Shown here: positions 1-64,000 of the stretch, one piece after another
Position numbering within the stretch: the stretch's first letter is position 1
Layout: each line of letters starts with the position of its first letter
Source: Candidatus Latescibacterota bacterium
Lineage (GTDB): Bacteria; Latescibacterota; UBA2968
Reading direction: 5' to 3'
Assembly (NCBI GenBank): GCA_965222605.1
Contig: OZ244960.1
Location: 2,976,001-3,040,000 of the forward strand
DNA length: 64,000 nt
Notes under the pieces: model-generated
The model's input: only the letters and a program-made list of their open reading frames with translations
Database searches by the model: none
Told to the model about the DNA's origin: nothing
Translations under genes and position numbers: made by a program

Positions 1-525
1 CAGACGATCGCGCACCCGCTCTGTATCCGTCGCCGGCAAAACCCCCAAACCCAACCCGGTCACAGTGCCCCAAATTGTCGCCGTATCCGGCGCAGTTTTC
101 CGACACACATAAGGCGCGGTATCCACCTCCGCAAGCGTGACACCCCCCACACCCCGTTCGCGCAACAGGGTCGCCCATTCCAACGCGCCCAACGTACCCG
201 GCATCAACACAACCGTATGCTCCGGTCTCAGATAGGGAGCACACGCCAGCGCAAAAGGCTTATGTGCATACGCCGGCACAATCACCAGAATCAGATCCGA
301 GGCATTCAAAGCCACTTCCATATCCGTCGTCAAACTGTGAACCTGTGCCGCCCCCGTCTCCTCAACACCCAACAGATGAATCACGCCACTGTCGCGCACC
401 GGATCGAGCATCTCCCCAAACTCCGGCAATTCGCAAAGCGTAACACCAAACCCCTTCAAAGTCAGATTTGCAGCCGCTGCAAACGCCGTATTACCCCCAC
501 CCAAAATTGTAATATGTTCAGACAT
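1..525 (-). CDS. NAD/NADP octopine/nopaline (opine) dehydrogenase family protein, runs off the window edge
   Basis: Manual translation from ATG 525: MSEHITILGGGNTAFAAAANLTLKG... Rossmann GxGxxA, later VIVPAYAH and LAEVDTAPYVCRK motifs. Confidence 0.8.
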   Translation of the reverse strand, partial: MSEHITILGGGNTAFAAAANLTLKGFGVTLCELPEFGEMLDPVRDSGVIHLLGVEETGAAQVHSLTTDMEVALNASDLILVIVPAYAHKPFALACAPYLRPEHTVVLMPGTLGALEWATLLRERGVGGVTLAEVDTAPYVCRKTAPDTATIWGTVTGLGLGVLPATDTERVRDRL

Positions 526-534
526 GAAAGACCC

Positions 535-1128
535 CTACCAAGACAAATCAGCAATCCGAAGCTCAAACTCCGGCAATTGATCAGACGTATAAACATCGTC
601 CTCTCCCAATTCCCGAGCCAAATAATCGTGCTCCCCACGCGAAAGAACCGTAACGACTTGTCGAAAAGGATCGACAATCACGTATTCTGCCACACCCAGA
701 TCGAAATATTCTCCACGCTTCAAAATATAATCTCGTTCTTCGCTCCCCCTGCTCACAACCTCGAAAACAATGCGGGGAATCCTTTCGTACTGTTGATCGG
801 ACTGCGGTTCATCTTCCGTGAGATAAACGCCGATATCCGCCATGCGATCCTGTCCTGTCCCCGTGCGAATCCACGCCTCTGTCGCTGCCATTTCAATCAT
901 CTCCGGATGGGTCGCATCGTAAAGGGAGAGATCTTTCACAATAGCCCATACCAACCCCAAATGCGTCTTACCACTTGGCGACATAACCACAAGCCTCCCT
1001 TCCACGCGCTCATATCGATAGGGCGTATCGCACTCCGCTCCGGCAAACTCCTCGTCCGTCAGCAACCGCCCCTGATCTTTCAAGCCCAATTTCAATTTTG
1101 TCTCCAGCATAGCCTGACCTCCGTTCAC
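535..1128 (-). CDS. Uma2 family (DUF820) endonuclease-like protein
   Basis: YERVEGRLVVMSPS..H, PRIVFEVVS, KRGEY...GVAEYVIVDP motifs. Confidence 0.85.
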   Translation of the reverse strand: MNGGQAMLETKLKLGLKDQGRLLTDEEFAGAECDTPYRYERVEGRLVVMSPSGKTHLGLVWAIVKDLSLYDATHPEMIEMAATEAWIRTGTGQDRMADIGVYLTEDEPQSDQQYERIPRIVFEVVSRGSEERDYILKRGEYFDLGVAEYVIVDPFRQVVTVLSRGEHDYLARELGEDDVYTSDQLPEFELRIADLSW

Positions 1129-2285
1129 GACTCACTTTTCATCGCCCACTGCCGCTTCTTCTCTCTCATCTCCGCATTCAATTCCACCTCGCGCTGCGGC
1201 GTTTGATTCGCGCTATCCTGTAACCACTCACCTTCGCGCGACTTCTCTACCGGTTGTCGCTGTGCCACATCGAGAATCCCAAATTTGCGATGCGGCTCTT
1301 TTTGATACCAGTAAGCCACAGACGCCATCTCATTCGCCAGATGATTGCCGTGCCCGTGCTCAATCGTCACCTTAATCTCCTCTTCAAACCGCACGGGATT
1401 GGTCAAATGAAACACATAAGACGTCTGATATCCGCCCGTATTCCGCTCGTAAATCGACGACCCATTCATCAAAAACGCATTATCCTGCATCCCCCACGCC
1501 TGATTGAGATAATCTTCGCTACCTGTACCGTGCAACTCCGGCGGCCACTTGTACCCATCCACCCAGATCATATCATCGCCCTCGCCCCACCATGTCCCCT
1601 GAAAATTCGTCACCGACAAATTGCACCCAATATAGTGTCCGACCCCTGTCGCCTCCAGAATCACGTAATTTTCATCCCACGCCTGCCGCTCAACATTGAC
1701 AATATTCGCCTCTGGCGTATTGACGCGAATTTCGTGCCCCCAGCCATCGCACGGATTTTCTCTGTGAAATTGCGCGTGAAAATACGCCGTATCTTCGCCC
1801 CAGGGCGCGTCATATAACTCGTAATCCACATAAAAATATTGCCGATAAGACTCATCGCCCTCATTCGTCACTTCAACGCGTGCAGAGCGATTAAACGGCA
1901 TAAGCAAATAGCAATTCAGCGCGGCATTGGGCACAAACTGATTCTCGCGCTGTGCATTGGCAGACGCGGAAAAAGGCAGCGATTGAAAAGACTTTGAAAT
2001 CCCGTGTCCCAAACAAAAGAAATCTCCCAACGGCACCTCGACACTCGGATCGTCTTCACCATCCCAAAACATCTTCAGGACCACATTGCGAAAAGCACCC
2101 TCCCCGCTTTGCGTCATCCAGATATGCGTAATACAACCCGGCCCATTGAGATCGGCCAACACGCGCGTCTCGCCGCCCTCAATAACCCATGCATCGCCAT
2201 TGCGTCCACTAATATCCCATGACGACGCTCGCAGCGTCCTGGCCTTTTTGGTCTGCGTAAGTGAAGCGAGCATATTGGCGTCCAT
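1125..2285 (-). CDS. DUF2961 / glycoside hydrolase family 172 protein
   Basis: GPGCITHIWMT, VPLGDFF, WWGEGDDM, GTGSEDY motifs. Confidence 0.88.
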   Translation of the reverse strand: MDANMLASLTQTKKARTLRASSWDISGRNGDAWVIEGGETRVLADLNGPGCITHIWMTQSGEGAFRNVVLKMFWDGEDDPSVEVPLGDFFCLGHGISKSFQSLPFSASANAQRENQFVPNAALNCYLLMPFNRSARVEVTNEGDESYRQYFYVDYELYDAPWGEDTAYFHAQFHRENPCDGWGHEIRVNTPEANIVNVERQAWDENYVILEATGVGHYIGCNLSVTNFQGTWWGEGDDMIWVDGYKWPPELHGTGSEDYLNQAWGMQDNAFLMNGSSIYERNTGGYQTSYVFHLTNPVRFEEEIKVTIEHGHGNHLANEMASVAYWYQKEPHRKFGILDVAQRQPVEKSREGEWLQDSANQTPQREVELNAEMREKKRQWAMKSES

Positions 2286-2308
2286 CTCTCCGATCCTTTC
2301 TTTTTAGC

Positions 2309-2383
2309 GGGCGACCACAGGGGGTCGCCCCTACAAAACCAGATTAACAATATCATCGTAGGGGACGGTCCCTGTGCCGTCCC
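2309..2383. repeat. GTAG-type REP doublet
   Basis: GGGCGACCACAGGGGGTCGCCCCTAC (2309-2334) and GTAGGGGACGGTCCCTGTGCCGTCCC (2358-2383): GTAG foot plus GC hairpin, opposite orientations. Confidence 0.75.
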
Positions 2384-2609
2384 GTTCCCCGTGCCCACCC
2401 TATCCACCCCTCTCAACGTCAGAATATTCGGAATTTTATCTATCGCGTCAAAGGTTTTTTTCACGAAAAAAATAATACATCAAAAGATCGTAAAATTTTC
2501 CCTTGCACACATGCGAAACCCGTTTCCCTCAGCCCCGCTTTTTGCCCTAAATCTCGCATATACAGACAATTGGACGCACCCAAAACACAACACCAGTAAA
2601 ATTGCGATT

Positions 2610-2657
2610 TACATATATTTGGTATTGACTTTTTTTTTAGACCACCATATATTGTGC
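2610..2657 (+). promoter_or_regulatory. nrdA sigma70 promoter with tandem NrdR boxes
   Basis: TTGACT(2625)-17 bp-TATATT; NrdR-like boxes TACATATATTTGGTAT (2610) and CCACCATATATTGTGC (2642), 32 bp apart, the second overlapping the -10. Confidence 0.75.
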
Positions 2658-2959
2658 TTGCAGTTGTTAATGAACATTTCTACTCTCCCCTCTCTACAGA
2701 GCCAAAAATCATTACAACTGCGTAAGTTGTTATTTTTTTCGGGAAAACAAATCCATTGTTCGCAGTCTCTCCCCTCCTCTGCGATTGGGATTTCCAACCT
2801 TATGTTTTCCCGATTTGTTGTCTAAAAACAAATCCCCTGGCTCACCTTTTCGACCCTCCCCGTTGTGGCTTTTGTGCAGCGGTTACGGGTTTATTTTTTC
2901 TGCCAGAACGCGCGGGAGCAGGCTTCTATTGGTTCTTGGCTGGCATTTGGGAGGCATGC

Positions 2960-5848
2960 ATGGCCGAAATTGCTGACACTTTACTGGAAGCGGTTGATTT
3001 TGCGGTACGCAAACGCGATGGTCGGGTGGTCGATTTTGACCGCTCGCGCATTGAACGCGCGATTGAGGCAGCATTCAGAGCCGAGTTGGGGCTGTCCAAC
3101 GAACATTCATTGCCGCCCAAAATTGAAACCGATGTGTCGGGACTCACCGACGCTGTTATCGATGAAATTGAAGATGAACTGCACGAGCCGGATGACAGCG
3201 TGGATGTCGAACGCATTCAGGACAAAGTCGAAATCCAATTAATGCGTGCAGGCCATTTTGCGGTCGCGCGACGCTACATCGTCTATCGAGAAGATCACAA
3301 AAAAGCCCGCGTGCTCAGCGGCCAAGAAGAACCCCAGGACCCCAACGCACCCAAACTGCGCGTGCAAACAGCCGACGGCAAGCGCGAACCCCTGGATGCC
3401 AACCGCATTCGCACCGAGGTATTTGCCGTTTGCGATGAAGAAGTAGATCCCCAGGCTCTGCTCAATGAGATATATCGCTCCCTCTACGACGACATCAAAC
3501 CCGACGATATTGAACGCGCCATGGTCCTATCAGCGCGCAGTCGCGTAGAAAAAGAACCCGCCTATAGCAAAGTTGCAATGCGATTGCTGCTCAACGTGAT
3601 CTATCGCCACGCCCTGGGATTCAAGCCCGCGCTTGAAGACAGGGACAACGCCTGTCGGCAGGGATTTGCAAAATTTATTGAAACGGGCATTGAAAACGAC
3701 CGTTTAGATCCCAAACTGCGCGATTATGATCTGGAGCGTCTATCTGCGGCCTTAAAACCCGAACGCGATGAAGACTTTGAGTACCTGGGCGTGCAAACGA
3801 TCTTTGATCGCTACTTGCTCCACGTCAACGAGCGCCGCATTGAGACCCCGCAGTTCTTCTGGATGCGCGTGGCCATGGGCCTGTCCTGGGATGAATATGA
3901 CAAAGAGGCACGCGCCATTCAATTTTACGAAGTGCTCTCTTCCTTCCGATTTGTCTCTGCCACACCCACCCTGTTCAATGCCGGCACCCTGCATCCGCAG
4001 TTGTCCTCGTGTTATCTATCAACCGCGCAAGATGACCTGGAACACATTTTCAAAATGGTATCCGACAATGCCAAATTGTCCAAATGGGCGGGTGGTCTGG
4101 GCAATGACTGGACAAATGTGCGCGCGACAAATTCTTATATCCGCGGCACAAATGGCAAAAGCCAGGGCGTAATTCCATTTTTGAAAGTGGTGAACGATAC
4201 CGCAGTTGCCGTCAACCAGGGCGGAAAACGCAAAGGGGCGGTATGCTCCTATTTGGAAACGTGGCACCTGGACATCGAAGATTTTATGGAGTTGCGCAAA
4301 AACACGGGTGATGACCGCCGCCGCACGCACGATATGAACACGGCCAACTGGATCCCCGATCTGTTTATGAAGCGCGTCATGGAAAAGGGAACCTGGACCC
4401 TGTTCAGCCCGGATGAAGTCTCCGACTTGCACGATTTGTACGGCAAAGCATTTGAAGAAAAATACATCGCGTATGAACAAAAAGCCGAAGCCGGAGAATT
4501 GCAACAACATCGCCAGATCGATGCCGTGCAACTGTGGCGAAAAATGTTGTCCATGCTCTTTGAAACCGGGCACCCGTGGATCACATTTAAAGACCCGTCC
4601 AATATCCGCTCGCCCCAGGATCACACAGGCGTTGTCCACAGCTCGAATTTGTGTACTGAAATATTGTTGAACACGAGCCGCGAAGAAACCGCGGTGTGCA
4701 ACCTCGGCTCTGTGAATCTCGTGGCGCATATCACACCCACCGGCCTCAACCGCGAATTGCTGGAAGATACGATATCTACGGCACTTCGGATGCTGGACAA
4801 TGTAATCGACATCAATTTTTATCCCACAGACGAAGCCGCCACATCCAACAAACGCCACCGGCCAGTGGGCCTGGGCATCATGGGATTTCAGGACGCGCTC
4901 TATCTGTTGAATTTGCCATACGATTCGCAAGGCGCGGTTGACTTTGCCGACGTGAGCATGGAAATGATCTCGTATTACGCGATCCTGGCCTCAACGCGCC
5001 TGGCCGAAGAACGCGGCCCATATCACTCCTACATCGGTTCAAAATGGGACCGCGGCATTTTGCCCATCGACACCTTGATGATATTGGAACAGGAACGGGG
5101 GTCGTACTGTGAAGTGGATATGTCCGCGCGTCTCGACTGGAATGTCGTGCGCGAAGCAGTCGCCCAACACGGCATGCGAAACAGCAATGTGATGGCCATT
5201 GCCCCAACCGCCACCATTTCGAATATCTCGGGCGTGACGCAGTCCATCGAGCCGATGTATCGCAACCTGTATGTGAAAGCAAATCTGTCAGGTGATTTTA
5301 CAGTATTAAATCCCTACATGGTTGATGCCTTAAAAGCGCGCGATCTGTGGGATGACCAGATGGTAGATGATCTGAAGTATTTCGACGGATCAGTCCAGGA
5401 AATCGATCGCGTCCCACAAGACATCAAAGACCTCTACAAAACCGCATTTGAAGTGGCACCCGAGTGGCTCATCGAATGCGCCAGCCGCCGGCAAAAATGG
5501 ATCGATATGGGACAATCGCTGAATCTGTACATCGCAGCACCCAGCGGCAAGGCATTGGACGACATGTATAAACTCGCCTGGGTGCGCGGGCTGAAAACCA
5601 CGTACTACTTGCGCTCGCTCGCCGCGACGCAGATCGAAAAATCCACCATGGACATCAACAAACGCGGCGTCCAGCCCCGGTGGATGCAGTCCAAATCCGC
5701 TTCCAGCGATGTGCAAGTGCAACGCGAAGAAGCACCTGTGGACTCGCCTCCGTCCAATGGACAGGCACACCCCCAGGCCCCTGCCACCCCAGGCCCAACG
5801 GCTGCATCCTGCGATATTACAGACGGGACATGTGAGGCGTGTCAGTAG
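2960..5848 (+). CDS. nrdA: Ribonucleoside-diphosphate reductase alpha subunit with two N-terminal ATP-cones
   Basis: [20 protein letters not shown] cone, [27 protein letters not shown]-terminal CEAC; GGAGG RBS before ATG 2960. Confidence 0.97.
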
Positions 5849-5878
5849 AGCAGTCAGCTAACATAGAGGAGTTGTCGT

Positions 5879-7075
5879 ATGTCTAAGCTCGTATTTGAAG
5901 ACGAAGACGTTGAAAATCACGCAAATATGGAATACAACAAAGCCAACCACGGCACTTACGCACAGCCCAACGGTATTACCCATTCTTCTATGGAAGAATC
6001 GGAAAACACGACATCCGCGCTGTGTTGTGGCGCCACTGGAGAGGCGTATAACTTGAGCAAGCGCATCAACCCGGAAGACAAGCGAATGCTCAACTGCCGG
6101 CAGGTGGATGTAAACCAGTTGATGCCCCTCAAATACGAATGGGCATGGGAGCACTATCTCAATGGGTGTGCCAATCACTGGATGCCGACAGAAGTCCCGA
6201 TGCAACGCGATATTGAACTCTGGCGTTCAAATGCACTAAACGACGCCGAGCGAAAAGTCATCTTGCGAAACCTCGGATTCTTCAGCACGGGTGAAAGCCT
6301 CGTCGGCAACAACATCGTACTCGCAATCTTCAAACACATCACAAACTCCGAAGCGCGACAATACCTCTTGCGCCAGGCATTTGAAGAAGCCATACACACC
6401 CACACATTCCACTACATCGTCGAATCCCTGGGCCTGAACGCACGCGAAGTATTTAACATGTATCACGAAGTCGCCTCCATCGAAGGCAAAGACAAATTTG
6501 TAATGGAACTAACCGAAGATGTGTTAGATCCCAACTTCTCAACACAAAGCATTGAAGGCATTCAGAAATTCGTGAAAAACCTCATCGGCTTCTATGTCAT
6601 CATGGAAGGCATATTCTTTTACAGCGGCTTTGTCATGATCCTATCCTTCCATCGGCAAAACCGCATGACCGGCATTGGCGAACAATTCCAGTATATCTTG
6701 CGCGACGAGACCATTCATCTGAACTTTGGCATCGACTTAATCAACACCATCAAATTGGAAAACCCGAAAATATGGACACCGGAATTGCAACGCGACATCT
6801 ACGACCTCATTCACGAAGCCGTGGAATACGAAGTGATCTATGCGCGAGACTGCGTGCCCGACGGCGTCCTGGGCCTCAATGAAGAATTATTCCGAGAATA
6901 CGTACAATTTATTGCCGACCGCCGGCTAGAACGAATCGGCCTACAAAGCGTATATGGATCGAAAAATCCATTTCCGTGGATGGGCGAAACCATTGACATC
7001 GCAAAAGAAAAGAACTTCTTTGAAACGCGCGTGACAGATTATCAAAGTGCGGGAGCCTTGAAGTGGGATGATTAA
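5879..7075 (+). CDS. nrdB: Ribonucleotide reductase beta subunit, class Ic (R2c) signature
   Basis: FFSTGESLV (Glu first ligand), [11 protein letters not shown] (Phe at radical Tyr position), [26 protein letters not shown]. Confidence 0.95.
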
Positions 7076-7135
7076 ACCTGAAACTTTGACCGGAATTTAT
7101 TCAGGCTGACGGGGGAAGGAAAATCAGAGCCTGGT

Positions 7136-7172
7136 ACAGGGTGGGAGACAAACGTCTTCCACCCTGTTTTTT
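7136..7172 (+). terminator. Intrinsic terminator between convergent nrdB and epmA
   Basis: ACAGGGTGG...CCACCCTGT stem followed by T-tract. Confidence 0.65.
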
Positions 7173-8425
7173 TAAAGATCGGACACCGGAAAAGCCATAA
7201 CCTCGCCTATAGAAGAGGCACCTGTAAGAAGCATAATAAGACGATCCACCCCAAGCGCAATACCCCCCGAAGGTGGCATCCCATATTCGAGAGCCGAAAG
7301 AAAACACTCGTCAATGGGATAAACGGGATTCCCCTCACGCACGCGCTGGGCGGCTTCCTCTTCCAAACGCTGGCGTTGTTCATCCGGATCATTCAACTCT
7401 GTAAACGCATTGCACAACTCCACCCCCGCAATATAAACCTCAAAACGCTCGGCCAGATCTGGCGCGCTGGACTTGCGCCTGGCAAGAGCCGCCATCGGCG
7501 CGGGATAGTCGTATAGAATCGTCGGCTTTTGCGTACCCAGGTGTGGCTCAACCCTATCGAGAAACACCTTAAAAAACGCGACCTCCGGCGAATCATTCTT
7601 ATCAACCGTCAAATGTCCCGCCTGTCTGATAAAAGCAGCAGTATCCGAATACGGATCAGCAGCAATACCCGCATAGCGCAACATCGCATCCCGCACAGTA
7701 AGACGCTCCCACGGCGGCGTCAGATCAACCGCGCACTGATCCGTCCGCACAACAGGCTCTCCGTGTAAATTCGTTGCGAGTCCGGCAATCAGATATTCTG
7801 TATCCACCATAATATGGGTATAATCCGCGTACGCCCGATACCACTCCAGCATGGTAAACTCCGGCGTATGCATCCTGCCAACAGACTCGTGCCGAAACAC
7901 CTTGCAAATCTGGTATATCCGTTCAAACCCAGCCGCGAGCAGGCGTTTCATCGCATATTCAGGCGAAGTATGCAGATAAAACTGGCGCATCTCATACGTC
8001 GTCTGAAACGCCTCAAGATGCGGCTCCATACCCGGTTGCGGCACCATCAGAGGGGTATCAACCTCCACAAAACCCTTCTCATCAAAAAATCGGCGAATAC
8101 CCGCAATAATCCTGGCGCGCTTGCGCAAATTAGCCTGCACGCTCTGGAATAAAGACGCATCAGCATCACGAGAAGGCACCAGCACCCGCAGCCCTGTAGC
8201 ACAAAAAACATCGTCTTCAAAACAGCCCTCAACCTCCACAATATCCCCAACCCGTGCCTCGGCCGCAGTATTAAAACACAGGCACACCGTTCCCGTCTCA
8301 TCGGAAAGCACATCTCGACCTGCAAGCCGCCCGGCCACAACCGCAAACTCACCCGCCTGCAGTTCACAAATGCGATGCGTACGCTTACATCGTGCGGGAT
8401 AGTGAGAAGATGGATAATCGCGCAT
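7172..8425 (-). CDS. epmA: EF-P lysine aminoacylase EpmA/GenX with extra N-terminal OB-fold-like domain
   Basis: LHTSPEYAMKRLLAAG, HTPEFTMLEWYR, ERFEVY, GMPPSGGIALGVDRL. Confidence 0.88.
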   Translation of the reverse strand: MRDYPSSHYPARCKRTHRICELQAGEFAVVAGRLAGRDVLSDETGTVCLCFNTAAEARVGDIVEVEGCFEDDVFCATGLRVLVPSRDADASLFQSVQANLRKRARIIAGIRRFFDEKGFVEVDTPLMVPQPGMEPHLEAFQTTYEMRQFYLHTSPEYAMKRLLAAGFERIYQICKVFRHESVGRMHTPEFTMLEWYRAYADYTHIMVDTEYLIAGLATNLHGEPVVRTDQCAVDLTPPWERLTVRDAMLRYAGIAADPYSDTAAFIRQAGHLTVDKNDSPEVAFFKVFLDRVEPHLGTQKPTILYDYPAPMAALARRKSSAPDLAERFEVYIAGVELCNAFTELNDPDEQRQRLEEEAAQRVREGNPVYPIDECFLSALEYGMPPSGGIALGVDRLIMLLTGASSIGEVMAFPVSDL

Positions 8426-8533
8426 ATTGTCCTTAACTCATCAATTGACGGTGAAATACGATCTTATATATTACGTGTTATTGCCTCTTTAACACAAAAA
8501 ATTTAACTCTCCCTACAAACAAAAGGAAATCCC

Positions 8534-9379
8534 ATGCGCCCCTACATCTGTTGTCACAACCACATCGGACGAACCATTAACCGCGTACCCACCGTAGGAC
8601 AAAACACCCAAATGTGTTTATCCCGATTTGCCGAAACCGATATTCACGCAACCATATCAATGCCAACAGCCGTGGGAAGCCCAATCACGCGGGGAATTCG
8701 AGACATACGGGAACAAAACGAAGCGGTTGCCCGCGCGTGCAAAAAATTTCCAGACGTATTTCCCATTGGCATGGCACTCATCGAGCCGCGATTCGGAGAA
8801 CTCGGCATCGATGAAGCCGAAAAAGCCATGGACGACCTGGGCCTCGTCGGAATAGCCGGGCATCCCCCGATGAAAGAAGAAATCCTCCCCATGGTAGAAG
8901 TCGCAGCCGCGCGAAACGGACTGTGCAACCTGCACTGGCACGACAAATTAATGGACCACACCGCCCGAACCTTTTCGAATGCACAATTTATCGTACACGC
9001 CAGTACATGGGCCGCAGAAAACCTGTCACAACACGACAACATCTGGTTCGAAGTCGTGCAATATCCCGATGGACGGAATTCCACATGGGACTTCAAATGG
9101 TTTGCCGATAAAGTCGGGCGCGAGCGACTCATCTTTGGCGCAGACCTGCCGTATTACGACTACCGCTTTCTCCAGCGCGTAATTGAAGAAGCCGACTGCG
9201 ATGACGACTTGAAAGATCGAATCGCCTATCGAAATGTCATGACCCTGATCGAACACTACAAACCGGGCTGGACATTGCCGACGCACCCGCCTCAAGCACC
9301 CCGAATGTACGACCCGGAGCTACTCTGGGCGTGCAAACCAGATCAACCAGATCGGTTGATCGTGGATATCTTGCCCTAA
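8534..9379 (+). CDS. Amidohydrolase family protein
   Basis: N-terminal CHNH metal motif, ERLIFGADLPY. Confidence 0.7.
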   Translation: MRPYICCHNHIGRTINRVPTVGQNTQMCLSRFAETDIHATISMPTAVGSPITRGIRDIREQNEAVARACKKFPDVFPIGMALIEPRFGELGIDEAEKAMDDLGLVGIAGHPPMKEEILPMVEVAAARNGLCNLHWHDKLMDHTARTFSNAQFIVHASTWAAENLSQHDNIWFEVVQYPDGRNSTWDFKWFADKVGRERLIFGADLPYYDYRFLQRVIEEADCDDDLKDRIAYRNVMTLIEHYKPGWTLPTHPPQAPRMYDPELLWACKPDQPDRLIVDILP

Positions 9380-9388
9380 GGCACAAAA

Positions 9389-10768
9389 ATGACCGACAAA
9401 CGACCAAATATAATCGTATTTTTAACCGACGACCAGGGCTATGGCGACCTGGGAATCTACGGAAACCCGGACCTGGACACGCCCCACATCGACCGCATCG
9501 GGCGGGAAGGGCTATGCCTGAATCAGCACTACACCGCATCGCCAATATGCGCGCCTGCCCGGGCATCCTTTTTAACCGGCCGCTACAATCACCGCGTAGG
9601 CGCATTGAGCGTAGAGTCAAACCGCGGCCTGGACAGAATTGCACTGGAGGAATCCACAATCGCGGATTTATTCAAAGCAAACGGCTATGCAACGGGAATG
9701 GTGGGAAAATGGCACAACGGACTACACGACATGCGGTATCATCCGAATAACCGGGGATTCGATGAATTCGCGGGATTCTTGAACGGCGGAATGAATTACT
9801 GGAACTGGATCATCGAATACAACGGACAGCCGAAGTGGTCAGACGGCCGGTATCTGACAGACGTATTCACACAGGACGCCATCGAATTTATCAATCGGCA
9901 CAAAACACAGCCGTTTTTTCTCTACGTAGCCTACAACGCGCCACACGGACCACTCGAAGCGCCGGAAGAAGACGTCCAGCCCTTTGAAGAAATGGAAAAA
10001 TTCACCCGGGCCGTATGTCTCACCTACGGAATGATCCGGCGGATGGATACCGGAATCGGACAAATCCTGGATACACTCGAACAACACGACCTGGCGGAAA
10101 ATACAATAGTACTTTACACCAGCGACAACGGACCTACTTACCTCGGCAAAGGAGAAAACGACCAGACGCGCTACAACGGACCGTTTCGGGGAATGAAATA
10201 CGATGTGCTCGAAGGGGGAATCCGCGTACCGGGCCTGATCCGCTGGCCCGCGGGCTTGCCGCAGGGCAAGACCTATGACGGAATGCTGCACTTTACAGAC
10301 TGGATGCCCACGCTATTGCACGCCTGCGGAATTGATACGCAGCCGCCCTCAGACGGAATGGATGTCATGTCCGCATTACAGGGAGAACCCGAGAAACTCC
10401 CGACCAAACGTTTCTGGCAATTCAACCGCTATGACCCCGTCGGCACATGCAATGCAGCGATGCGAGACGGGGAATGGAAGCTCTACTGGCCCCGCATTGA
10501 AGAAGCCATGCAAAAAATGAAATCGGACAATCCGCCATACCAGAAAAATCACGAAGTCCCGCATTTTCTGATGAACGTGGAAAATCCACCCGTGGAACGA
10601 ACACTATCACCGCCCGGTGACCCGGAACTTTACAATATTGAAAACGACCCGCACGAAAACATCAACCTCGCGCGACAACAGACAGACCGCGTACATCGCA
10701 TGAAACGCGAACTGGAAACGTGGTTTGAAGCCATAGAAGCAGATCGGCGAAGCATCGCACCTTTATGA
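9389..10768 (+). CDS. Arylsulfatase (Cys-type)
   Basis: PNIIVFLTDDQG, CAPARASFLTG, GKWHNG, SDNG. Confidence 0.93.
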   Translation: MTDKRPNIIVFLTDDQGYGDLGIYGNPDLDTPHIDRIGREGLCLNQHYTASPICAPARASFLTGRYNHRVGALSVESNRGLDRIALEESTIADLFKANGYATGMVGKWHNGLHDMRYHPNNRGFDEFAGFLNGGMNYWNWIIEYNGQPKWSDGRYLTDVFTQDAIEFINRHKTQPFFLYVAYNAPHGPLEAPEEDVQPFEEMEKFTRAVCLTYGMIRRMDTGIGQILDTLEQHDLAENTIVLYTSDNGPTYLGKGENDQTRYNGPFRGMKYDVLEGGIRVPGLIRWPAGLPQGKTYDGMLHFTDWMPTLLHACGIDTQPPSDGMDVMSALQGEPEKLPTKRFWQFNRYDPVGTCNAAMRDGEWKLYWPRIEEAMQKMKSDNPPYQKNHEVPHFLMNVENPPVERTLSPPGDPELYNIENDPHENINLARQQTDRVHRMKRELETWFEAIEADRRSIAPL

Positions 10769-10797
10769 TGTCACAGATAACACGCCAATGAGCCGCC

Positions 10798-11535
10798 CTA
10801 TTCAACCGCAAACAACCGGTTGCGCGCTGGCAGACTGACGATCTTCGAGAAGTGGTAGATCTGCAAATCGGGGTGGTCGGGATCGACCGTGGTGGGCACT
10901 TCGATCACGAAATCGGCGAAGTCAGGCGCATTAAAGGCCACGAAGGCCAGCGCCAGGCAGTCGATGAGTCGCTCGGGACGCACCGAAAGGTCCGGAAAAG
11001 CGATCGGACCGGTATCGACTTGGTAGCGGTCGTCGTCACGGCGGGTGTTCATCGTCTTAACCGGGCATTCAATCAGTGCCCGAAGGCCGGTATCGTCGTT
11101 GCGGATCTCGGTCTGCGAGACCAGCGGCGCGAACCGGTACGTCTCCTCGCGGATCGCCGCGTTCGTCGGCAACTCGCGAATCGTCGAGCCTTCGACAAGG
11201 TGCAGGTCATAACCGCCGAACATCTCCGTGTACGGTCGCGTTTCCCGGTAGCGGTCGCTGAGATAGGCATGACGCCTGAAGATGAGACAGTACTCGGCAC
11301 TAAAGATCGGCAGGAAATCGTAATTGTCCCGCTGAAACAGATCCTTCTCGTGAAAGGTATTCTCGCTCTTGCATGAGCCTGTCTGGTAGAAATCTTCACA
11401 GATCCCCCGCCTGTCGTCAATGACGCGGGTGCGCGATTCAATCCAGAAGCGTGCCTCATTGGCGTGCCCCTTCCCGATCAGGAACGAGCGCCCGTAATCC
11501 AGCGGGGTCATGGCGGTTTGTGTATAGTCACTCAT
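10798..11535 (-). CDS. Hypothetical protein
   Basis: Long ORF with GAGGAGGG RBS; no recognised motif. Confidence 0.6.
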   Translation of the reverse strand: MSDYTQTAMTPLDYGRSFLIGKGHANEARFWIESRTRVIDDRRGICEDFYQTGSCKSENTFHEKDLFQRDNYDFLPIFSAEYCLIFRRHAYLSDRYRETRPYTEMFGGYDLHLVEGSTIRELPTNAAIREETYRFAPLVSQTEIRNDDTGLRALIECPVKTMNTRRDDDRYQVDTGPIAFPDLSVRPERLIDCLALAFVAFNAPDFADFVIEVPTTVDPDHPDLQIYHFSKIVSLPARNRLFAVE

Positions 11536-11772
11536 AACGAATCTTCCCTCCTCTCGGTACAAACCTCAAGTTAAACTTGAAATCTGTACCGATTTTCTTA
11601 TTTTACCCTTGAGTTGCATCAACGCGGGAAATCTCACACCCGAACTGTCCCATGCCAGCGTACTGCATTTTACCGATGTGGATAACGTCTTCAGGTAAAC
11701 AGATGTGACCTGCTGAACCTGTTATTTCTTCCAAACAAGCGGCTTATATTCACAAACAAGGAGCAATGGAAA

Positions 11773-13701
11773 ATGAAAAAAGACCCTTATGCCGATCTGA
11801 CCTGGGAAGACCTTGAAGACTGGGCGGGTACTACAATCGTCAGCAGGGGACGCACCTACCAGCGCAACAATAGCGTTTCTGATTTGGGATTCACACCCGA
11901 AGGCGCACTCATCGCCTATGTGCTGGGCAGCGCGCGCTATGTTACGCAAGTGGCAATCCAGGAAGGGGACTTGACATCCGAGTGTACCTGTCCTTACTGG
12001 ACAAATTGCAAACACGCGGTTGCCGTGGTATTGGAATACCTGATGTGCTTAAAGAACGATGTTGCAGTACCAGAAATCCTGCAAACAGACGCCCGCCTGG
12101 ACACGCTGCAAGAAACAGAGACAACCGCAGAAGAATATTGGAATCCCGAATTGGGTATGTCGGCAGATGTAGAAGAACAATTAGAGGTCGAACAACAGCA
12201 GAATACCGGATCCCTTTTGGCCTACCTGAAAAAACAGACCAACGCACAACTCATAGAACTGCTCAACGAACTCACCAAAGCCTTTCCCGATGTGAGAGAA
12301 TTTCTGGAGGATCGCCGAAAGGTTCGCAGTGGCAATGCCAGCACGCTACTCAAAGCGATCAGAAAGGAAATAGCGGACATAAGAGAAGAACCCGACTGGG
12401 ATGAATATGAGCGGGAATATCAGCCTGTAAGTTTCAACCGTTTAAAAACATATCTTCAGGCACTTCTTCTGGCGGGCCAGGCCGACGAGGCCATTCCCCT
12501 GGGCAAAGAATTGATCAACGCCGTCAATTTCGCGCTTGAAACCTACGATATCGAAGGAGACATAATTGATGAAGTCCCAGCCTGCATGGAATTTGTGATT
12601 CAGGCTCTACCAGCGTCCTCGCTGTCTTCGTACGAAAAATTGGCATGGGCGGTGGACATGGACCTGGGCGACAGCTACGAACTGTGTTATGACGTGCTGG
12701 AAAATATTTGGAATAATGCAAATAAGAAATCCGACTGGCATGCATTGGCCGACGAATTGCAAAAACGCCTGAATGCCATTCGGTCAGATAATGACCTCCG
12801 ACGCCAAGTGACCGGATGGCTCATCGCTGCACTCGAGCAAACCGGGCGCGAAGATGAAATCATCCCTCTGCGCGAGCGCGAGGCCGAAATCACTGGCGAA
12901 TATACACAGCTGATAGACCTCCTGATTGGTGAAAAACACTATGAAGAAGCCAAAAACTGGTGCCAGAAAGCCATTACAAACACAGACCCCAATCATTTGG
13001 GTAATATCTCAGATATTGAGGACCGGTTGCGTACCATTCAAGAAAAAACTGGTGACTATCTCAGTGCTGCGGCCTTTTATGCGGATGACTTTTTCTCTAA
13101 TCCTTCGCTGCATACTTTTCAAGAATTGTGCAAATCTGCACAAAAGGCCAAAGTGGGACCAGCCGTCGAAGCATGGGCGCGCTATTTTCTGGAAACTGGA
13201 CACTTACCTCGAACAAAGGGCAGAAAGCGAAAAGGGGAACCCAATGACAAATGGCCTTTACCAAAGACGGAATTTGAAAAAGACATTCACCCTTCAGAAG
13301 TTCCCATGATCCATCTCCTGATCGAACTTGCCATCGCAGAGAAAAAGCCAACAGAGGTTTTGAAGTGGTACGATATAAAACCATCCACAATAGGCTACTC
13401 ATGGGGCTATATGTACACATCATCGCTCGACGTAGCCCAGGCCATTAAAGAAAAATATCCAGACCGCGCCATAGCGATCTGGAAAGAACTGGCCGAGTCT
13501 GAGATCAGCCGCGTTGAAGTTTCCGGTTATCAGAAAGCCGGTACCTATCTCCGCGAGGTGCGAGACACATTAAAGCGTCTCAACAGGGAAAAAGAATGGG
13601 AAGCGTATTTGAGCGAACTGAGAAACGAAAACAAAAGAAGACCGCGCTGTCTGGAAGTCCTGGATGGTTTGGCAGGCAAGCGCATCATCGATAGGGAATA
13701 G
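11773..13701 (+). CDS. SWIM zinc finger family protein
   Basis: SRGRTY, ECTCPYWTNCKHAVAV, helical repeat body, C-terminal KRRPR. Confidence 0.88.
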   Translation: MKKDPYADLTWEDLEDWAGTTIVSRGRTYQRNNSVSDLGFTPEGALIAYVLGSARYVTQVAIQEGDLTSECTCPYWTNCKHAVAVVLEYLMCLKNDVAVPEILQTDARLDTLQETETTAEEYWNPELGMSADVEEQLEVEQQQNTGSLLAYLKKQTNAQLIELLNELTKAFPDVREFLEDRRKVRSGNASTLLKAIRKEIADIREEPDWDEYEREYQPVSFNRLKTYLQALLLAGQADEAIPLGKELINAVNFALETYDIEGDIIDEVPACMEFVIQALPASSLSSYEKLAWAVDMDLGDSYELCYDVLENIWNNANKKSDWHALADELQKRLNAIRSDNDLRRQVTGWLIAALEQTGREDEIIPLREREAEITGEYTQLIDLLIGEKHYEEAKNWCQKAITNTDPNHLGNISDIEDRLRTIQEKTGDYLSAAAFYADDFFSNPSLHTFQELCKSAQKAKVGPAVEAWARYFLETGHLPRTKGRKRKGEPNDKWPLPKTEFEKDIHPSEVPMIHLLIELAIAEKKPTEVLKWYDIKPSTIGYSWGYMYTSSLDVAQAIKEKYPDRAIAIWKELAESEISRVEVSGYQKAGTYLREVRDTLKRLNREKEWEAYLSELRNENKRRPRCLEVLDGLAGKRIIDRE

Positions 13702-13812
13702 GTTATGTTTGAATCGCAGTTATTCGCGTGTGGGGGCTTTCTTTTTTTACTACTGCACTTAAAATCATTGTCAACAGATTTGTTGAAGCAGCTAAAAACA
13801 ACCAAACCTTCT

Positions 13813-13882
13813 GGATCGCGGCTTAAAGCATGCCGCGATGACGAGTGCCTTTAACGTCTCACATTTTACGTCTTACGTCTCA
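13813..13882. repeat. GTCAT-type palindromic repeat plus 7-nt tandem repeats
   Basis: GGATCGCGGCTTAAAGCATGCCGCGATGAC hairpin then ACGTCTC ACATTTT ACGTCTT ACGTCTC. Confidence 0.6.
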
Positions 13883-13890
13883 CCTGCTCC

Positions 13891-14880
13891 TCACTTCAAA
13901 AACCCCTGAACCCGCGGGTGATCGAGCACATCGATATTCAGCACATCCCTGGGCGGGCGACCTTCGAGCGCGTCGATAATTTGCTCGACACAACATTCGT
14001 CAAGTCGAATCGCGGATTCAACGGAAATGCCCGCGTTGTGATTGGTACAAATGATGCGGGGGTGGTCTTTGTGAATCGCGCGGGTCTGATTGACGGGATC
14101 ATCGACGAGATAATAATAGAGCCGCTCTTCTTTAATCGCACGGTTCACCGCTTCGTCATCCACCAGATTGCCGCGCGAGGGATTAATCAACGAAGCGTGT
14201 GGTTTCATCGCACAAAGCAAATCGTAGGTCACAACGGTATCATCGCCTGAAAGATGGAGAGAAATCGCATCGCACGTCTCGAAAAGAGCGCGGGGATCAT
14301 CCACCACCTCGGCATTGTATTGCGCGGCGACCTCGACAATATCGGGACGGATATCATAGACGAGCAAGCGTCCTGAATCGCCCAGAAGCGGACGCGCGCG
14401 TTCGGCCATCGCCTGACCGATCCGCCCAAGCCCCCAAATGCCCAGAGTAGAGCCTTCCGTGTCATAAGTCTTGATAATCTCAAAATTCCCCGCATGGCTA
14501 TTTCGGTTCAAAGTATAAACGCGTTTCAGCGCAGCCATCCACTGCGCGATTGCAAATTCGGCGACTGTGGCCATATGCACAGGGGCAACCGTGACGATAA
14601 CACCGCAATCGGTTGCGCGCGGCACATCGACCTTTTCAAAACCCACACCCCAGCGAGCAACAATGCGCAAATCGCGCGCAGTGGCGTAAAACTCGGGCGA
14701 GAACACAACCGAATCCGCCAAAACACCCACCACACCCTCGGCGTGTTCGGCACCAAATTCGGACGCAGCGTAAAATTCCACCTCGGCGTATTCGCGCAAC
14801 CTGTCAATCGCCTTTGTCCGCTCCTCAGATTCAAACTCGGGACCCTGCAATTTATCTGTAATGAGAATTTTTTGAGCCAT
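13891..14880 (-). CDS. D-isomer specific 2-hydroxyacid dehydrogenase
   Basis: ARWGVGFEKVD, GIWGLGRIG, INPSRG, NHNAG. Confidence 0.88.
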   Translation of the reverse strand: MAQKILITDKLQGPEFESEERTKAIDRLREYAEVEFYAASEFGAEHAEGVVGVLADSVVFSPEFYATARDLRIVARWGVGFEKVDVPRATDCGVIVTVAPVHMATVAEFAIAQWMAALKRVYTLNRNSHAGNFEIIKTYDTEGSTLGIWGLGRIGQAMAERARPLLGDSGRLLVYDIRPDIVEVAAQYNAEVVDDPRALFETCDAISLHLSGDDTVVTYDLLCAMKPHASLINPSRGNLVDDEAVNRAIKEERLYYYLVDDPVNQTRAIHKDHPRIICTNHNAGISVESAIRLDECCVEQIIDALEGRPPRDVLNIDVLDHPRVQGFLK

Positions 14881-14994
14881 ATCTCCCTCTGAAATTCGTT
14901 AATGAACTGCTGTCTTCTTCTCGCCTTTCATCTGCGTAAAACGCTCAGATTATTCGCGTTTTTTCTGCGCCATCTGCGGATACTTTTGATTTCC

Positions 14995-15885
14995 TTATTC
15001 AATCAGCGGCAACAACGTCTCAGCGGTTTTCTTCACGAGAAAAGTGTAAAATTCTTCACTCAACAGACTGCTCCCGTGATCCTGAATAAACTTGAGTTCC
15101 TCGGGTGTAATATCAACGGGATTGGTCTCAACCGCATTGGGATATTCATTGGTAGGAGTTCGATCAATCGGCGCGACAAATTCCACCGTGAGCGCATCGT
15201 CATAACCCACATCTTTGAGCGTCGCGATCAATTTTGCCCAATCCCAGTTCCCCAGACCACATGCCATGCGATTGTTATCCGCCACATGAAAATCCACGAG
15301 CCTGTCCCCAGCATCTCGGATAGCTTGATACGGGTCTGCTTCTTCGATATTGATATGAAAAGCATCTAAACACACGCCGCAATTCGCACCGGTCGCCTCT
15401 GCCAGAGCAAGTGCCTGAGCACCTCGGGTAATAAAATAAGTCTCAAACCGATTGATGGGTTCAATAGCGAGGCGAACCCCCTCTCTCTCGGAATGATCGT
15501 AAACCTCCTGCATGCCGGCCACAGCCCATTGCCATTCTTCATCTGGCGTGGCATCCGGTCCAATTTTTCCCACAGTAGCTGGCACCACCGTCAGCTCACA
15601 CCCATTGAGTTCTTTAACCATCGTAACACAGTCCTTGACGTACTGCACGGATTGTGCCCGAATCCCCGCATCTTTTGCGAGCATATTGCGGTCACCCATC
15701 ATCAACGTCACCGCCCCCCAGCAACGGATATTGTACTCATTGAGCAAAGCGCGCACTTCTCTGGTGTCATACCGCTCGGGTTCACCGCTAAGCTCGATAC
15801 TTTCGTAGCCAAATTTTGCCAACCTCTCAAGCGTGGCTTCAAGAGACTCCGAGCGCATCCAATTGTGCATAGATAAGTGCATCAA
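14995..15885 (-). CDS. Sugar phosphate isomerase/epimerase (D-tagatose 3-epimerase-like)
   Basis: IEPINRFET, LDAFHINIEE, FHVADNNR, TVEF. Confidence 0.88.
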   Translation of the reverse strand: MMHLSMHNWMRSESLEATLERLAKFGYESIELSGEPERYDTREVRALLNEYNIRCWGAVTLMMGDRNMLAKDAGIRAQSVQYVKDCVTMVKELNGCELTVVPATVGKIGPDATPDEEWQWAVAGMQEVYDHSEREGVRLAIEPINRFETYFITRGAQALALAEATGANCGVCLDAFHINIEEADPYQAIRDAGDRLVDFHVADNNRMACGLGNWDWAKLIATLKDVGYDDALTVEFVAPIDRTPTNEYPNAVETNPVDITPEELKFIQDHGSSLLSEEFYTFLVKKTAETLLPLIE

Positions 15886-16703
15886 TAACCTCCCGGAACA
15901 ATAAGATCCGGCGTATTTTCAACGCGCCCCCACCAGAGAGAGATATCAAAAGTAGGATCTCCAGTGAGAAAACGCCAGAACTTAATGCGATTCATAAGTT
16001 CAATACGGTGGCGTTGCCCGTGCCAGGGAATCTTCTGGTTGAGTGCTTGTTTAACCTCAGGGCTATCGAGATCATCGGTATTCCACAGGCGCTGTTGGCG
16101 AACCGTGGGATTGAGGCGGAGCTTAAACATATACCGATCTCTATCGGTAAAATTGCTCCGCGCCGAATGCCATATATTGGTATGCCAGAAAAACATCGTC
16201 CCCGCTTCGCAGACCGCCTGCACCTGCCCTATGATATTTTGATAGCGTTTGATTTCGGCTTCGTGAACCCGACGAAATTGCGTACCCGGCACAAAAAGCG
16301 TACCGCCGCTTTCGAGCGGTGTGTCTTCTGGGAAAAAGGAAATCTGAATATCGAAATGCAAATCGCGAACATCGTATTCCGCATCCTGATGCAAATTGGC
16401 ACCCTTGCGCGTATTTGCCGGCGTGAGATGCGCCGCGTGATGATCGTATCGCGGATTGGGGCCCACCAGACTGTGAATAATCGCTGCCACTTTGGGCAGG
16501 CGAAAAACCTTGCCAATGGCTTCATCGGGCCAAACCTCGTTAAAAGACGCGCCCATCGGAGCGCGGCGTCTAATCTTGCCGGTGCTCATCTCATCATGTG
16601 TAGCTTCGCAAAGTTCCCGCGGCACCAGATTGTCAAAACGCAGAAAACCCGTGCTTGCGAACTGGGCCATTTCTACGGACGTGAGCAAAAGATTCTTATT
16701 CAT
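15882..16703 (-). CDS. Phytanoyl-CoA dioxygenase family protein
   Basis: LHQD, GGTLFVPG, AGTMFFWHTNIWH, DRY. Confidence 0.85.
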   Translation of the reverse strand: MNKNLLLTSVEMAQFASTGFLRFDNLVPRELCEATHDEMSTGKIRRRAPMGASFNEVWPDEAIGKVFRLPKVAAIIHSLVGPNPRYDHHAAHLTPANTRKGANLHQDAEYDVRDLHFDIQISFFPEDTPLESGGTLFVPGTQFRRVHEAEIKRYQNIIGQVQAVCEAGTMFFWHTNIWHSARSNFTDRDRYMFKLRLNPTVRQQRLWNTDDLDSPEVKQALNQKIPWHGQRHRIELMNRIKFWRFLTGDPTFDISLWWGRVENTPDLIVPGGY

Positions 16704-16986
16704 TTATCGCCTCCATTTTTTCCAGGACAAATTCAAAATCGAGATAGTCGTTTTCGTATTCGCGCCCAACTTCCGGTGTTTTCAGAAAAGGCACTTGAAT
16801 AACGCGCCAGCCATCGCGCATGGCATCCAGCACAGAGTTATAAGGCGGCTCGGCATCTTCACCCGCGGCTTCAAACATCTCATCAGTAGTCCCATCGTAA
16901 TACGACCAACCAACAACTTCGCTCTCCAAACTGGAATTGCCGAGATAGAGAAAGAGTAACTTTTGTCTCAGTTGTGTTTCAGGCAT
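16696..16986 (-). CDS. Small hypothetical protein translationally coupled to the PhyH gene
   Basis: ORF overlaps PhyH start; PPYNSVLDAMRDGWRVIQ. Confidence 0.65.
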   Translation of the reverse strand: MPETQLRQKLLFLYLGNSSLESEVVGWSYYDGTTDEMFEAAGEDAEPPYNSVLDAMRDGWRVIQVPFLKTPEVGREYENDYLDFEFVLEKMEAINE

Positions 16987-17023
16987 TCGCGGATTCCTTA
17001 TAAGAATTATGCACACCCCTCAT

Positions 17024-17830
17024 TTATACGAGATCACCCAAATCTAGCATATCGCGTGTAATAAGCGGATTTCCCAGGGGACGGTCGATAAAGGGACCGT
17101 GATAGTCTGAGCCACCGGAGATGAGCAGATTGTTCTGTTTGCAGAAATCAATATAGTAGTTGGCTTCAGAGAGATCGTTTAGCGAGGGCGAATAGCATTC
17201 GATACCAGCGATGCCAAAGTCGCGCCATTGCATGAGTTGATCTCTGGACATCAGTTCGCCGCCCTGATACACATTGGGATGCGCGAGAAAAGGGATACCA
17301 CCTGCGTCTTTGACAGTCTGGATAACAGTTTCAGGAGGTGGGCATTCAGCACGTATGGTCAGGTGTTGAGAGCGCGCAAAGTAGCCGGGAATATCCTGGA
17401 TGACGCCCTGGTCAATGAGAAAATTCAAGGACTTCCAGCCGCCGCGTATCGGATCATAAGTATAGGATTCGTATTGTTCAAAATCGATGCGAGCGTCTTG
17501 TTCAGACAACAGGCGAACCGTTTCTCGATTGAGAGTAATGCGCTCCTCGCGGTTGTGTGAGAGAATAGATTGAAGACCCGAGTGCTCAATGTCAATACCA
17601 TAGCTGGTGATGTGATATTCGCGATCGTACAGCGTTGAAATTTCAACGCCGGGGATACAGTGCATACCACGCGCTTTGCCTTCGGACACCATAGGTTGAC
17701 TATTTTGGGTCGTATCGTGGTCGGTAACCGCAAAAGTCGTGATATCGTATTTCGCGAGCAAATCGAGAAGTTCAGACCGCGTCCATGCACCATCAGAAGC
17801 GGTCGTGTGCATGTGAAGATCAATGTACAT
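17024..17830 (-). CDS. PHP domain protein
   Basis: IDLHMHTTASDG, AVTDHDT, GVEIS, LAHP, GGSDYHG. Confidence 0.9.
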   Translation of the reverse strand: MYIDLHMHTTASDGAWTRSELLDLLAKYDITTFAVTDHDTTQNSQPMVSEGKARGMHCIPGVEISTLYDREYHITSYGIDIEHSGLQSILSHNREERITLNRETVRLLSEQDARIDFEQYESYTYDPIRGGWKSLNFLIDQGVIQDIPGYFARSQHLTIRAECPPPETVIQTVKDAGGIPFLAHPNVYQGGELMSRDQLMQWRDFGIAGIECYSPSLNDLSEANYYIDFCKQNNLLISGGSDYHGPFIDRPLGNPLITRDMLDLGDLV

Positions 17831-17866
17831 GCAGGTTATTCCTACCAGTACCAATTAAGGGAGTTA

Positions 17867-18094
17867 TCAAACGAGGTTTTCAGTTGGGATCGTTCTTAAA
17901 AGATTCCCCATCACTTTTTTTGCATTAAAAATATCGATCAGATAAACCTGACCATCTTTAAATTCAACTGTAAAACCATCACCTTCGATCACCCGGTCAG
18001 GTATGCCTCGCATATCTCGCCGAAAAAAGAGAATATTTCCGGTTTGAGGATCGATCTTTTTGTCAAAAAGTTCAGGCTTAAAGTTTAAATCCAT
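17867..18094 (-). CDS. DUF2283-like antitoxin
   Basis: ~75 aa, KDGQVYLIDIFNAKK motif, directly downstream of a small toxin-like ORF. Confidence 0.55.
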   Translation of the reverse strand: MDLNFKPELFDKKIDPQTGNILFFRRDMRGIPDRVIEGDGFTVEFKDGQVYLIDIFNAKKVMGNLLRTIPTENLV

Positions 18095-18330
18095 CGTTTT
18101 GCCTTTCGTCAATTATCAATGGTTCTTTGATCCGTTCGATAAATTGTGATAAAGTTTTTGGTGTCAGGATCAATGACAAGAACGAATAGTATGCCTGTGA
18201 TGCGAACAATTTTGATATCAGTGTTTTGCCTCTTGTCGTAGAACGTATGTATCGCGCTACTTTTTTCTACAACATCTGGATCAATTTCATAAAGTCCAAG
18301 TTTATCAAGGGCATGTTGAGTAAAGTTCAT
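18085..18330 (-). pseudogene. DUF4258/RelE-like toxin with premature TGA near the C-terminus
   Basis: MNFTQHALDKL...FITIYRTDQRTIDN*RKAKRWI*; read-through end overlaps the antitoxin ATG. Confidence 0.55.
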
Positions 18331-18372
18331 ACCAGAATGTAGTAAAATTAGAGGCTAAAAACAGCGACTTTT

Positions 18373-18684
18373 TTATCTATCTGTTTCGTAATCAAACACG
18401 AGCACATCATCGACAATTGGACGTATAAAAGTCTGGCTAAGTGCTCTGTGATCCGGATGCGGCAAATAGAAATCTCGCGCGGCCTCATCCGTAAACCGAA
18501 TAATAAACCCCCAGTCATAGCCGTAATTTTTACCCTCCGGGCTATTATTATACCCACCCGTAATCTCCACCATACCCGGAATACTACCCTTTTCTTTTAG
18601 CGCAAACAGACCATCGTGGAGCGCCCGGGTCTGTTCCCGCGTAACCCCATCTTTGAGCTTGAGAAGAACAATATGATCTATCAT
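18373..18684 (-). CDS. Dabb family (stress-responsive A/B barrel) protein
   Basis: MIDHIVLLKLK, GYNNSPE, YLPHPDH, VLVFDY. Confidence 0.88.
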   Translation of the reverse strand: MIDHIVLLKLKDGVTREQTRALHDGLFALKEKGSIPGMVEITGGYNNSPEGKNYGYDWGFIIRFTDEAARDFYLPHPDHRALSQTFIRPIVDDVLVFDYETDR

Positions 18685-18695
18685 AGAAAATCCTT

Positions 18696-21083
18696 TCACG
18701 TTATCGCGCGTTCCCGATACAAATTATAAACACACCACAGAACAAGCGCGTAAGCCACAGCGGCAATATAAAAATTGGTAGATATCCCAAATATAATAGA
18801 AACAAACACAGCCAGCGCAGAACACAGCACACCCATAATCCCATTCAGTGCCCAGAACCACGGGGTTTCATCTTCATAAGAAGTCTGAACCAGACGCATA
18901 CCCGTCGGAAAAAACAGCCCCATGAGCATCCCCACAGGAAAAATGACCAGAACAGACATCAGAATTTTTGTCGCTGTATCCTCAGCCATCATGTGAGACA
19001 GCAAATAGTGGAGAATGGTATTGAGAGCAACAACACTCATCGCCGTTATAATCGGAAAAACATAACCCCATGGTTTTCGAGTAAGCGGAAGATGATCGCT
19101 TACAAAACTGCCCATACCCGTACTCACAATAAGTGTAAACAGCAATATACCCAGCGAATAGATGGGATGTCCAGTAAATACGTTGAGCCGTTGAATCAGG
19201 GCAATCTCCACAAACATAAAAGCTGAGCCAATCAAAGAAAAATACAAAGCACCAAACCAGAAACCGCGTGTTTGCATCAACGTTGTGGGCCTGTGCGCGA
19301 GCCACAAAGGCACGCCAATCGTTGCAACAGTGAGTACTCCGAGCACGAGCAAAAGCACGAGCAACGTGGCGAGTGCTCTTAAATTTCCGCTGAGAACCCC
19401 CTCTTGACCTCGCAGTGCGGTATCCAGATGATTCAGCTTCAACATATTAAAAAAATAAGGATTGTCATCTGTCGGCGGGCTGTAATCGAGTTCGGCCTGA
19501 GCCACAGCCTCTGCGAGTTGATCTGTGGATTGAGCAGATAAAATCTGTCTCAAAACAGGTTCGGTGGGCAAATTGTTGGGCACATGCACAATTTGATATT
19601 GCAACTCCTCGCACACCTGTCTTAACCGGTTAATATCCGCCTCACTCAGCGGCTGCCGGCAAATCAGCAAAGTCGAGACATTGCCAATAGTGATGAGTGC
19701 CATGTGGTCCGCCGGTTTTTTTACACTCAGCCGCAAGAGCGATTCAACGCCCAGGCTCAACACGCGACCGGTTTCCCCAATATGTTCAGCGCTATACCAC
19801 CGCGACACCGTGAAAATACCATCTTCTGACAGACGGTTGAGAAATGTCTGCCAGGCTTCAACCGTATAGAGCGCGTTTTCAGACAGAGAAAAAGCACCCG
19901 CGCCCGTTGCTGCCCAGGTATCGATCAACGCCATCTGAATAACGGAAAACTGCTCGCGGCTTTGCGACAAAAAACTGCGCGCATCATCCACCACAAAGGT
20001 CACGTCATCCCGATTGGCGAGACCGGCAAATTCGCGAAACTCATTTTGGAGCAAATCGACAAATATCGGATTGACCTCAATACCCAAAACAGCGTCGTGA
20101 CCAAAAAATAGCGCACTCTGGATATCTTTCCCCCCGCCCACACCAATAATACACGCTTTGCCCCGTCTATTGAGATAATACCCGACATTTGTGATATCAT
20201 AACGCAGATGTTCAATATCTTTGGGCGAAGCAAAAGATCTGATAGCCGTGCCCGCTGCACCATCAATCGTCATTCCGTAAAAAAAGATATTCTCTCTCTG
20301 TGCTACAGGACTACCACCCCAGAGTTGCGGGGGCAAATATTGTTGGCGATAAACAACAACGCGCGAAAAGGAATTCCACCGCTCTAAAATCTGTTCGCTG
20401 AGTCTTTGAAATTTCTCTTTCACAAACATCGGGCGAACACCATGTGGGGTTTGGGCATTGACAACTCCCAGAAAAAAAAACACCAGAGCGAGCGCGATAT
20501 AACGACGGACAGAGCGGGATCGCGCAAGACGGGCAAAACACGCACCTGCCAGCGCACCAATACCGCTACACCACAACATAAGACTCGGCGCATCAATTAG
20601 CTCGAGACCGCCCAGAACAATCAGACATCCAGCAGAAGCACCTGCCAAATCACTGGCATAAAGCCTGCCAATCGGTGCATTGAATCGCGTCAACACAGTG
20701 GTAATAACAAGCCCCGCATAATAAAACGGCCAGGCACAGATCAGCGTTGCTACAAAAAGCACGATCAGACTCAGAATACTTTTGTAGAATCCTATTGGCA
20801 AAACGCACAAAAGGATCAAACTAACGGGTATAGACAGCGCAAACCCGACACAGGCTCGGATGAGCGCTTCGATCTTATTCTCATCGTCAAAGCGCTCTTT
20901 TTGTACATAGACCTGGATAGCCCCCGCCGTCATACCCAGCATAGCAATAGAAATCGAAAAAAATGCCAGATGGTACCACGTAATAACACTCAGCAACCGC
21001 ACCAGAATAATCTGGATCGCCAGCGACGCCAAAGCGATCAAAAAAAGACCGGAATAAGCTGCGATTGATCGTTCATTTTTCAT
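18696..21083 (-). CDS. Multi-pass membrane protein with spermidine synthase-like/class I SAM-methyltransferase domain
   Basis: Many TM segments, LYASDLAGA, IIGVGGGKD, DDARSF, ENALYTVEA. Confidence 0.82.
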   Translation of the reverse strand: MKNERSIAAYSGLFLIALASLAIQIILVRLLSVITWYHLAFFSISIAMLGMTAGAIQVYVQKERFDDENKIEALIRACVGFALSIPVSLILLCVLPIGFYKSILSLIVLFVATLICAWPFYYAGLVITTVLTRFNAPIGRLYASDLAGASAGCLIVLGGLELIDAPSLMLWCSGIGALAGACFARLARSRSVRRYIALALVFFFLGVVNAQTPHGVRPMFVKEKFQRLSEQILERWNSFSRVVVYRQQYLPPQLWGGSPVAQRENIFFYGMTIDGAAGTAIRSFASPKDIEHLRYDITNVGYYLNRRGKACIIGVGGGKDIQSALFFGHDAVLGIEVNPIFVDLLQNEFREFAGLANRDDVTFVVDDARSFLSQSREQFSVIQMALIDTWAATGAGAFSLSENALYTVEAWQTFLNRLSEDGIFTVSRWYSAEHIGETGRVLSLGVESLLRLSVKKPADHMALITIGNVSTLLICRQPLSEADINRLRQVCEELQYQIVHVPNNLPTEPVLRQILSAQSTDQLAEAVAQAELDYSPPTDDNPYFFNMLKLNHLDTALRGQEGVLSGNLRALATLLVLLLVLGVLTVATIGVPLWLAHRPTTLMQTRGFWFGALYFSLIGSAFMFVEIALIQRLNVFTGHPIYSLGILLFTLIVSTGMGSFVSDHLPLTRKPWGYVFPIITAMSVVALNTILHYLLSHMMAEDTATKILMSVLVIFPVGMLMGLFFPTGMRLVQTSYEDETPWFWALNGIMGVLCSALAVFVSIIFGISTNFYIAAVAYALVLWCVYNLYRERAIT

Positions 21084-21109
21084 AGGCAATAGAAATTCAT
21101 CCATACAAT

Positions 21110-21136
21110 GTAGGGGCGGTGCCCCCGTGCCCGCCC
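21110..21136 (+). repeat. GTAG-type REP
   Basis: GTAGGGGCGGTGCCCCCGTGCCCGCCC, similar to the REPs at 2309-2383. Confidence 0.65.
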
Positions 21137-21450
21137 GTAGTTCCGTCTATCCATCCCGAAGGTACACCGAATCGGCGAAATCATCAAGCCTAATGCATGC
21201 TAAGCCATATAGCCAATAGTAACAGGGGGTTGTCCCGACTACTGAATTACTATTTTGACAAATGTTTTTAGTTTTCTATATTGGCTGGCATTCACAGGGT
21301 ATTTTTTTACGTGAGAATCTGCTTTGGTGATTTTAGACTTATCATGCCTGTCTATCTATCGGTGATGGGACGCTGATGCCGGGCGTCATATCATGTATCG
21401 AGATATAAGACAATTTCTTGGATCGAAAACTTATCTCACAAGAGGTAGAG

Positions 21451-22581
21451 ATGATGGAAGCAATAAGCACAATCCTCGCGCTGCTATTGGTCATGGCTTT
21501 CATGGCAATGCTTATTGGCCTGATTCGACCAACACTTGTAATCCGCTGGGGAGAGAAGCGTACTCGTGGCCGTGTACTCCTTTACTATGGTCTGGGATTA
21601 ATTGTACTGAGCATTTTGGGACCAGCGATGGAGCCAGAGGAGGTAAAGGTAGAGCGAGCAGAAAAAAACCTCGAAAGAGGAACGCGGCTACTCTCAGTCG
21701 CACGTTCGGCGTACGACACTCAGAATTACCAGACTGCCGTAGATTCTGCCGACGTAGCGACCAGCACCCTTAAGAGCGCGAAACTGTACATTAGTGAGGC
21801 CGCTGTTCTCGAAGGTCAAGCAAAGGCCTTTCTCGACTCCGCCGAGACAGCATTGAAAGAACAAATATCAGCGAGTAAAAAGAAAAAAGAGCAAAAAAAT
21901 GTTATGCTGGATAACCCTTTGGCTACTGGGCAACCCGGCAAGTATGGGTATATAAATAAACGTGGGGAGATGGTTATCAACCCTCAATTTGACGATGCAG
22001 GACGTTTCTCTGAAGGATTGGCGTGTGTAAAAGTGGGTGCCAAGTGGGGGTATATCAACAAAAGCGGCGATTATGTTGTTACTCCCCGATTTAATAATCT
22101 TTTCGGTAACGCTTTCTCCGAGGGACTGGCAAGTGGGGAAGTGGACGGCAAGTGGGAATATATCAACAAAAGCGGGGAGTATGTTGCTTCTCCCCAATTT
22201 GACTGGGTTTATCCTTTCTATGAGGGACTGGCAATTGTAAAGGTGGGTGACAAGAGGGGATATATCAACACAAGTATGGAGTATGTTATCAACCCCCAAT
22301 TTGACGATGCAAGCTCTTTCTCCGAGGGGCTGGCAAGGGTGAAAGTGGGCCGCAGGTGGGGATATATCAACAAAAGCGGAATATATGTTATCGCTCCCCA
22401 ACTTGACGGGACAAGGCCTTTTTCTGAGGGGCTGGCAGTTGTCTGGATCGGCGGCGATGGGCTTGGAAGAGGCGGCAAGTGGGGATATATCGACACGCAG
22501 GGAGCAGTGGTTATTCCGCTTCAATTTGACCAGGTAAGTCCTGTCACTGAAGGGTTGGCGGCTGTGAAAGTGTATAAATAA
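21451..22581 (+). CDS. Membrane-anchored WG (KWG) repeat protein
   Basis: Two N-terminal TMs, six repeats of KWGYINKSG..VINPQFD....FSEGLA.VK. Confidence 0.9.
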   Translation: MMEAISTILALLLVMAFMAMLIGLIRPTLVIRWGEKRTRGRVLLYYGLGLIVLSILGPAMEPEEVKVERAEKNLERGTRLLSVARSAYDTQNYQTAVDSADVATSTLKSAKLYISEAAVLEGQAKAFLDSAETALKEQISASKKKKEQKNVMLDNPLATGQPGKYGYINKRGEMVINPQFDDAGRFSEGLACVKVGAKWGYINKSGDYVVTPRFNNLFGNAFSEGLASGEVDGKWEYINKSGEYVASPQFDWVYPFYEGLAIVKVGDKRGYINTSMEYVINPQFDDASSFSEGLARVKVGRRWGYINKSGIYVIAPQLDGTRPFSEGLAVVWIGGDGLGRGGKWGYIDTQGAVVIPLQFDQVSPVTEGLAAVKVYK

Positions 22582-22712
22582 CTTGGTGGTTTGGGACAGA
22601 AACTGGCTTATGAAATCAATCGTTTCACTTCATCCTACTCATCCAGTTCACAATAATCTAAAACATTCCTGAGTCTGCGGTTTCAAATTGCTTTAGTGCA
22701 TCTAAAACAAGA

Positions 22713-22749
22713 AAGAGCGGACAATCTACTCTGGATTTGTCCGCTCTTG
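22713..22749. terminator. Hairpin terminator downstream of the atpC remnant
   Basis: AAGAGCGGACAA...TTGTCCGCTCTT. Confidence 0.55.
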
Positions 22750-22769
22750 CCTTCCTATTTTTAAAACTG

Positions 22770-23025
22770 TTATTTCGCTCCCGACACGCGCAGTCGGCAT
22801 AACGCCCGTGCCAGTGCTGTTTATGCGCGTTCTACATCTAAGTCTGGCGTGCGATTGTCCAATCCCTCTTGTGTTCGCGCAACGCATTCTATACCGATTT
22901 CATCGCTAAACTCGGCTACCTCTGCCAGGATTGTTGCACCATCATCCGATACATTGGCGAATCCATCGCTGATGGCAAGTGTACGATTGGTGAGAGCGCA
23001 GAATATGGCTTGTCCCATCCGATTT
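22770..23025 (-). pseudogene. atpC: ATP synthase epsilon subunit remnant (5'-truncated, internal stop)
   Basis: AISDGFANVSDDGATILAEVAEFSDEI...DVERA*TALARALCRLRVS. Confidence 0.75.
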
Positions 23026-23279
23026 AGTATTTAAAAATCTCATTACTGTCCGAGAAGCTGTTAAGAGTAACCCCTTTCACTGGGTTATTAATACCCTCAA
23101 CTCGCCATCGATCTAACGCAAAATTCACATATTTTTCCTCGTGTAGATCGAGAAATCTTGTATAGACTTCGTACCAATAGTTCTTATTCTTATTCTTTCG
23201 TCTGTGTTCTATCTCTTCCTGCGCTTTATCGGACGATGTGCCTATCTTAGTTGAAATAGTAGAGGCTCCGATGTAAATT

Positions 23280-23452
23280 GGATACAGCAGATTCAACCGT
23301 GAAAACGCTGTGTCCTCACCCAAAGGAGCCCGTGATGAAAAAAGTATCGCACAAAGCCCCCAAAGTCAAGGCCATCCACAAAGACGATGCAACGCTAGAG
23401 ACACCCCTTGAAGAAGAAGTGGGCGCACTGGATACACGCATCGCGTTGATAG
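23280..23452 (+). mobile_element. Possible left-end remnant of an IS (IS256-like transposase N-terminus)
   Basis: AAGGAG RBS then MKKVSHKAPKVK...LDTRIALI, ending abruptly. Confidence 0.3.
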
Positions 23453-23572
23453 GCTGGGATACTGAATGATCTTTTTCCCTTAGCGAAAACTTGCTTCAAT
23501 GTGAGTAATTCAAGACTTTGTTCAGTGGTGGACATGTAAAGCCTCCCGTGTAAACGAAATTTATAGGATCAG

Positions 23573-23779
23573 ATGATGACAAGGACCAAAACGACGCGCT
23601 ACGATGTCGCCGAGCACCTGCGAACGCCCGAGGAGATGGCGGCATACTTAGAAGCCTGCATTGAGAAAGCGGATGGTGATGCTGCTTTCATCGCCAAAGC
23701 ACTGGGCGATATTGCCTGCGCCAAGGATCTGTCTCAGATCGCCAGCAACGCCAAAGCGATTAAAAAAAGACCGGAATAA
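23573..23779 (+). pseudogene. Truncated addiction-module antidote (HI1420-type HTH antitoxin)
   Basis: YDVAEHLRTPEEMAAYLEAC..DGDAAFIAKALGDIA.AK..SQIA, then breaks into foreign sequence before the HTH is complete. Confidence 0.8.
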
Positions 23780-23814
23780 GCTGCGATTGAACGTTCGTCT
23801 TTCATAGGCAATAG
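23737..23814 (-). repeat. 78-bp diverged copy of the 5' end of the 18696-21083 gene
   Basis: Aligns without gaps to 21015-21092 (MKDERSIAAYSGLFLIALA vs MKNERSIAAYSGLFLIALA). Confidence 0.9.
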
Positions 23815-24005
23815 GATGCAATGCGAATGAAGAGAGGAATTATATACTTCATATACTTGAAAAGGTCAATCAAATAGGGAGTGGATTAGAGCAATGCCCT
23901 ATTTTTTAGCTGCCTGTTTTTTTGTCAAGTTCTTAATTGTGTTAGAAATCTATTTTCTCTATATTTATGAAGGGAAGATATACCTGAGCAAAAAGGCGTA
24001 ACAGA

Positions 24006-24425
24006 ATGGCAGATAAAACAGACGAAGAAAGAGTAGTTATTTGGAGCACCGGAGACAAGCAGAGAACATGGCTGATATTATTAGCCTCGACATTCTTTTA
24101 TTCTTCACTGATACTGGTCCTTCGGCACAATTGGAACAAAATTGTCGAAACTGATTACAACACAATTGTTGAGGCAATAAGTACCATGGGGTCCGCAGGA
24201 GTACTTGCTATTACGTTAGCTTTTTTAATTATAGAGGGGGTAAATCTCATGCTTATTTCAGTCGAAAAATACCGCAAAGCTCAGCGAGAAGAAGGCCGCC
24301 AAGAACGAGACAAACAATGGCTTGAATGGCTTGAGAGAGTCAGTGCTGAAAATCCTAATCTCCCATTGCCGCCTTTTATCGAGAATGGTACAGATCAAAA
24401 TGGGAATGCGGCAAACAATACATGA
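24006..24425 (+). CDS. Hypothetical membrane protein
   Basis: Two TMs then REEGRQERDKQWLEWLER charged helix. Confidence 0.6.
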   Translation: MADKTDEERVVIWSTGDKQRTWLILLASTFFYSSLILVLRHNWNKIVETDYNTIVEAISTMGSAGVLAITLAFLIIEGVNLMLISVEKYRKAQREEGRQERDKQWLEWLERVSAENPNLPLPPFIENGTDQNGNAANNT

Positions 24426-24505
24426 GCATACAACTTTTAATGGAAGTATAGCTGTGGATTTTGGCTGGCGATAGTCGGATTTGAGAATATCAGGTACTGG
24501 ATTTT

Positions 24506-24537
24506 AAAAAGCACGCTCCGTTTAGAGCGTGCTTTTT
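24506..24537. terminator. Bidirectional intrinsic terminator
   Basis: AAAAAGCACGCTC-cgttta-GAGCGTGCTTTTT. Confidence 0.75.
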
Positions 24538-24580
24538 CATTCTCCCTTGACAGCCTCAATCCACCGCCCTATATAAAGTT

Positions 24581-26527
24581 ATGGCTGAAGTCGCTCGAGA
24601 ATACGAACAAAAAGACCCCACCGCACGCGCATTGACCTATAAGTCGATCATCCTGGGGCTGGCACTTGTACTCGTAGCCGCGCTCGGTGGATTTTATGCA
24701 CGGCACATCTTGCACACAACGCGGCTGGCGCAAAATCACTTATCCCTCGCCGTGGTTTTTCCCTTTGCAATAACAGTCGTATTCTTGCGGCATTATCTCA
24801 AGCTCAATCGGGGCGAACTCCTGGTCATCTTTTCAATGGGCCTGATCGCCTCAACCCTGCCAACGTATTTCTTAAGCCGATTAATTGCCAGTTTTTGCGT
24901 ACCGTATTATCTCGCCGACCCGACAAATCGATGGGGTGAGTTTACACACGATTATCTGCCATCCTGGGCCGTAATTGAACCCGGCCCGGCATTGACGTGG
25001 TTTTTTGAGGGCTTGCCGCGCGGCGCGCCTGTTCCCTATGAAGTGTGGATCGGGCCTTTGTTCTGGTGGTTGAGCCTGCTCGCGGCACTCTGCGCAGTCT
25101 TGCTGTGTACAGCAGTAATCTTGCGCAAGCAATGGATCGAATACGAGCGATTGGACTACGCCCTCATGGAATTGCCCCTCGCAATGGTCGAGGGAGGCGA
25201 TACACCATCCCGCTTGCCCCCGTTTATGCGCTCGCCGCTCTTTTGGTTGGGTTTTTCATTTTCGATCTTCGGCATTTTGTGGAATATTATTTCCTATTTT
25301 AATCCCACATTTCCCGTATTTCCATGGCGATTTGAATCCGTTTCATTTGGACGAGATTTTCAGGCAATTCGCATGAACCTCTACTGGCCAATCGTGGGAT
25401 TTGCCTACTTTATCAACTTAGACGTCTCGTTTAGCATCTGCTTTTTCTACCTCCTCGCGGTCATCGAAGAGGGATTATTCAACCGATTCGGCGTCACAAT
25501 TTCAGAAGCGAATTTTGCTGGCACCTCCTTTGTACCCGTGGGCTGGCAAATGATTGGCGTGTGGTTTGCCGTGGTCGGCTGGGGGCTTTGGATTGCGCGA
25601 GCGCACTTGCGCGATGTATTTCGCAAAGCATTCAAAGGCGATGCTAAAATCGATGACTCAGACGAGTTGCTCTCTTATCGGAGTGCTGTCTTCGGCTTGT
25701 TGGGCGGGCTGCTTTACATGGCCTGCTGGTTTTACGCTTCGGGCATGGGCCTGTGGGTAATCGCGGTATTTCTCGTCGTCATGATGGTGGTCTATATCGG
25801 TATTTCGCGCATCATCGCCGAAACGGGCGTCATCACCATCCGCGCCGTCATGGTACCGCAAACATTTATCATGTTCACATTTGGCACCACGCGATTATCT
25901 GCACAAACCATGGTCGCACTCGGCATGTCTTATGGTTGGTGCGGCGACATGAAAACAACGCTCATGCCCGCCTTGACCCACTCCGTCCGTTTATTTGATA
26001 CTATTCAACATCACAAACGGCAACTCGCGTGGGCCATGTGTCTGGCAATGGGCGTGGGCATTGTCGCATCCTGTCTGTATATCATATCCATGGGGTATGA
26101 AGGTGGCGCGGGCAATTACGGATCGCAAATCTCCGGAGACTTAGCGCGTCGCCCCTGGGATTTCGTGGTTAAATACTCAAAAGACCCCGTCGATCCCGAC
26201 TGGCGCAAAATGGCTTTTTTCACCAGCGGCATCGCCTTCGCTGCCTTCTTGTACTTTTTGCGTTACCGCTACACCTGGTGGCCTCTGCATCCACTGGGTC
26301 TGGCAACCGGGCCTGCGTATCCCGTAACCCATGTAATCTTCCCAATATTTCTCGGCTGGTTGGGCAAATTCGCGATCCTGCGTTTTGGCGGTAGCAGAAC
26401 CTATCGCAGTGCCCGTCCCTTCTTTCTGGGATTGATAATGGGATACTATGTGGGCGCAGGTATTTCGTTTTTCGTCGATATGACCTGGTTTTACGGGCAA
26501 GGTCACGGCGTCCCGTTTTCCGATTGA
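24581..26527 (+). CDS. DUF6785/DUF6784-like polytopic membrane protein
   Basis: LRKQWIEYERLDY, WWPLHPLG, ARPFFLGLIMG. Confidence 0.8.
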   Translation: MAEVAREYEQKDPTARALTYKSIILGLALVLVAALGGFYARHILHTTRLAQNHLSLAVVFPFAITVVFLRHYLKLNRGELLVIFSMGLIASTLPTYFLSRLIASFCVPYYLADPTNRWGEFTHDYLPSWAVIEPGPALTWFFEGLPRGAPVPYEVWIGPLFWWLSLLAALCAVLLCTAVILRKQWIEYERLDYALMELPLAMVEGGDTPSRLPPFMRSPLFWLGFSFSIFGILWNIISYFNPTFPVFPWRFESVSFGRDFQAIRMNLYWPIVGFAYFINLDVSFSICFFYLLAVIEEGLFNRFGVTISEANFAGTSFVPVGWQMIGVWFAVVGWGLWIARAHLRDVFRKAFKGDAKIDDSDELLSYRSAVFGLLGGLLYMACWFYASGMGLWVIAVFLVVMMVVYIGISRIIAETGVITIRAVMVPQTFIMFTFGTTRLSAQTMVALGMSYGWCGDMKTTLMPALTHSVRLFDTIQHHKRQLAWAMCLAMGVGIVASCLYIISMGYEGGAGNYGSQISGDLARRPWDFVVKYSKDPVDPDWRKMAFFTSGIAFAAFLYFLRYRYTWWPLHPLGLATGPAYPVTHVIFPIFLGWLGKFAILRFGGSRTYRSARPFFLGLIMGYYVGAGISFFVDMTWFYGQGHGVPFSD

Positions 26528-26535
26528 TTTGACCT

Positions 26536-28362
26536 ATGAAAAAAAACAATGAGATGGATCGGATCTCACGCTGGTTTCCCTATATTGTGGGCGGGGCTGT
26601 GGTCGTGATCCGGTTTTTTTATCTCTGGTCATTCTGGGCAGACCATCCGTTTTCGCGGAAACTGATCTCAGATGCGCGGATATTTGACGACTGGGCACTG
26701 CGTATCGCCTCTGGAGATTGGCTCGGTGCCCCTGAAGTCTTCATTCTACCCCCCCTGTACCCATACCTCATGGGAATCGCTTATGCGGTCTTTGGACATA
26801 CGCCCAAACTGATTATAGGCTTACAGGCTGTCGCCGGATGTGCCAGTGCTATTCTGGTCTATCGATTGGGAGCACGGCATTTTGGCGCATGGGCGGGATT
26901 ATTTGCGGGGTTGTTATTTGCGACCTATGGACCGCAACTATTTTACGAAGGCATGCTGCTGGGCACATCGGGCGCCGTATTCCTCAGCCTGCTGGGATTG
27001 ACGCTAATCTCGGGGAATAATAAAACCCACTGGCACTGGGGACTGGCCGGACTGGTTTTTGGACTATCGGCACTCATGCGCCCCAATATCTTATCGGCAA
27101 TCCCATTTTTGCTATTTGGCGCGTGGTGGGCCTACCACAAAGCAAAACCAGTAAGACTCTCCATGCGACTGGCCGGTTACTTTGCCGGGGGACTCATGCT
27201 CCCACTCCTCCTGTGTGGTCTGCACAATGGGCTGGTTGCAGACGACTGGGTATTGATGACCGCGCACGGTGGCATCAATTTTTACATGGGCAATCACGCA
27301 GATGCTCCCGGCTGGTTTTCCGCACCCGCTGGCATGGATGCACAGATCACGCCAGATGGGGCACAGGGCAATTTGGAAGGACCGCGCCGCATAGCCGAAG
27401 ATGCGATAGGGCGGCCTTTGAAAGCGTCTGAAGTTTCTTCCTTCTGGTTTAATAAGGGTCTCGCTTTCTGGATAAATGATCCAATAGGTGCGCTAACCGT
27501 AACCTTGCGAAAGGTGCGCCTTTTTGCATCGGGATACGAAACCCCGCTCAATTATAATTTTTATTATCAAAGAAAATTCTCTGCCCTCTTGCGCTTTCCA
27601 ATCACAGAATTGTGGCTATTATTTCCCCTATCCATTGTGGGAATCATTGTCGCTGCTCGGCAATTTGATCGCCATGCCATCCTGTATCTGTGGCTCATTG
27701 GATACGCGGCAGGCGTGTTGGCATTTCACGTATCCTCGCGCTATCGCATGCCCGCAATTCCCATCCTCATGATATTTGCGGGAATGGGAATATGGGCACT
27801 GATATCCTGGGTACAGTCGCAAAAGTGGAAAAACCTCTGCATCGGTGCAGCAGTGCTCATCATCCTGTGGACCGGCTATCGCATTGAACTAAACGGACAA
27901 CTCGCCCAAAACAATTGGGCGATGGACCCCTTCAATTTGGGCACCGCTTATTTGTGGGCCAACGAGAATGAACCGGCGCGATCATTTCTCGAAGAAGCAG
28001 AAAAATACGGACAGGGCGATGCGGTATTGTATTACAATTTGGGATTGGCATATGCACGCACCGAAAAAATGGAAGCCGCCAAAAATGCGTATCGCCGGGC
28101 ACTATCCCAGGACCCCGACCTCGTACGTGCCTATGTCAACCTGGGCAATATCTTATTTTTTAAAGAAAAATTTCACGAAGCGATAAATAACTATCGGGAA
28201 GCATTGAAACGAGATCCCAACACCCACAATGCGCGTGCGAACATGGGCTGGGCGTATTGGTCTTTAGGACGGGTAAATGAGGCACGCAGCGCCTGGGAAA
28301 GGGTCTTGCAAACAGCACCCGATCATCCCTCTGCAAAAGCGGGAATGGCGCGTATTCAGTAG
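26536..28362 (+). CDS. GT-C fold (family 39/PMT-like) glycosyltransferase with C-terminal TPRs
   Basis: SDARIFDDWA, PPLYPY, LMRPN, GGINFYMGN, RYRMP, TPR repeats. Confidence 0.85.
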   Translation: MKKNNEMDRISRWFPYIVGGAVVVIRFFYLWSFWADHPFSRKLISDARIFDDWALRIASGDWLGAPEVFILPPLYPYLMGIAYAVFGHTPKLIIGLQAVAGCASAILVYRLGARHFGAWAGLFAGLLFATYGPQLFYEGMLLGTSGAVFLSLLGLTLISGNNKTHWHWGLAGLVFGLSALMRPNILSAIPFLLFGAWWAYHKAKPVRLSMRLAGYFAGGLMLPLLLCGLHNGLVADDWVLMTAHGGINFYMGNHADAPGWFSAPAGMDAQITPDGAQGNLEGPRRIAEDAIGRPLKASEVSSFWFNKGLAFWINDPIGALTVTLRKVRLFASGYETPLNYNFYYQRKFSALLRFPITELWLLFPLSIVGIIVAARQFDRHAILYLWLIGYAAGVLAFHVSSRYRMPAIPILMIFAGMGIWALISWVQSQKWKNLCIGAAVLIILWTGYRIELNGQLAQNNWAMDPFNLGTAYLWANENEPARSFLEEAEKYGQGDAVLYYNLGLAYARTEKMEAAKNAYRRALSQDPDLVRAYVNLGNILFFKEKFHEAINNYREALKRDPNTHNARANMGWAYWSLGRVNEARSAWERVLQTAPDHPSAKAGMARIQ

Positions 28363-28456
28363 GAATTATGCACACCCCTCAATTAGATAGACACCAGATA
28401 TTGTCGTACTTATATTGGCCTGACTATCCGCATCATCCGCGACCTGGAGCCCCTCA

Positions 28457-30409
28457 ATGGCCATTCGCGAACAACAAACACAGACAGCACCTGCTCGGCG
28501 AGCCGTAACCGCGCGATCAATTGTGATAGGTGCCATGTGCGCGGGCTTTTTGGGGTGGGGTGGACATTTTACGCGACACATTGCACACACCACAAAAATG
28601 GCGCAGGATCATCTGCCCTGGGGCGCAGTCGTGCCATTTTTGTTGATCGCAGTCGTATTGAATAAAGTCCTGGGAAAAGTGCGCCCGCAATGGGTCTTGC
28701 GCCCTTCGGAATTGCTGGTCATCTTCAGCATGGGACTGGTGGCATCTGCATTGCCCAGCTATTTTATGGGGCATTTGATCGCCAACGTCTCAGCGCCATT
28801 TTATTTTGCTAACACAGAGAACCGATGGGCAGAAGACATACATCCGTATTTGCCCGACTGGGCGGTCGTAACCGATGTGACGGCTGCGCGGTGGTTTTTT
28901 GAGGGACTGCCAGCCGGCGCAGCGATCCCCTGGGGCATCTGGGTAACGCCGATGATCTGGCGCCTGAGCCTGGTATTTATGATCGGCGTATTTGGGTTTT
29001 GTGCGGTTTCAATCATGCGTAAGCAATGGGTGGAACACGAACGCCTGACCTTTCCATTGATGACATTGCCACTGGAACTGGTCAACAGAGAACCGCGTGG
29101 ATTCTGGCCCGTGGGCATAATGAATCGCCCCGTGTTCTGGTGGGGATTCGCGCTCGCCTCATTTCCCATTTACTGGAATATGATTGGATATTTCCAGCCG
29201 CTTTTTCCAACCATTCCTCAATATCTGGGGTTGATGGAATTTGGTCGGTATTTCCCGCCGATTCACATGCGGTTTTATCCAGTGATCATTGGCGTCTCGT
29301 ACTTTATGGACCTGGATGTATCATTCAGCATCATTGTCTTTCACCTGTTACTAACGCTTGAAATGGGACTGTTCAATCGCCTGGGGGTCGAGATAGGCCC
29401 AACCCATGTGTGGCCGGCATCAGAATTTGAAAACTGGCAGGGTTTTGGCGCCCTGTGTGTGCTCGTACCGTGGAGTTTGTGGATGGCGCGAGAACATCTA
29501 AAAAACGTATTTTGCAAAGCCCTGCTCAAGGCGCGGGATGTCGAAGACTCGGACGAATTATTGTCCTACCGCGCAGCACTTGGCGGATTGCTGGCGAGCG
29601 GACTATTTATTTTGGGCTGGTGCGTGACGTCCGGTATGTCGGTCCTTGTTGCCCTGACTTTTTTGAGTCTCGTGGGCGTGATCTGGTTGGGGATCACGCG
29701 CGTCTGCGTGGAGGGCGGCCTGATCAGCAGCCGCATGATACAGGGACAATTTGTCGCATATCACCTGCTGGGTCCCGTGAATATCTCGCCGTCGGGAATG
29801 GCGGCATTTGCGCTTACTGAAACATGGCATCACGATATCAAAACCATATTGATGGCCAACCTCGCCAATGCCACGCGGCTTTACGACAGCATCCGACACG
29901 AAAGAACGCGCCTGGTCATCGCTCTGGGATTGGCTATGCTGGTGGTAATAACCACAAGTGCGTATTATCAAATTTCATCGAGTTATGTAACCGGCGCATT
30001 TAATTATGGCGGCATTTACGGTCCTTATGTACAGAACACTTATGATACCATAGCCGCTCATATCCGGGATCCCTTTGCCCTGAAGCGCGAGCGCATGCTG
30101 ATCGCGCTGATTGGAATGGCAACCACGGCATTGATGCTCGCGTTGCGCTATGTATGGCCCTGGTGGCCCTTGCATCCGATCGGGTTTGCTGCCGTGACAG
30201 CGTATCCGGTCAATCGCATTGTATCTTCGATCTTCTTTGCCTGGTTTTCCAAATTTATCATCTTGCGGGCGGGCGGCATTGATCTGTACCGCAAAGCATC
30301 GCCGTTTTTTCTGGGGCTTATGGTGGGGTATTTCACGGGTGTACTTGTATCGTTCTTAGTGGATTGTATCTGGTTTCCAGAACAAGGACATTCGCTGGCG
30401 TTGTATTAG
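28457..30409 (+). CDS. DUF6785/DUF6784-like polytopic membrane protein (paralog of 24581-26527)
   Basis: MRKQWVEHERLTFP, WWPLHPIG, ASPFFLGLMVG. Confidence 0.8.
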   Translation: MAIREQQTQTAPARRAVTARSIVIGAMCAGFLGWGGHFTRHIAHTTKMAQDHLPWGAVVPFLLIAVVLNKVLGKVRPQWVLRPSELLVIFSMGLVASALPSYFMGHLIANVSAPFYFANTENRWAEDIHPYLPDWAVVTDVTAARWFFEGLPAGAAIPWGIWVTPMIWRLSLVFMIGVFGFCAVSIMRKQWVEHERLTFPLMTLPLELVNREPRGFWPVGIMNRPVFWWGFALASFPIYWNMIGYFQPLFPTIPQYLGLMEFGRYFPPIHMRFYPVIIGVSYFMDLDVSFSIIVFHLLLTLEMGLFNRLGVEIGPTHVWPASEFENWQGFGALCVLVPWSLWMAREHLKNVFCKALLKARDVEDSDELLSYRAALGGLLASGLFILGWCVTSGMSVLVALTFLSLVGVIWLGITRVCVEGGLISSRMIQGQFVAYHLLGPVNISPSGMAAFALTETWHHDIKTILMANLANATRLYDSIRHERTRLVIALGLAMLVVITTSAYYQISSSYVTGAFNYGGIYGPYVQNTYDTIAAHIRDPFALKRERMLIALIGMATTALMLALRYVWPWWPLHPIGFAAVTAYPVNRIVSSIFFAWFSKFIILRAGGIDLYRKASPFFLGLMVGYFTGVLVSFLVDCIWFPEQGHSLALY

Positions 30410-30446
30410 AGGCTATATCATGTGTGACAGCAAAAGAAAACAGCGC

Positions 30447-33044
30447 GTGAACGGTGTACAACTGCGACAGCAGTTCATTCGTTCCATTCGCGCCCCCATG
30501 GTTATCGCCTGTCTATATGCCATAATGTGCATGCCAGCAGGGGCAGATCGCCTGCAGGAAAGCTTCGGTGGGGAGGAAGATTCGCTCGCTGCGGTTCTGA
30601 TCGCAGAACGCGCCGGGCCAGATAGCGCAGACGTCTATCGGGCATTGCCTCGGGATGAGAAAGCGCAATTCTTAATAGACTTTTGGCAACGGCACAATCC
30701 CGTGGTACTGCAATTTTATTACGATTATCATATCGGGCGTCGCTACCTGACGGTATCAGACGCTTTTTTTGAACGCGGTCGATTGATACCCCGGCGCTAT
30801 AAAACGCGCGCCGTACCACCAGATACCGCCCTGCTCGACGATGCTGTTGCACTATTTGAACAGATGCTACAGGACGATGCCGACAACCGCGTTGCCCTGT
30901 GCGCGCTGGGATATTGCTTGTTAGAACAGCACAAAGGTCTGGAAGCAGAACGCATTTTTGTGCGCGTTTTGGAAAAAGACCGGCGGTTTCTCATCGCGCG
31001 ACACGGCCGGGCACTGGCGTGTTTAATCCAAAAAAAACAGGTGCGCCGCGCACTGAATTTTTTTCAGGACACCGTATCTCTCGACGCGAAATACGAGGCG
31101 GCGTATTACAATTTGGCGATGTGCCACCTGGCGATGCGCAGCGTGGATATGGACCATCATTTTGGCAATGTGGTCAAGCGCTTCCCGCAACACCGCGATG
31201 CGTATTTTAAGCTGGGGATATTTTATGAATCGCTCTATTATTATGAAAAAGCCGTCAAGGCATTGTCAAAGCAGGTCGCTGTAAATCCAGCGCACAGCAT
31301 AGCAAGGGGTAGATTGGCGCGCGTGGCTATGGAATTGAAATATTTGAAACAAGAATTGCACACCACCACAGAACTGCGCGATCTCGCCCAGAAAGATCCC
31401 GAGCGTTATCTGCCACTCCTGGGCGCACAATATCTGGAATCGGGTGCGTACGAGCAGGCAGAAGCATCCTTTTCGCAATTTTTATCCCTCTTGCCGCAAA
31501 ATGAACGCGCCCTGTACGAAGATGTCACCTTGCTCCTATCGGCACAAGAATTTGAGACCTTTCGCATGATGGGAAAAGATGAGAAACGCGCATTGACCGG
31601 TTTGTTCTGGCGCAAAATAGACCCAACACCCACCACACCTGTTAATGAGCGCAGGTTGGAACACTACCGGCGCGTGAATTACGCGATACAAAACTTTTTC
31701 GAAGGCCGAATACCCTGGGATGCGCGCGGCGATGTATATATCCGTTTTGGTCATCCCGATCACAGAAGCTGGTCCGATCACCTCGTATTCGAAACCAATG
31801 CAAAAGTGATTCGGGTAAAAAATCGACTTATGGACCTCGCGGGAAATGCACTGCATGAAATCGTCCCTACAACATCGCTGCAGATAGAATCGTCTTTGGG
31901 CGCAAGCACCGTAATGAAGGTAACACCCGAGGTTCGGGGGCTGCCGATATTTCCCCTGCCGCACCAGGGAGCGTTATTTCGAGATGGCGCGTCTTTGAAC
32001 TACAAGTGGGAAACCTGGATTTACGCCCATATTGGCGAGGGATTTGAAGTGACATTTCTCGACGCCCTGGGCAATTTCGATTTTCAATTTCCCCAGCCGC
32101 CTATTGACTCGCCCAATCGATTGCTGTGGCTGCACCTCGCACCCGAAGCCGTGGTCGCACGGGTCGTCAACCGCACGCCCTCTGTTTACCGCTATCCATA
32201 TCCCGGAGATCCAATGCCGCTGCTTATGTCCGTAGCAGATTTCCAGGGAAATGGACGCGATACCCGCCTGGATGCCTTTATCGGCGTACCATGGAACGCA
32301 CTGAAAACGCAAAAACGGGGAACACAGATATCGGCTTCGGTAAATCGAATGTGGGTCCTCTTTGACGCACAGGGCACAGAAATTGCCCGCGACAGCCTGA
32401 ACACGCGAGCAACACAGCCCGAAACAGTTGACGACCCCGGCGTTTTATGGGTGGATCAGGTCACAACAGAAGTTAAACCCGGCCACTATCTAATGGCTGT
32501 GCGCGTAACCGACCCGGCTTCGGGAAAATTGCAAATTCACCGGCAACTCGTCGATGTAGAAGCATACAATGCCTCGACCCTGATGGTAAGCGACCTTGTC
32601 GTGGCGGGAAAAATTGCAACAATAGAAGCCCGTACAGAAGGCAAATTCATCCGAGACGAACTCGAAGTGCTCCCCCTGCCGTCACACACCTTTGCCCCAG
32701 AACAGCCAGTCTATCTGTACTATGAAGTGTATAACCTCTTTAGAGATGACACAGGACAAACGCATTACCGCGTGGATTATGCCGTACGCGGCAGCAAAAA
32801 TGCCGGCGCCCGGTTGCTAAAAGGCATCGGCACATTGCTGGGCATATCTGAAAAGCAAGAAGGGGTGCAAGTATCTTATGAACATCGGGGTAATACGGAA
32901 ACAGAACCCGTATATGTAGCCCTCAATGTAGCGGCAAAACCGGGACAAAAACTCACAATTGGCGTAACCGTAACCGACCTGAACCGCCCGGGAAAGCCAA
33001 CAGCGACAAAAGATATTTGGGTAGCGATAGGAAGTGAGAAGTAA
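30447..33044 (+). CDS. Exported GWxTD-like domain protein with TPRs (start GTG 30447 or ATG 30420)
   Basis: FWRKIDPTPTTPVNERRLEHYRRVNYA, PWDARGDVYIRFGHPD, C-terminal YLYYEVYNL. Confidence 0.85.
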   Translation: MNGVQLRQQFIRSIRAPMVIACLYAIMCMPAGADRLQESFGGEEDSLAAVLIAERAGPDSADVYRALPRDEKAQFLIDFWQRHNPVVLQFYYDYHIGRRYLTVSDAFFERGRLIPRRYKTRAVPPDTALLDDAVALFEQMLQDDADNRVALCALGYCLLEQHKGLEAERIFVRVLEKDRRFLIARHGRALACLIQKKQVRRALNFFQDTVSLDAKYEAAYYNLAMCHLAMRSVDMDHHFGNVVKRFPQHRDAYFKLGIFYESLYYYEKAVKALSKQVAVNPAHSIARGRLARVAMELKYLKQELHTTTELRDLAQKDPERYLPLLGAQYLESGAYEQAEASFSQFLSLLPQNERALYEDVTLLLSAQEFETFRMMGKDEKRALTGLFWRKIDPTPTTPVNERRLEHYRRVNYAIQNFFEGRIPWDARGDVYIRFGHPDHRSWSDHLVFETNAKVIRVKNRLMDLAGNALHEIVPTTSLQIESSLGASTVMKVTPEVRGLPIFPLPHQGALFRDGASLNYKWETWIYAHIGEGFEVTFLDALGNFDFQFPQPPIDSPNRLLWLHLAPEAVVARVVNRTPSVYRYPYPGDPMPLLMSVADFQGNGRDTRLDAFIGVPWNALKTQKRGTQISASVNRMWVLFDAQGTEIARDSLNTRATQPETVDDPGVLWVDQVTTEVKPGHYLMAVRVTDPASGKLQIHRQLVDVEAYNASTLMVSDLVVAGKIATIEARTEGKFIRDELEVLPLPSHTFAPEQPVYLYYEVYNLFRDDTGQTHYRVDYAVRGSKNAGARLLKGIGTLLGISEKQEGVQVSYEHRGNTETEPVYVALNVAAKPGQKLTIGVTVTDLNRPGKPTATKDIWVAIGSEK
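30451..30477 (+). repeat. 27-bp hairpin mini-element copy 1 (in frame)
   Basis: ACGGTGTACAACTGCGACAGCAGTTCA. Confidence 0.85.
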
Positions 33045-33107
33045 GAAGTGAGCACAGGCGCAGCCTACAACGAAGCGTAGCGAGTAACGCCACCCAACGC
33101 CACCCGC

Positions 33108-33142
33108 GCGGTGTACAACTGGCCGACTCTCAGGCCAGTTCA
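33108..33142 (+). repeat. 35-bp hairpin mini-element copy 2
   Basis: GCGGTGTACAACTGGCCGACTCTCAGGCCAGTTCA within the CACCCGCG/CGCGGGTG inverted repeat. Confidence 0.85.
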
Positions 33143-33177
33143 CGCGGGTGCTTCTTTACTTTTCACACTTCACACTT

Positions 33178-34161
33178 CTAAGCTGTCCCAACTTCGCGGG
33201 CGACTTTGGGGCGGCGGAGTTTCCAGATCAGACCATCCAGAACAAAGTGGGCAAACGAAGTCCCATAGGCAAAAAAGAGGAAGGCAAAAAGGGAATAGGT
33301 GTAAAAACCATAGAGAATGCCGCAGATAACAGCGGTAAAGAGAAATGTATTGCGTACAATATGGCTGGCGGCCTTATTGAGAAGTGGCGCGTCAAGAGCC
33401 GATGTGCGGACTTTATTTTTTATCGTAAGCGCGACCAGAGCGATGTATTCAGAAGCGTGATTGATACTGGTGGCAATATAGATGGCGCCAGCCGACAGGG
33501 TGGGACCAATGCCGTAGAGAAAGACCACAGAGCCAAAAAAGAGCAGTTTGGGAACGCTGATACCCTGGGCACCGCGAAATTCATAGACGAGCCAGGCCAG
33601 AGTGACCAGAATAGCCAATCCGTATAAAATGTGGGAGATAAGGAGCGGAGGCGTGAAGTCGAGCAGATTGCGAAGATAGTGCATGACCTTGACATCGGCT
33701 TCAGAACCAAAAAGGTAAAAGAAACCAGCCAAACCCCAGAGATACATCGTCCAGGCATCGAGGCGTTTGTGACCCCATTGAGCTTTGCCCGAGTAGATGC
33801 GGAGAATGCCGTATTTCTGACGAACAAAGTGAAAATAATTAAAAAGGTACCAGAAGGCGAACATCTCGGGTTCGTCAATTCGAAAAAAATAACAAAGACC
33901 CACAAACACAAAGCACAGGATGGGAATAAGCGTATAAAGGACGCGCGCGCGGCTAAATTCAGCGCGATCTAAATAGACCAGCAGAAACGTAAAGTACCGG
34001 TGCGTCGCAAAAAGAAACGTAACAGAGACAATGCGGATGGTATCGAAGTATTTGGGAAACAGGTAGGGGGCAAAAAAGAAAAGCAACCAGCCCAGGGTGA
34101 TGCAGGAAAGATCAACAACGGGCGTAACAACCCAGAGCGTGTGTGTTTTTTCAACGGACAT
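33178..34161 (-). CDS. Uncharacterised polytopic membrane protein
   Basis: ~8 TMs, FHFVRQKYG, HFVLDGLIWKLR. Confidence 0.7.
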   Translation of the reverse strand: MSVEKTHTLWVVTPVVDLSCITLGWLLFFFAPYLFPKYFDTIRIVSVTFLFATHRYFTFLLVYLDRAEFSRARVLYTLIPILCFVFVGLCYFFRIDEPEMFAFWYLFNYFHFVRQKYGILRIYSGKAQWGHKRLDAWTMYLWGLAGFFYLFGSEADVKVMHYLRNLLDFTPPLLISHILYGLAILVTLAWLVYEFRGAQGISVPKLLFFGSVVFLYGIGPTLSAGAIYIATSINHASEYIALVALTIKNKVRTSALDAPLLNKAASHIVRNTFLFTAVICGILYGFYTYSLFAFLFFAYGTSFAHFVLDGLIWKLRRPKVAREVGTA

Positions 34162-34211
34162 AGGTAGTAATTCCCACTTCTTGTATCTTTGTGTCTTTGT
34201 GTGAGGCCCTC

Positions 34212-35450
34212 TCACTTCTTTCCCGACCGCAAATCCAGACAAACCATTTCAGTGTGATTACGAAGATACAGTCTGCCATTAGCCAGCGTGGGTGGCGTCC
34301 AGCACCGCGGAGACAAAACCTGAGCGCTGGCTTTTTCTATGTACGCTTCTGGTATCGCCTCCACAAGAGCCAGTTTGCCCTGTTCTCCCAGGACGATCAG
34401 GTACCCATCGGCAAAGATGAGGGACCCCTTCTGAAAGCCGCGTTTGCGCCATTGCTCCTGCCCGGTCTCCGCGGCAATACACTTGAGAATGGCATTGTCA
34501 AAGCCATAGAGGTACCCCTTGCGATGAATAGACGTGGCAAAATGGTTTTTCATACTGCGATTGCGCCATACTTTTTTAACTGCAAACTGGCCGTTTTGAA
34601 AAATAAGCTGGATAACCGCCGCGCCTTTGCCATAGCCCGAAGAGATAAAGAGTCTATCCGGAGCGAGAAAAACAGGCGTCGCGGCATTGACATCGGGACC
34701 CGTTTGCCAGGGATGCCGCCACAAAAGTCGGCCATCTTTGGCAGCGACACCGACCAGACCAGAGACTGGAAAAAAGACGATTTGCCGGATATCAGAAACA
34801 GTAATAGCAATGGGTGACGCATAAGAAGGCGCGTCATCTTGAGAAGTCCATGCAACCCTGCCGGTAGTTTTATCAAAGGCGATAAAGGCTTTTCCAGAAG
34901 AACCCCCAACCTCGACGACCAGCAACTCGCCTTCCAGCAAAGGAGAAGTAGAAAAGCCCCAATGAGGGGGATCACTTATGAATTCAGTTTGAAAATGGTG
35001 AGACCATACTATTTCTCCGTCCTCAACATCAATTGCATAAAGCTGTCCGTTTGCACCCAAAAAGAAAGCCCGTTCTTTGTCAATAATGGGAGTAGATCGG
35101 GGACCGTTCCCGCCCTGCCAGTCTGAAAAATTGCTCCCGGTCTTAACTCGCCAGCGTTCTTGCCCAGTAGCGGCATCGAGACATACCGCGTATTCATCTT
35201 TCCCTTCTGCAAACATGGTATAGACTGCGCCCCGTGCAATGGCAATGCTCGAAAAACCCTCGCCCAGCGGTGTTCGCCAGAGAACAACAGGTCCGGAATC
35301 AGACCATTTTTTGAGCAACCCCGTTTCAGAGGAAACCCCATCGCGATTGGGGCCAAACCACTGCGACCAATCCGCAGCAAAGCCATTGCCCGTCAGGACA
35401 ACAGAGCCTGAGAGCAAGGCAATCAAAAAGGTGATAATGAGGATGCGCAT
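34212..35450 (-). CDS. PQQ-binding-like beta-propeller repeat protein, exported
   Basis: Signal peptide, DWSQWFGPNRDG, GNGPRSTP, WTPPTLANGRLYLRN. Confidence 0.9.
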   Translation of the reverse strand: MRILIITFLIALLSGSVVLTGNGFAADWSQWFGPNRDGVSSETGLLKKWSDSGPVVLWRTPLGEGFSSIAIARGAVYTMFAEGKDEYAVCLDAATGQERWRVKTGSNFSDWQGGNGPRSTPIIDKERAFFLGANGQLYAIDVEDGEIVWSHHFQTEFISDPPHWGFSTSPLLEGELLVVEVGGSSGKAFIAFDKTTGRVAWTSQDDAPSYASPIAITVSDIRQIVFFPVSGLVGVAAKDGRLLWRHPWQTGPDVNAATPVFLAPDRLFISSGYGKGAAVIQLIFQNGQFAVKKVWRNRSMKNHFATSIHRKGYLYGFDNAILKCIAAETGQEQWRKRGFQKGSLIFADGYLIVLGEQGKLALVEAIPEAYIEKASAQVLSPRCWTPPTLANGRLYLRNHTEMVCLDLRSGKK

Positions 35451-35511
35451 GGGAACTCCTCCTCTGTGTAAGAATCAAGTCACATAATCCGTGATTACTA
35501 TAATATAGGAC

Positions 35512-36555
35512 TTACGCAAGCACCATGTGAATAGTAGGCGCTTTGAGTTGTTGTTTCAAATAATCAGCTAACAAGCCGTATTTGACCTGATAAACGGATT
35601 GTCGTGTTTGATAGGCGACCTGTGCAAATCGCACCCAAACGAGGAAGGCACATCCGATGTGATTGCGAACAATGCGTGGCAATCGACATTGACACTTTTC
35701 AAGACCCGTCACTTGTTTTGCTTCTCGGTGAAATTGCTCAATTTTCCAACGCCAGTGACACGCCTGTTGTGCCACTTGGGTATCGTTTTGGGCCTGGTCG
35801 TTAGTCACGACATATTCCGTGCGTCTGGTAGAAGACATCACCCGAAATAATTTCACTTTATGGTCTCTTGGAAAGCCTCTGATTTTAATGCGTTTGCCAG
35901 CTTTTGTCTCGCTGACCGTCCAATCTAAGCGGTCTATGCGTTGATAGGGTTTAGCACCTGAAGAATCATCCACACGCCGATTCGATTTGAGAGGGCAGTA
36001 ATAGGTTTTTTGCAGTTTCTCAATGTGTAGCATGACCGTCCTGGTGGCATACCAGCTATCCATTAACACGGTCTGAAAAGGCAGTTTTCTGGCATAGACC
36101 AAGACAGATAACATCTCCTGTAGATGATCTAACTTGGTTTTGCCATCCCCCTCAGGGTCATAAATGCGATAGTCAATGAAAAAGAACCGATCCTGATCGG
36201 GATGAACTGCTGGCGCAGTTGTACCCCGTTCGACATAAACGCAAGTGACGACCCCGATGCCGTTGATGACCCCTTTGGCATTGCCGCTATATTGACGCCG
36301 CACCAACGCAATCTTGTGGGCATGACGCTTGTCCAGCACTGTGTCATCGAAGATCACATAGCCCTTTGGGGTCACTTGAATGTGGTCTTTGACGTGTTCC
36401 CACACCAGGCGAGGCGGGATGCGATCACCGGATAGGTAACGGTTGATCATATCATGACTGAACCTTTGGCTGTGGTCTGCGAAATGGGTCAGCGTATAGT
36501 TGATTGGACTGCTCAGCAAATACTGACAGTAATCCAAGCGGGTTGGTTTATCCAT
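35512..36555 (-). CDS. IS701-family DDE transposase
   Basis: FDDTVLDK, LMDSWY, RWKIEQFHREAKQ. Confidence 0.9.
   Translation of the reverse strand: MDKPTRLDYCQYLLSSPINYTLTHFADHSQRFSHDMINRYLSGDRIPPRLVWEHVKDHIQVTPKGYVIFDDTVLDKRHAHKIALVRRQYSGNAKGVINGIGVVTCVYVERGTTAPAVHPDQDRFFFIDYRIYDPEGDGKTKLDHLQEMLSVLVYARKLPFQTVLMDSWYATRTVMLHIEKLQKTYYCPLKSNRRVDDSSGAKPYQRIDRLDWTVSETKAGKRIKIRGFPRDHKVKLFRVMSSTRRTEYVVTNDQAQNDTQVAQQACHWRWKIEQFHREAKQVTGLEKCQCRLPRIVRNHIGCAFLVWVRFAQVAYQTRQSVYQVKYGLLADYLKQQLKAPTIHMVLA
36203..36229 (-). repeat. 27-bp hairpin mini-element copy 3 (in frame in transposase)
   Basis: Reverse complement ACGGGGTACAACTGCGCCAGCAGTTCA. Confidence 0.85.
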
Positions 36556-36674
36556 CCTCACCTCCTCGGTGCTCAGGTTAGGCTCCAATCCCGTCAATTT
36601 AAAGATTGGAAAACCTTGGGGCTATTGTTTTGCGTAAGTCCTAATAATAATAAATGGGTGATAAAAAGTGAGAG

Positions 36675-36781
36675 GTAGGAGGAAAATCCTTTTCCCGACC
36701 CGGATCGCGGCAGGGATGCCGCTCCAACAGTAGTCTTGAATTGGCCTACCTATCCGTGTTCATCTGTGTTCATCTGTGGTT
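36675..36781. repeat. GTAG-type REP pair plus TTCATCTGTG tandem repeat
   Basis: GTAGGAGG...TCGCGGCAGGGATGCCGCTCCAAC; TATCCGTGTTCATCTGTGTTCATCTGTGGTT. Confidence 0.55.
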
Positions 36782-38007
36782 GCATTTCCCACCCGCTCCA
36801 ATTCCTGAACAACAGCCATATGCCCTTTTGCCCTCGCCCACATCAGGGCTGTAACCCCATCTTTATCCTCAATTGCGACATCGGCACCGCCTCTTAAAAG
36901 CGCGCGGACCGCCTGGACATGTCCTTCAAACGCGGCGGCCATCAACGGCGTGCGGCCCTCGCGGTCGGGCGCATTGACATTTGCGCCCACTTCCAATAAA
37001 AACTCGATTCGTGCGGTTTCACCATCCCAGGCTGCACCCATCAAAGCCGTATTCCCCATATTGTCCCTAACGTTGAGATCTGCGCCACCTGCCACAAGCA
37101 CCCGCACAATTTGGCGATGATCTCGTAAAACAGCCCGCATCAAAGGCGTTTCGCTGGCACTACCTCTAATATCGGGAATTCCGCCTTTTGTCAGAAGCGT
37201 ATCGACAATAGCGGTATGACCTTTGAACGCGGCCAGTAGCATGGGAGAATCGCCAAAATTATCCCTGGCATTGGGATCAGCACCTACATTCAGGAGGGCA
37301 TCCACCATATCTGTTTGACCTTCGACTGAAGCCCAGGTGAGAGCCGTCCGGTTGTCCTTATCTCTGATATTGGGATCCGCACCGTTTTCAAGGAGAACTT
37401 TCACTGCATACGTATGACCTGCAACAATCGCGCTCATCAGAGCCGTGCGCTCGTCGTTGTCCTGCGCGTTGACATCCGCGCCCGCGTCTATCAGAGCTTG
37501 AAGCGTAGTTGTGTGACCTTCTACTGCCGCGGGCATCAACGCAGTGGCTCCATGGGTGTTTTTTAAATGGAGATTCGCGCCTTTTTTCAGGAGAACGTTG
37601 ACGATATCTGTATGCCCATCAAAGGCAGCGGACATCAAGGCGGTGGCACCGTGTTTGTCCTGAATATTGGGGTCAGCTTTGCCCGACAAAAGGGCCTGCA
37701 CCGTCTGGATATGTCCTTGAAAAGCCGCGACAATCAAAGCCGTTTCCCCGCTCATACCCTGAGCATTGGGATCGGCACTTTTTTTTAAAAGCGCATTGAC
37801 GATATCTGTATGCCCACCTCTGGCTGCAACCATCAGCACGGTAGTACCGTATTTGTCCCGAGCATTTGCATTATCGCCAGCACTTAGACGCGCCTGTACA
37901 CCGGACAGGTTTCCCTTTGCTGCGGCTTCGAGGAGTTGTGTGCCATTGGCATGCGCCGCTGCAGAAAGGCTGAGGACAAGGAGAAATGTAAAGGTAATCC
38001 TGGACAT
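36760..38007 (-). CDS. Secreted ankyrin repeat protein (~11-12 repeats)
   Basis: Signal peptide ending AAAHA, repeated GxTALMxAAxxGHxxxVxxLLxxGAD. Confidence 0.95.
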   Translation of the reverse strand: MSRITFTFLLVLSLSAAAHANGTQLLEAAAKGNLSGVQARLSAGDNANARDKYGTTVLMVAARGGHTDIVNALLKKSADPNAQGMSGETALIVAAFQGHIQTVQALLSGKADPNIQDKHGATALMSAAFDGHTDIVNVLLKKGANLHLKNTHGATALMPAAVEGHTTTLQALIDAGADVNAQDNDERTALMSAIVAGHTYAVKVLLENGADPNIRDKDNRTALTWASVEGQTDMVDALLNVGADPNARDNFGDSPMLLAAFKGHTAIVDTLLTKGGIPDIRGSASETPLMRAVLRDHRQIVRVLVAGGADLNVRDNMGNTALMGAAWDGETARIEFLLEVGANVNAPDREGRTPLMAAAFEGHVQAVRALLRGGADVAIEDKDGVTALMWARAKGHMAVVQELERVGNATTDEHR

Positions 38008-38066
38008 ATAGAAAAAGTAAAAGGTCCCCGAAAAAAGTCAAAGAAGATTCGGCGTCCAATTCATGC

Positions 38067-38939
38067 TCACGGAACGGGAATATTGAGATCAAAGGTCTGG
38101 CCGAGCCACTGATAGTAGAAACGTTGTGATGTGTCTTGCAGAATCTGGTCTTTCCAGCCAGCGGCAAGACGTTCGACCTCGGCAGTATTGCCGGCCATAC
38201 ACAGCGCGTAAAGATACAGGTAGCGTAGCGCCGGATCGGCAGACTCTGCGCGTTGGTAATACTGTGCAGCCAGAGTATAGTCGCGCTCGGCCAGCGCGCG
38301 TGCAGATAGATAGGGAAGATAAGGCGTTTCCGCATCGCCCTTTTTCAAGCGGGTATCAACCGCATAGAGCAGATCGTCCTGAATCTGGAGATGCCACAGC
38401 GGGAGAGTCCGCAAATCGGTCTGCGTGTGAAGCGTGTGAAGCGTAGCGATGCGAGTCCCCTGATCATGTATTTCGTCAGCCTGGGAAATTAGTGCAGCCT
38501 CGAGAAGGCGCTGTGCTTCAAAATAAACGAGCGTGCGCATCCGCATGTCATGAGGCCAGGCATTGTGAATAAAGGTACTCTTTTCAAAGCGCTCGCGAGT
38601 GAGCAGGGGATTCATCCAGCGGGCGTAGAACGCTTGATGGGGTTCGCGGTTAAAAAAACCCACAGAAAGGCGTTTGGGATAATTATCTACCAGCGGCGGG
38701 GTATCGCGCGTGAGCGCGTTGAGATGGTCGGCGTCAGACATAAAGAGCGCACCGAGTTGCTCGGGTTGCTCCAAACCGAGGGCGCGAAGTTCGGAACGCA
38801 CGACAGGATCGCGCCACTGTCGGCTAAAAAAGACCTCAGATAGGGAATAGGACGCATTTCGAGAGCCAGCGAGCATCCAGTTAAAACCCGCCCCAGCCCA
38901 AAGAGAAGCGTCTTCAAAAACATTGCAAAACGCGCGGAT
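38067..38939 (-). pseudogene. C-terminal fragment of a spermidine synthase-like membrane protein
   Basis: Reads IRAFCNVFEDASLWLGAGFNWMLAG...PPLVDNYPKRL; no plausible start or RBS at the break point. Confidence 0.6.
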
Positions 38940-39855
38940 GGGCAGACTTCGGACGTCCCTGCAAGATGTGGCGGTCCATGATGATTACGGGCTTGAGGTC
39001 ACTGTAAACGATTTTGAGGCAATAGACTTTGAATTGAACCCCAACCGCTCCCGTTTTGGCACCACATCTTACAATCAGGTAAGCACTGACCGCTACCAGC
39101 CTACAATGGAAGTATATTACGGCGTACCCCTGGCAAATTTGCCAGACAGCGTTCAGGCGACTGGCATTTTGGAACGGGGTATTGCGGTATTTGACAGCAC
39201 ATGGAGACCGGTCTATCGAAAGATGGCTCCCCTGCCTTTTTCGGTGGATGCGATGGGTTCGCTGGGAGCGGGAGATCTTGCCGTTGATCAAATCGCGCTC
39301 AATCTACAGCCGGGCAACTATCACCTGGGGGTGGAGGTACGCAGTCTGCAAGGCAATCTGCGGGGTGCTTATACCCGGTCGCTAACAGTGGAGCCATATA
39401 CAGGTCCTTCGCTGATGCTTTCCGACATCGAGATGGCCGGTCTGGTGGTGCAAGACCCTTCCTCAAAAGTAAAAGGGGGACACAAAGTCGTGCCTATGCC
39501 ATCCAAAACCTATTTACCGGGACAACCTGTGACGATTTATTACGAGGTCTATGGGTTGACACACGACGAATTGGGTCAAACGCACTACCAGATGGATTAC
39601 AAAATATCACCCCGCAAAGGCAAACCCCTGGCAGTGACGATTTTGCGCGCGGTCGGAAAACTCCTGGGTATTGAACAAAAGAAAGTGGTAACGATTTCTT
39701 ACGAGCAGACAGGCACGCAGAAAACAGAACACAATTATCTGGAGATTGACGTGAAGGGATCAGAGGCGGGGCGCTATGAATTAGAGGTGGCAGTGACGGA
39801 TTTGAATACGGGAACAATGGTCGCCAAGGACGTAATATTTTTTATTGCCAGGTAG
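38938..39855 (+). pseudogene. C-terminal fragment of a GWxTD-like protein
   Basis: Homologous to the C-terminal third of 30447-33044 (LMLSDI, PMPSKTY, IYYEVYGL, GKLLGIE); no signal peptide or GWxTD core. Confidence 0.65.
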
Positions 39856-39868
39856 CCACCATTGAGCA

Positions 39869-41311
39869 TCAAGCACCGCTATACGCTCTGGCGAAATAGG
39901 TCTGGAACCCTTCTGGCCCGGGCCAGCCATCGAAAAGACGGCAATTCTCGGGCACCTGACCTTCTGCGCCGTTTTTGAGCCAGTCAATCAGAATGGGATC
40001 AGCACCTCGGCGCTCGAGTTCAGAAAGGCCAGCGGTTTGCAGGTTCTGGACGCGGTCGGGATGTTCCGCCGCCGTATTGTCCAGCGACCCATAAGGCGTG
40101 AGCATACAGTCTTCTAATTCCGGTTGCCATTCCAGGTATCCGTCCTGGTCGAACACAGTGAAAAATCCGCGCTGTTTTGCCCATCCCCGGGCAGTGCCCG
40201 CAAGCGCGAGTTGCCGCATCCCCGCACTGCCTTCCCGAGCTGCGGTGAGAATGTCGTGGCTGTCCAGGTTCCCCGGAATTGGCGCACCCGCCAGATTGGC
40301 GACAGTAGCGAAAAAATCCTGCGGTTGAAAAATCGCTGAACTGCGTCCCCTGTCGCCTTCGGGGGTTTTGATAATGAGCGGGATGTGGATTTCCTGCTCG
40401 TACACAGGCGCGTACTTGCCAAAGTGCCCGCGTTCACCAACATTGGTACCGTGATCGCCAGCGACAATAATAGCGGTATTTTTGCTCAGGCCAGTGGCGT
40501 CAAAGGCTTCGAGAAACCGCCCAAGGCAGTGATCCATCCAGGTGACTTTGGCGGCATAACTCGCTTTGAGGCGAGCTTTGGCTTCATCGGGCAAATTGGG
40601 ATTGTTGCGCCCCCCACCCTGAAAAGCGCGGGGATCAAGCCGCCCATCGTAACCGGGGGTTTTGTCGTATTTCAGCATAAAAGCCGGAGGTACATCCCAC
40701 GGTTCGTGGGGATCGAAACAGTCAATCCACAGGAAGAAATTTTCCCGCCGCGCATTATCCCGTAAGAATTGGGCTGCGGTATTGAACAGCTTGGCGCAAT
40801 TCCAGTCGTCTGTGTTTGTGCGCCCCCGGTTGGTACGGGCATACGTGTAGTTGTGTTTTGTCAGATCCGCGTCTTCTCCCAGAACATCGAATACGGGGTC
40901 TCTGCACCAGTTGCTCGGCCACTGTGCTTCGTCGTCCATCCATGCGCGGTCAACTTCTGCACCGCGAATAAACGTCCAGGTGTGGAACGGATAATCAAAT
41001 GCGTGCCCACCGTTGACGAGATGAGGCGTATCGTGAATGAGTTGTGTCGCGTATCCCGCCTCGCCCAGCACAGAGGGTAGGGAGCGCGTGTCAAAAGGCA
41101 GGGGTTTCCAGGTGTGGAACGGACTGCCGTATTTTCCGGTCATAACATCCGTGCGATAGGGGATGGTGGGAAAACTGGCGGCAAAAGCGCGGTCAAAACA
41201 CCATGATTGTGCGGCTAATCGGTCGAGGTTGGGCGTTTCTATCCAGTCATTTCCATTAGCACCAATATAATCGTAGCGCATCGTATCAATAATAATGAGA
41301 ACAATATTCAT
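39869..41311 (-). CDS. Sulfatase-like hydrolase with Thr in the C/S-x-P-x-R motif
   Basis: NIVLIIIDTMRYD, SFPTIPYRTD, FDPHEPWD, GDHG. Confidence 0.85.
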   Translation of the reverse strand: MNIVLIIIDTMRYDYIGANGNDWIETPNLDRLAAQSWCFDRAFAASFPTIPYRTDVMTGKYGSPFHTWKPLPFDTRSLPSVLGEAGYATQLIHDTPHLVNGGHAFDYPFHTWTFIRGAEVDRAWMDDEAQWPSNWCRDPVFDVLGEDADLTKHNYTYARTNRGRTNTDDWNCAKLFNTAAQFLRDNARRENFFLWIDCFDPHEPWDVPPAFMLKYDKTPGYDGRLDPRAFQGGGRNNPNLPDEAKARLKASYAAKVTWMDHCLGRFLEAFDATGLSKNTAIIVAGDHGTNVGERGHFGKYAPVYEQEIHIPLIIKTPEGDRGRSSAIFQPQDFFATVANLAGAPIPGNLDSHDILTAAREGSAGMRQLALAGTARGWAKQRGFFTVFDQDGYLEWQPELEDCMLTPYGSLDNTAAEHPDRVQNLQTAGLSELERRGADPILIDWLKNGAEGQVPENCRLFDGWPGPEGFQTYFARAYSGA

Positions 41312-41332
41312 GGACACCTCCCCCCGCTATCT

Positions 41333-42109
41333 TCAAGAAATAGCCTGCACCGATGGACGTCTTCCCGCAGATGGCGGCGTTAAGATACGCCGCCGTTGAT
41401 CTGATGGATTGGTATAATCATCCGCATTGTAAAAATTATTGGAATATGCCAGATTGCCCGGAGCGTATTTGTACAAAAATGCTCGGCGTTCATGGCGTGC
41501 CCGCCACGGCATCGTGCCGTGCATCAGTGCTTCTGTAAAAATCAATGCATCGCCTGCTTCCACTTCTGGTTGAACCATATAATCGGGAACGCGTTCAAAA
41601 TCTCTCACTTCGAGTGGCACATTTTGTCCAAAATTGGTCTTATGGCTTCCTGGAATGCAGGTAAAGCCACCATCCCCCGCCTTTGCATCCGCCAAAAAGA
41701 AAGTCACCACACTCAACCCATTCAACATCTCACCTTCCAGATACAGATACTTGCGTTGACTGCCCCTGTGCCCACCGGGCGAGCCGTGCAGGCGGCCACA
41801 AGCAGCCCCCGGTCTCATAAAGATGCAATAGTCGTGATCAAGGCGAAACGTCGGACCGAGCAATTCAATTAAATACGGCAAAATACGCGGGTGATCAATC
41901 AGAGCCTGGGTCTCTGGCGACCACGCAGACACGCGCCCTACTTGTCGGCGACCTTTTCGCCCCTTTGAGTCCTCGTTCGGGTCGTCGTAATCGCGCACGA
42001 ATGTCGCATCAGCGACTTCATTGAGCCGTTTGACTTCCTGGGGCGTCAACACATTTTTAATGATCAAATATCCATCGAGATCAAATATAAACCTTTCTTC
42101 CGGTGTCAT
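41333..42109 (-). CDS. Phytanoyl-CoA dioxygenase family protein
   Basis: FDLDGYL, LHG, GGFTCIPGSHK, AGDALIFTEALMHG. Confidence 0.87.
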   Translation of the reverse strand: MTPEERFIFDLDGYLIIKNVLTPQEVKRLNEVADATFVRDYDDPNEDSKGRKGRRQVGRVSAWSPETQALIDHPRILPYLIELLGPTFRLDHDYCIFMRPGAACGRLHGSPGGHRGSQRKYLYLEGEMLNGLSVVTFFLADAKAGDGGFTCIPGSHKTNFGQNVPLEVRDFERVPDYMVQPEVEAGDALIFTEALMHGTMPWRARHERRAFLYKYAPGNLAYSNNFYNADDYTNPSDQRRRILTPPSAGRRPSVQAIS

Positions 42110-42120
42110 ATCTCCCTCTT

Positions 42121-43266
42121 TTAAATATAATTCGTCGAACCATCGGGCGCTTTGGTACTGCCCCGTTCCCAGTGGACGTATTCGCCAGCTTTGATGACTT
42201 CTTCATTCACTTCCACGCCCAGGCCGGGACGATCTGGTCTCAATTCCAAATATCCATTCACGGGCCAATAGGGTTCATCCAACCAGTTCAGGGCATTGCT
42301 TTCATCGGGCAGGTGATATTCCAAAATTTTGAAATTGGGCGTGGCGGCTGCAAAATGGACATTGACCGCCGTAGCCAATGGTCCCATCGGGTTGTGCGGT
42401 GCCACCGTCACATAATGCGCCTGTGCAATCGCAGCGATTTTTCGCATTTCCAATAACCCACCGCATATACAAATATCCGGCTGAATAATATCCGCGCCAT
42501 CTTTCGACAACAAATCCAAAAACTCAAACTTCGTGTACAGAGATTCACCCGTTGCCAGCGGAACCTGCATTTGAGAACGCAAGCGTCCCCACGCATCGCT
42601 GTTCTCGGGCCTCAGGGGTTCTTCATAAAAGAGCGGATCGTAAGGCGCAAGCGCATTGGCCAGTTGCAATGCGCGAATTGGCTCAAAAATTTTGGCATGT
42701 GGATCAAATGCAAATTCCCAATTGTCATCCGAATGCTTCCGCAATGCCTCAAAATAATCAGCGGCAGCCGCACATACCCGACCCCATCGATCCGCACTGG
42801 GATCCAGGCGAAACGGGCTGGTCTTAAATGCCGTAATACCGTGCGCTTCATTTAGCTTGCGCGCAACACCTGCTGCTTCCTTGCCGTCTTTTCCGCCGAT
42901 ACTCCGATAAACCTGAATGCGATCGCGCACAGCACCGCCCAACAGCATATAAACCGGCAATCCCGCAGCTTTGCCACTGATATCCCACAGCGCGTGGTCC
43001 AGGCCCGACATGGCTGAAAGTCCAACCGCACCCGGCGGAAATCGGAACTGCTGAAACAGCTTGAGCATGATATATTCAATCCGCCGCGGGTCTTCTCCTT
43101 TAATCAGTTCAAAAATATAATCCAGCGTTGGACCAATTGCCAGATCAGGACCGGGGCTATAACACTCTCCCCATCCGTAAATGCCTTCATCGGTTTCGAC
43201 CTTCACCAGTGCACGAGACCGCCGCCCCATGCTCGCCATAAACGTCTTGATTGCTGTGATTTTCAT
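42121..43266 (-). CDS. Mandelate racemase/galactonate dehydratase (DgoD-like)
   Basis: KVETDEGIYGWGE, ALWDISGK, DPH, YEEP, ATGE, QPD, APHNPMGP. Confidence 0.88.
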   Translation of the reverse strand: MKITAIKTFMASMGRRSRALVKVETDEGIYGWGECYSPGPDLAIGPTLDYIFELIKGEDPRRIEYIMLKLFQQFRFPPGAVGLSAMSGLDHALWDISGKAAGLPVYMLLGGAVRDRIQVYRSIGGKDGKEAAGVARKLNEAHGITAFKTSPFRLDPSADRWGRVCAAAADYFEALRKHSDDNWEFAFDPHAKIFEPIRALQLANALAPYDPLFYEEPLRPENSDAWGRLRSQMQVPLATGESLYTKFEFLDLLSKDGADIIQPDICICGGLLEMRKIAAIAQAHYVTVAPHNPMGPLATAVNVHFAAATPNFKILEYHLPDESNALNWLDEPYWPVNGYLELRPDRPGLGVEVNEEVIKAGEYVHWERGSTKAPDGSTNYI

Positions 43267-44139
43267 TTATCCCCCCACTTTGCACGCAACGCGATAAACA
43301 TCCGTTCTCGCTGTAAAAAATAACGTCTTCCGATCTTCACCGCCCCAGTTCAAATTGGCAGCGGGAAGAGGCAGTTTAATTTTCCCAAGAAGATCGCCCT
43401 GGGGATTAAACACCCACACAGCACCCGGTCCCGTACAATAAATATTCCCATTGCGGTCCAGCTTCATGCCATCGGGTGCGCCCTCTTCATCGCCTTTTAG
43501 TTCGGCCAATACCTTGCCATTTGCGAGAGTGCCATCATCCTGTACATCAAATGCGCGAATATGTCCCCGCTGCGTATCATCGACGTACAGGGTTTTTTCA
43601 TCGGCTGTTATCGCCAATCCATTGGGGCGTTCAAAATCATCAATCAAAAGAATGGGTTCTGATTCGCCCGAAGACAAACGATACACCCCCAGGAACGGCA
43701 ATTCCTGTTCTGCTGCCACGCCGTGTCTGTTCGATAGACCATAAGGAGGATCCGTAAAAATAATGTCCCCGTTCTGACATACGATCAGATCGTTGGGCGA
43801 ATTTAGCTTTTTGCCCTGATAAGAATCCACCACCGTCTTCAATTCGCCATCCGCCTCAATGCTCACCCGCCGTCCAGAGTGTTCGCACGAAAGGAGCCGA
43901 CCCTGTCCATCCAATGTCAATCCATTTGAATGATAACTCGGTTGGCGGTATGCGACCACACCTCCTTCTGGCGTCCACTTAAAAATGGTATTTGCCGGAA
44001 TATCCGAAAAAAACAAACAGACTTGTGCCGGGTCCCAGACCGGGCCTTCGGTAAACTGAAACCCATCTGCAACCAATTCGGGTTCTGCCGCAGGATCAAT
44101 CAGATCAGCCATCTCGTCCCGAATAACTTCAATACCCAT
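43267..44139 (-). CDS. SMP-30/gluconolactonase family protein
   Basis: FTEGPVW, LNSPND, FTDPPYG, PNG, PDGMKLD. Confidence 0.92.
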   Translation of the reverse strand: MGIEVIRDEMADLIDPAAEPELVADGFQFTEGPVWDPAQVCLFFSDIPANTIFKWTPEGGVVAYRQPSYHSNGLTLDGQGRLLSCEHSGRRVSIEADGELKTVVDSYQGKKLNSPNDLIVCQNGDIIFTDPPYGLSNRHGVAAEQELPFLGVYRLSSGESEPILLIDDFERPNGLAITADEKTLYVDDTQRGHIRAFDVQDDGTLANGKVLAELKGDEEGAPDGMKLDRNGNIYCTGPGAVWVFNPQGDLLGKIKLPLPAANLNWGGEDRKTLFFTARTDVYRVACKVGG

Positions 44140-44259
44140 TGTGTTAACCTTTCCTGAAGAGTAAAAAAAGCATTGTGAACCGTTTCAACGTCTTATATTA
44201 AAGACAACGGATCAATTTAAGAGCATTTATACACATCGGCAACCGTTAAAGGAGGGTCT

Positions 44260-45492
44260 ATGGAGCGCGTAATCAGCCTGCTGGGTCTGGTGGTCATGAT
44301 AGGTTTGGCCTGGGCTATGAGTGAGCACAAAAAGCAGGTGAACCTTCGCGTGGTATGGGGCGGGCTGTTGTTGCAACTTGTCCTCGCGGTATTCATTTTG
44401 AAAACATCAATAGGTGCTGCCATATTTCAAAGCATCGGAGATTTTTTCACCGCCACATTGGGCTTTGTCGATTCGGGCACAAGTCTGGTATTTGGAGAAG
44501 AATACGTCCATCACTTCTTTGCCTTCAAAGTATTGCCCACCATCATCTTCTTTTCCTCATTGATGTCAATCCTCTATTATCTGGGCATCATTCAAAAAGT
44601 CGTTGAAGCATTTGCCTATGTCATGCAACGCACATTGGGCACGTCGGGATCGGAAACACTCGCAGCAGCAGCCAATATTTTTGTCGGGCAAACCGAAGCA
44701 CCGCTGATGGTGCGTCCTTACATAAGCAGCATGACAAAATCCGAACTCATGGCATTGATGGTCGGTGGCTTTGCGACCATTGCCGGTGGCGTCCTGGTCG
44801 CCTATGCAGGCATGGGCATTGACGCGGGGCATCTCGTAGCCGCGTCGGTCATCTCCGCACCTGCAGCACTGCTCATTTCCAAACTGATGATTCCCGAAAC
44901 CGAGCAATCCGTGACCAGGGGACACGTTGAATTAACTGTGGAAGAAAAACACGCCAATATCGTAGATGCAGCAACCAAAGGCGCTTTAGACGGCATGAAG
45001 CTAACCCTCAACGTCGTCGCAATGCTCATCGCTTTCCTGGGCCTTGTCGCACTATTTGATGCAGCTCTGGGTCTGATTGGTGAGTGGATTGGCGCGCTCT
45101 TTGGATATAACTGGCACTGGTCCCTTGCCGCAGTTTTCGGTTATGTCTTTGCACCGTTCGCTTATCTTCTGGGCATCCCCTGGGCCGATTGCTTTTATGC
45201 TGGTGAATTATTGGGTAAAAAGATGGTGCTCAACGAATTTATCGCCTATGCACAAATGATGGAATGGTCCCAGCCCGATTCAGGCGTGGTCTTGAGCGAG
45301 CGGAGCACCTTGATCCTGACTTACGCATTGTGCGGCTTTGCCAACTTTGGCAGCGTGGGCATTCAAATCGGCGGCATCGGCGGCATTGCCCCAGAACGCC
45401 GTGCAGAATTAGCCCTGCTCGGCATACGCGCCATGATCGGCGGTACTCTTGCAATGATGATGACCGCTTGTATTGCTGGCGTTTTGATTTAA
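44260..45492 (+). CDS. NupC/CNT family nucleoside transporter
   Basis: ANIFVGQTEAP, GFATIAG, NEFIAY, YALCGFAN. Confidence 0.95.
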   Translation: MERVISLLGLVVMIGLAWAMSEHKKQVNLRVVWGGLLLQLVLAVFILKTSIGAAIFQSIGDFFTATLGFVDSGTSLVFGEEYVHHFFAFKVLPTIIFFSSLMSILYYLGIIQKVVEAFAYVMQRTLGTSGSETLAAAANIFVGQTEAPLMVRPYISSMTKSELMALMVGGFATIAGGVLVAYAGMGIDAGHLVAASVISAPAALLISKLMIPETEQSVTRGHVELTVEEKHANIVDAATKGALDGMKLTLNVVAMLIAFLGLVALFDAALGLIGEWIGALFGYNWHWSLAAVFGYVFAPFAYLLGIPWADCFYAGELLGKKMVLNEFIAYAQMMEWSQPDSGVVLSERSTLILTYALCGFANFGSVGIQIGGIGGIAPERRAELALLGIRAMIGGTLAMMMTACIAGVLI

Positions 45493-45527
45493 AAAAAAGA
45501 GCGCGTCAATAAAGACTCGCTCTTTCA
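45492..45527. terminator. Bidirectional terminator
   Basis: AAAAGAGCG...CGCTCTTT between convergent genes. Confidence 0.55.
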
Positions 45528-45554
45528 TTTAACGAACTCAAGTCGCGGCGCTTA

Positions 45555-46847
45555 CTATGCATGAGACCCCTTGACACCAATCGGCCAATTACAGGAGTCC
45601 GTGCGCGCATCTTTCATAAAGTTCTCTATTTTAGCGATCACATCCGGGTGATCCGCTGCAACATCGTTTTCCTCACCAATATCGTTTGCCAAATCGTACA
45701 ACTCAAGCGGTTCGTCGAGCAACCTGTGCGACGGATTGCGCACGGCCTTCCAATTTTTCCAGCGCACAGCCTGTTTGAAGCCCCCGCCAAAACGCTCCCA
45801 GTACAAAAAGCGTTCACCAATATCCTGTGATTCACCTGAAAGCGTCGGCAATATGCTCACGCCATCCATATTATCTGGCGCATCCATGCCGATCGCGTCT
45901 GCAACCGTAGGCATAAAATCGGCATAATACCACATTTGATCGCTCACAGTACCTGCAGAAATACGATCCGGCCAATGCACAATCATCGGCGTACGCAAAC
46001 CCCCTTCATACATCGTACCTTTTTGCCCGCGCAAAGCACCACAACTGCCAAACGGTTCCCACCGGCGTGCGGCTCCATGGTCAGAACCAAAAAACAAAAG
46101 CGTATTGTCCTTTATCCCCAGTTCGCGCAACAAATCCACAATCTGTCCAACCTGTGTATCAATTTTTGTAATCATCGCCGCATAAACTTTCTCATCTTCC
46201 GTCCACGGTTTATCGTCCCAGGCACTCGCATCGGGAATTTCATATCTCCCGTGCGGCAATGTCCACGGCAAATACAAAAAAAACGGGACCTCACTATTGT
46301 TGCGAATGAAGTCACAGGCAAAGTCAAAAATCATATCGTGAGAATAGTCGTCCTGCTGGCCGTCCAGATTTCCACTGAGAATAACCTTCTCCTCATTGTG
46401 CCACAAATAGGGCGGATAATACGAATGCGCGTTGCGCTGGTTGAGATACCCAAACCATTCATCAAATCCTTTGCGCGTGGGAATACCCGTCGTATCCGGT
46501 TCACCCAACCCCCATTTGCCGGTTATGCCAGTGGTATATCCCGCCTCCTTGAGCATCTCGGCAACCGTAAAATCCTCCGGTTCAAACGGCACCCGTTTCT
46601 GATCTCCCACACCGCCCACAATGCCAAAATTGTCGCGCACCCTCGTGTGTCCACTGTGCAAACCCGTCATCAAAACCGAGCGAGATGGCGCACAGATAGA
46701 AGACCCGGTATAACACTGTGTGAACCGCATGGATTCCGCCGCAAGCTGATCCAATCGGGGTGTGGGAATAACCTTTTGCTCATAACAACCCAGATCGCCA
46801 TAGCCAATATCATCACAGAGAATAAAAATAATGTTGGGCAATGACAT
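45555..46847 (-). CDS. Arylsulfatase (Cys-type)
   Basis: PNIIFILCDDIG, CAPSRSVLMTG, GKWGLG. Confidence 0.93.
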   Translation of the reverse strand: MSLPNIIFILCDDIGYGDLGCYEQKVIPTPRLDQLAAESMRFTQCYTGSSICAPSRSVLMTGLHSGHTRVRDNFGIVGGVGDQKRVPFEPEDFTVAEMLKEAGYTTGITGKWGLGEPDTTGIPTRKGFDEWFGYLNQRNAHSYYPPYLWHNEEKVILSGNLDGQQDDYSHDMIFDFACDFIRNNSEVPFFLYLPWTLPHGRYEIPDASAWDDKPWTEDEKVYAAMITKIDTQVGQIVDLLRELGIKDNTLLFFGSDHGAARRWEPFGSCGALRGQKGTMYEGGLRTPMIVHWPDRISAGTVSDQMWYYADFMPTVADAIGMDAPDNMDGVSILPTLSGESQDIGERFLYWERFGGGFKQAVRWKNWKAVRNPSHRLLDEPLELYDLANDIGEENDVAADHPDVIAKIENFMKDARTDSCNWPIGVKGSHA

Positions 46848-46865
46848 AAACTATTTCCCGAAGTC

Positions 46866-48785
46866 TCACTCTTCCACCAACGCCAATTTTTGATCGTAAA
46901 CAGCCCGATCCTTTAACAGACGGACAGCTTCCTGGAACTGCTTATCACCCTTCAGCGTCGCTAAAATTTTGCCGTTGGTACCCCACACGCGATTGGCCAA
47001 TGCCCGTTCAATCTCCAGACGGATATACGGCTCGGCCTTATTATAATCGGCTTTGCGCTCGCGCTCTGCAGCCTGTGACAATTGACTGAGTGCAGTTATC
47101 GTGTCGTCTGTCAATACATCCTTTTCTTTTAGTGATTTTTCGACCTCTTGCACTTGAATTTCTGTATCCGTTTTATAGTCAAAACCCTCGGCATTAGCTG
47201 AATCTGCCATGAAAGTCCAGAATTGATCGACAATATCTTCGGGCAATGTATAGTCTTCAAACCGATTGGGGAATGATTGCGTCGTTGCAAAATCAACCGC
47301 AAAATCAAAAATCGATCCCTTGCGCAATAACGCCATCACCAGCCGCGGCCTGCGCTCTTGTTCAACCACCACATCGGGCTTAATCCCACCGCCGCCATAA
47401 ACTTTGCGCTTGTTCACGCGCGTTGTAAATACCTTTTCGGGATCGATATTTTCAGGCCCATTATGCTCGCTGGAAGCCAAACCCAACAACCCTTCCAATC
47501 GCATTCCAAGTACTTCTTCAGCCAGGTCCTTGTCCAGATCAAATCTTTCCTCGAGTTCCGTAATAACATCTTCGCGCCGTTCAGCCTGACCAATAATGCC
47601 AAAGAGTTCATAAGCCGAGACCTGTGTTGAATTTCCCACTGTAATCTCAATGGGGCCGCCGCGATATCGGCGTTTCTCTGCATTGTGAATGCTGCGCCCG
47701 CTCGGCGTATAATAGGCTGCTGTTGTCAGCTTCAAAGCTTTATCGCCCTGGCGACCCAATTGGCGCACGGTTTGTACAGATCCTTTGCCAAATGTTTGCG
47801 TGCCCACAATCAACCCCCGATCCCAATCCTGAATTGCCCCTGCGACAATTTCTGATGCACTGGCACTGCGCTCGTCAACCAGGATCACGAGTGGAATATC
47901 GGCGGGCAATATGGTGTCGTGTCGCGTTTTGTGACTGCGGCTCTGATCCGAAAGACGACCTCTGGTTGACACGACCAGCCGATTGGATGGCAAAAACTTA
48001 TCGACCACATCAACCGCTGCGTTGAGCAAACCGCCCGGATTGCCGCGCAGATCCAGAATAATCCCCGTGGCACCATTATTGAGCGAGTTGATCAATGCCT
48101 GTTGCAACTCCCCTCCTGTGCGTTCAGTAAATCGAGAAGAACTGAGCCAGGACATGGAAATATAACCGATATCGGGATCGACTTCGCCCGGAATTTGTAC
48201 ACTTGAAATGTCAATGCGCGCCCGAGTAATTGGCTGATCAAATGGTTCCTTCATTCCTGGTCGCTCAATTTTAATGGTCACGCCAGCACCTGGATTACCC
48301 CGCAAAATATTGACAATTTCGCGCAGGTCCTTGTCAAAAGTCGGATCCCCGTCAATGGCGATGATCCGATCTCCCACAACGAGCTTCGAGGTGTCGGCAG
48401 GCGTGTCTTCAATAACATTCATCACAACCGGAGGACCATCATCCTTCCCTCGCTTGCTGATCATAATGCCCAGTCCACCAAATTTGCCCTGTGTTTCTAT
48501 CTGAAGTTGCTTGAGGTCATTGCTATCAAAAAAGGTAGTATAAGGATCCAGATCCCACAACATGCCGGAAATGGCAGCCTTGCTCAAATCCTCTGGCTTC
48601 AGCTCATTGACATACTGGTTGAAGAGCAGGCGGTAGGCTTCGTTAATCTCCTCAAAACCGCGCCCCAATTGCTCATAAGTATCTTCGCCGGTCACCAACC
48701 GGGAATCGAGTACCAGATAAACACCCAAAACACCAATTAAAGTTGTAAAAATGGCGATTCTTCTTCGGAATCTCGCTCCAAACAT
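46866..48785 (-). CDS. S41 family carboxyl-terminal protease (CtpA-like)
   Basis: LDPYT, FGGLG PDZ, DLRGNPGG, SASASEI, TFGKGSVQ, YYTPSGR; GGAGG RBS before ATG 48785. Confidence 0.93.
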   Translation of the reverse strand: MFGARFRRRIAIFTTLIGVLGVYLVLDSRLVTGEDTYEQLGRGFEEINEAYRLLFNQYVNELKPEDLSKAAISGMLWDLDPYTTFFDSNDLKQLQIETQGKFGGLGIMISKRGKDDGPPVVMNVIEDTPADTSKLVVGDRIIAIDGDPTFDKDLREIVNILRGNPGAGVTIKIERPGMKEPFDQPITRARIDISSVQIPGEVDPDIGYISMSWLSSSRFTERTGGELQQALINSLNNGATGIILDLRGNPGGLLNAAVDVVDKFLPSNRLVVSTRGRLSDQSRSHKTRHDTILPADIPLVILVDERSASASEIVAGAIQDWDRGLIVGTQTFGKGSVQTVRQLGRQGDKALKLTTAAYYTPSGRSIHNAEKRRYRGGPIEITVGNSTQVSAYELFGIIGQAERREDVITELEERFDLDKDLAEEVLGMRLEGLLGLASSEHNGPENIDPEKVFTTRVNKRKVYGGGGIKPDVVVEQERRPRLVMALLRKGSIFDFAVDFATTQSFPNRFEDYTLPEDIVDQFWTFMADSANAEGFDYKTDTEIQVQEVEKSLKEKDVLTDDTITALSQLSQAAERERKADYNKAEPYIRLEIERALANRVWGTNGKILATLKGDKQFQEAVRLLKDRAVYDQKLALVEE

Positions 48786-48798
48786 GGGGCGCCTCCAG

Positions 48799-48825
48799 GC
48801 GGTGTACAACTGCGTCAGCAGTTCA
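48799..48825 (+). repeat. 27-bp hairpin mini-element copy 4
   Basis: GCGGTGTACAACTGCGTCAGCAGTTCA. Confidence 0.85.
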
Positions 48826-48872
48826 TTTTTGATAAACGGCAATCAATTAAGGGTTGAAATCATAACGGCTAT

Positions 48873-49499
48873 TTAGTTCTCCAGCATTAGATCGGCAACC
48901 GCCTTCTTAACGTCTTCAAACACATCGCTTATGGGCCGAGAGCCATCAACCCGAAAAATGCGGTCGGGTTCAGATTTGTATGCCTCTTTAAAACCCTGTC
49001 GAACCCTCCGAAAAAATGCTTCATCTTCCGACTCAATGCGATCTCCCCCGGTTCCCCAACCGCGTTTTCGCGCAGTCTGTAAATCAACATCTAACCAGAT
49101 TGTGATATCTGGCATCAAACCACCCGTAGCCACGTTTTGAATCATTCTCAAGTCATCGAGATCTAATCCGCGACCATAGCCCTGATAAGCCAGTGTAGAA
49201 TCGACATAGCGATCTGAAATCACCACTTTGCCGGCATCCAGAGATGGTCGAATCAATTCGTTGACGTGCTGCGCGCGATCCGCTGAAAATAAGAACATCT
49301 CGGCGATTGCATCAATCTCGTCCTGCGATTGCTTTTCGAGTGCAAGACGCCGAATTCCCTGACCGAGGTCTGTATCACCCGGCTCATAAGTAAATACAAC
49401 ATTATACCCACTACCCCGCAGATAATCAAACAGCAACTTGGCCTGGGTGCTTTTTCCGCCTTTATCAGTGCCTTCAAATGAAATAAAAAAACCGGACAT
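48873..49499 (-). CDS. tmk: Thymidylate kinase
   Basis: FISFEGTDKGGKSTQ, ADRAQH, SDRYVDSTLAYQG. Confidence 0.95.
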   Translation of the reverse strand: MSGFFISFEGTDKGGKSTQAKLLFDYLRGSGYNVVFTYEPGDTDLGQGIRRLALEKQSQDEIDAIAEMFLFSADRAQHVNELIRPSLDAGKVVISDRYVDSTLAYQGYGRGLDLDDLRMIQNVATGGLMPDITIWLDVDLQTARKRGWGTGGDRIESEDEAFFRRVRQGFKEAYKSEPDRIFRVDGSRPISDVFEDVKKAVADLMLEN

Positions 49500-49522
49500 T
49501 TGTTCCCAATTTTTCTGCAAAG

Positions 49523-49555
49523 AAAAAAAGAACCCGGCGGTACCTCCGGGTTTTG
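49523..49555 (-). terminator. Intrinsic terminator upstream of tmk
   Basis: Minus strand AACCCGGAGGTACCGCCGGGTT + T-tract. Confidence 0.6.
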
Positions 49556-49580
49556 TCATCCTGTCTTCGACAATTAGGCC

Positions 49581-50174
49581 TTATGATTTTGTCAGCTTGC
49601 GAAAGTGAATGACCCGCTCCATCGCGGTAAAATTTCCCAACAGCGCAATTGCCCAGACCACAACGATCAAACTGATATCCCCAACCAGAGGGACGATCAC
49701 CCCGCCAGCACCAATGGCAATAACGCGCTCGGGACGCTGCATAAACCCAACTTTGCACTCCGCCCCAAGACCCTCAATGCGCGCGCGCACATAACTCACC
49801 ATCAGAGATCCTGCCAGTGCAAAAAAGACCGCCGAGCTTGTCCAGAGATCATCAGCTCGTATAAAACTGATCGCAATGCCAAACCAGATGAAAATTTCGG
49901 AATATCGATCAACAGTGGAATCGAGAAGCGCACCAAATTTGGATTCTGTCTTGCCCTTGCGCGCCACCTGCCCGTCAAGAAAATCAAAAATACCCGCAAC
50001 AAGCACCGTCAACCCGGCCCACATATACAATCCAAAGCCAAAGAGCACGGCGGCACCTATATTGAAAACAAACCCGATCATGGTCAACAAATCGGGAGTA
50101 AAGCGTTTTCCGACGAGATATTCTGTAGAAGGTGCCAAAATCTCGGCGACATCATCTTTAACTTTTTCAATCAC
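49581..50174 (-). CDS. CDP-alcohol phosphatidyltransferase (PIP-synthase-like)
   Basis: DFLDGQVAR...FGALLDSTVDRYSE, SYVRAR.EG, RPER. Confidence 0.92.
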   Translation of the reverse strand: MIEKVKDDVAEILAPSTEYLVGKRFTPDLLTMIGFVFNIGAAVLFGFGLYMWAGLTVLVAGIFDFLDGQVARKGKTESKFGALLDSTVDRYSEIFIWFGIAISFIRADDLWTSSAVFFALAGSLMVSYVRARIEGLGAECKVGFMQRPERVIAIGAGGVIVPLVGDISLIVVVWAIALLGNFTAMERVIHFRKLTKS

Positions 50175-50341
50175 TGTTAAAACCCACGAATAGTGAAGTT
50201 TTTATTTGAATTTTATGACGTTAGCACAAATCCAAATATAGGCCAATTTTGGAGGTGTTGCAAGCGAAATTTCCCTTCAACGCAAGTTGAAAAACCACCC
50301 TAAAATTTCTGCATTTCAGTGGCAGAAAACACAAGATTTAT

Positions 50342-50446
50342 TGTGGAAAATTATGTGGATAACTTTTCCTCAATCGGACATTTTCAGTCCTTTATTGAAA
50401 AAAATCAACGATTTAAATTGTTAACACTATTATCCACTTTTCCACA
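50342..50446. promoter_or_regulatory. DnaA-box cluster flanking a consensus IHF site
   Basis: TGTGGAAAA 50342, TGTGGATAA 50354, AATCAACGATTTA 50403, TTATCCACT 50430, TTTTCCACA 50438. Confidence 0.75.
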
Positions 50447-50493
50447 TTCAATGCGACAAGTTCCCTTTGATTGCTTTTCCTCCTCACATCTGT

Positions 50494-51183
50494 CTATCGA
50501 AACACGTCTATGCGCTTGATCACCACAGGTTTTATTGGTCGATCTCCCGGTGCGGTTTCGACCATTGCAATTTTGTTGACCACATCCATTCCCTTTGTCA
50601 CTTCTCCAAAAGCAGTATATTGAGTGTCCAAATTGGGCGAAGTCCCATGCATAATGAAAAATTGTGACCCGGCACCAGCCGACACATCTGAAATGCGTGC
50701 CATAGAAAGAATGCTCGGTACGTGTTTTATATCATTAAATTCATGAGGGATATGCACGAGCGGTCCCCCCATTCCATAGTCAGATGGATTATCGTCCTTT
50801 GAATTTGGATCGCCTCCCTGAATCATGAAATTTTTAATTACGCGATGAAACTTGGTATTGTCATAAAACCCGCTTTCTGCTCGCGTGATAAAGGCAAAAC
50901 AATGAACAGGTGCCTTTTCGGGATGGAACTTCAATTCGATATCGCCCATATTCGTCGCGATACGCGCCTTCACATTCCGAATCTGATTTACCAGAAACAG
51001 CATTCGGCCTCCGATTTCGCCGGCTCGCTCAATCTGGTTTTGTGCCTTGTTCAAAGAGCTTTTCAACGACCGATTCTCATTGTTCAACTTTTCATTGGCT
51101 TGTTTTAAATCTTCCATTCCGCTACCTCCACAGGCCGCTATCGAAAGACATAGCCCTAAAAAAACAAATCGTTTCATAGACAT
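50494..51183 (-). CDS. Cyclophilin-type peptidyl-prolyl isomerase, lipoprotein
   Basis: IAAC lipobox, FHRVIKNFMIQGGDP, SMAR, GSQFFI, YTAFG. Confidence 0.93.
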   Translation of the reverse strand: MSMKRFVFLGLCLSIAACGGSGMEDLKQANEKLNNENRSLKSSLNKAQNQIERAGEIGGRMLFLVNQIRNVKARIATNMGDIELKFHPEKAPVHCFAFITRAESGFYDNTKFHRVIKNFMIQGGDPNSKDDNPSDYGMGGPLVHIPHEFNDIKHVPSILSMARISDVSAGAGSQFFIMHGTSPNLDTQYTAFGEVTKGMDVVNKIAMVETAPGDRPIKPVVIKRIDVFR

Positions 51184-51409
51184 TTCTCCTTTAAATCATA
51201 TTTCTAAATATAAGCCCAGACGCTCATCATAGGCAACAATCCGTTTGCACATCTCAGCGAAAATAAACAACCACCTGTCTGCAGGTGATTGTTACAATGA
51301 CTAAGCGTGGAAACAATACCCCCCAAATCTCTCTTGACAGTGGTTCTCCTCCACGCTTTATTGTTCGCGGAACAACACAAACCTCCACATTCCCAAGGAC
51401 AACATCATT

Positions 51410-52270
51410 ATGCGACTTGTTACATTTACTCACCAGGGACAGCGTCGGCTCGGTGCTCGATCAGGCGATTCGATCATTGACCTCAGTGCTGCCGATCCTT
51501 CGATTCCCTCCACCATGAAAGAATTTCTCGAAGCAGGCGATAATGCCATTTCCAGAGCCCAGGCAGTGATTGATAAAGGGGGCCATGCCATTTCTGCAAC
51601 AGATGTCACTGTTCATGCTCCCATCGACAATCCAGAAAAAATCATTTGCATAGGTCTCAACTACGCCGATCATGCCGCCGAGAGCGGTATGCCCATTCCC
51701 GACGAACCCATTGTCTTTTCCAAATATGCATCATCCATCATCGGACCCGATGAGAATATCGTGGCTCCCAGCGCGAGTTCCCAGGTTGACTACGAAGTCG
51801 AGCTTGTTGTCGCTATTGGCAAACGCGGTCGCAACATCTCTGAAGAAGATGCCCTCAACCACGTTGCGGGCTACATGGTCGGACACGACGTGAGTGCTCG
51901 TGATTACCAGCTCGAAAAACCAGGAGCACAATGGATGATGGGCAAAACCTTTGATACATTTGCTCCAATAGGACCTGATCTGGTCACAACCGACAATGTG
52001 CCCGATCCTCATAATCTGGGCATTCGCTGTATCCTCAATGGCGAAACAGTGCAGGATTCCAACACCTCTCAACTGATTTTCGGCGTACCCAAACTCATTG
52101 CTTATCTCACACATGTATTCACGCTTACCCCCGGAGATTTGATTTTTACCGGCACACCTCCCGGTGTGGGTATGGGGCGTGAGCCGCAACTCTGGCTCAA
52201 ACACGGCGACCATGTGATATGTGAAATTGATGGACTGGGACGACTCGAAAATCCGGTTGTTTCAGATTGA
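51410..52270 (+). CDS. Fumarylacetoacetate hydrolase family protein
   Basis: KIICIGLNYADH, DYEVEL, DVSARD, GDLIFTGTPPGVG. Confidence 0.93.
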   Translation: MRLVTFTHQGQRRLGARSGDSIIDLSAADPSIPSTMKEFLEAGDNAISRAQAVIDKGGHAISATDVTVHAPIDNPEKIICIGLNYADHAAESGMPIPDEPIVFSKYASSIIGPDENIVAPSASSQVDYEVELVVAIGKRGRNISEEDALNHVAGYMVGHDVSARDYQLEKPGAQWMMGKTFDTFAPIGPDLVTTDNVPDPHNLGIRCILNGETVQDSNTSQLIFGVPKLIAYLTHVFTLTPGDLIFTGTPPGVGMGREPQLWLKHGDHVICEIDGLGRLENPVVSD

Positions 52271-52327
52271 GATATCCCAAAGTCACGGAAAACACTTCCA
52301 GAGGATTTGATGTTTGGGGAGGGAATG

Positions 52328-52678
52328 TCAAACAGAGGGCAAACGGCTCCGCAATTCTGTCAGCTCGCGTTCGAGATGATCCAATCTGAACGAAACTTCA
52401 CGCTCGTGCAACAGCCGATCAGCAGTACCCATACCATCGTGTATGATCGAAAGCCTGCGCTTGAGCTGTTCGCAGATGTGACCGACTTCTGATATATCGG
52501 CCTCGACCTGAGCCTGGCGTGTGCCTATTTTGTGAATCGCATCCTGCACATTTTGGAGGTCAGATCGAATTTCTACAAATTGCCTGGCGACCATTTGAGC
52601 GAAATTTTCTTGCGAAGACTCAATGGCGTCGCGAACGGTTTCTCGAATGAGATCGAGTTCGCCAGCATCAAAGGCCAT
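52328..52678 (-). CDS. Hypothetical coiled-coil protein
   Basis: MAFDAGEL... heptad-rich; the upstream ORF extension is low-complexity. Confidence 0.55.
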   Translation of the reverse strand: MAFDAGELDLIRETVRDAIESSQENFAQMVARQFVEIRSDLQNVQDAIHKIGTRQAQVEADISEVGHICEQLKRRLSIIHDGMGTADRLLHEREVSFRLDHLERELTELRSRLPSV

Positions 52679-52979
52679 GGGCGAATTCCTGAAAAGACAG
52701 ATGGAGTACGAAAAAATATCCGTACTTGAATGCTGGAAAAAAAAGGGGGAGAAAAAGGGGAAATGGGGAGGATAAGCCTGACGATCTGGGGAGAAAGGGG
52801 AATCAGAGCAAGATCGGTTTACCCTCCCCACCCAATAAAGAGAGACTTGAATTCAGGCAAAATATAATTTAACTGAATCGCGTTTCTCTTTATTTTTCAG
52901 GACATTATGTCCTGAACACACACAAACAAGTGTGTGTTCAGTGCCTTCTGTGTGGGGAGTAACAGAATGCACTGACCAA

Positions 52980-53008
52980 AATATACACTGTCAAGTTTGT
53001 GTTGTCAA
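52980..53008 (-). promoter_or_regulatory. Near-consensus sigma70 promoter
   Basis: Minus strand TTGACA-17 bp-TATATT. Confidence 0.7.
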
Positions 53009-53127
53009 GAAAAAATGTTTTCATCTAACTCATCTATTTCTCAAGAATTTAGCTTGCCACGCGGCTCTTTTCAATTCATATTATGTTATGAAACTTTTAA
53101 ATGCGACTGACCTTTTGGGAGGGGTGT

Positions 53128-53631
53128 ATGAGGTTTGGTGAAATAATAAAACAAGCTCGTACTGGCCGATTTAGCCAGCAGGCTTTGGGTGAAAGTATTG
53201 GGGTGTGGGGCACTTATATCTATCAAATAGAAAAAGGCGAACGCATACCATCCGACGACGTGTGTACGAATCTTGCAAAAGCACTCGATCTCGATCCTCA
53301 ATTGCTTCTTTTTTTGGCGTATAAAGAACGCGCACAGAAAACAACCGAAGGCCGCAGACTTTTTACACAGATGGAAAAACTGATGACAGACCCTGTCATT
53401 AGCCAGGTAATTGCCGACCCAAAAATGCTTGACTCAGGCATTGTCAAAGCACTTCAGATTCCCAATATCCGCAAGGTACTCAAGAACAAGCAGTGGTGCG
53501 AAGCCCTGAACGCGAGTGCTTCAACTACAGACCGGGATATTCCCGAACTCATTAAGATTATCACCCAGATCCCCGCCCAACAATGGCAAGCATTGCTCAG
53601 TACAGCAAAAGCTTTTGCAGGCATAACTTGA
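53128..53631 (+). CDS. XRE-family helix-turn-helix regulator
   Basis: FGEIIKQAR..SQQALG....TYIYQIEKGERIPS...LAKAL; GGAGG RBS. Confidence 0.88.
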   Translation: MRFGEIIKQARTGRFSQQALGESIGVWGTYIYQIEKGERIPSDDVCTNLAKALDLDPQLLLFLAYKERAQKTTEGRRLFTQMEKLMTDPVISQVIADPKMLDSGIVKALQIPNIRKVLKNKQWCEALNASASTTDRDIPELIKIITQIPAQQWQALLSTAKAFAGIT

Positions 53632-53738
53632 TCATATTAATGAAATTGAGGTGTATAATTTTCTACAGGATATTTCTGAAAGAAGCCACAGAATAGCGAT
53701 TACCATTACTGGCATGGCCTGAAATCCCCATTAAAATC

Positions 53739-53777
53739 AAAAAAGCCCGTTTTCTCGCGTTGAGAAACGGGCTTTTT
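53739..53777. terminator. Bidirectional intrinsic terminator
   Basis: AAAAAGCCCGTTT...AAACGGGCTTTTT. Confidence 0.8.
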
Positions 53778-53844
53778 ACATATTCTCTCAGGTTGTGATT
53801 ATCAATAATAAGTTAATCTACACTTCTATTTACTAACTTCCTAA

Positions 53845-53860
53845 TGTTTCACGTGGAACG
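53845..53860. promoter_or_regulatory. parS site 1
   Basis: TGTTTCACGTGGAACG vs consensus TGTTTCACGTGAAACA; origin-proximal. Confidence 0.8.
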
Positions 53861-53892
53861 GTTTACAACTGGTCGCAGTCCAGACCAGTTCA
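53858..53892 (+). repeat. 35-bp hairpin mini-element copy 5 (in parS 1; supplies the rsmG stop)
   Basis: ACGGTTTACAACTGGTCGCAGTCCAGACCAGTTCA. Confidence 0.85.
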
Positions 53893-54528
53893 ACGTCTTT
53901 TAAGAAAGACAAAGGAACGTTTTCGTTCCATAAATGGTAAAGTCAAAGTGGCTTCAGTAGCATAGATGTCGCGTGGAACACCGTTTGTGAACTCGCTAAG
54001 AGCACATGGCCCTTTCATTGAAATAAGCACACCGCGGGGGGCGAGAAAAGGTTCAACCCAATTCCAGAGTTGGGGAAGCCGTGCAACTGCACGGGCTGTA
54101 CCAATCAGAAATTTACCCGCGAATGAGGAATCTCCAATAAGGTTCTCAGCGCGACTTCTGATAGCGAAAGTGCTTTGAAGGCCGAGCGCAGTAATCGTTT
54201 CCTGGAGAAAAAGGGCTTTCATGCGGGCGGGTTCGAGGAGATAAACTTCGAGGTCGGACCTCATAATCTTGATCACAATACCCGGCAGACCAGCACCCGA
54301 ACCCAAATCGAGGAGAGGTCCATCCATTGGAAGGTGCGGTACCAGCGAGAGACAATCGAGAATATGACGCTCCCATATAAAATTGCGGTCATTGCGGGAG
54401 ATCAATCGAACGCGAGCCGACCAATTGGTAAGCAAATTGACGTATTGCTGGAGCCTGACGACCTGTTCCTGAGAAAAAGAAAGGTCAAAGGACCTCTCCG
54501 CAAGCTCAATGGCCTCATTGGGTTGCAT
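53890..54528 (-). CDS. rsmG: 16S rRNA m7G527 methyltransferase
   Basis: RHILDCL, LDLGSGAGLPG, RAE, TARAVA, MKG. Confidence 0.95.
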   Translation of the reverse strand: MQPNEAIELAERSFDLSFSQEQVVRLQQYVNLLTNWSARVRLISRNDRNFIWERHILDCLSLVPHLPMDGPLLDLGSGAGLPGIVIKIMRSDLEVYLLEPARMKALFLQETITALGLQSTFAIRSRAENLIGDSSFAGKFLIGTARAVARLPQLWNWVEPFLAPRGVLISMKGPCALSEFTNGVPRDIYATEATLTLPFMERKRSFVFLKRR

Positions 54529-54575
54529 TGGATATACCTTTAGAAAGACGTAAGACGACCGCCCAACCCCTCTTA

Positions 54576-54626
54576 TGTTTCACGTGAAACGGTGTACAAC
54601 TGGTCGTTTCTCAGACCAGTTCAACA
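54576..54626. promoter_or_regulatory. parS site 2, interrupted by the mini-element
   Basis: TGTTTCACGTGAA[35 bp]ACA; excision restores perfect TGTTTCACGTGAAACA. Confidence 0.88.
54589..54623 (+). repeat. 35-bp hairpin mini-element copy 6
   Basis: ACGGTGTACAACTGGTCGTTTCTCAGACCAGTTCA. Confidence 0.88.
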
Positions 54627-55973
54627 TTATTTGCCAATGCAAAAGGTTTTGAAGATTCGATCAAGAACATCATCTGGGGTAGTCTCCCCAATGATCGCGG
54701 CAAGCGCGTCGAGTGCAACGCGGAGATCCATGGCAATAATTTCCCCTGGATTGCCGAATTCAAGGCTTTGAAGAGCCTGGGAGAGTCCCGTTGAAGCCTG
54801 TTGAAGTGCGAGAACATGCCGTTCTTTGGTAACGATCTCGTCAGGCAGGTCGCTCTTTCCCAGGAGAGTCTCGCGAAGGCGATCACGCAGGGTGGAGATG
54901 CCATCGCCTGTTTTGGCTGAAAGAATAAGTTGGGGATGGAGAGACTGAACGCTTTGCCAACCCGTGTAGATACCGAGGTCGCTCTTATTGAGAACAAGAA
55001 ATGCGTGATCAAAACGACTGATGTTGTCCAGATCCAGGGTAGATGGAGGAAGCGATCCATCTACAATATAGAGAACAATAGCTGCGCGGTCTATGAATTG
55101 TTGAGACCGACGCGTACCCTCTCGTTCCACCGGGTCGTCGGTGTCGCGAATACCAGCAGTATCAACCAGTGTCACAGTGATTCCATTGAGATCTATCTGC
55201 TCTTCAATTGTGTCCCGAGTTGTACCGGGAATATCTGTAACAATCGCGCGGTCTTCTTCAAGAAGTCGGTTAAGAAGGCTGGATTTTCCCACATTGGGTT
55301 GACCTGCGAGAGTGATGACAGCCCCTTCACGAATAATTTTTCCGCGTTCATACGAAAGAATGAGATCTTCAATATGCCTTGAAGCCTGAGAGATCGGTGG
55401 CTTAATCATCTCGACATCTATCTCTACATCCTCGGAAAAGTCTAAACCGGCTTCAAGAAGCATGGCAGCCTGACGAATAGATTCTGCCATTTTTACGAAA
55501 CGGCGATGAAGCCCTCCTCGGAGTTGAAAAAAAGCAGATTGGAGGCTCAGATCAGATTTCGCGGTGATCATATCAGAAACTGCTTCGGCCTGTGAGAGGT
55601 CTATTTTACCGTTGAGGAAAGCTCGCCTGGTAAATTCACCAGGACCAGCGGGTCGAGCACCTTCATGGAAAATTGCTTCCATAATCCGTCTGAGGAGAAA
55701 AGGTCCCCCATGACAGTTAAATTCAACCGTATCGTCGCCGGTAAAGGAATTGGGGGCGCGCATGACTGAGATCAGGATTTTGTCAAAATCCCGACCCTGA
55801 ATGTAGAGATGTCCAAAAGAAAGTTGGCGAGACGGAAGGCGGCTGAGGGCGGTTTTGCCTTTGAAGAGATGTTCTGCTATTGAGATGGCATCTGGTCCGC
55901 TGAGCCTGATGATGCCAATTGCCCCTTCACCTGGAGCAGTGGCGATTGCGGCAATGGTATCTTTGTCAGACAT
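54627..55973 (-). CDS. mnmE: tRNA modification GTPase MnmE
   Basis: DTIAAIAT, PGEFTRRAFLNGK, GQPNVGKSS, GTTRD, DTAG, FCIGK. Confidence 0.98.
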   Translation of the reverse strand: MSDKDTIAAIATAPGEGAIGIIRLSGPDAISIAEHLFKGKTALSRLPSRQLSFGHLYIQGRDFDKILISVMRAPNSFTGDDTVEFNCHGGPFLLRRIMEAIFHEGARPAGPGEFTRRAFLNGKIDLSQAEAVSDMITAKSDLSLQSAFFQLRGGLHRRFVKMAESIRQAAMLLEAGLDFSEDVEIDVEMIKPPISQASRHIEDLILSYERGKIIREGAVITLAGQPNVGKSSLLNRLLEEDRAIVTDIPGTTRDTIEEQIDLNGITVTLVDTAGIRDTDDPVEREGTRRSQQFIDRAAIVLYIVDGSLPPSTLDLDNISRFDHAFLVLNKSDLGIYTGWQSVQSLHPQLILSAKTGDGISTLRDRLRETLLGKSDLPDEIVTKERHVLALQQASTGLSQALQSLEFGNPGEIIAMDLRVALDALAAIIGETTPDDVLDRIFKTFCIGK

Positions 55974-55986
55974 AGAAATAAACCGA

Positions 55987-57690
55987 TCAGGACGTGCCCA
56001 ACATCGATTTGGTTCTTTCCATAATGATCTGCTGGGCGAGGGTCAGCACATTGTAGAGCGTGTAATAAAACACGAGACCTGAAGACATAGTCCAGAAAAT
56101 ATAGGTGAGAAAGACGGGCATGATATACACAAGGACAGCCTGTTTGGGATCTTTCATCATCATCTTTTGCTGAATAAACATCGACACGCCCATTAAAAGA
56201 GGCAAGAGGTGCAGGTCAAAACCGCCAATGGGGATGGTATCTGGTTGGGAAAGATCGGTGATCCAGAGAGCGAATCCAGCTTGCCGGAGTTCAATAGTAC
56301 CACGAAAGAGAGAGAAAAGAGAAAACAGTATGGGCATCTGTAAAACCATAGGCAAACATCCACCGATGGGGTTGATCTTCTCCTCCCGGTAGAGTTTCAT
56401 CATGGCCGTGTTCATCTTTTGCTGGTCTTTAGCATAACGCTCGCGGAGTTCGGCAATTTTGGGTTGGAGAGTCTGCATCTTGGCAGTGGATTCAAGACTC
56501 TTGTGCGTGAGTGGGAAAACAACGACCTTGACGAGAATAGAAAAAAGAATTATGACCACGCCGTAGTTTGGAACCAGAGCGTGCATGGCCAGGAAGGCTT
56601 TAAGAATTAAAATTGTAACTGGCTTGAGAATGGCGCGCACAAAATAAGGACCGTAATCGACAAAGTCATCGAGGTTCAGTTCTCGTTCAAGTCCATCAAA
56701 GTCATGATTTTGAGCACGCAAAATGTTATAAGAAATTGGGCCAATATATGCGGAGTAATTGATAATATTAAGTCCAGAATCAGCATACATATCAAAAGCA
56801 AAATCGCGATAAGAAAAGCCAAGTGGGTCAATTATAGTATCACCGTATAGGGCGAGGTCATAACGACCATCGTTGGGGATAACCGCGGCGAGAAAGTATT
56901 TATTTCTTACGCCAATCCAGGTCAGTTGACCGCTCGGGGGCGTCTCTTTTTCCTGAAGGCGGTCTGTATCCCATGTTTCAACTTCCCCTCCCATGTAGGT
57001 GACGATTTGTTCGTAAGCACCTTCGTAAAAACTCTCTGAAGTACCGCGCTTATTTTCTGTATCAGCGAGACCACCATCCCATGTTATCGCCAATTTATCA
57101 TCTCGAGCAAGCCCTTCAGCTATGACGGAAACGTGAATGCGATATCGGTTGCCCTGAAAACGGAAACGTTTCTCGACTGGACCACGCGGAGATTGAGCGC
57201 GAAATACGATCAAGTCTTGCGTATCACCATAAATGTCAAGGCGATCGCGATCGGGGATAAATTCGAGACTATTGAGGGACTCACTTGCAATAGTAGCTCC
57301 AAGTCCAGCACCGTTGGGTGCCATCACTTCCAGCCAATTGCCATTGCCATCAAAGTAGGTCTTGAGTTGCCAACTGGTAATTACGCCACCGCGCGTGGAG
57401 ATGACAGCGCGGTAGAGTTCGGCATCTATGACAATATCACGTGCCTGGAACGTCGATGTAGAGGCTGGCTTTTCGTCCTGGATAGGAGGTTGCTGGATTT
57501 CTGGTTGTTGTGTGGGTTGACGTTCGGGAGATGTATCAGTAATCTGCGGTGGTTCAGTTTGGCGAGGGGCAGGTTTTTTTACAGGATTAGAAGGCTGAGG
57601 AGTGTCACCCTGCTGGAATTGCATGTAATACGGCATCAGTATCAAAATCAGGCCGATTAACGCAAAGGCAATTACCGTGCGTTTATCCAT
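55987..57690 (-). CDS. yidC: Membrane protein insertase YidC
   Basis: NYGVVII, KMQTLQPK, NPIGGCLP..LQMPI, WITDLSQPD. Confidence 0.97.
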   Translation of the reverse strand: MDKRTVIAFALIGLILILMPYYMQFQQGDTPQPSNPVKKPAPRQTEPPQITDTSPERQPTQQPEIQQPPIQDEKPASTSTFQARDIVIDAELYRAVISTRGGVITSWQLKTYFDGNGNWLEVMAPNGAGLGATIASESLNSLEFIPDRDRLDIYGDTQDLIVFRAQSPRGPVEKRFRFQGNRYRIHVSVIAEGLARDDKLAITWDGGLADTENKRGTSESFYEGAYEQIVTYMGGEVETWDTDRLQEKETPPSGQLTWIGVRNKYFLAAVIPNDGRYDLALYGDTIIDPLGFSYRDFAFDMYADSGLNIINYSAYIGPISYNILRAQNHDFDGLERELNLDDFVDYGPYFVRAILKPVTILILKAFLAMHALVPNYGVVIILFSILVKVVVFPLTHKSLESTAKMQTLQPKIAELRERYAKDQQKMNTAMMKLYREEKINPIGGCLPMVLQMPILFSLFSLFRGTIELRQAGFALWITDLSQPDTIPIGGFDLHLLPLLMGVSMFIQQKMMMKDPKQAVLVYIMPVFLTYIFWTMSSGLVFYYTLYNVLTLAQQIIMERTKSMLGTS

Positions 57691-57757
57691 AGATTAAGTC
57701 CTTCTACATATTTGATTGAGAATAGTCGATGAAAGGAAGGAATTGCAAAAAAGGAGA

Positions 57758-58105
57758 TCAAGAGTCGATAAGACCGAGCTTTTGAAACGCGAGGTGTAGT
57801 TCCAGACGGAGTTCGGCATAAGAGACACCGTAAGCGTGGTCTCCTATGGAGATAATCATCAAACAGTGAGGATGGCCTAAAGGTATTAGTTCGGAACATA
57901 TTGCACGTACTTGCCGGCGGATGCGATTGCGCCGAACTGCGTTTCCAAATTTTTTCCTAATTGAAATGAGCGTTAGATCCATCTCGGAAGTACCAATCCG
58001 AACATGAACCCAACGCCCACGAAAGATTTGGCCGTGCTGTCGAATTTTCGCTATTTCGCGTCGAATGCGTAGGTTGGGTGTTCCCATAACACACCTACAT
58101 ATCAA
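57758..58105 (-). CDS. rnpA: Ribonuclease P protein component (divergent; start may be ATG 58087)
   Basis: [17 protein letters not shown] motif; position between rpmH and yidC. Confidence 0.88.
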
Positions 58106-58236
58106 TGCGATAGCTGCTTGCGACCCTTTCGGCGCCGTCGATTGAGCACATGGCGACCACCAGGAGAACTCATGCGAGCGCGAAAACCATGTTTATTTTT
58201 GCGCTTGCGATTATGTGGTTGAAACGTCCGTTTCAT
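58102..58236 (-). CDS. rpmH: 50S ribosomal protein L34 (not in the ORF track)
   Basis: Manual translation [44 protein letters not shown]; GAGGTG RBS. Confidence 0.97.
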
Positions 58237-58356
58237 CAAACCACCTCGTATCTACAAAAATTTCAATTATCTATATCGACAAAGAGTTTGGAATATAGAT
58301 GTGCATATCTCGTTTGTCAAGGGATTTCCCCTTGATGGGAGACCTGTGTAATTACA

Positions 58357-58401
58357 CTACTATATATGGTGTACATTTTTTTTGTACACCCTATATTGAC
58401 T
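58357..58401. promoter_or_regulatory. NrdR-like boxes in the rpmH-dnaA intergenic region
   Basis: CTACTATATATGGTGT (58357) and weaker ACACCCTATATTGACT (58386). Confidence 0.5.
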
Positions 58402-58764
58402 TTTTGCTATTATTTTATTATTTTTCAAATGTTTATTAATATTTTTCTTTGACCAAAACTCACTTGACACCGCTTATTTCATTGCTTAGTTTTCGATTAG
58501 CTTTCAGAATCTTTTGAAATTCACTTTTGAAGTGGATTCCCCCACCGTGATCTGCTGTTAAAAATAACCGAACTATTTCGATTTCAAAATCTCAGAATAC
58601 TTTCAATGTTCCTTCCCTCAATTGAGAGCCCCCCTTCTTCTGACGCGAAATCAACCTCCCTTATATTCGGATTTCTCAGACAACGGTTTCCATCTCTTAA
58701 AGCACCCTCTTGATATGTCCTTTAGTTGGCGCGTGTTTGCCAGCCATAGACGGATATTTGCACT

Positions 58765-60147
58765 ATGGATGAACGCTCTTCTAACTTATGGAACCGGTGT
58801 CTCCACGCCATCCAGGAAAAAATACAGGATCAAAGTTTTGAAACCTGGTTCGCTCCTATTACGGCGCGGCAATTTACCTCTGAAGAAGCTATTCTGGTGG
58901 TGCCAGAGAGAATTTATGCCGATTGGTTAGAACAAAATTACATCGGGTTGATCAAAACGACCATCCAGGAAGTCTTCACATGGAATCCGCGGATAACTTT
59001 TACGGTTGGTAATACTCATCAACAGATGTCATCTCCTGTGACACATGGTCCCGAATTTATGCACGGAGCACCTCTCGATTCCGTATCTGCGGTGCCATCT
59101 CTTCATCCTGGACCTGTCCAACCTGTATTTCCTCTGAATCCACGCTACCGGTTTGACAATTTTGTTGTCGGTGACAGCAATGAGGTGTCGTTTTCGGCAG
59201 CAAAAGCCACAGCAGAGTTACCTGGACAAACAGCTTTTAATCCCCTTGTCCTTTATAGCGGCGTTGGATTGGGAAAAACCCACCTGTTACAGGCCATTGG
59301 TGCATACTGTATCGAAATGGGGACAGCTCAACGGGTAGTTTATGTTACTGCACAACAGTTTCTTACAGATTATTTAGAAGGAATCAATCGCGGAACAACC
59401 TCTAATTTCTATCAAACCTATCGCCAGGCGGATGTGTTGCTGGTTGATGACATCCAGTATTATGTGAAAACCGAAGGTTGCCAAAGAGAGTTTATCCATA
59501 CATTTAATGCCCTATTTCAAGCAGATAAACAGATCATCATCAGCTCTGATCGTCCGCCGTCTCATCTCAAGGGGTTTGAAGATCGGTTGATTTCTCGGTT
59601 TCAATGGGGTTTGGTTACAAATATCGAAGCACCAGACCTTCCCACGCGTGTGGCGATTTTAATGCAAAAAGCAGAAGAAATGGGCGTTTCATTGTCCCAC
59701 GAAATTGCGAGTTTCTTAGCTGAACAGATCGATACCAATATACGCGAACTTGAAGGTGCATTAAAACGCCTGGTGGCCTTTACCAAATTACAACGCTATC
59801 CACTCACGATTGAAACAGCGCGAAAGACGCTGCTAAGTCCGCCCCAAAAGACCAAACCGACTGTTACTATTGAGAGCATTCAAAAAGCTGCAGCCCACTT
59901 TTTTGAAATACCTTTAGATAAACTGGTGGGTACAACCCGAAAGCAAGATGTGGCAACAGCCCGGCATGTGAGTATGTATTTGAGCAAATCTCTTACAGGT
60001 GCTCCACTCAAGACCATTGGTGTGCAATTTGGAAATCGCGATCACAGCACAGTTATTCACGCCTGCCGGAGAGTAGAGAGCAAAATATCGTCGGATCCAG
60101 AATTCGAACATCTTGTAAGTGAACTACAAGATCATATCGTAGGTTAA
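58765..60147 (+). CDS. dnaA: Chromosomal replication initiator DnaA
   Basis: LNPRYRFDNFVVG, FNPL, GVGLGKTHL, DDIQ, RLISRF.WG, RELEGAL, RDHSTVIHA. Confidence 0.98.
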   Translation: MDERSSNLWNRCLHAIQEKIQDQSFETWFAPITARQFTSEEAILVVPERIYADWLEQNYIGLIKTTIQEVFTWNPRITFTVGNTHQQMSSPVTHGPEFMHGAPLDSVSAVPSLHPGPVQPVFPLNPRYRFDNFVVGDSNEVSFSAAKATAELPGQTAFNPLVLYSGVGLGKTHLLQAIGAYCIEMGTAQRVVYVTAQQFLTDYLEGINRGTTSNFYQTYRQADVLLVDDIQYYVKTEGCQREFIHTFNALFQADKQIIISSDRPPSHLKGFEDRLISRFQWGLVTNIEAPDLPTRVAILMQKAEEMGVSLSHEIASFLAEQIDTNIRELEGALKRLVAFTKLQRYPLTIETARKTLLSPPQKTKPTVTIESIQKAAAHFFEIPLDKLVGTTRKQDVATARHVSMYLSKSLTGAPLKTIGVQFGNRDHSTVIHACRRVESKISSDPEFEHLVSELQDHIVG

Positions 60148-60195
60148 GGAGTAAAAGCCCAGTAATGACATAAACAGATAGATCTTAAAAATATG

Positions 60196-60229
60196 CCCCA
60201 GACTCCCGTAGAGGTCTGGGGTTTATTTT
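60196..60229 (+). terminator. Terminator after dnaA
   Basis: CCCCAGAC...GTCTGGGG followed by T-rich tract. Confidence 0.7.
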
Positions 60230-60299
60230 TATCGATTATATTCCTGTTTTATTGGTCGAGAAATAATGCCACCGGATGTCCAGGAGGTCATTTACTCAC

Positions 60300-60663
60300 A
60301 ATCTCTGTTTATGTTATTAATAGAATAAAAATATGTACTATTATATACGACAATAATAATAACACTGTGAATTCTGTGGAAAATGAGCGAAAAAAAGAAC
60401 AACCCACGGGAAAATAGGGAGATAAAAAAATTTCTGCCAATTTGACATTGTGTATTTCTGTGTGCAAACAGTGTGGAAAACAGTGTGGTTTTCCACAATT
60501 GAGAATGTGGATTTGTTTTCCACATATATAATCCACAATTTATCCAGATTCTTTTCCACATACAAAAACTTGTGCACAGGGCTGTGCACAGACACTGTTT
60601 CTCTTTAAAAATCAATGAGTTCTTATTTTTTTGAACAATGGACGGCAAATTGAGTTATCCACA
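60300..60663. other. oriC: AT-rich DUE, DnaA-trios and ~10 DnaA boxes
   Basis: Minus strand TTTTCCACA-GAATTCACA-GTGT-TAT-TAT-TAT (60383 leftwards); many TTTTCCACA/TGTGGAAAA; perfect TTATCCACA at 60655; IHF-like AATCAATGAGTTC at 60610. Confidence 0.85.
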
Positions 60664-60784
60664 TTGGAGAAATCTACTGTTGATAGGTGTATCAGGTTGA
60701 CGGAGGGCTTTCTTTTTTTCAGGGGATATGTTTATATTGTTCTGTGGCGTCAGGTAGTCAATCTCAACAATTATTCGCAGGAGA

Positions 60785-61416
60785 TGATCGAGGTGCTGAC
60801 TTATAATTCTCAAAAAGCGATGCGTGTATTGTGCAAGAAGGACCGCACACTCGGTCAATTAATCCAGCTGGCAGGACCAATAACCATTGAGTTCCCCAAA
60901 CGAATAAAGCCTTTTGATGCGCTTTTGCGGTCGATTATCTATCAACAACTTTCAGGGAAAGCTGCTGATACCATTCACAAACGGGTGCGTGACCTGTTTG
61001 CAGGGGGAAGCATCAACCCGGATCAAGTACTTGCCATAGATGATCAGATGCTTCGCAATGCAGGAATGTCCCGGGCAAAAGTGGCCGCAGTAAATGATCT
61101 CGCGCAAAAAACTATGGATGGGCTGATTCCCTCGGGGTCACGCCTTCGCGAAATGTCGGACGCCGACATTGTAGAAAACCTCACACAAGTGCGTGGCATT
61201 GGGGAGTGGACCGTTCAAATGCTTCTGATGTTTCAGCTCGGTAGGCCCGATGTACTCCCGACAAAAGATTTGGGGGTACGCAAGGGATTTATGCTTACTT
61301 ATGGGTTGGACCAGTTGCCGGCAGAAAAGGAAGTGATGGTCTATTGTGAGCGGTGGAGACCTTATCGGTCAGTGGGGAGCTGGTACATGTGGCGGGCAAT
61401 CGAGTTGTGGGGATAA
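60785..61416 (+). CDS. DNA-3-methyladenine glycosylase II (AlkA family); start uncertain
   Basis: SIIYQQLSGKAA, RGIGEWT, RPDVLP..DLGVR, WRPYRS. Confidence 0.92.
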
Positions 61417-61443
61417 AATCTTTATTTATAAACGGAGCGGATT

Positions 61444-62802
61444 ATGCCAAACCTACTCGTTTTATTGAGCGATCAGTTGCGCCGGCAGGCTCTTGGAGTT
61501 CACGGCGATCCAGATGCGCGCACACCGCATCTGGACGCTTTTGCACAACAGGGTATTCGATTTGACAATGCGTGTTCCACGTATCCGATCTGCGTGCCTT
61601 TTCGGTTTACACTTATGACTGGCGAATATGCCCATGTTCGCAAAATACCGGGTATTGAATACATTATGTCCACGGAAGAACGCACGCTGGCCGATGAGTT
61701 TAATGAGGCGGGGTATGAGACCATTTATGTGGGCAAATGGCATCTCGATGGCGGGCATGGGCGGTTGGGATCTGCTGTGCAGGTCAATCGCACGCAGGTG
61801 CCGCGTTCTCGGCAGGGGCGGTGGCAAAAGTGGTACGGGTTTGAGCTGCGCAATGATCCCTTTGACACCTGTTATTTTGAAGATGACGATCCCATACCCA
61901 AAAAAATCGAAGGGTATCAGACCGATGGCTTGTTTCAAATTGGTATGGATTATATAAAAGACCGCGCAGATGACCGTCCTTTTTGTATGGTCATTTCTGT
62001 GGAACCGCCTCACGATCCCTTTGTAGCTCCCGAAGATGTGCAATCCGCCTGGGAAGGGAGAGATATTGTATTACCCGAAAACTTTGATGTCGCAGACCCC
62101 ATACAGCGCGAAACTTTTATTCTCAATCGCAAGCGCTACAATGCCATGGTGGAGAATCTGGATGCCAATGTCGGAAAGATGATGGCTTTTCTCAAAGCGG
62201 AAGGATTATTGGAGGATACAATCGTGGTCTTTTTATCTGATCACGGCGAATTGGCGGGGGCACACGGCCTGCGTGCCAAGCAGTGGCCTTACGAAGAATC
62301 TGTGGGGATTCCGCTCATGGTGTGGGATTCTCGTGTAAGAAAACGGGCGGGAACGGTGATCAAAGACCCGACATGCACCGAGGATTTATTTCCAACATTA
62401 CTTGGATTGGTGGGGTTAACCCCAAAAAACAAGGTGCAGGGGACGAACTTAACGCCCCTCATTCACGGGACTGTAGATGCGCTTGATCGCGAGGGTGTTT
62501 TGCTCGAATTTGTTGCGGAACTGCGAGAACGGCCACCATTTTTTGATGAAGTCTGGCGGGGATTTCGCACGCGGGATTACAAATATACCGTGAAGGGCAA
62601 TAACATGGGCGGCAGGCCCTGGCAATTTTTTGACCTGAAAAACGATCCCGGGGAAATGAATAATCTGGTGGATGACCCCAATTACCGCGACCTGGTTGCC
62701 CACCATCATCGCTTGCTGTGTGAACGCATGATTGAAACAGAAGATCACTTTGTCCTGCTCCCAGCGTTTGACAGTGAAGGTGTAAACGTCTGGGAAGAAT
62801 AA
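61444..62802 (+). CDS. Sulfatase (Cys-type)
   Basis: PNLLVLLSDQLR, CVPFR...MTG, GKWHL, SDHG. Confidence 0.92.
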   Translation: MPNLLVLLSDQLRRQALGVHGDPDARTPHLDAFAQQGIRFDNACSTYPICVPFRFTLMTGEYAHVRKIPGIEYIMSTEERTLADEFNEAGYETIYVGKWHLDGGHGRLGSAVQVNRTQVPRSRQGRWQKWYGFELRNDPFDTCYFEDDDPIPKKIEGYQTDGLFQIGMDYIKDRADDRPFCMVISVEPPHDPFVAPEDVQSAWEGRDIVLPENFDVADPIQRETFILNRKRYNAMVENLDANVGKMMAFLKAEGLLEDTIVVFLSDHGELAGAHGLRAKQWPYEESVGIPLMVWDSRVRKRAGTVIKDPTCTEDLFPTLLGLVGLTPKNKVQGTNLTPLIHGTVDALDREGVLLEFVAELRERPPFFDEVWRGFRTRDYKYTVKGNNMGGRPWQFFDLKNDPGEMNNLVDDPNYRDLVAHHHRLLCERMIETEDHFVLLPAFDSEGVNVWEE

Positions 62803-62804
62803 AT

Positions 62805-63893
62805 TCAGGGTTTCCAGATGGTCGCGCCGATATAGCGTTCGCCTTCTGGCGTATCGTTGTAATAATAGGCAGTTACAAGTGCCCCATCGGGTCTCAAAAC
62901 AGTGCGCGGATACCCGATATCCGGATTGCCTCCGTCGCCGCGCAGTACAATGTCCTCGCTCCAGATGGTGCCGGTAGGATCACCGATCCTGGCGCGGATA
63001 CCATAAGGTGTTGCGCGATAACCGTAAGTCAGAACAATCCGTCCGTCCCTCAGAAGCGTCAATGTCGGTGGATTGCCCCCCATCCCAGAAGCCGGTACAG
63101 GGCGACCGACATGTGTCCAGGTCAGTCCGTCATCTTCGGACAAGTACGCGTTGATCCAGTGTTTCGACGCGGTAAATTCCCCGTGCTCCGTGCAGCGCAC
63201 AGCAACGAGAATACGCCCATCACTTAGACGCACACTCGCGGGCATAATCTGAAAGCCCGCAGGTTCTTCACTCAGCCACGATAGAAATCCAAATTTGCGC
63301 CCGCCATCATAAGATCGCGCAGCAAATACGCGGCCTTCGCGTCCATTGCGCTTATTCGCCGTTAGAAATAGCGTGCATTGATCCGCGCTATCCACCAGAT
63401 AATCCGTTCGCGCAGCAATCCCGGTTTGTCCCCACATTGGGAGAGAGAAAGGCCCTTTCCACGACTGGCATCGGTCCTGCGAATAGTACCAGAAGGAACA
63501 GACCCCTGGACCCAGACCCGTCCTGGCACACATCAATGCGAAATCGGGATGGGAAAAATCCACATTGCCCGGGCAATCTATCGGCGCGTGTTCACCGTCG
63601 AGAACTTCACCTACGCGCAATCCCTCATTCATGTGTTCGTCGGCTGATAATCCGCGATTTCCCGGGGTTTTGCACGGCATGGGCATCACGTCCCAGGTCT
63701 CGCCGCCATCCATGCTCCGCGTCTGCATGTTTACAAATGGACGCTCTTTGTCTCGCGCGTGAAAACCGCCCTGGGGATCTGTATATCCCAGCGTAAATCC
63801 CAGTGCGATCTCGTCACCCCACGACCACACGCCGTAATTTGCGGGCCAACCTGCAAACCGCCCTGTTTCTCGGTACACTGTTACGTGTTTCAT
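62805..63893 (-). CDS. Sialidase-like BNR/Asp-box repeat protein
   Basis: SMDGGETW, SYDGGRKF, SEDDGLTW, DIGYP. Confidence 0.8.
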   Translation of the reverse strand: MKHVTVYRETGRFAGWPANYGVWSWGDEIALGFTLGYTDPQGGFHARDKERPFVNMQTRSMDGGETWDVMPMPCKTPGNRGLSADEHMNEGLRVGEVLDGEHAPIDCPGNVDFSHPDFALMCARTGLGPGVCSFWYYSQDRCQSWKGPFSLPMWGQTGIAARTDYLVDSADQCTLFLTANKRNGREGRVFAARSYDGGRKFGFLSWLSEEPAGFQIMPASVRLSDGRILVAVRCTEHGEFTASKHWINAYLSEDDGLTWTHVGRPVPASGMGGNPPTLTLLRDGRIVLTYGYRATPYGIRARIGDPTGTIWSEDIVLRGDGGNPDIGYPRTVLRPDGALVTAYYYNDTPEGERYIGATIWKP

Positions 63894-64000
63894 AATTTAA
63901 CCGTACCATTTTCCAGCATACTCAACAGTGCCGAATCATCTACATCCAAGGGCAATATAACCTTGCCCCGGCGGCGACTCGACTCATAAGTAGCAAAAAT
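63890..64000 (-). CDS. C-terminal end of a probable Gfo/Idh/MocA oxidoreductase (partial)
   Basis: IFATYESSRRRGKVILPLDVDDSALLSMLENGTVKL*, stop overlaps the next ATG. Confidence 0.55.
   Translation of the reverse strand: MFATYESSRRRGKVILPLDVDDSALLSMLENGTVKL

Follow-up and report, generated by a model that had tools for sequence, protein, structure and literature searches.

A 28–36-nt hairpin repeat with a one-base-replacement junction in Candidatus Latescibacterota: a probable family of very small mobile elements

A hairpin repeat with a conserved 5' foot was found in six copies in a 64,000-nt stretch of a Candidatus Latescibacterota genome (hereafter the window). We attribute it, with a probability of roughly 0.6, to a family of non-autonomous mobile DNA elements of very small size and of the REP/SDR kind which, as far as sampled, is specific to Candidatus Latescibacterota. 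The attribution draws on comparisons of filled and empty homologous sequences, by which the copies are shown to be true insertions at many unrelated sites, following one junction rule. In size, this mini-element ranks with the smallest mobile DNA units observed.

The pattern TACAACTG-N4-16-CAGTTCA gave six matches in the window (Table 1), whereas 0 of 100 dinucleotide-preserving shuffles contained any match. The positions, strands, stems and loops of the copies agree with the preliminary description of this DNA. All six copies are perfect and none in the window is decayed; foot matches with two mismatches at 21533 and 38878 were considered as degenerate copies and rejected as elements. Over the wider sample, 150 feet are perfect and 11 carry one mismatch, while two-mismatch feet do not exceed chance.

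Table 1. Copies of the mini-element and associated features in the window
Feature	Position	Strand	Details
Copy 1, short form	30449..30476	+	28-nt block GAACGGTG-TAC-AACTGC-GACA-GCAGTT-C, net +27
Copy 2, long form	33106..33141	+	stem AACTGGCC/GGCCAGTT; downstream of ORF 30420-33041
Copy 3, short form	36204..36231	-	in frame in DDE transposase ORF; +9 residues
Copy 3 host gene, DDE transposase (DDE_5 / DDE_Tnp_1)	35512..36594	-	ORF still open despite insertion
Copy 4, short form	48797..48824	+	strand opposite to S41 peptidase gene (46866-48839, -)
Copy 5, long form	53856..53891	+	stem AACTGGTC/GACCAGTT; abuts parS-like site 53845-53860
Copy 6, long form	54587..54622	+	abuts parS-like site 54576-54591; between rsmG/gidB and mnmE
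parS-like site	53845..53860	.	2 mismatches to palindrome searched; last 5 nt = copy 5 first 5 nt
parS-like site	54576..54591	.	1 mismatch; last 5 nt = copy 6 first 5 nt

The mobile unit consists of a single hairpin and an asymmetric foot, 5'-G-A-R-CGGKG-TAC / AACTG + 1-3 variable paired bases / loop / CAGTT / C-3', with a loop of 4 or 8 nt whose final base is A. Three size classes were distinguished, with unit lengths of 28, 30 or 36 nt and net gains of 27, 29 or 35 nt. Single-stranded DNA folding of the window copies yielded -5.2 kcal/mol for the short form (6 bp stem, 4-nt loop) and -6.7 to -9.4 kcal/mol for the long form (8 bp stem, 8-nt loop). The middle class (7-bp stem, 4-nt loop, net +29) accounts for 33 of 157 instances and occurs in genomes other than that of the window. 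Among 129 de-duplicated copies, CGGKG is preceded by S (88%), G (85%), A (86%) and R (96%), and CAGTT is followed by C (95%), A (95%) and W (83%). The tag reads GTAC, with T in 94% at position -1 and with A and C set by the search pattern. The conserved unit begins 2-3 nt further 5' than first described, and the inserted block, G to C, measures 28 or 36 nt; the sizes of 27 and 35 bp given originally hold as the net gain, because one target A is lost. The covariation reported for the stem is evident in the pair counts (GCC/GGC 36, GTC/GAC 17, wobble 2, mismatch 1), and compensated variants of the stem base, AACTA/TAGTT and AACGG/CCGTT, occur rarely.

At least one empty homologue was identified for 31 instances. 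Comparison of filled and empty homologous sequences shows that 5'-GAR-CGGKG-TAC-[AACTG..loop..CAGTT]-C takes the place of the first A of a target S-A-A-W, and no target duplication was found in these comparisons. The site of copy 3 is empty in three homologous IS copies (L010, L050 and L106; about 77% identity), which are exactly 27 nt shorter and read TATGTC-A-ATCC where the filled transposase reads TATGTC-[28 nt]-ATCC. A repeat of roughly 300 nt that precedes SBP_bac_5 genes contains two separate empty sites, GTAGGC-A-AAAAATGCC and AGCGC-A-AATCGC, and a second repeat provided the empty site GTCGAAG-A-ATCTC. The site GGTCGGG-A-AAAGG is empty in one locus (L067) and holds the short form in another (L006) and the long form in a third (L092). 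Tandem arrays fit the rule as well, a 9-mer unit -1 +30 giving the period 38 and an 8-mer unit -1 +28 the period 35. Only about 4 bases of the target are informative, and occupancy differs among paralogous copies.

The same one-A replacement accounts for the parS copies and for the 9-residue insert of copy 1, which lies in frame in the signal-peptide n-region of a GWxTD/TPR ORF (30420-33041); P0002, a 79%-identical homologue, is without the residues VNGVQLRQQ. Together with the three empty IS copies and the 31 instances with an empty homologue, this homologue bears out the proposal of true, non-autonomous insertions without target-site duplication. The insertions are not clean in the sense first intended, one A being removed. 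The signal-peptide case is copy 1 and not copy 4 (48799), which is located just upstream of the S41 peptidase gene's GGAGG and likely ATG. Copy 4 has an atypical 5' junction (AGG), and its site is filled also in an 89%-identical orthologous locus (L116), where the element differs at a single loop position and a single 5' position only. Copy 2 has an atypical 5' junction as well, GCG in place of GAR, and is flanked by the 8-nt arms CACCCGCG / CGCGGGTG. Copy 5 lies between an HTH gene and rsmG/gidB, and both it and copy 6 adjoin sites that resemble the parS consensus palindrome. The first base of copy 6 is A rather than G, so that removal of 35 nt exactly restores the 16-nt palindrome. With the element present the sites still read TGTTTCACGTGAAACG and TGTTTCACGTGGAACG; the 5' end of the element mimics the end of the site, which is therefore barely disrupted.

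A scan of species-representative genomes returned at least 116 stretches with the mini-element, which among the matches listed all came from 16 Candidatus Latescibacterota MAGs. The window, at 6 copies in 64 kb, and the sampled loci comprise about 1 Mb with 157 instances, and the dominant size class is specific to the species. Among the carriers are chromosome-scale assemblies as well as short-read (k141-named) contigs, which excludes a platform artefact. No match was obtained by blastn against plasmids and phages for 44 nt spanning copy 6, nor by Rfam for the window at gathering thresholds. In the literature text the foot sequence was not found described, only unrelated papers being matched, and nothing relevant on a repeat or hairpin in Latescibacter was retrieved.

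Copies are mostly intergenic. The window holds two in-frame 27-nt insertions (DDE transposase; signal-peptide n-region), and copy 3 is the sole copy within a Pfam domain, other seemingly intragenic cases being situated ahead of the first domain or in frames that lack support. Thirty-one element-spanning open frames passed the length test and 16 of these were scanned; a Pfam domain was present in three and started after the element in 3/3, and a mostly intragenic placement is therefore rejected. Insertion into genes, put forward in the preliminary description, is the exception. Insertion into palindromes, likewise proposed, applies to only 7 of 115 sites by their flanks, yet this is an enrichment over the 0.8 expected. 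Canonical GTAG-tagged REPs occur in the same genomes, and the mini-element was found in the loops of such REPs at five loci (L013, L057, L061, L064, L087). Filled/empty pairs for the co-resident GTAG REPs themselves were not found among 61 REPs. Relative to co-directional neighbouring genes, 23 copies have the same and 18 the opposite orientation, so a transcription-direction bias is not seen; the spacers are divergent (14), convergent (15) or tandem (41).

The architecture of the mini-element matches that of REPs, which are 20-40 nt long with a 4-nt unpaired tag 5' of a 5-13 bp stem and variable loops (PMC3733652, PMC3479197, PMC3116915). REPs form sub-families with complementary stem changes and are mostly extragenic, occasionally intragenic, with some inside other palindromes; they reach high copy numbers, singletons predominate in some families and mobilisation in trans is presumed (PMC3733652). 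The mini-element is alike in length (28-36 nt), 4-nt tag, 6-8 bp stem, variable loop, compensatory stems, mostly extragenic placement and occasional position in palindromes. Hallmarks listed in the preliminary description had been described for REPs before (PMC3733652), and the 21-27 nt SDRs of Nostocaceae had not been considered in it (PMC4390886, PMC5861425). Unlike in REPs, the tag is GTAC rather than GTAG or CGTC and is preceded by seven more conserved nucleotides (GARCGGK). The degenerate forms of GTAG named in the available text of PMC3733652 are GYAG, GYRG, GTRG, GTMG and GTGG, with GTAC not among them, and the strings GTAC and AACTG are absent from its main text; its REP catalogue (Figure 1, Additional files) may list the family. 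A one-base-replacement junction is defined for the mini-element, whereas no such rule for REPs was found in the available text of PMC3733652, PMC3479197 and PMC3116915. A RAYT gene flanked by mini-elements, as in a REPtron, was not detected among 353 proteins (about 1% of the genomes' sequence). In contrast to REPINs, which move as two inverted REPs folding into one long hairpin, mini-elements are single or in direct tandem arrays (periods 35, 38, 51), with no close inverted pairs among the matches listed.

SDRs, for which we know of no enzyme, offer a second comparison. SDR1-8 were reportedly found by Elhai et al. in 2008 to be embedded in short tandem repeats and to show compensatory stem changes. 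As hairpin repeats of 21-27 nt in Nostocaceae, SDRs have been judged mobile (PMC4390886, PMC5861425, PMC3116915); they are reported only from Nostocaceae (PMC5861425), and SDR5 inserts between nt 3 and 4 of HIP1 (PMC4390886). The mini-element is likewise a tiny hairpin with precise insertion into a short defined target and with filled and empty sites. It is set apart from the SDR descriptions by its phylum (Latescibacterota) and its target, S-A-A-W with loss of one A, and probably by its sequence. A cyanobacterial origin or a link to HIP1 was considered and rejected, GCGATCGC having 2 matches in the window against 1.9 expected and both the gene content and the related loci indicating Latescibacterota.

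IS200/IS605 elements have two distinct hairpin ends (LE, RE) and insert, with no base loss, on the 3' side of a fixed target of four or five nucleotides, and single-strand transposition of their type is expected to leave a replication-strand orientation bias. The mini-element shares with IS200/IS605 ends and PATEs a hairpin whose short 5' foot resembles a guide, the lack of target duplication and a single-strand logic. It differs from IS200/IS605 in that one 28-36 nt hairpin is the whole element, one target base is lost and no strand bias was seen (of the locus-strand cases, 55 had positive and 69 negative oriented local GC skew, the 8-kb skew being a noisy proxy). Rickettsia palindromic elements are much longer. 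They too are palindromic repeats able to lie in frame in genes, whereas the mini-element is seldom intragenic and can keep the reading frame only in its +27 form.

According to the preferred reading of a non-autonomous mobile family, an enzyme whose gene lies elsewhere in the genome would recognise the folded single strand, tag plus hairpin. This enzyme would cut between S and G and between C and A, and insert the released piece at a target, with loss of one A there. By analogy, its most likely type is a RAYT-like HUH/Y1 single-strand nuclease, favoured because of the REP architecture (4-nt unpaired tag 5' of a 6-8 bp stem) and the coexisting GTAG REPs; RAYT recognises the REP tag plus hairpin (PMC3479197). 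Some observations run against this explanation. IS608-type insertion does not replace one target base, and the GC-skew counts given above show no bias. The RAYT guide rule, as given in the available text of PMC3479197, predicts a cut between G and T for GTAC, and the junction differs.

The enzyme search covered 353 proteins, i.e. 47 window ORFs, 31 cluster representatives, 16 element-spanning ORFs and 259 near-element ORFs. Clustering was performed on 1034 non-overlapping ORFs from 116 loci and the window, and the 31 cluster representatives were run through Pfam. Of 266 near-element ORFs selected, 259 were scanned as such, in two scans with Pfam cut-offs of 1e-8 and 1e-10, the other 7 being within the element-spanning set; about 770 of the 1034 ORFs were left out. 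No Y1_Tnp or reverse-transcriptase family was listed for the 353 proteins, which is a weak negative since the scan represents about 1 Mb of roughly 90 Mb, about 1%. The sole relevant Pfam match was a TnpB-like ORF (L025:2930-4060) about 140 nt from a copy, and a HUH..Y regular expression gave only one spurious match over 4963 open frames. That the window itself encodes no candidate enzyme, as first stated, agrees with the scan of its 47 ORFs. The HUH/Y1 link drawn at the outset stays an analogy, with no Y1 gene among the 353 proteins and no GC-skew bias.

We also entertain, tentatively, a bolder possibility: the 28-nt hairpin with its 12-nt foot may be the complete substrate of an unrecognised single-strand DNA transposase or RNA-templated integrase, whose integration would excise one adenine at S-A-A-W.

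It is rather unlikely that the repeat is instead a host-beneficial structural or protein-binding motif under selection, spread mainly by recombination or gene conversion with no dedicated transposase. Host proteins are reported to bind REPs (PMC3479197), and decayed copies are very few; this scarcity and the different size classes at one homologous site could mean host-function selection or homogenisation rather than selfish spread. The orthologous site filled at 89% flank identity points the same way, and species-dominant classes along with differing classes at one homologous site would fit concerted evolution. Such a motif is harder to reconcile with insertions in unrelated unique sequence without flanking homology (transposase ORF, signal peptide, parS-like sites), with a target of so few informative bases, with varying occupancy of paralogous copies and with the lack of preference in position relative to genes.

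RNA-templated insertion is, in our view, unlikely. A reverse transcriptase would use hairpin transcripts as its template, priming from a nick that separates the two T's facing the target A-A, and a nick of the other strand one base upstream would lose one bp, i.e. target-primed reverse transcription with a 1-nt offset. Such a process gives the exact junction, with a shared 3' A, the first A lost and no duplication. Offset nicks give small target deletions in R2-type elements, RNA intermediates were reportedly preferred for SDRs by Elhai et al. in 2008, and transcripts of either strand exist since elements lie in both orientations relative to genes. However, the 353 proteins scanned include no reverse transcriptase family, 5'-truncated copies are not seen as a class and a 28-nt RNA is very small as a specific template.

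An RNA-level element, i.e. a terminator, attenuator or stability hairpin, is very improbable. Copy 2 does follow an ORF, inside a palindrome, and REPs are often found downstream of ORFs (PMC3733652). Against such a role, the copies occupy both orientations to transcription and all three spacer types, a T-run is absent, Rfam gave no match in the window at gathering thresholds and a terminator would have no use for the conserved unpaired 5' foot. An origin as a sequencing adapter or through misassembly, suggested by a short, hairpin-forming sequence identical at many places, is effectively refuted by 16 independent MAG records of two assembly types, in-frame positions in conserved genes, an orthologous site filled in two species, and compensatory variants with species-specific classes.

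Movement of REPs and SDRs has been inferred mostly from distribution patterns, exact donor/target junctions being rarely available. For the mini-element, clean filled/empty pairs are numerous, the unit is a single hairpin in three size classes and the junction rule is simple, which together give a concrete, testable enzyme signature. The family widens the known range of very small mobile repeats to include an uncultured phylum. It also bears on annotation, as it adds 9 in-frame residues to proteins and adjoins parS-like sites at the replication origin. If the reading of the 28-nt hairpin as a complete substrate is true, the transposition chemistry would be unlike that of IS200/IS605, IS91/Helitron, DDE and recombinase systems, the mini-element would be the smallest among defined mobile DNA units whose junction rule is known, and the same enzyme class might account for the spread of REPs and SDRs.

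Searching the window with the pattern TACAACTG-N4-16-CAGTTCA returned six matches, as against none in 100 dinucleotide-preserving shuffles, at the places and on the strands reported in the preliminary description. All six copies of the mini-element, a hairpin repeat, carry exactly the 13-nt foot CGGKKTACAACTG; two other foot matches with two mismatches were checked and are not mini-elements. Folded as single-stranded DNA, every copy adopts the hairpin described earlier, with a 6-bp stem and 4-nt loop in the short form (−5.2 kcal/mol) and an 8-bp stem and 8-nt loop in the long form (−6.7 to −9.4 kcal/mol).

Comparison of homologous sequences showed insertion of the mini-element, with at least one empty homologue found for 31 instances. 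Exactly 27 nt are missing at the place of copy 3 from three homologues of its transposase gene in another genome (loci L010, L050 and L106, ~77% identity), where an empty TATGTC-A-ATCC compares with a filled TATGTC-[GAACGGGG..CAGTTC]-ATCC. In a ~300-nt repeat upstream of SBP_bac_5 genes, two separate sites (GTAGGC-A-AAAAATGCC and AGCGC-A-AATCGC) are filled in some repeat copies and empty in others, and in a second repeat the site GTCGAAG-A-ATCTC is filled by the long form. The site GGTCGGG-A-AAAGG is empty in L067, while L006 holds the short and L092 the long form. At these junctions the first A of the target site S-A-A-W is replaced by a block beginning G-A-R and ending in C, for a net gain of 27, 29 or 35 nt and no duplication; the earlier claim of true insertions lacking a target-site duplication is thereby upheld. 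The two parS-adjacent copies follow the same rule, as do direct arrays (9-mer unit −1 +30 = period 38; 8-mer unit −1 +28 = period 35). Copy 1, located in a signal-peptide n-region, fits the rule as well: in the 79% identical homologue P0002 this region is contiguous (MYNGKRKIRSICERV...), and the protein of the window is longer there by the nine residues VNGVQLRQQ.

Tandem arrays of 8-9-mers (units CGAATAGA, CGAATCAA, AAGAATTA and GGCACAAAA) occur in these genomes, and successive units can each carry a mini-element. The arrays that do have a period of 35, 38 or 51 and superficially resemble tiny CRISPR arrays.

Clean insertion into genes, as proposed in the preliminary description, proved to be the exception, true intragenic copies being rare. 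Thirty-one open frames spanning a mini-element passed the length test; a Pfam domain was present in three of the 16 scanned, each time starting after the mini-element. Counted over de-duplicated sites with ORFs of at least 150 codons, the sites between genes comprised 41 co-directional, 15 convergent and 14 divergent cases; long open frames held another 20 sites, and 28 were at the edge of a locus. Between co-directional genes, 23 mini-elements point the same way as the genes and 18 the other way. Insertion into palindromes was retained in part: flank palindromes of at least 6 bp are enriched (7/115 sites vs 0.8 expected) but concern a minority of sites. Periodic 7-9 nt flanks were found at 12/115 sites.

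Across window and loci, 157 instances fall into a short class with a 6-nt inner part (n = 58), a long class with 14 nt (n = 59) and a middle class with 8 nt (n = 33, none in the window), the other seven being irregular. Conservation extends to positions outside the search pattern: in 129 de-duplicated copies, CGGKG is preceded by S (88%), G (85%), A (86%) and R (96%), and CAGTT is followed by C (95%), A (95%) and W (83%). It should be noted that the invariance of foot and basal stem is in part imposed by the pattern, whereas loops were unconstrained: 27 different loops were found in the 59 long copies and 16 in the 58 short ones, nearly always ending in A. The variable stem pair of the long form is GCC/GGC in 36 cases, GTC/GAC in 17, wobble in two and mismatched in one, and the first two types are found together in single genomes. 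A few basal-stem variants came out of relaxed searches: AACTA/TAGTT in L075 and AACGG/CCGTT in L096, both with full compensation, and about four without. The compensated changes indicate that stem pairing is under selection, albeit from few independent events, and the covariation with free loop centres noted earlier is confirmed. Loop bases seem to change faster, often from C to T, which would fit single-strand exposure. For example, copies of common descent at the site upstream of SBP genes (L005, L009, L018, L078, L109, L110) have nearly identical immediate flanks, and most of their differences fall in the hairpin loop, which reads CCCA, CCTA, CTTA, CCGA or CCAA.

A single scan of species-representative genomes with the pattern of mini-element and foot gave, among the matches listed, at least 116 stretches from 16 genomes, all Latescibacteria/Latescibacterota. 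As the mini-element is present both in assemblies at chromosome scale and in contigs bearing k141-type names, the sequencing adapter considered in the preliminary description, or any platform artefact, is excluded. No match was obtained by blastn in plasmid and phage collections with the stretch containing copy 6, or in Rfam with the window. Each species has one dominant size class, and homologous sites can differ in class across genomes (L037 vs L053; six long copies vs L115; L094 vs eight long copies). In ~1 Mb, 150 perfect feet, ~120 of them present by ascertainment, compare with 11 carrying one mismatch (1 in a shuffle) and with none above chance at two mismatches. Scarce decay, species-specific dominant classes and mixed classes at one site suggest turnover at hot spots, homogenisation or host-function selection.

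The window is a chromosomal origin region, with dnaA, yidC, mnmE and rsmG/gidB; it also encodes many sulfatases, one ankyrin-repeat gene with internal 198-nt periodic repeats (family D1), one DDE transposase and two genes of the DUF6785/DUF6784 type, both with a TPR gene after them. These form a tandemly duplicated pair of membrane protein and TPR protein, the first TPR protein being of PMT_2-TPR and the second of GWxTD type; DUF6785 genes adjoin mini-elements in six more loci. One part of the window shares 89% identity with locus L116 of a Candidatus Latescibacterota MAG, in which the site orthologous to that of copy 4, upstream of an S41 peptidase gene start, is also filled; a single loop base and a single 5′ base are all that separate the two copies. 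At ~50-54 kb, a short way upstream of rsmG-mnmE-yidC and dnaA, the cumulative GC skew is at its minimum. Two parS-like sites, and no other, were found in the window using the palindrome that we take to be the parS consensus; both lie near the skew minimum and both carry a mini-element. With it in place they still match 15/16 and 14/16 positions, because the mini-element opens with bases like those that end the site.

Positions of features in the window and in loci of other Latescibacterota genomes
Feature	Sequence	Position	Strand
GTAG-tagged palindrome	window	2357-2384	+
GTAG-tagged palindrome	window	21109-21139	+
GTAG-tagged palindrome	window	61666 region	-
dnaA	window	58765-60144	
Duplicated DUF6785/DUF6784-TPR pair	window	24581-33041	
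Ankyrin-repeat gene	window	36760-38004	
198-nt periodic repeats (D1)	window	37170-37866	
Region with GC skew minimum and parS-like sites	window	~50000-58700	
DUF6785 ORF (names its ORF cluster)	L012	3742-5790	
8-9-mer array	L069	64-167	
8-9-mer array	L070	818-878	
8-9-mer array	L065	3424-3508	
8-9-mer array	L088	~4240-4470	
8-9-mer array	L076		
8-9-mer array	L077		
GTAG repeat array	L086	4847-5117	
TnpB-like ORF	L025	2930-4060	

Several other repeats share these genomes. GTAG-tagged repeats, a family separate from the mini-element, are many in the loci (e.g. L006, L064, L086, L103), with examples GTAG + GGGCGAGGC..GCCTCGCCC and GTAG + GGGACGGTCC..GCCGTCCC, and in L086 six of them follow one another in tandem at a period of 54. 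Paralogous SBP_bac_5 solute-binding genes (28 ORFs in 24 loci of three genomes) have the conserved ~300-nt repeat upstream of them. This repeat was noted in L005, L009, L010, L018, L020, L023, L027, L039, L046, L048, L050, L055, L066, L078, L080, L082, L086, L106, L108-L111, L113 and others; it includes a long hairpin rich in A/T, CCTACTTTTTTT..AAAAAAAAGTAGG, and could represent a MITE, a regulatory region or a leader common to these genes. The second repeat (~230 nt, beginning GTCATTCTGAGCGGAGCGCAGCGGAGTCGAAG; L015, L019, L025, L033, L042, L054, L060-L062, L067, L083, L098, L104) starts in L025 ~100 nt after a TnpB-like ORF (OrfB_IS605 + Cas12f-like TNB) and so may represent either the right-end region of an element of the IS605 family or something derived from such an element.

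GTAGGGG is followed by a hairpin in 81 of 118 occurrences, with sequence types recurring across genomes. By a stricter test (stem of at least 8 bp, loop of 2-12 nt) a hairpin follows 2.4% of GTAG occurrences, compared to 0.7-1.0% for four of five control 4-mers and 3.1% (8/262) for the fifth, CTAG. At five loci the mini-element sits in the loop of a GTAG-tagged palindromic repeat (REP). Given these insertions and the common GTAG REPs, an enzyme of the REP-associated Y1 transposase (RAYT) type is plausible in these hosts.

The mini-element is too small for a two-ended double-strand transposon, and its conserved parts, an unpaired foot and a stem, fit recognition as a folded single strand, the form in which RAYT binds a REP; it is probably a single-strand hairpin substrate mobilised in trans. 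The most likely enzyme type is a RAYT-like HUH nuclease, to which we assign about one chance in three, and for which we infer the cutting and joining steps. According to PMC3479197, RAYT binds the GTAG tag of REPs base-specifically, also needs the hairpin, and can cleave on either side of it. None of the 353 proteins scanned near copies was assigned to a Y1 or RT family, and the copies display no GC-skew bias (55 positive vs 69 negative). The HUH/Y1 link of the preliminary description stays an analogy, with no backing in these proteins or in skew. To our knowledge, one-base replacement is not a product of IS608-type insertion. Applied to the mini-element's GTAC tag, the RAYT guide rule, as quoted in PMC3479197, would predict a G|T cut, unlike the junction observed. 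Together, these four points weigh against a simple transfer of known models. The junction would also result from target-primed, RNA-templated copying at nicks staggered by one base, a reading that has nothing else in its favour.

In architecture and behaviour the mini-element matches the REPs described in PMC3733652: these have a tag, stems of 5-13 bp, loops of 2-20 nt and sub-families with complementary stem changes, include copies within genes and within palindromes, and in some families are predominantly singletons. It differs in its GTAC tag with 7-nt extension and in occurring as single units, not inverted doublets; neither GTAC nor AACTG occurs as a string in that paper's main text. In size and precision the small dispersed repeats (SDRs) of Nostocaceae come closest; SDR5 has its insertion point between nt 3 and 4 of HIP1 (PMC4390886), and SDRs are reported as absent outside this family (PMC5861425). 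Further differences of the mini-element are its replacement of one base at S-A-A-W and its host phylum. We rate it as a variant of a known repeat type, not as categorically new; it is a real finding, and useful for work on mechanism.

What the first reader, a model, noticed from the sequence alone, without database searches (positions are those of the whole stretch)
30451..54623. Dispersed 27/35-bp hairpin mini-element family that inserts cleanly into genes, parS sites and palindromes
Seen: six copies of RCGG(T/G)(G/T)TACAACTG-x-CAGTTCA at 30451, 33108, 36203 (minus), 48799, 53858 and 54589. The short form (27 bp) has stem AACTGC/GCAGTT with loop G-N-CA (GACA, GCCA, GTCA). The long form (35 bp) has stem AACTGGTC/GACCAGTT or, with a compensatory change, AACTGGCC/GGCCAGTT, and loop G-N5-CA. 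Stem covariation with free loop centres indicates selection on a single-stranded hairpin plus a fixed 5' foot. Removing the element restores recognisable empty sites (a perfect parS, a transposase motif, a signal peptide), so these look like true insertions, with no consistent target-site duplication. Established: foot+hairpin and no TSD are hallmarks of HUH/Y1 substrates (IS200/IS605 ends, REP/RAYT), and in-frame intragenic repeats are known as Rickettsia palindromic elements, which are much longer. Inference: a minimal non-autonomous mobile element whose enzyme is encoded elsewhere; no such enzyme is in this window.
Basis: partly seen in the sequence, partly recalled or inferred. Interest (0 to 1): 0.92.

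Follow-up and report, generated by a model that had tools for sequence, protein, structure and literature searches.

The report
Tiny mobile hairpin that overwrites targets
A hairpin-forming piece of DNA only about 28-37 bases long has jumped into many places in one genus of uncultured Latescibacterota bacteria, replacing a couple of bases wherever it lands, and the enzyme that moves it is still unknown.

Summary
The six copies are real (6 found, 0 in 100 shuffles). They belong to a family present in all 21 genomes of the genus, at 14-261 copies each; 147 other Latescibacterota have at most 1 match. Empty alleles exist at both parS sites, in an IS701 paralog and in about 15 host repeats, so these are true insertions. 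The stem covaries.

The element begins four bases before GG (GRRY), and an empty S-AA-H site becomes S-[GRRY…GTTCA]-H. The net gain is 27 or 35 bases, but the target's AA is overwritten. A target G at the next base reappears as C. This does not fit the precise insertion of IS200/IS605, and there is no lagging-strand bias (30 vs 34).

No mobilising enzyme was found. An IS110 whose predicted bridge-RNA guides spell the element's foot uses it as a landing pad.

Verdict: a new, very small non-autonomous element, closest to Nostoc SDRs and REP/REPINs, with an unexplained junction signature. The scan earlier noted a different tiny hairpin family in this genome.

The parts
30449..30477 (+). Short-form copy (GAAC leader, GGTGTAC foot, 6-bp stem, GACA loop, GTTCA end), in frame in the N-terminus of the 874-aa TPR-containing ORF
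   Evidence: Present only in this genome among 16 aligned orthologues; that N-terminus is variable between relatives.
33106..33142 (+). Long-form copy (GGCC stem), intergenic, inside a small palindrome; leader degenerate (GCGC)
   Evidence: No clean orthologous empty site was obtained.
36203..36231 (-). Short-form copy, in frame inside an IS701-type DDE transposase; the paralog has AA where this copy starts GA
   Evidence: The IS itself (35500-36642) is skipped in 2 of 4 laid runs.
48797..48825 (+). Short-form copy just upstream of the S41 peptidase start; an old insertion with loop variation between species
   Evidence: Present in 10 of 11 aligned genomes.
53856..53892 (+). Long-form copy in a parS-like palindrome (left part from 53845), downstream of rsmG
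   Evidence: Empty in 4 of 21 genus loci, filled in 17.
54587..54623 (+). Long-form copy in a parS-like palindrome (left part from 54576), between rsmG and mnmE
   Evidence: Empty in 5 of 21 genus loci, filled in 16.
35512..36597 (-). IS701-type DDE transposase; host of the 36203 copy, not its mover
   Evidence: Pfam DDE_5 / DDE_Tnp_1. A second near-identical copy elsewhere carries the same insertion.

Best explanation
SHOWN: a non-autonomous mobile element of about 28-37 nt (48-50 nt variants exist) with this layout: GRRY leader, GGKKTAC foot, an AAC…GTT stem-loop with free stem sequence, and a CA end. It inserts in either orientation at S-A-A-H sites, very often inside other repeats and palindromes. 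It makes no duplication and overwrites the target's AA; the right junction is fixed and the left is variable. It also spreads passively inside larger repeats that it has entered. INFERRED: it moves as a folded single strand, since a 27-35 bp duplex circle is too short to bend. An enzyme encoded elsewhere, possibly present only at times, reads the fixed foot plus a hairpin of free sequence; an HUH/Y1-like strand transferase is the most likely class. The target is chosen by base pairing: S-A-A-H resembles the element's own G-R-R-Y left end, and both can pair with its 3' GTTC, allowing G·T wobble and excluding G·G. Joining leaves 1-2 nt of target as a flap that is usually replaced by element sequence.
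For: Empty alleles: all 9 empty parS alleles read GTG-AA-AC, while 29 of 33 filled ones read GTG-GA-AC. Across 14 non-parS host motifs, empty sites were AA in 99 of 109 and GA in 1, while filled sites began with G in 74 of 79 (counts include overlapping loci and hitch-hiked copies). In an independent automated pairing, 36 host rows had a 4-nt empty junction: AA in 35, filled form starting with G in 29, A in 6, one tie (9 further rows were one base shorter or ambiguous, and 1 self-match was dropped). Target logo: S at -5 in 85 of 99 host-deduplicated contexts; G at +1 in 3 of 346. Leader variants are mostly those that still pair with GTTC (GAGC 58, GAAC 40, AAGC 22, GGGC 12, GAGT 9, GGAT 9 of 205). 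Compensatory stem changes. Copies nest inside each other and inside REP-like, heptamer and GxxExxY-associated repeats. Copy number varies from 14 to 261. The right-end variant GTTAA occurs only twice in 21 genomes. By eye, GNA-type triloops in the 26-nt forms suit DNA hairpins (recalled rule).
Against: No enzyme was found, and the pairing model is inferred from logos only. Known HUH transposases join precisely (PMC5027513, passages), so base replacement needs an extra step. There is no replichore bias (30 vs 34 of 64, p=0.71). Y1_Tnp was found in only 13 of 21 genomes and not in G010, G014 or G016, which hold 151-226 copies. The G-to-C change at the third target base, and its link to G at -3 (14/19 vs 9/80, Fisher p=1.5e-7), are not explained. 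Most 'empty' alleles are paralogous repeats or other species, not the exact ancestral site. Host rows are not fully independent. Laid contigs gave no clean filled/empty pair from close strains.
Confidence: 0.5

Rival explanations
1. Break-repair capture or homing. A nuclease tied to the host repeats (GxxExxY/PD-(D/E)XK or GIY-YIG type) cuts at AA with a short overhang, and repair copies or ligates the hairpin, losing the overhang and converting neighbouring bases. No dedicated transposase is needed.
For: It explains a 2-nt loss, base conversion at both junctions and the preference for these repeats. GxxExxY genes occur in 16 of 21 genomes and are flanked by the host repeats. GIY-YIG domains occur in 5 of 5 genomes tested.
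Against: Only 2 of the 25 GxxExxY loci examined have a copy nearby. The same junction rule holds in unrelated hosts (parS, IS701, REP-like palindromes). The invariant foot implies specific recognition of the element itself.
Confidence: 0.2
2. Classical IS200/IS605-type peel-and-paste with precise insertion. The apparent base changes would reflect rare G-variant targets.
For: Foot plus hairpin, no duplication, and a TCA-H end like the TnpB-IS right ends in this genome, whose hairpin core resembles some short-form stems (post hoc comparison). Some copies (AAGC/AAAC leaders) fit a clean insertion. One GA empty allele could be an excision footprint.
Against: GA is 1 of 109 empty alleles but G starts 74 of 79 filled ones. 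There is no strand bias. No fixed 4-5-nt target is left intact 5' of the element.
Confidence: 0.12
3. RNA-templated insertion: target-primed reverse transcription by a trans-acting RT, giving an exact 3' junction and a variable 5' junction with a small deletion.
For: A fixed right end, a variable left end and a 1-3 nt target loss resemble retro-insertions (recalled).
Against: RVT_1 was not found in G000 or G018 (2 of 5 tested). No 5'-truncated series was noticed. By eye there is no orientation bias relative to neighbouring genes. Loops are not GNRA/UUCG types.
Confidence: 0.1
4. A serine or IS110-type recombinase exchanges 2-nt cores in which only the second A must match (left GA, right CA, target AA), and repair favours the element strand.
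For: Net length is conserved (27/35). The A/G mixture at -4 within one host looks like a resolved heteroduplex.
Against: The reciprocal product (GTTAA end) is almost absent (2 in 21 genomes). The IS110s found have long targets and ends unrelated to the element. IS110 was not found in G014.
Confidence: 0.07
5. A protein-binding or regulatory site kept by the host, or an artefact.
For: The 48799 copy is old and lies next to a ribosome-binding site.
Against: Filled/empty polymorphism, nesting, insertion into IS genes, copy number varying about 19-fold, and presence in 21 separate assemblies.
Confidence: 0.01

Closest known systems
Small dispersed repeats (SDRs) of Nostoc (Elhai et al. 2008, Genome Res 18:1484, PMC2527708). 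The paper is not held. I saw its title in reference lists and one citing passage (PMC4390886); other details are recalled.
   Same: Very small mobile repeats of roughly 20-30 nt, with conserved secondary structure, a liking for short tandem repeats and no known enzyme (recalled).
   Different: Different phylum. I could not compare sequences. The cited passage describes precise insertion of SDR5 within HIP1, whereas this element overwrites target bases.
REP / REPIN with RAYT (TnpA-REP): PMC8266576, PMC3733652, PMC3116915 (abstract text and passages read)
   Same: A short hairpin with a fixed 5' motif, dispersed and mostly intergenic, used as a target by an IS110. The proposed REPIN intermediate is a hairpin with a 5' single-stranded tail.
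   Different: No GTAG or CGTC tag. It moves as a singlet with defined ends, not as an inverted doublet. No RAYT is bracketed by copies. It inserts into REP-like palindromes rather than being one.
IS200/IS605 ends and their non-autonomous derivatives (PMC5027513, passages)
   Same: Hairpin, no duplication, a TCA-H-like right end, and possible base-pair-guided target choice.
   Different: One hairpin instead of two ends; target bases are lost; no lagging-strand bias.
IS621 and ISPpu10 with REP-type targets (PMC11208160, passages; bioRxiv 10.64898/2026.03.19.712850, abstract only)
   Same: The IS110 that lands in this element has right-end guide segments matching its target, as described for right-end-encoded bridge RNAs.
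   Different: This concerns the parasite, not the mini-element. Here the target is itself a very small mobile element.

Membership tests
IS200/IS605 non-autonomous element | Precise insertion 3' of an intact 4-5-nt target, with no loss or gain | tested here: not met
   Target AA replaced
IS200/IS605 non-autonomous element | Orientation bias toward the lagging-strand template | tested here: not met
   30 vs 34 of 64 in G000; 16 vs 18 and 6 vs 3 in two G018 segments
IS200/IS605 non-autonomous element | Separate left-end and right-end hairpins shared with a TnpA/TnpB element | tested here: not met
   Single hairpin. Ends were read at 30 of 35 TnpB loci (5 gave no ORF) and 3 Y1 loci in G000; they differ, apart from a short stem resemblance
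IS200/IS605 non-autonomous element | Cleavage and joining of the single strand by a Y1 enzyme | not testable with these tools
   Needs an in vitro assay
REP / REPIN (RAYT) | GTAG- or CGTC-type tag before the palindrome | tested here: not met
   Foot is GGKKTAC; tag classes from PMC3733652
REP / REPIN (RAYT) | RAYT gene flanked by the repeats | tested here: not met
   1 of 22 Y1 loci holds a copy, inserted in a REP-like palindrome
REP / REPIN (RAYT) | Short hairpin, dispersed, mainly intergenic | tested here: met
MITE (DDE-mobilised) | Terminal inverted repeats plus target-site duplication | tested here: not met
   Only a 4-nt imperfect terminal match; no duplication
SDR-type very small mobile repeat | Under about 40 nt, structured, dispersed, with empty alleles and no coding capacity | tested here: met
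   the defining features are recalled
SDR-type very small mobile repeat | Sequence homology to SDR1-SDR8 | not testable with these tools
   Paper not held.
Rfam RNA family | Match at the gathering score | tested here: not met
   0 matches in the window
Integron attC site | Crossover at G/TT, so that TTRRRY derives from the target | tested here: not met
   Empty sites lack GTTC on the element's strand; the attC rule is recalled

The most novel reading that the evidence does not exclude
A single 28-nt DNA hairpin that acts as both transposon ends and as its own targeting guide (its 3' GTTC pairing first with its leader, then with the target). It is moved by an undescribed enzyme whose joining chemistry rewrites two to three target bases. 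That would be the smallest class of targeted mobile DNA, and it supports a small ecosystem of parasites: an IS110 programmed against it and a 24-nt insert.
Probability: 0.25. Interest if true: 0.88.

Novelty: new variant of a known kind. Interest (0 to 1): 0.64.

Why it matters
How repeats of 20-40 nt spread in bacteria is a long-standing open question (REPs, SDRs). This family has sharp ends, over a thousand natural copies, many empty alleles and a distinctive junction signature (AA overwritten, G read as C). Any candidate enzyme can be tested against that signature with a single short oligonucleotide. The element has also entered both parS-like sites near the origin in most genomes of the genus. 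An IS110 guide has been programmed against it, which gives a natural example of bridge-RNA retargeting with covarying guides.

Tried and rejected
Enzyme hunt, all negative as movers:
- Y1_Tnp and Y2/IS91 (1 of 21 genomes, no copy nearby).
- RT (3 of 5 genomes).
- GIY-YIG; among the 22 RT and GIY-YIG loci, 2 held a true copy.
- TnpB-IS ends and IS110.
- GxxExxY and four-helix-bundle genes.
- Clustering of 245 ORFs next to copies showed no recurring mobile enzyme. Pfam was run on 92 of them: one tyrosine recombinase at one locus, one RuvC, one Uma2.
- No long version enclosing an ORF was seen in G000 (output partly cut).

Other searches and checks:
- Viral contigs: 13 foot matches, none with the family's hairpin and end.
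- Metagenome contigs: 15 loci; 11 were true copies in the same host repeats and 4 were chance.
- An apparent strand bias in search listings for G010 and G018 was a listing artefact.
- Laid contigs of four runs gave no clean filled/empty pair and cannot show circle junctions.
- IS608-style guide registers were tried by hand and by mutual information. Only the -3/+1 link stood out, and it does not fit those registers.
- The parS 'GA' empty counts are self-matches to filled alleles and were dropped.

Literature searches that found no description of this family. The library lacks most subscription papers, and no supplements were read.
Full report
1. Observation. The foot motif gives 6 matches in the window and none in 100 shuffles. 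Each copy folds into the stated stem as single-stranded DNA; the four tested on both strands have z of about -2.0 to -2.8. The window lies at the replication origin (dnaA, yidC, mnmE, rsmG) of a 6.34-Mb single-contig genome. Record titles for the same pattern are Candidatus Latescibacterota in 77 of the 80 rows shown of 111; the other three lack the family's features. Rfam gives no match.

2. Extent. This genome has 35 strict copies, 43 with a looser pattern against 0 in three Markov controls, and about 64-75 with degenerate ones included. All 20 other genomes of the genus carry it, with 14-261 copies in the 21. Of 147 other genomes of the phylum, 14 have a single match; 9 of these were listed and only 2 (G038, G039) have the hairpin. 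Middle lengths are mainly 10 and 18 nt, with 9, 12 and 13 also found and a longer form of about 48-50 nt. Defined by sequence alone, the stems are Watson-Crick in 50-57 of 57 long alleles and 21-22 of 24 short alleles, with changes on both sides (TA/GC at pair 1; CG 25 vs TA 24 at pair 4). Loop columns are free except for a final A. Alleles are related by descent, so these counts are not independent events.

3. True insertions. The parS-like site at 53858 is empty in 4 of 21 genus loci and the one at 54589 in 5 of 21. The IS701 copy has an empty paralog. Many copies sit in other repeats that also occur empty: REP-like palindromes, 7-9-nt tandem repeats, repeats flanking GxxExxY genes, larger MITE-like repeats, the left end of a TnpB element, and other copies of the element itself. 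High copy numbers in G014 and G018 come partly from hitch-hiking inside such hosts.

4. The junctions are not clean. Conservation extends four bases left of GG: G at -4 in 269, A at -3 in 288, purine at -2 in 330 and pyrimidine at -1 in 331 of 346 contexts. Empty sites read S-A-A-H. All 9 empty parS alleles have AA, while 29 of 33 filled ones have GA. Over 14 other host motifs, empties were AA in 99 of 109 and GA in 1, and filled sites began with G in 74 of 79 (overlapping loci and hitch-hiked copies included). An automated pairing gave AA in 35 of 36 rows and G-first filled forms in 29, A-first in 6, and one tie. The element [GRRY…GTTCA] therefore replaces the AA. A minority class gains one base less (9 rows, some ambiguous; nested copies). 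The base after the element is G in only 3 of 346 contexts. Where the empty host has G there, the filled site shows C, in several unrelated hosts and in one orthologous trio, and this goes with G at -3 (14/19 vs 9/80). The right end is fixed: GTTAA occurs twice in 21 genomes. Against this: most empties are paralogues or other species, and close-strain contigs gave no clean pair.

5. Mechanism. Mobility, ends, target and overwriting are shown; the rest is inference. The size rules out a duplex circle, and a fixed foot beside a stem of free sequence suggests a protein reading a folded single strand. The target resembles the element's own leader, and both can pair with the 3' GTTC. That would explain why AG targets are tolerated and why G is excluded at the third base. 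I favour an HUH-like strand transferase acting in trans, with target flaps replaced during joining (0.5). It is not a standard IS200/IS605 element: those insert precisely next to an intact tetra- or pentanucleotide and prefer the lagging-strand template (PMC5027513, passages), whereas here orientation is even (30 vs 34). Rivals are nuclease-initiated capture (0.2), clean Y1 transposition (0.12), RT-primed insertion (0.1) and mismatched-core recombination (0.07). The G-to-C change is unexplained by any of them.

6. Enzyme. None was found. Y1 occurs in 13 of 21 genomes, with a copy near 1 of 22 loci. Y2 occurs in 1 of 21, RT in 3 of 5 and IS110 in 4 of 5. GxxExxY occurs in 16 of 21 but is flanked by the host repeats, not by the element. 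Neighbouring ORFs show no recurring mobile enzyme. Absence from one genome is weak evidence: TnpB elements are present in G010, G014 and G016, where no Y1 was found.

7. A parasite of the element. A roughly 1.6-kb IS110 (PF02371, 445-aa frame) is inserted at the TG of the foot. Of 13 copies with both ends and this target type, from four genomes, 10 lie in whole elements, 1 in a foot-only relic and 2 at one orthologous look-alike site. Its right end holds two segments that spell the left half of the foot and the reverse complement of the right half. In two relatives that land in a different repeat, both segments have changed to match that repeat. This fits a right-end bridge RNA (PMC11208160, passages); the RNA itself was not tested. 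A 24-nt insert also enters the foot repeatedly.

8. Comparison and novelty. The element works like a REP/REPIN or SDR-type very small repeat. It fails the membership tests for REP/RAYT, IS200/IS605, MITE and attC. The closest kind is the Nostoc SDRs (Elhai 2008; not held, details recalled). Searches found no description of this family or of the overwriting junction, within a library that lacks most subscription papers. Earlier scan notes describe another tiny hairpin family in an IS701 gene of this genome. I looked at that locus, and the inserts I saw there differ in sequence. A look-up by this element's sequence found nothing.

9. Verdict. Observation confirmed; interpretation partly supported. 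New variant of a known kind; interest 0.64.

Noticed in passing
G000:C1 about 951973, 3341150-3342770, 4319157-4320765, 4859677 (L363, L369, L374, L378); G004, G013, G019, G020: An IS110 with right-end guide segments programmed against the element's foot; a relative is retargeted to a TTCATCTG-type repeat with matching guide changes; a short derivative lies near 6101655.
   Followed up: yes
Foot of many copies, e.g. L009, L010, L014; G000 near 4600311 and 5819388: A 24-nt insert bounded by TGA on both sides replaces CAA in the foot; it also occurs in other repeats and is itself entered by the element.
   Followed up: partly
G010, G016, G018 (L254-L283): A second IS110 family (56, 7 and 18 Pfam matches) inserts into CCTCTT-type heptamer repeats.
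   Followed up: partly
G000, 35 TnpB loci: A 20-copy IS605/IS1341-type TnpB family without its own TnpA. Some copies carry the mini-element in their left end, and the right-end hairpin core resembles short-form stems.
   Followed up: partly
L007, L011, L014, L016 (site orthologous to window 53858): The parS-like palindrome carries element copies on both arms in opposite orientation, often with further nested repeats.
   Followed up: partly
window 35500-36642: The whole IS701 element is skipped in contigs of runs X3 and X4, with 5 letters fitting either side, so it is a recent polymorphic insertion.
   Followed up: partly
G000:C1 about 3417400-3418440: An IS701 paralog carries inserts of a different tiny hairpin family.
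   Followed up: partly
L525-L527, L535, L539, L542: GxxExxY (PF13366) genes are bracketed by 9-11-nt tandem repeats that differ by clade, suggesting a nuclease-repeat mobile system of their own.
   Followed up: no
window 24581-33044: Two DUF6785/DUF6784 membrane proteins with TPR proteins in one cluster; covered by earlier scan notes on other genomes.
   Followed up: no

Follow-up and report, generated by a model that had tools for sequence, protein, structure and literature searches.

A genus-restricted hairpin repeat resembling REPs interrupts the origin-proximal parS pair of a Latescibacterota clade

The DNA considered here, called the window throughout, is a stretch of 64,000 nucleotides from a Candidatus Latescibacterota chromosome (positions 2,976,001 to 3,040,000 of the G000 contig), and it raises the question of how both parS sites near the chromosomal origin came to be interrupted by a short hairpin element. 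An earlier note, made from the letters alone, placed the element after base 13 of each site, took the two copies for probably independent events, proposed that palindromic or ParB-bound DNA or a GAA/AAC core is targeted, and saw the site as a near-neutral place to land. The parts of the locus are as follows.

53845..53860, no strand assigned: parS site 1, present reading TGTTTCACGTGGAACG, with bases 1 to 13 original and bases 14 to 16 supplied by the element's first three bases
53858..53892, plus strand: mini-element copy 1, 35 nt, made up of AC, the tail GGTTTAC, a stem, the loop GCAGTCCA, the returning stem and CA
53890..54528, minus strand: rsmG (gidB; Pfam GidB, 1.1e-37), whose TGA stop codon (53890-53892) comes from the terminal TCA of the element
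53893..53895, no strand assigned: ACG, the displaced original bases 14 to 16 of site 1, from comparison of filled G000 with empty G001, G010, G016 and G018
54576..54591, no strand assigned: parS site 2, present reading TGTTTCACGTGAAACG, with 1 mismatch to the consensus, from a consensus scan and empty orthologues
54589..54623, plus strand: mini-element copy 2, 35 nt, made up of AC, the tail GGTGTAC, a stem, the loop GTTTCTCA, the returning stem and CA
54624..54626, no strand assigned: ACA, the displaced original bases 14 to 16 of site 2, abutting the mnmE stop codon, from the filled/empty comparison
54627..55973, minus strand: mnmE (trmE; Pfam MnmE_helical, TrmE_N and MMR_HSR1), whose stop codon adjoins the original parS site 2
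58765..60147, plus strand: dnaA (Pfam Bac_DnaA), a marker of the origin region

The two sites are the only canonical parS 16-mers in the 6.34-Mb genome. When the palindromic consensus was searched with ≤2 mismatches, seven sites were found genome-wide, and the CACGTG core is present only in the two that flank rsmG; one further match at this threshold is a CACGCG-core site 480 kb off. Site 1 departs from the consensus at two positions and site 2 at one, and both lie ∼4 to 5 kb from dnaA, near the cumulative GC-skew minimum (∼3.05 Mb of G000). Sites with the exact core flank rsmG across the genus, two of them in 17 genomes, one in three, and none in one; where an exact-core site is missing, a core variant occupies the same place, and the pair is thus counted in 21/21 genomes. 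ParB is represented in G000 by a single ParB_N match (TIGR00180, 190 bits), with the gene for a ParA-type ATPase adjacent. The arrangement resembles known chromosomal ParABS systems in its agreement with the published consensus at 14 to 15 of 16 positions, its proximity to the origin, its place beside rsmG and the canonical ParB and ParA encoded, but it differs from them in that parAB lies ∼2.2 Mb from the origin, away from rsmG, and in that there are only two sites, both split by a mobile repeat.

The interruption has the same form at both sites. Site 1 reads TGTTTCACGTGGA (53845-53857), the 35-nt insert (53858-53892) and ACG (53893-53895), and site 2 reads TGTTTCACGTGAA (54576-54588), the 35-nt insert (54589-54623) and ACA (54624-54626). 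In copy 1, the stem AACTGGTC (53867-53874) and its partner GACCAGTT (53883-53890) enclose the loop GCAGTCCA (53875-53882); in copy 2, AACTGGTC (54598-54605) and GACCAGTT (54614-54621) enclose GTTTCTCA (54606-54613). The different loops, the unrelated outer flanks of the two sites and the AAC on either side of each insert can all be read directly in the sequence, as the earlier note had described. Folded as DNA, both hairpins reach −6.7 kcal/mol (z scores of −3.8 and −3.1). A search of Rfam returned no family for the element, and its only matches, which were weak, fell on a terminator-like hairpin at 53736-53839.

Judged from parS alone, the cut could be placed anywhere from base 13 to base 16, because AAC is repeated. 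Comparison of filled sites with empty ones in congeners shows a net gain of exactly 35 nt at each site, and interrupted tandem arrays together with a clean empty site (L028/L106 versus G000) favor a cut between bases 13 and 14, which bears out the insertion point originally proposed. A cut between bases 15 and 16, suggested by a nested copy in which GGTGTAC...CA would span 33 to 34 nt, was superseded by the 35-nt empty sites and by arrays that include the leading RY. An 8-bp target duplication, hinted at by tandem 8-mer flanks, was ruled out by the empty parS sites, and a 2-nt core shared by both junctions in the style of site-specific recombination was rejected because the left RY and the two bases on the right differ in most copies. 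The 16-mer is rebuilt to 14 to 15 of 16 matches because the element begins with AC-G, so that the regeneration of parS noticed earlier is confirmed for both present readings, TGTTTCACGTGGAACG and TGTTTCACGTGAAACG.

Comparison across the genus gives the order of events. Both parS sites are empty in four basal species (G001, G010, G016, and G018), and site 2 is also empty in G019. Therefore, parS is older than its inserts, and one duplication did not give rise to the two loci; the sites were already there to be invaded, and the local-duplication alternative can be dismissed. The empty site 1 orthologue in G001 reads TGTTTCACGTGAAACG with the rsmG-side flank directly after it, and at site 2 the empty orthologues (G001, G010, and G019) run from TGTTTCACGTGAAACA straight into TTATTTGCC or CTATTTGCC. 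In the crown clade of 17 species, which has 100/100 support on the mnmE tree, 33/34 parS sites are filled. The same tree calls for one change at site 1, one or two at site 2, and four on the left arm, where a mirror-image copy at site 1 is found in four species (G004, G007, G008, and G017). The inserts go back to the ancestor of the 17-species clade and are not recent hits in G000. The original site 1 overlapped the rsmG reading frame, as seen in G001, where RsmG ends in ...FVFLQRRFT* with its stop codon inside parS; in G000 it ends in ...FVFLKRR*.

Since then, sites and inserts have fared differently: the parS core is retained at 34/34 crown sites and the adjacent hairpin is in register at only 8, the remaining crown elements being truncated, deleted or split by nested elements. 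Over the lifetime of these 17 species the sites have kept several changes (A to G at position 16, T to C at position 1, and A to G at position 12) with a hairpin 0 nt away. From the conservation of the core, ParB would seem to tolerate the rebuilt sites. The centromere has the look of a site at which a mobile hairpin repeat is tolerated and has landed repeatedly, in keeping with the near-neutral site that the earlier note had envisaged.

The parS inserts belong to a larger family with the layout RY-GGTGTAC, 8-bp stem, 8-nt loop, stem, and CA. G000 has 64 perfect-stem copies, six of them in the window (three long copies and three short-hairpin relatives), and the count of two in six within parS is therefore correct. 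The window copies outside parS are the following.

30451..30477, plus strand: short-hairpin relative of 27 nt, with the same tail, a 6-bp stem (AACTGC/GCAGTT), a 4-nt loop and CA
33108..33142, plus strand: third long copy, with stem AACTGGCC/GGCCAGTT, lying within a short palindrome
36203..36229, minus strand: short-hairpin relative, in frame inside a DDE transposase ORF
48799..48825, plus strand: short-hairpin relative

Family members were found in 21/21 genomes of the genus (4 to 110 copies each) and in 0/32 genomes of other genera, and a reversed-pattern control gave 0. G000 and G014, whose mnmE genes are ∼97% identical, differ widely in copy number (25 versus 110). Inner stems are perfectly paired in 22/25 cases, with five stem types, indicating covariation. 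Among 111 de-duplicated copies, the bases preceding GGTGTAC are G in 75, G in 77, A in 83, R in 102, and C in 89; within this tail consensus, G occupies positions 2 and 4 in 110/111 copies each, and the two bases of the CA after the stem are present in 109 and 111. One family copy sits within the loop of another. The element is a member of a genus-restricted hairpin repeat family resembling REPs (repetitive extragenic palindromes). The family is new and cleanly bounded, confined to one Latescibacterota genus, with 4 to 110 copies per genome and recent bursts.

Filled and empty versions of other loci, among them an IS256-like transposase gene with four filled and four empty paralogues and the clean 35-nt pair of L028/L106 versus G000, allow the insertion to be described beyond parS. 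Insertion follows G-R-A in one orientation, and no clear target duplication was seen; in the filled/empty pairs, duplications of >3 nt were not seen, the net insert at loci other than parS is 34 to 36 nt, and flank bases are altered. At position −4, filled sites tend to have G and empty ones A (in parS, the IS gene, and tandem arrays), a change that a simple cut-and-insert model leaves unexplained. We infer both this target rule and the mode of spread from such comparisons. Non-ORF space contains ∼40,000 G-R-A sites. For 3-nt targets (G-R-A or AAC), the chance of at least two parS insertions is P = 4e-8 to 6e-3, and here an excess over chance holds; with the null at its most generous (targets of 5 nt in non-ORF space, and 541 copies treated as independent events), two insertions have P = 0.26. 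Palindrome stems of ≥6 bp were found at 10/111 junctions versus 132/3,000 controls, an enrichment of about twofold in a rough test whose controls are genome-wide, mostly coding G-R-A sites. Any general preference for palindromes, which the earlier note had suggested, is weak on this signal.

Candidate mobilizing enzymes were sought in the same genomes. RAYTs are the REP-associated tyrosine transposases that mobilize REPINs. RAYT-like genes are present in 9/21 genomes of the genus, at 17 loci, 12 of which have a different, GTAG-tagged repeat at their flanks; L135 is the sole locus with a copy of the element nearby. RAYT was rejected as the mobilizer on account of these differently tagged flanks, as was the one IS200-type TnpA of G000, whose end hairpins are unrelated to the element. 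In a search of five genomes with Pfam Y1_Tnp, three genomes of high copy number (G004, G014, and G020) gave no match, although this model is less sensitive than a protein query for RAYT-like genes (as compared in G014 and G020); G004 had no match with either the Pfam model or the RAYT-like protein query. RAYT and IS200-type enzymes are thus not supported as mobilizers, and a family with no known transposase partner is a good case for a new mobilization route.

Several known systems share features with the element. REP families, as described in one report (PMC3733652), have several stem and loop subfamilies, mosaics with small repeats, in-frame genic copies, and some copies inside palindromes. 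The element resembles REPs and BIMEs in its size (within 20 to 40 nt), its single hairpin with a covarying stem, its short single-stranded tag on one side, its several stem and loop subfamilies, its mosaics, and its mainly intergenic position with occasional in-frame copies. It differs from REPs in its tag, which is GGTGTAC rather than GTAG or CGTC (these genomes also have a distinct GTAG-tagged family), and in its target here, a chromosomal centromere site. It differs from REPINs in that copies are mostly single, inverted doublets occurring only around parS in some species, and from REP-RAYT systems in that a cognate RAYT flanked by the element was not found.

Insertion sequences that target REPs or other palindromes are full elements with transposase genes that land in REPs. 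The use of a short, structured or palindromic host repeat is common to them and to the case described here, in which it is a 35-nt REP-like repeat that enters a functional host palindrome. Like miniature IS200/IS605 elements, the repeat appears to insert in a specific orientation at a short conserved flank, with no clear duplication, and it has a hairpin and one insert in a hairpin loop; in contrast to them, each 35-nt unit carries a single hairpin, not one at either end. It also departs from IS200/IS605 "peel and paste" transposition in lacking a replichore strand bias and in the absence of Y1_Tnp matches in G004, G014, and G020, and the A-to-G change at −4 is not predicted by the IS200/IS605 mechanism. 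Classical MITEs differ from the element, in which the two ends (RYGGTGTAC and CA) do not form inverted repeats and for which an 8-bp duplication is excluded. A stem that starts with AAC and ends with GTT resembles integron attC sites, for which this hairpin is probably too short and too perfectly paired. A limited literature search found no printed report of a repeat element inside a chromosomal parS.

The account that we favor, with slightly better than an even chance of being right, is that the parS pair was filled in the crown ancestor by a genus-specific REP-like hairpin, that the insertion was tolerated, and that the arms were later reoccupied or copied. The genus has two chromosomal parS sites at fixed places on either side of rsmG, beside the origin, and in the crown-clade ancestor each site would have gained a 35-nt hairpin between parS bases 13 and 14, each parS arm supplying the G-R-A target motif (GTGAA|AC). 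The AC-G start of the element would have restored the 16-mer, and the cost to RsmG would have been two C-terminal residues only, the stop codon being taken from the element; with the 16-mer rebuilt and the protein shortened by just two residues, the insertion would have been tolerated. Purifying selection would since have acted on parS while the adjacent elements decayed, gained nested inserts, or were replaced. The later occupancy of the site 1 left arm in four species and the replacement of copies may reflect renewed insertion, homology-assisted copying between arms or sites, or both.

A rival explanation is that the ParB-parS complex, or the parS palindrome extruded as a hairpin or cruciform near the origin, recruits the element or exposes its target, the element being actively aimed at parS. 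The parS arms have been occupied separately at least three times in clean cases and probably five or six times in all (both right arms, the left arm cleanly in G008, and the left arms in G004, G007, and G017). Even the most generous null gives five or more insertions a P of ≤4e-3. G-R-A alone is insufficient for that many on four arms, and an extra factor (homology, structure, or ParB) is needed. The G000 copies within 50 kb of the origin also exceed expectation (6 versus 1.0, or 4 versus 1.0 when the parS copies are excluded; P = 0.02), and some REP families are reported inside palindromes (PMC3733652). Yet the four basal species hold 4 to 16 family copies with parS empty, junction-spanning palindromes are only about twofold enriched, and the insertion point is off-center in the palindrome. 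The replichore strand bias predicted by a replication-fork or single-strand route is absent in G000 (33/64; p = 0.90), and no origin-side excess was seen in G004 and G015, the two genomes with complete position lists. We consider centromere-directed insertion unlikely on this evidence. If the parS arms are preferred, they would provide a natural example of a mobile repeat harbored in an essential host site that cannot be lost and a natural test of how far ParB tolerates changes in flanks and end bases. The boldest version, in which the bacterial centromere acts as a homing beacon for repeated insertion and the element's first bases restore the site, is distinctly unlikely; if true, it would be a prokaryotic counterpart of centromere-targeted transposons, with a safe, origin-proximal harbor that is never deleted.

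Copying between parS arms is a live rival to targeted insertion, and it bears on the claim that the two copies arose independently. Its full form is a single chance insertion followed by gene conversion or template switching through the 13 to 16 bp of parS homology, with no targeting by the element. With up to 541 events, 0.05 to 1 insertions are expected, and a single chance hit is therefore unremarkable. Both G008 sites have the same private T at parS position 16 as well as the odd tail TTTTTAC; the rare tail GTTTTAC turns up at each of the two sites and again on the G004 left arm; and the same composite with a second, nested mini-element occurs on three different arms in different species. 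The shared G008 features and the recurrence of GTTTTAC suggest arm-to-arm copying, and full independence of the two copies is doubtful. Against copying as the whole explanation, homology on the far side of the insert amounts to AC and some isolated bases, since the two sites have unrelated outer flanks; in G004, the copies on the left and right arms differ in stem and loop; and on the left arm of G008 the 35-nt insertion is clean, its flank preserved. The G000 site 1 loop, GCAGTCCA, is the commonest in the family, and the nearest relatives, G014 and G004 (mnmE 94 to 97% identity), carry GTATCCCA there, which places the source outside the locus. We regard a single hit with copying as an improbable explanation; if correct, it would amount to an ordinary repeat insertion with instructive concerted evolution around a palindrome. 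The hairpins might instead have been retained for a local role, such as termination or stabilization of the mRNAs of mnmE and rsmG or demarcation of the place where ParB loads. Each copy is no more than 3 nt from the stop codon of mnmE or rsmG, or supplies it, occupancy persists across the crown clade, and REPs are said to stabilize mRNA (PMC3733652). A role of this kind is highly improbable given that the hairpin is in register at only 8/33 filled sites, a pattern of decay rather than conservation, that it has no following T-run, and that the element is missing from site 2 in G019 and from both sites in the basal species.

Public data extend these observations beyond the assembled genomes of the genus. 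In a public scan for the family, 108/108 matches came from Latescibacterota MAGs. Contigs from four other studies contain a near-identical strain with both sites filled, although contigs drop rare variants and are silent on rare empty alleles. One public run also holds a G019-like relative in which site 2 is empty.

G000, the Candidatus Latescibacterota genome under study, is a single 6.34-Mb contig in which the window corresponds to G000:C1:2,976,001-3,040,000. The cumulative GC skew of G000 reaches its minimum at ∼3.05 Mb, and the window therefore represents the origin region. The genes and sites considered are the following.

Window 60147 down to 53890: dnaA, yidC, mnmE, and rsmG (ORF and Pfam calls)
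Window 53845-53860: parS site 1, TGTTTCACGTGGAACG, a match to the published consensus
Window 54576-54591: parS site 2, TGTTTCACGTGAAACG, a match to the published consensus
G000 5,239,848-5,241,504 (locus L004): parA-parB, one ParB gene with the ParA gene adjoining

A genome-wide scan of G000 returned 7 sites with at most two mismatches from the palindromic parS consensus, of which only sites 1 and 2 possess the CACGTG core; the 21 additional sites with three mismatches are close to the number expected by chance. In many bacteria, parAB is found beside rsmG. Here, it is not beside rsmG but ∼2.2 Mb distant from the origin and both parS sites. Three other 16-mers (G000 156,478, 165,134, and 5,470,272) have perfect parS arms around a central AA, TA, or TT rather than CG, and the first two, separated by 8.7 kb, are followed by a repeat common to both (GTGTCATATGACACAGTTGGGA...). 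These may be the sites of another partition system or the ends of an integrated element. Between an HTH gene (window 53101-53631) and site 1, a strong terminator-like hairpin flanked by A and T runs (53741-53778) was the sole source of weak Rfam matches.

In each parS site, a 35-nt unit directly follows base 13. It starts with AC and a tail of GG(T/G)TTAC or GGTGTAC, forms a stem of 8 bp (AACTGGTC, returning as GACCAGTT) around a loop of 8 nt (GCAGTCCA or GTTTCTCA), and closes with CA; the ACG or ACA behind the unit represents the displaced parS bases 14 to 16. Each unit folds as a DNA hairpin of -6.7 kcal/mol. Rereading the window sequence showed the description of both inserts in the earlier note to be accurate throughout, and its count of six copies in the window was reproduced by a census based on the tail and a perfect stem, which yielded 64 copies in G000: 29 long (8-bp stem, 8-nt loop), 28 short (27-nt relatives with the stem AACTGC/GCAGTT), and 7 of other forms. 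When the inner stem was left free, the pattern matched 25 copies in G000, 22 of them with perfectly paired inner stems of five types.

The family was detected in 21/21 genomes of the genus (4 to 110 copies each, 541 in total) and, by pattern search, in 0/32 genomes from ten other genera of the order; a reversed-pattern control gave 0 matches. A public scan with the element gave 108 matches, all of them Candidatus Latescibacterota MAGs. Many copies in G004, another genome of the genus, have an identical core, indicating recent spread. Copies occur in tandem 7- and 8-mer arrays, short palindromes, GTAG-tagged REP hairpins, the loops of other copies (e.g., in opposite orientation at G000 4,034,018-4,034,088), and two transposase genes, one of which carries the following insert.

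Window 36203-36229: 27-nt short-hairpin relative, in frame as 9 codons within a DDE_5/DDE_Tnp_1 transposase ORF (35512-36597, minus strand)

This 1.15-kb DDE transposase unit occurs twice in G000 with 99.8% identity (3,011,506-3,012,654 and 3,723,167-3,724,314). In the other gene, which is IS256-like, a long element occupies the same codon in four copies (310,959-310,997, 1,451,461-1,451,499, 2,043,738-2,043,776, and 3,719,622-3,719,660), adding a net 34 nt and a frameshift. Four diverged paralogues (78 to 86% identity) are empty at this position, and the interrupted IS has thus multiplied after the insertion. Six family copies lie less than 50 kb from the origin (G000 2,975,405-3,030,623) versus 1.0 expected (Poisson P = 6e-4), or 4 versus 1.0 without the parS pair (P = 0.02), all on the side opposite dnaA; no such excess was seen in two relatives with full position lists.

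To date the parS insertions, the syntenic locus was compared across the genus and was found in all 20 other genomes. A strict core pattern identified 0 to 2 parS sites per genome (two in 17, one in 3, and none in 1), always those of the pair around rsmG, and the sites missed by this pattern occupy the corresponding positions with a CATGTG or CACATG core. G001, G010, G016, and G018 have both sites empty, and G019 has an empty site 2; in the empty form, the parS 16-mer runs directly into the flank that trails the element in G000. The filled and empty forms differ by exactly 35 nt at sites 1 and 2 alike. The earlier note had named derivation of both loci from one local duplication as one outcome that would refute its reading, and the empty orthologues of both sites, together with the exact length difference, exclude it. 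In a tree of mnmE, the four species with empty sites branch basally and the other 17 form a clade (the crown clade; 100/100 support), within which the placement of G019 is unsettled. The right arm, i.e., the side holding the element after base 13, is filled in 17/17 crown species at site 1 and in 16/17 at site 2. Both insertions are thus old and are not events of G000. An inverted copy occupies the mirror position, the left arm of site 1, in crown species G004, G008, G007, and G017, which amounts to four changes on the mnmE tree; G008 shows a clean insertion of 35 nt that leaves the flank intact, the copy in G004 is accompanied by a flank deletion, and those in G007 and G017 are composites.

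Contigs of a near-identical strain from four other studies carry the filled form, although such contigs may hide rare empty alleles. Public run X12, examined over window 53600-54900, contains this near-identical strain and, at higher depth, a relative with a G019-type locus (site 2 empty, a nested copy at site 1), showing that two species of the genus co-occur in that sample. At site 2 of G018 (L150), a 10-nt near-duplicate of the right arm (CCGTGAAACA) comes after the empty parS and could reflect slippage or a footprint.

The element itself restores parS bases 14 to 16 through its AC-G, leaving site 1 unchanged and altering only position 16 of site 2 (A to G). The 14-nt parS core is intact at 34/34 crown sites, whereas the hairpin is still in register at only 8/33 filled right arms, the others being truncated, shortened by 5 nt through a recurrent slippage deletion, or interrupted by two further mini-elements. 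A retained core beside decayed hairpins argues, at the level of sequence, for purifying selection on parS and a neutral insert, in agreement with the near-neutral landing site proposed earlier. Site 1 and the end of rsmG originally overlapped: RsmG of G001 ends in ...QRRFT with the stop inside parS, and that of G000 ends in ...KRR with TGA supplied by the last three bases of the element. Site 2 adjoins the mnmE stop. In crown species G020, G002, G012, and G013, site 1 reads TGTTCCACGTGGAACG, where changes at positions 5 (T to C) and 12 (A to G) restore the symmetry of the palindrome. Of the two mini-elements nested in parS-linked copies of relatives (L006-L023), the one beginning TGAAGGCGAGTGAGC always follows GGTGTA of the tail and also splits dispersed G000 copies at 3,361,132 and 5,819,377; the second (TCCCGTGAGGGTTCTACACGGG...) lies in the loop.

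Because AAC is present on both sides of the insert, parS alone permits any cut from 13|14 to 16|17. Insertion after base 13, as first described, is supported by interrupted tandem 8-mer arrays, which stay in phase only with a unit of RY...CA, and by an orthologous empty site (G000 ∼5,082,470 versus L028/L106) that differs by a clean 35 nt at ...GAA|TCA.... The net size was 34 nt at a copy within another copy's loop and in the IS256-like gene (4 filled and 4 empty paralogues), and 36 nt at L045. No target duplication beyond the 0- to 3-nt ambiguity was seen in the filled/empty comparisons. Among 111 de-duplicated copies, the left flank before GGTGTAC is G(75) G(77) A(83) R(102) C(89), which the parS arm resembles, and the CA after the stem is conserved in 109 and 111. 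Position -4 tends to be G in filled sites and A in the matching empty sites or units of an array; examples are parS position 12 (most crown sites), the IS gene, with GAA becoming GGG, and the 8-mer and 7-mer arrays. This base change suggests that incoming DNA, by microhomology to the GGARC left flank of the family, overlaps two or three bases of the target and replaces them. The tail change at parS from GGTGTAC to GTTTTAC raises complementarity to the adjoining parS arm, which may reflect quasi-palindrome correction.

To estimate whether two parS hits could arise by chance, the four parS arm positions were set against the ∼410,000 G-R-A sites of G000, of which 39,500 are outside long ORFs. With 29 to 64 copies, the probability is 4e-8 to 2e-5 for a G-R-A target and 2e-7 to 9e-5 for an AAC target; counting each of the 541 copies in the genus as an event of its own raises it to 1e-5 to 6e-3. 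Only the most generous null (GTGRA or GRAAC in non-ORF space, 541 events) makes two hits unremarkable (P = 0.26), and this 5-nt, 541-event null is unrealistically generous; five or more events under it have P = 4e-3. For the 3-nt targets, including the AAC sites proposed for comparison, the parS hits therefore exceed expectation, and the enrichment is real provided that the events were independent of one another.

Independence is the weak point, since three observations indicate concerted evolution between arms. In G008, the two sites have in common a private T (parS position 16) and TTTTTAC as the tail; the tail GTTTTAC, rare in the family, turns up at each of the two sites and on the G004 left arm; and one and the same composite, holding a second nested mini-element, is present on three arms. 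Copying alone, however, does not fit the two arms of G004, which differ in stems and loops, the clean insertion on the left arm of G008, or the site 1 loop of G000 (GCAGTCCA, the commonest of the family), which differs at 3/8 positions from the site 1 loop of the genomes most closely related to G000 (GTATCCCA). Stems of at least 6 bp occur at 10/111 junctions versus 132/3000 controls, a weak general preference for palindromes, and the basal species carry the element yet have empty parS sites. The targeting of parS proposed in the earlier note is thus supported in part, in that occupancy is above chance, recurrent, and tolerated; on the other side, the insertions are old, the preference for palindromes is weak, any dependence on ParB is conjectural, and inter-arm copying could explain part of the pattern.

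The element is REP-like in anatomy and habit: a mosaic habit, a conserved one-sided tag, and a covarying stem are common to it and the REPs/BIMEs described in passages of PMC3733652, which also report REP families within palindromes and in frame inside genes. Elements of the REP kind are known; new here are the tag and the repeated landing in the centromere. A search for a mobilizer identified one IS200-type TnpA in G000, whose end hairpins are unrelated to the element. G004, G014, and G020 (43 to 110 copies each) gave no match to Pfam Y1_Tnp, and copies in G000 show no strand bias relative to the replichores (33/64); an IS200/IS605 derivative was not adopted on these three grounds. A protein query detected RAYT-like genes in 9/21 genus genomes, with no match in G004. 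Of the two in G000, one is flanked by and contains GTAG-tagged REPs, and no repeat adjoins the other. Across 17 RAYT-like loci, GTAG repeats accompany 12 and an element copy is nearby at 1 (L135). Identity with a RAYT-associated REP was likewise not adopted, as RAYT-like genes are present in 9/21 genomes and mostly with GTAG repeats. The GTAG-tagged family (GTAGGGGCG... hairpins), which is separate from the element described here, flanks RAYT-like genes at L003 1245-1890 (G000 ∼3.942 Mb) and L136-L149; a single copy is present within the RAYT ORF, and in G019 (L136) the family forms tandem arrays with a 37-nt period.
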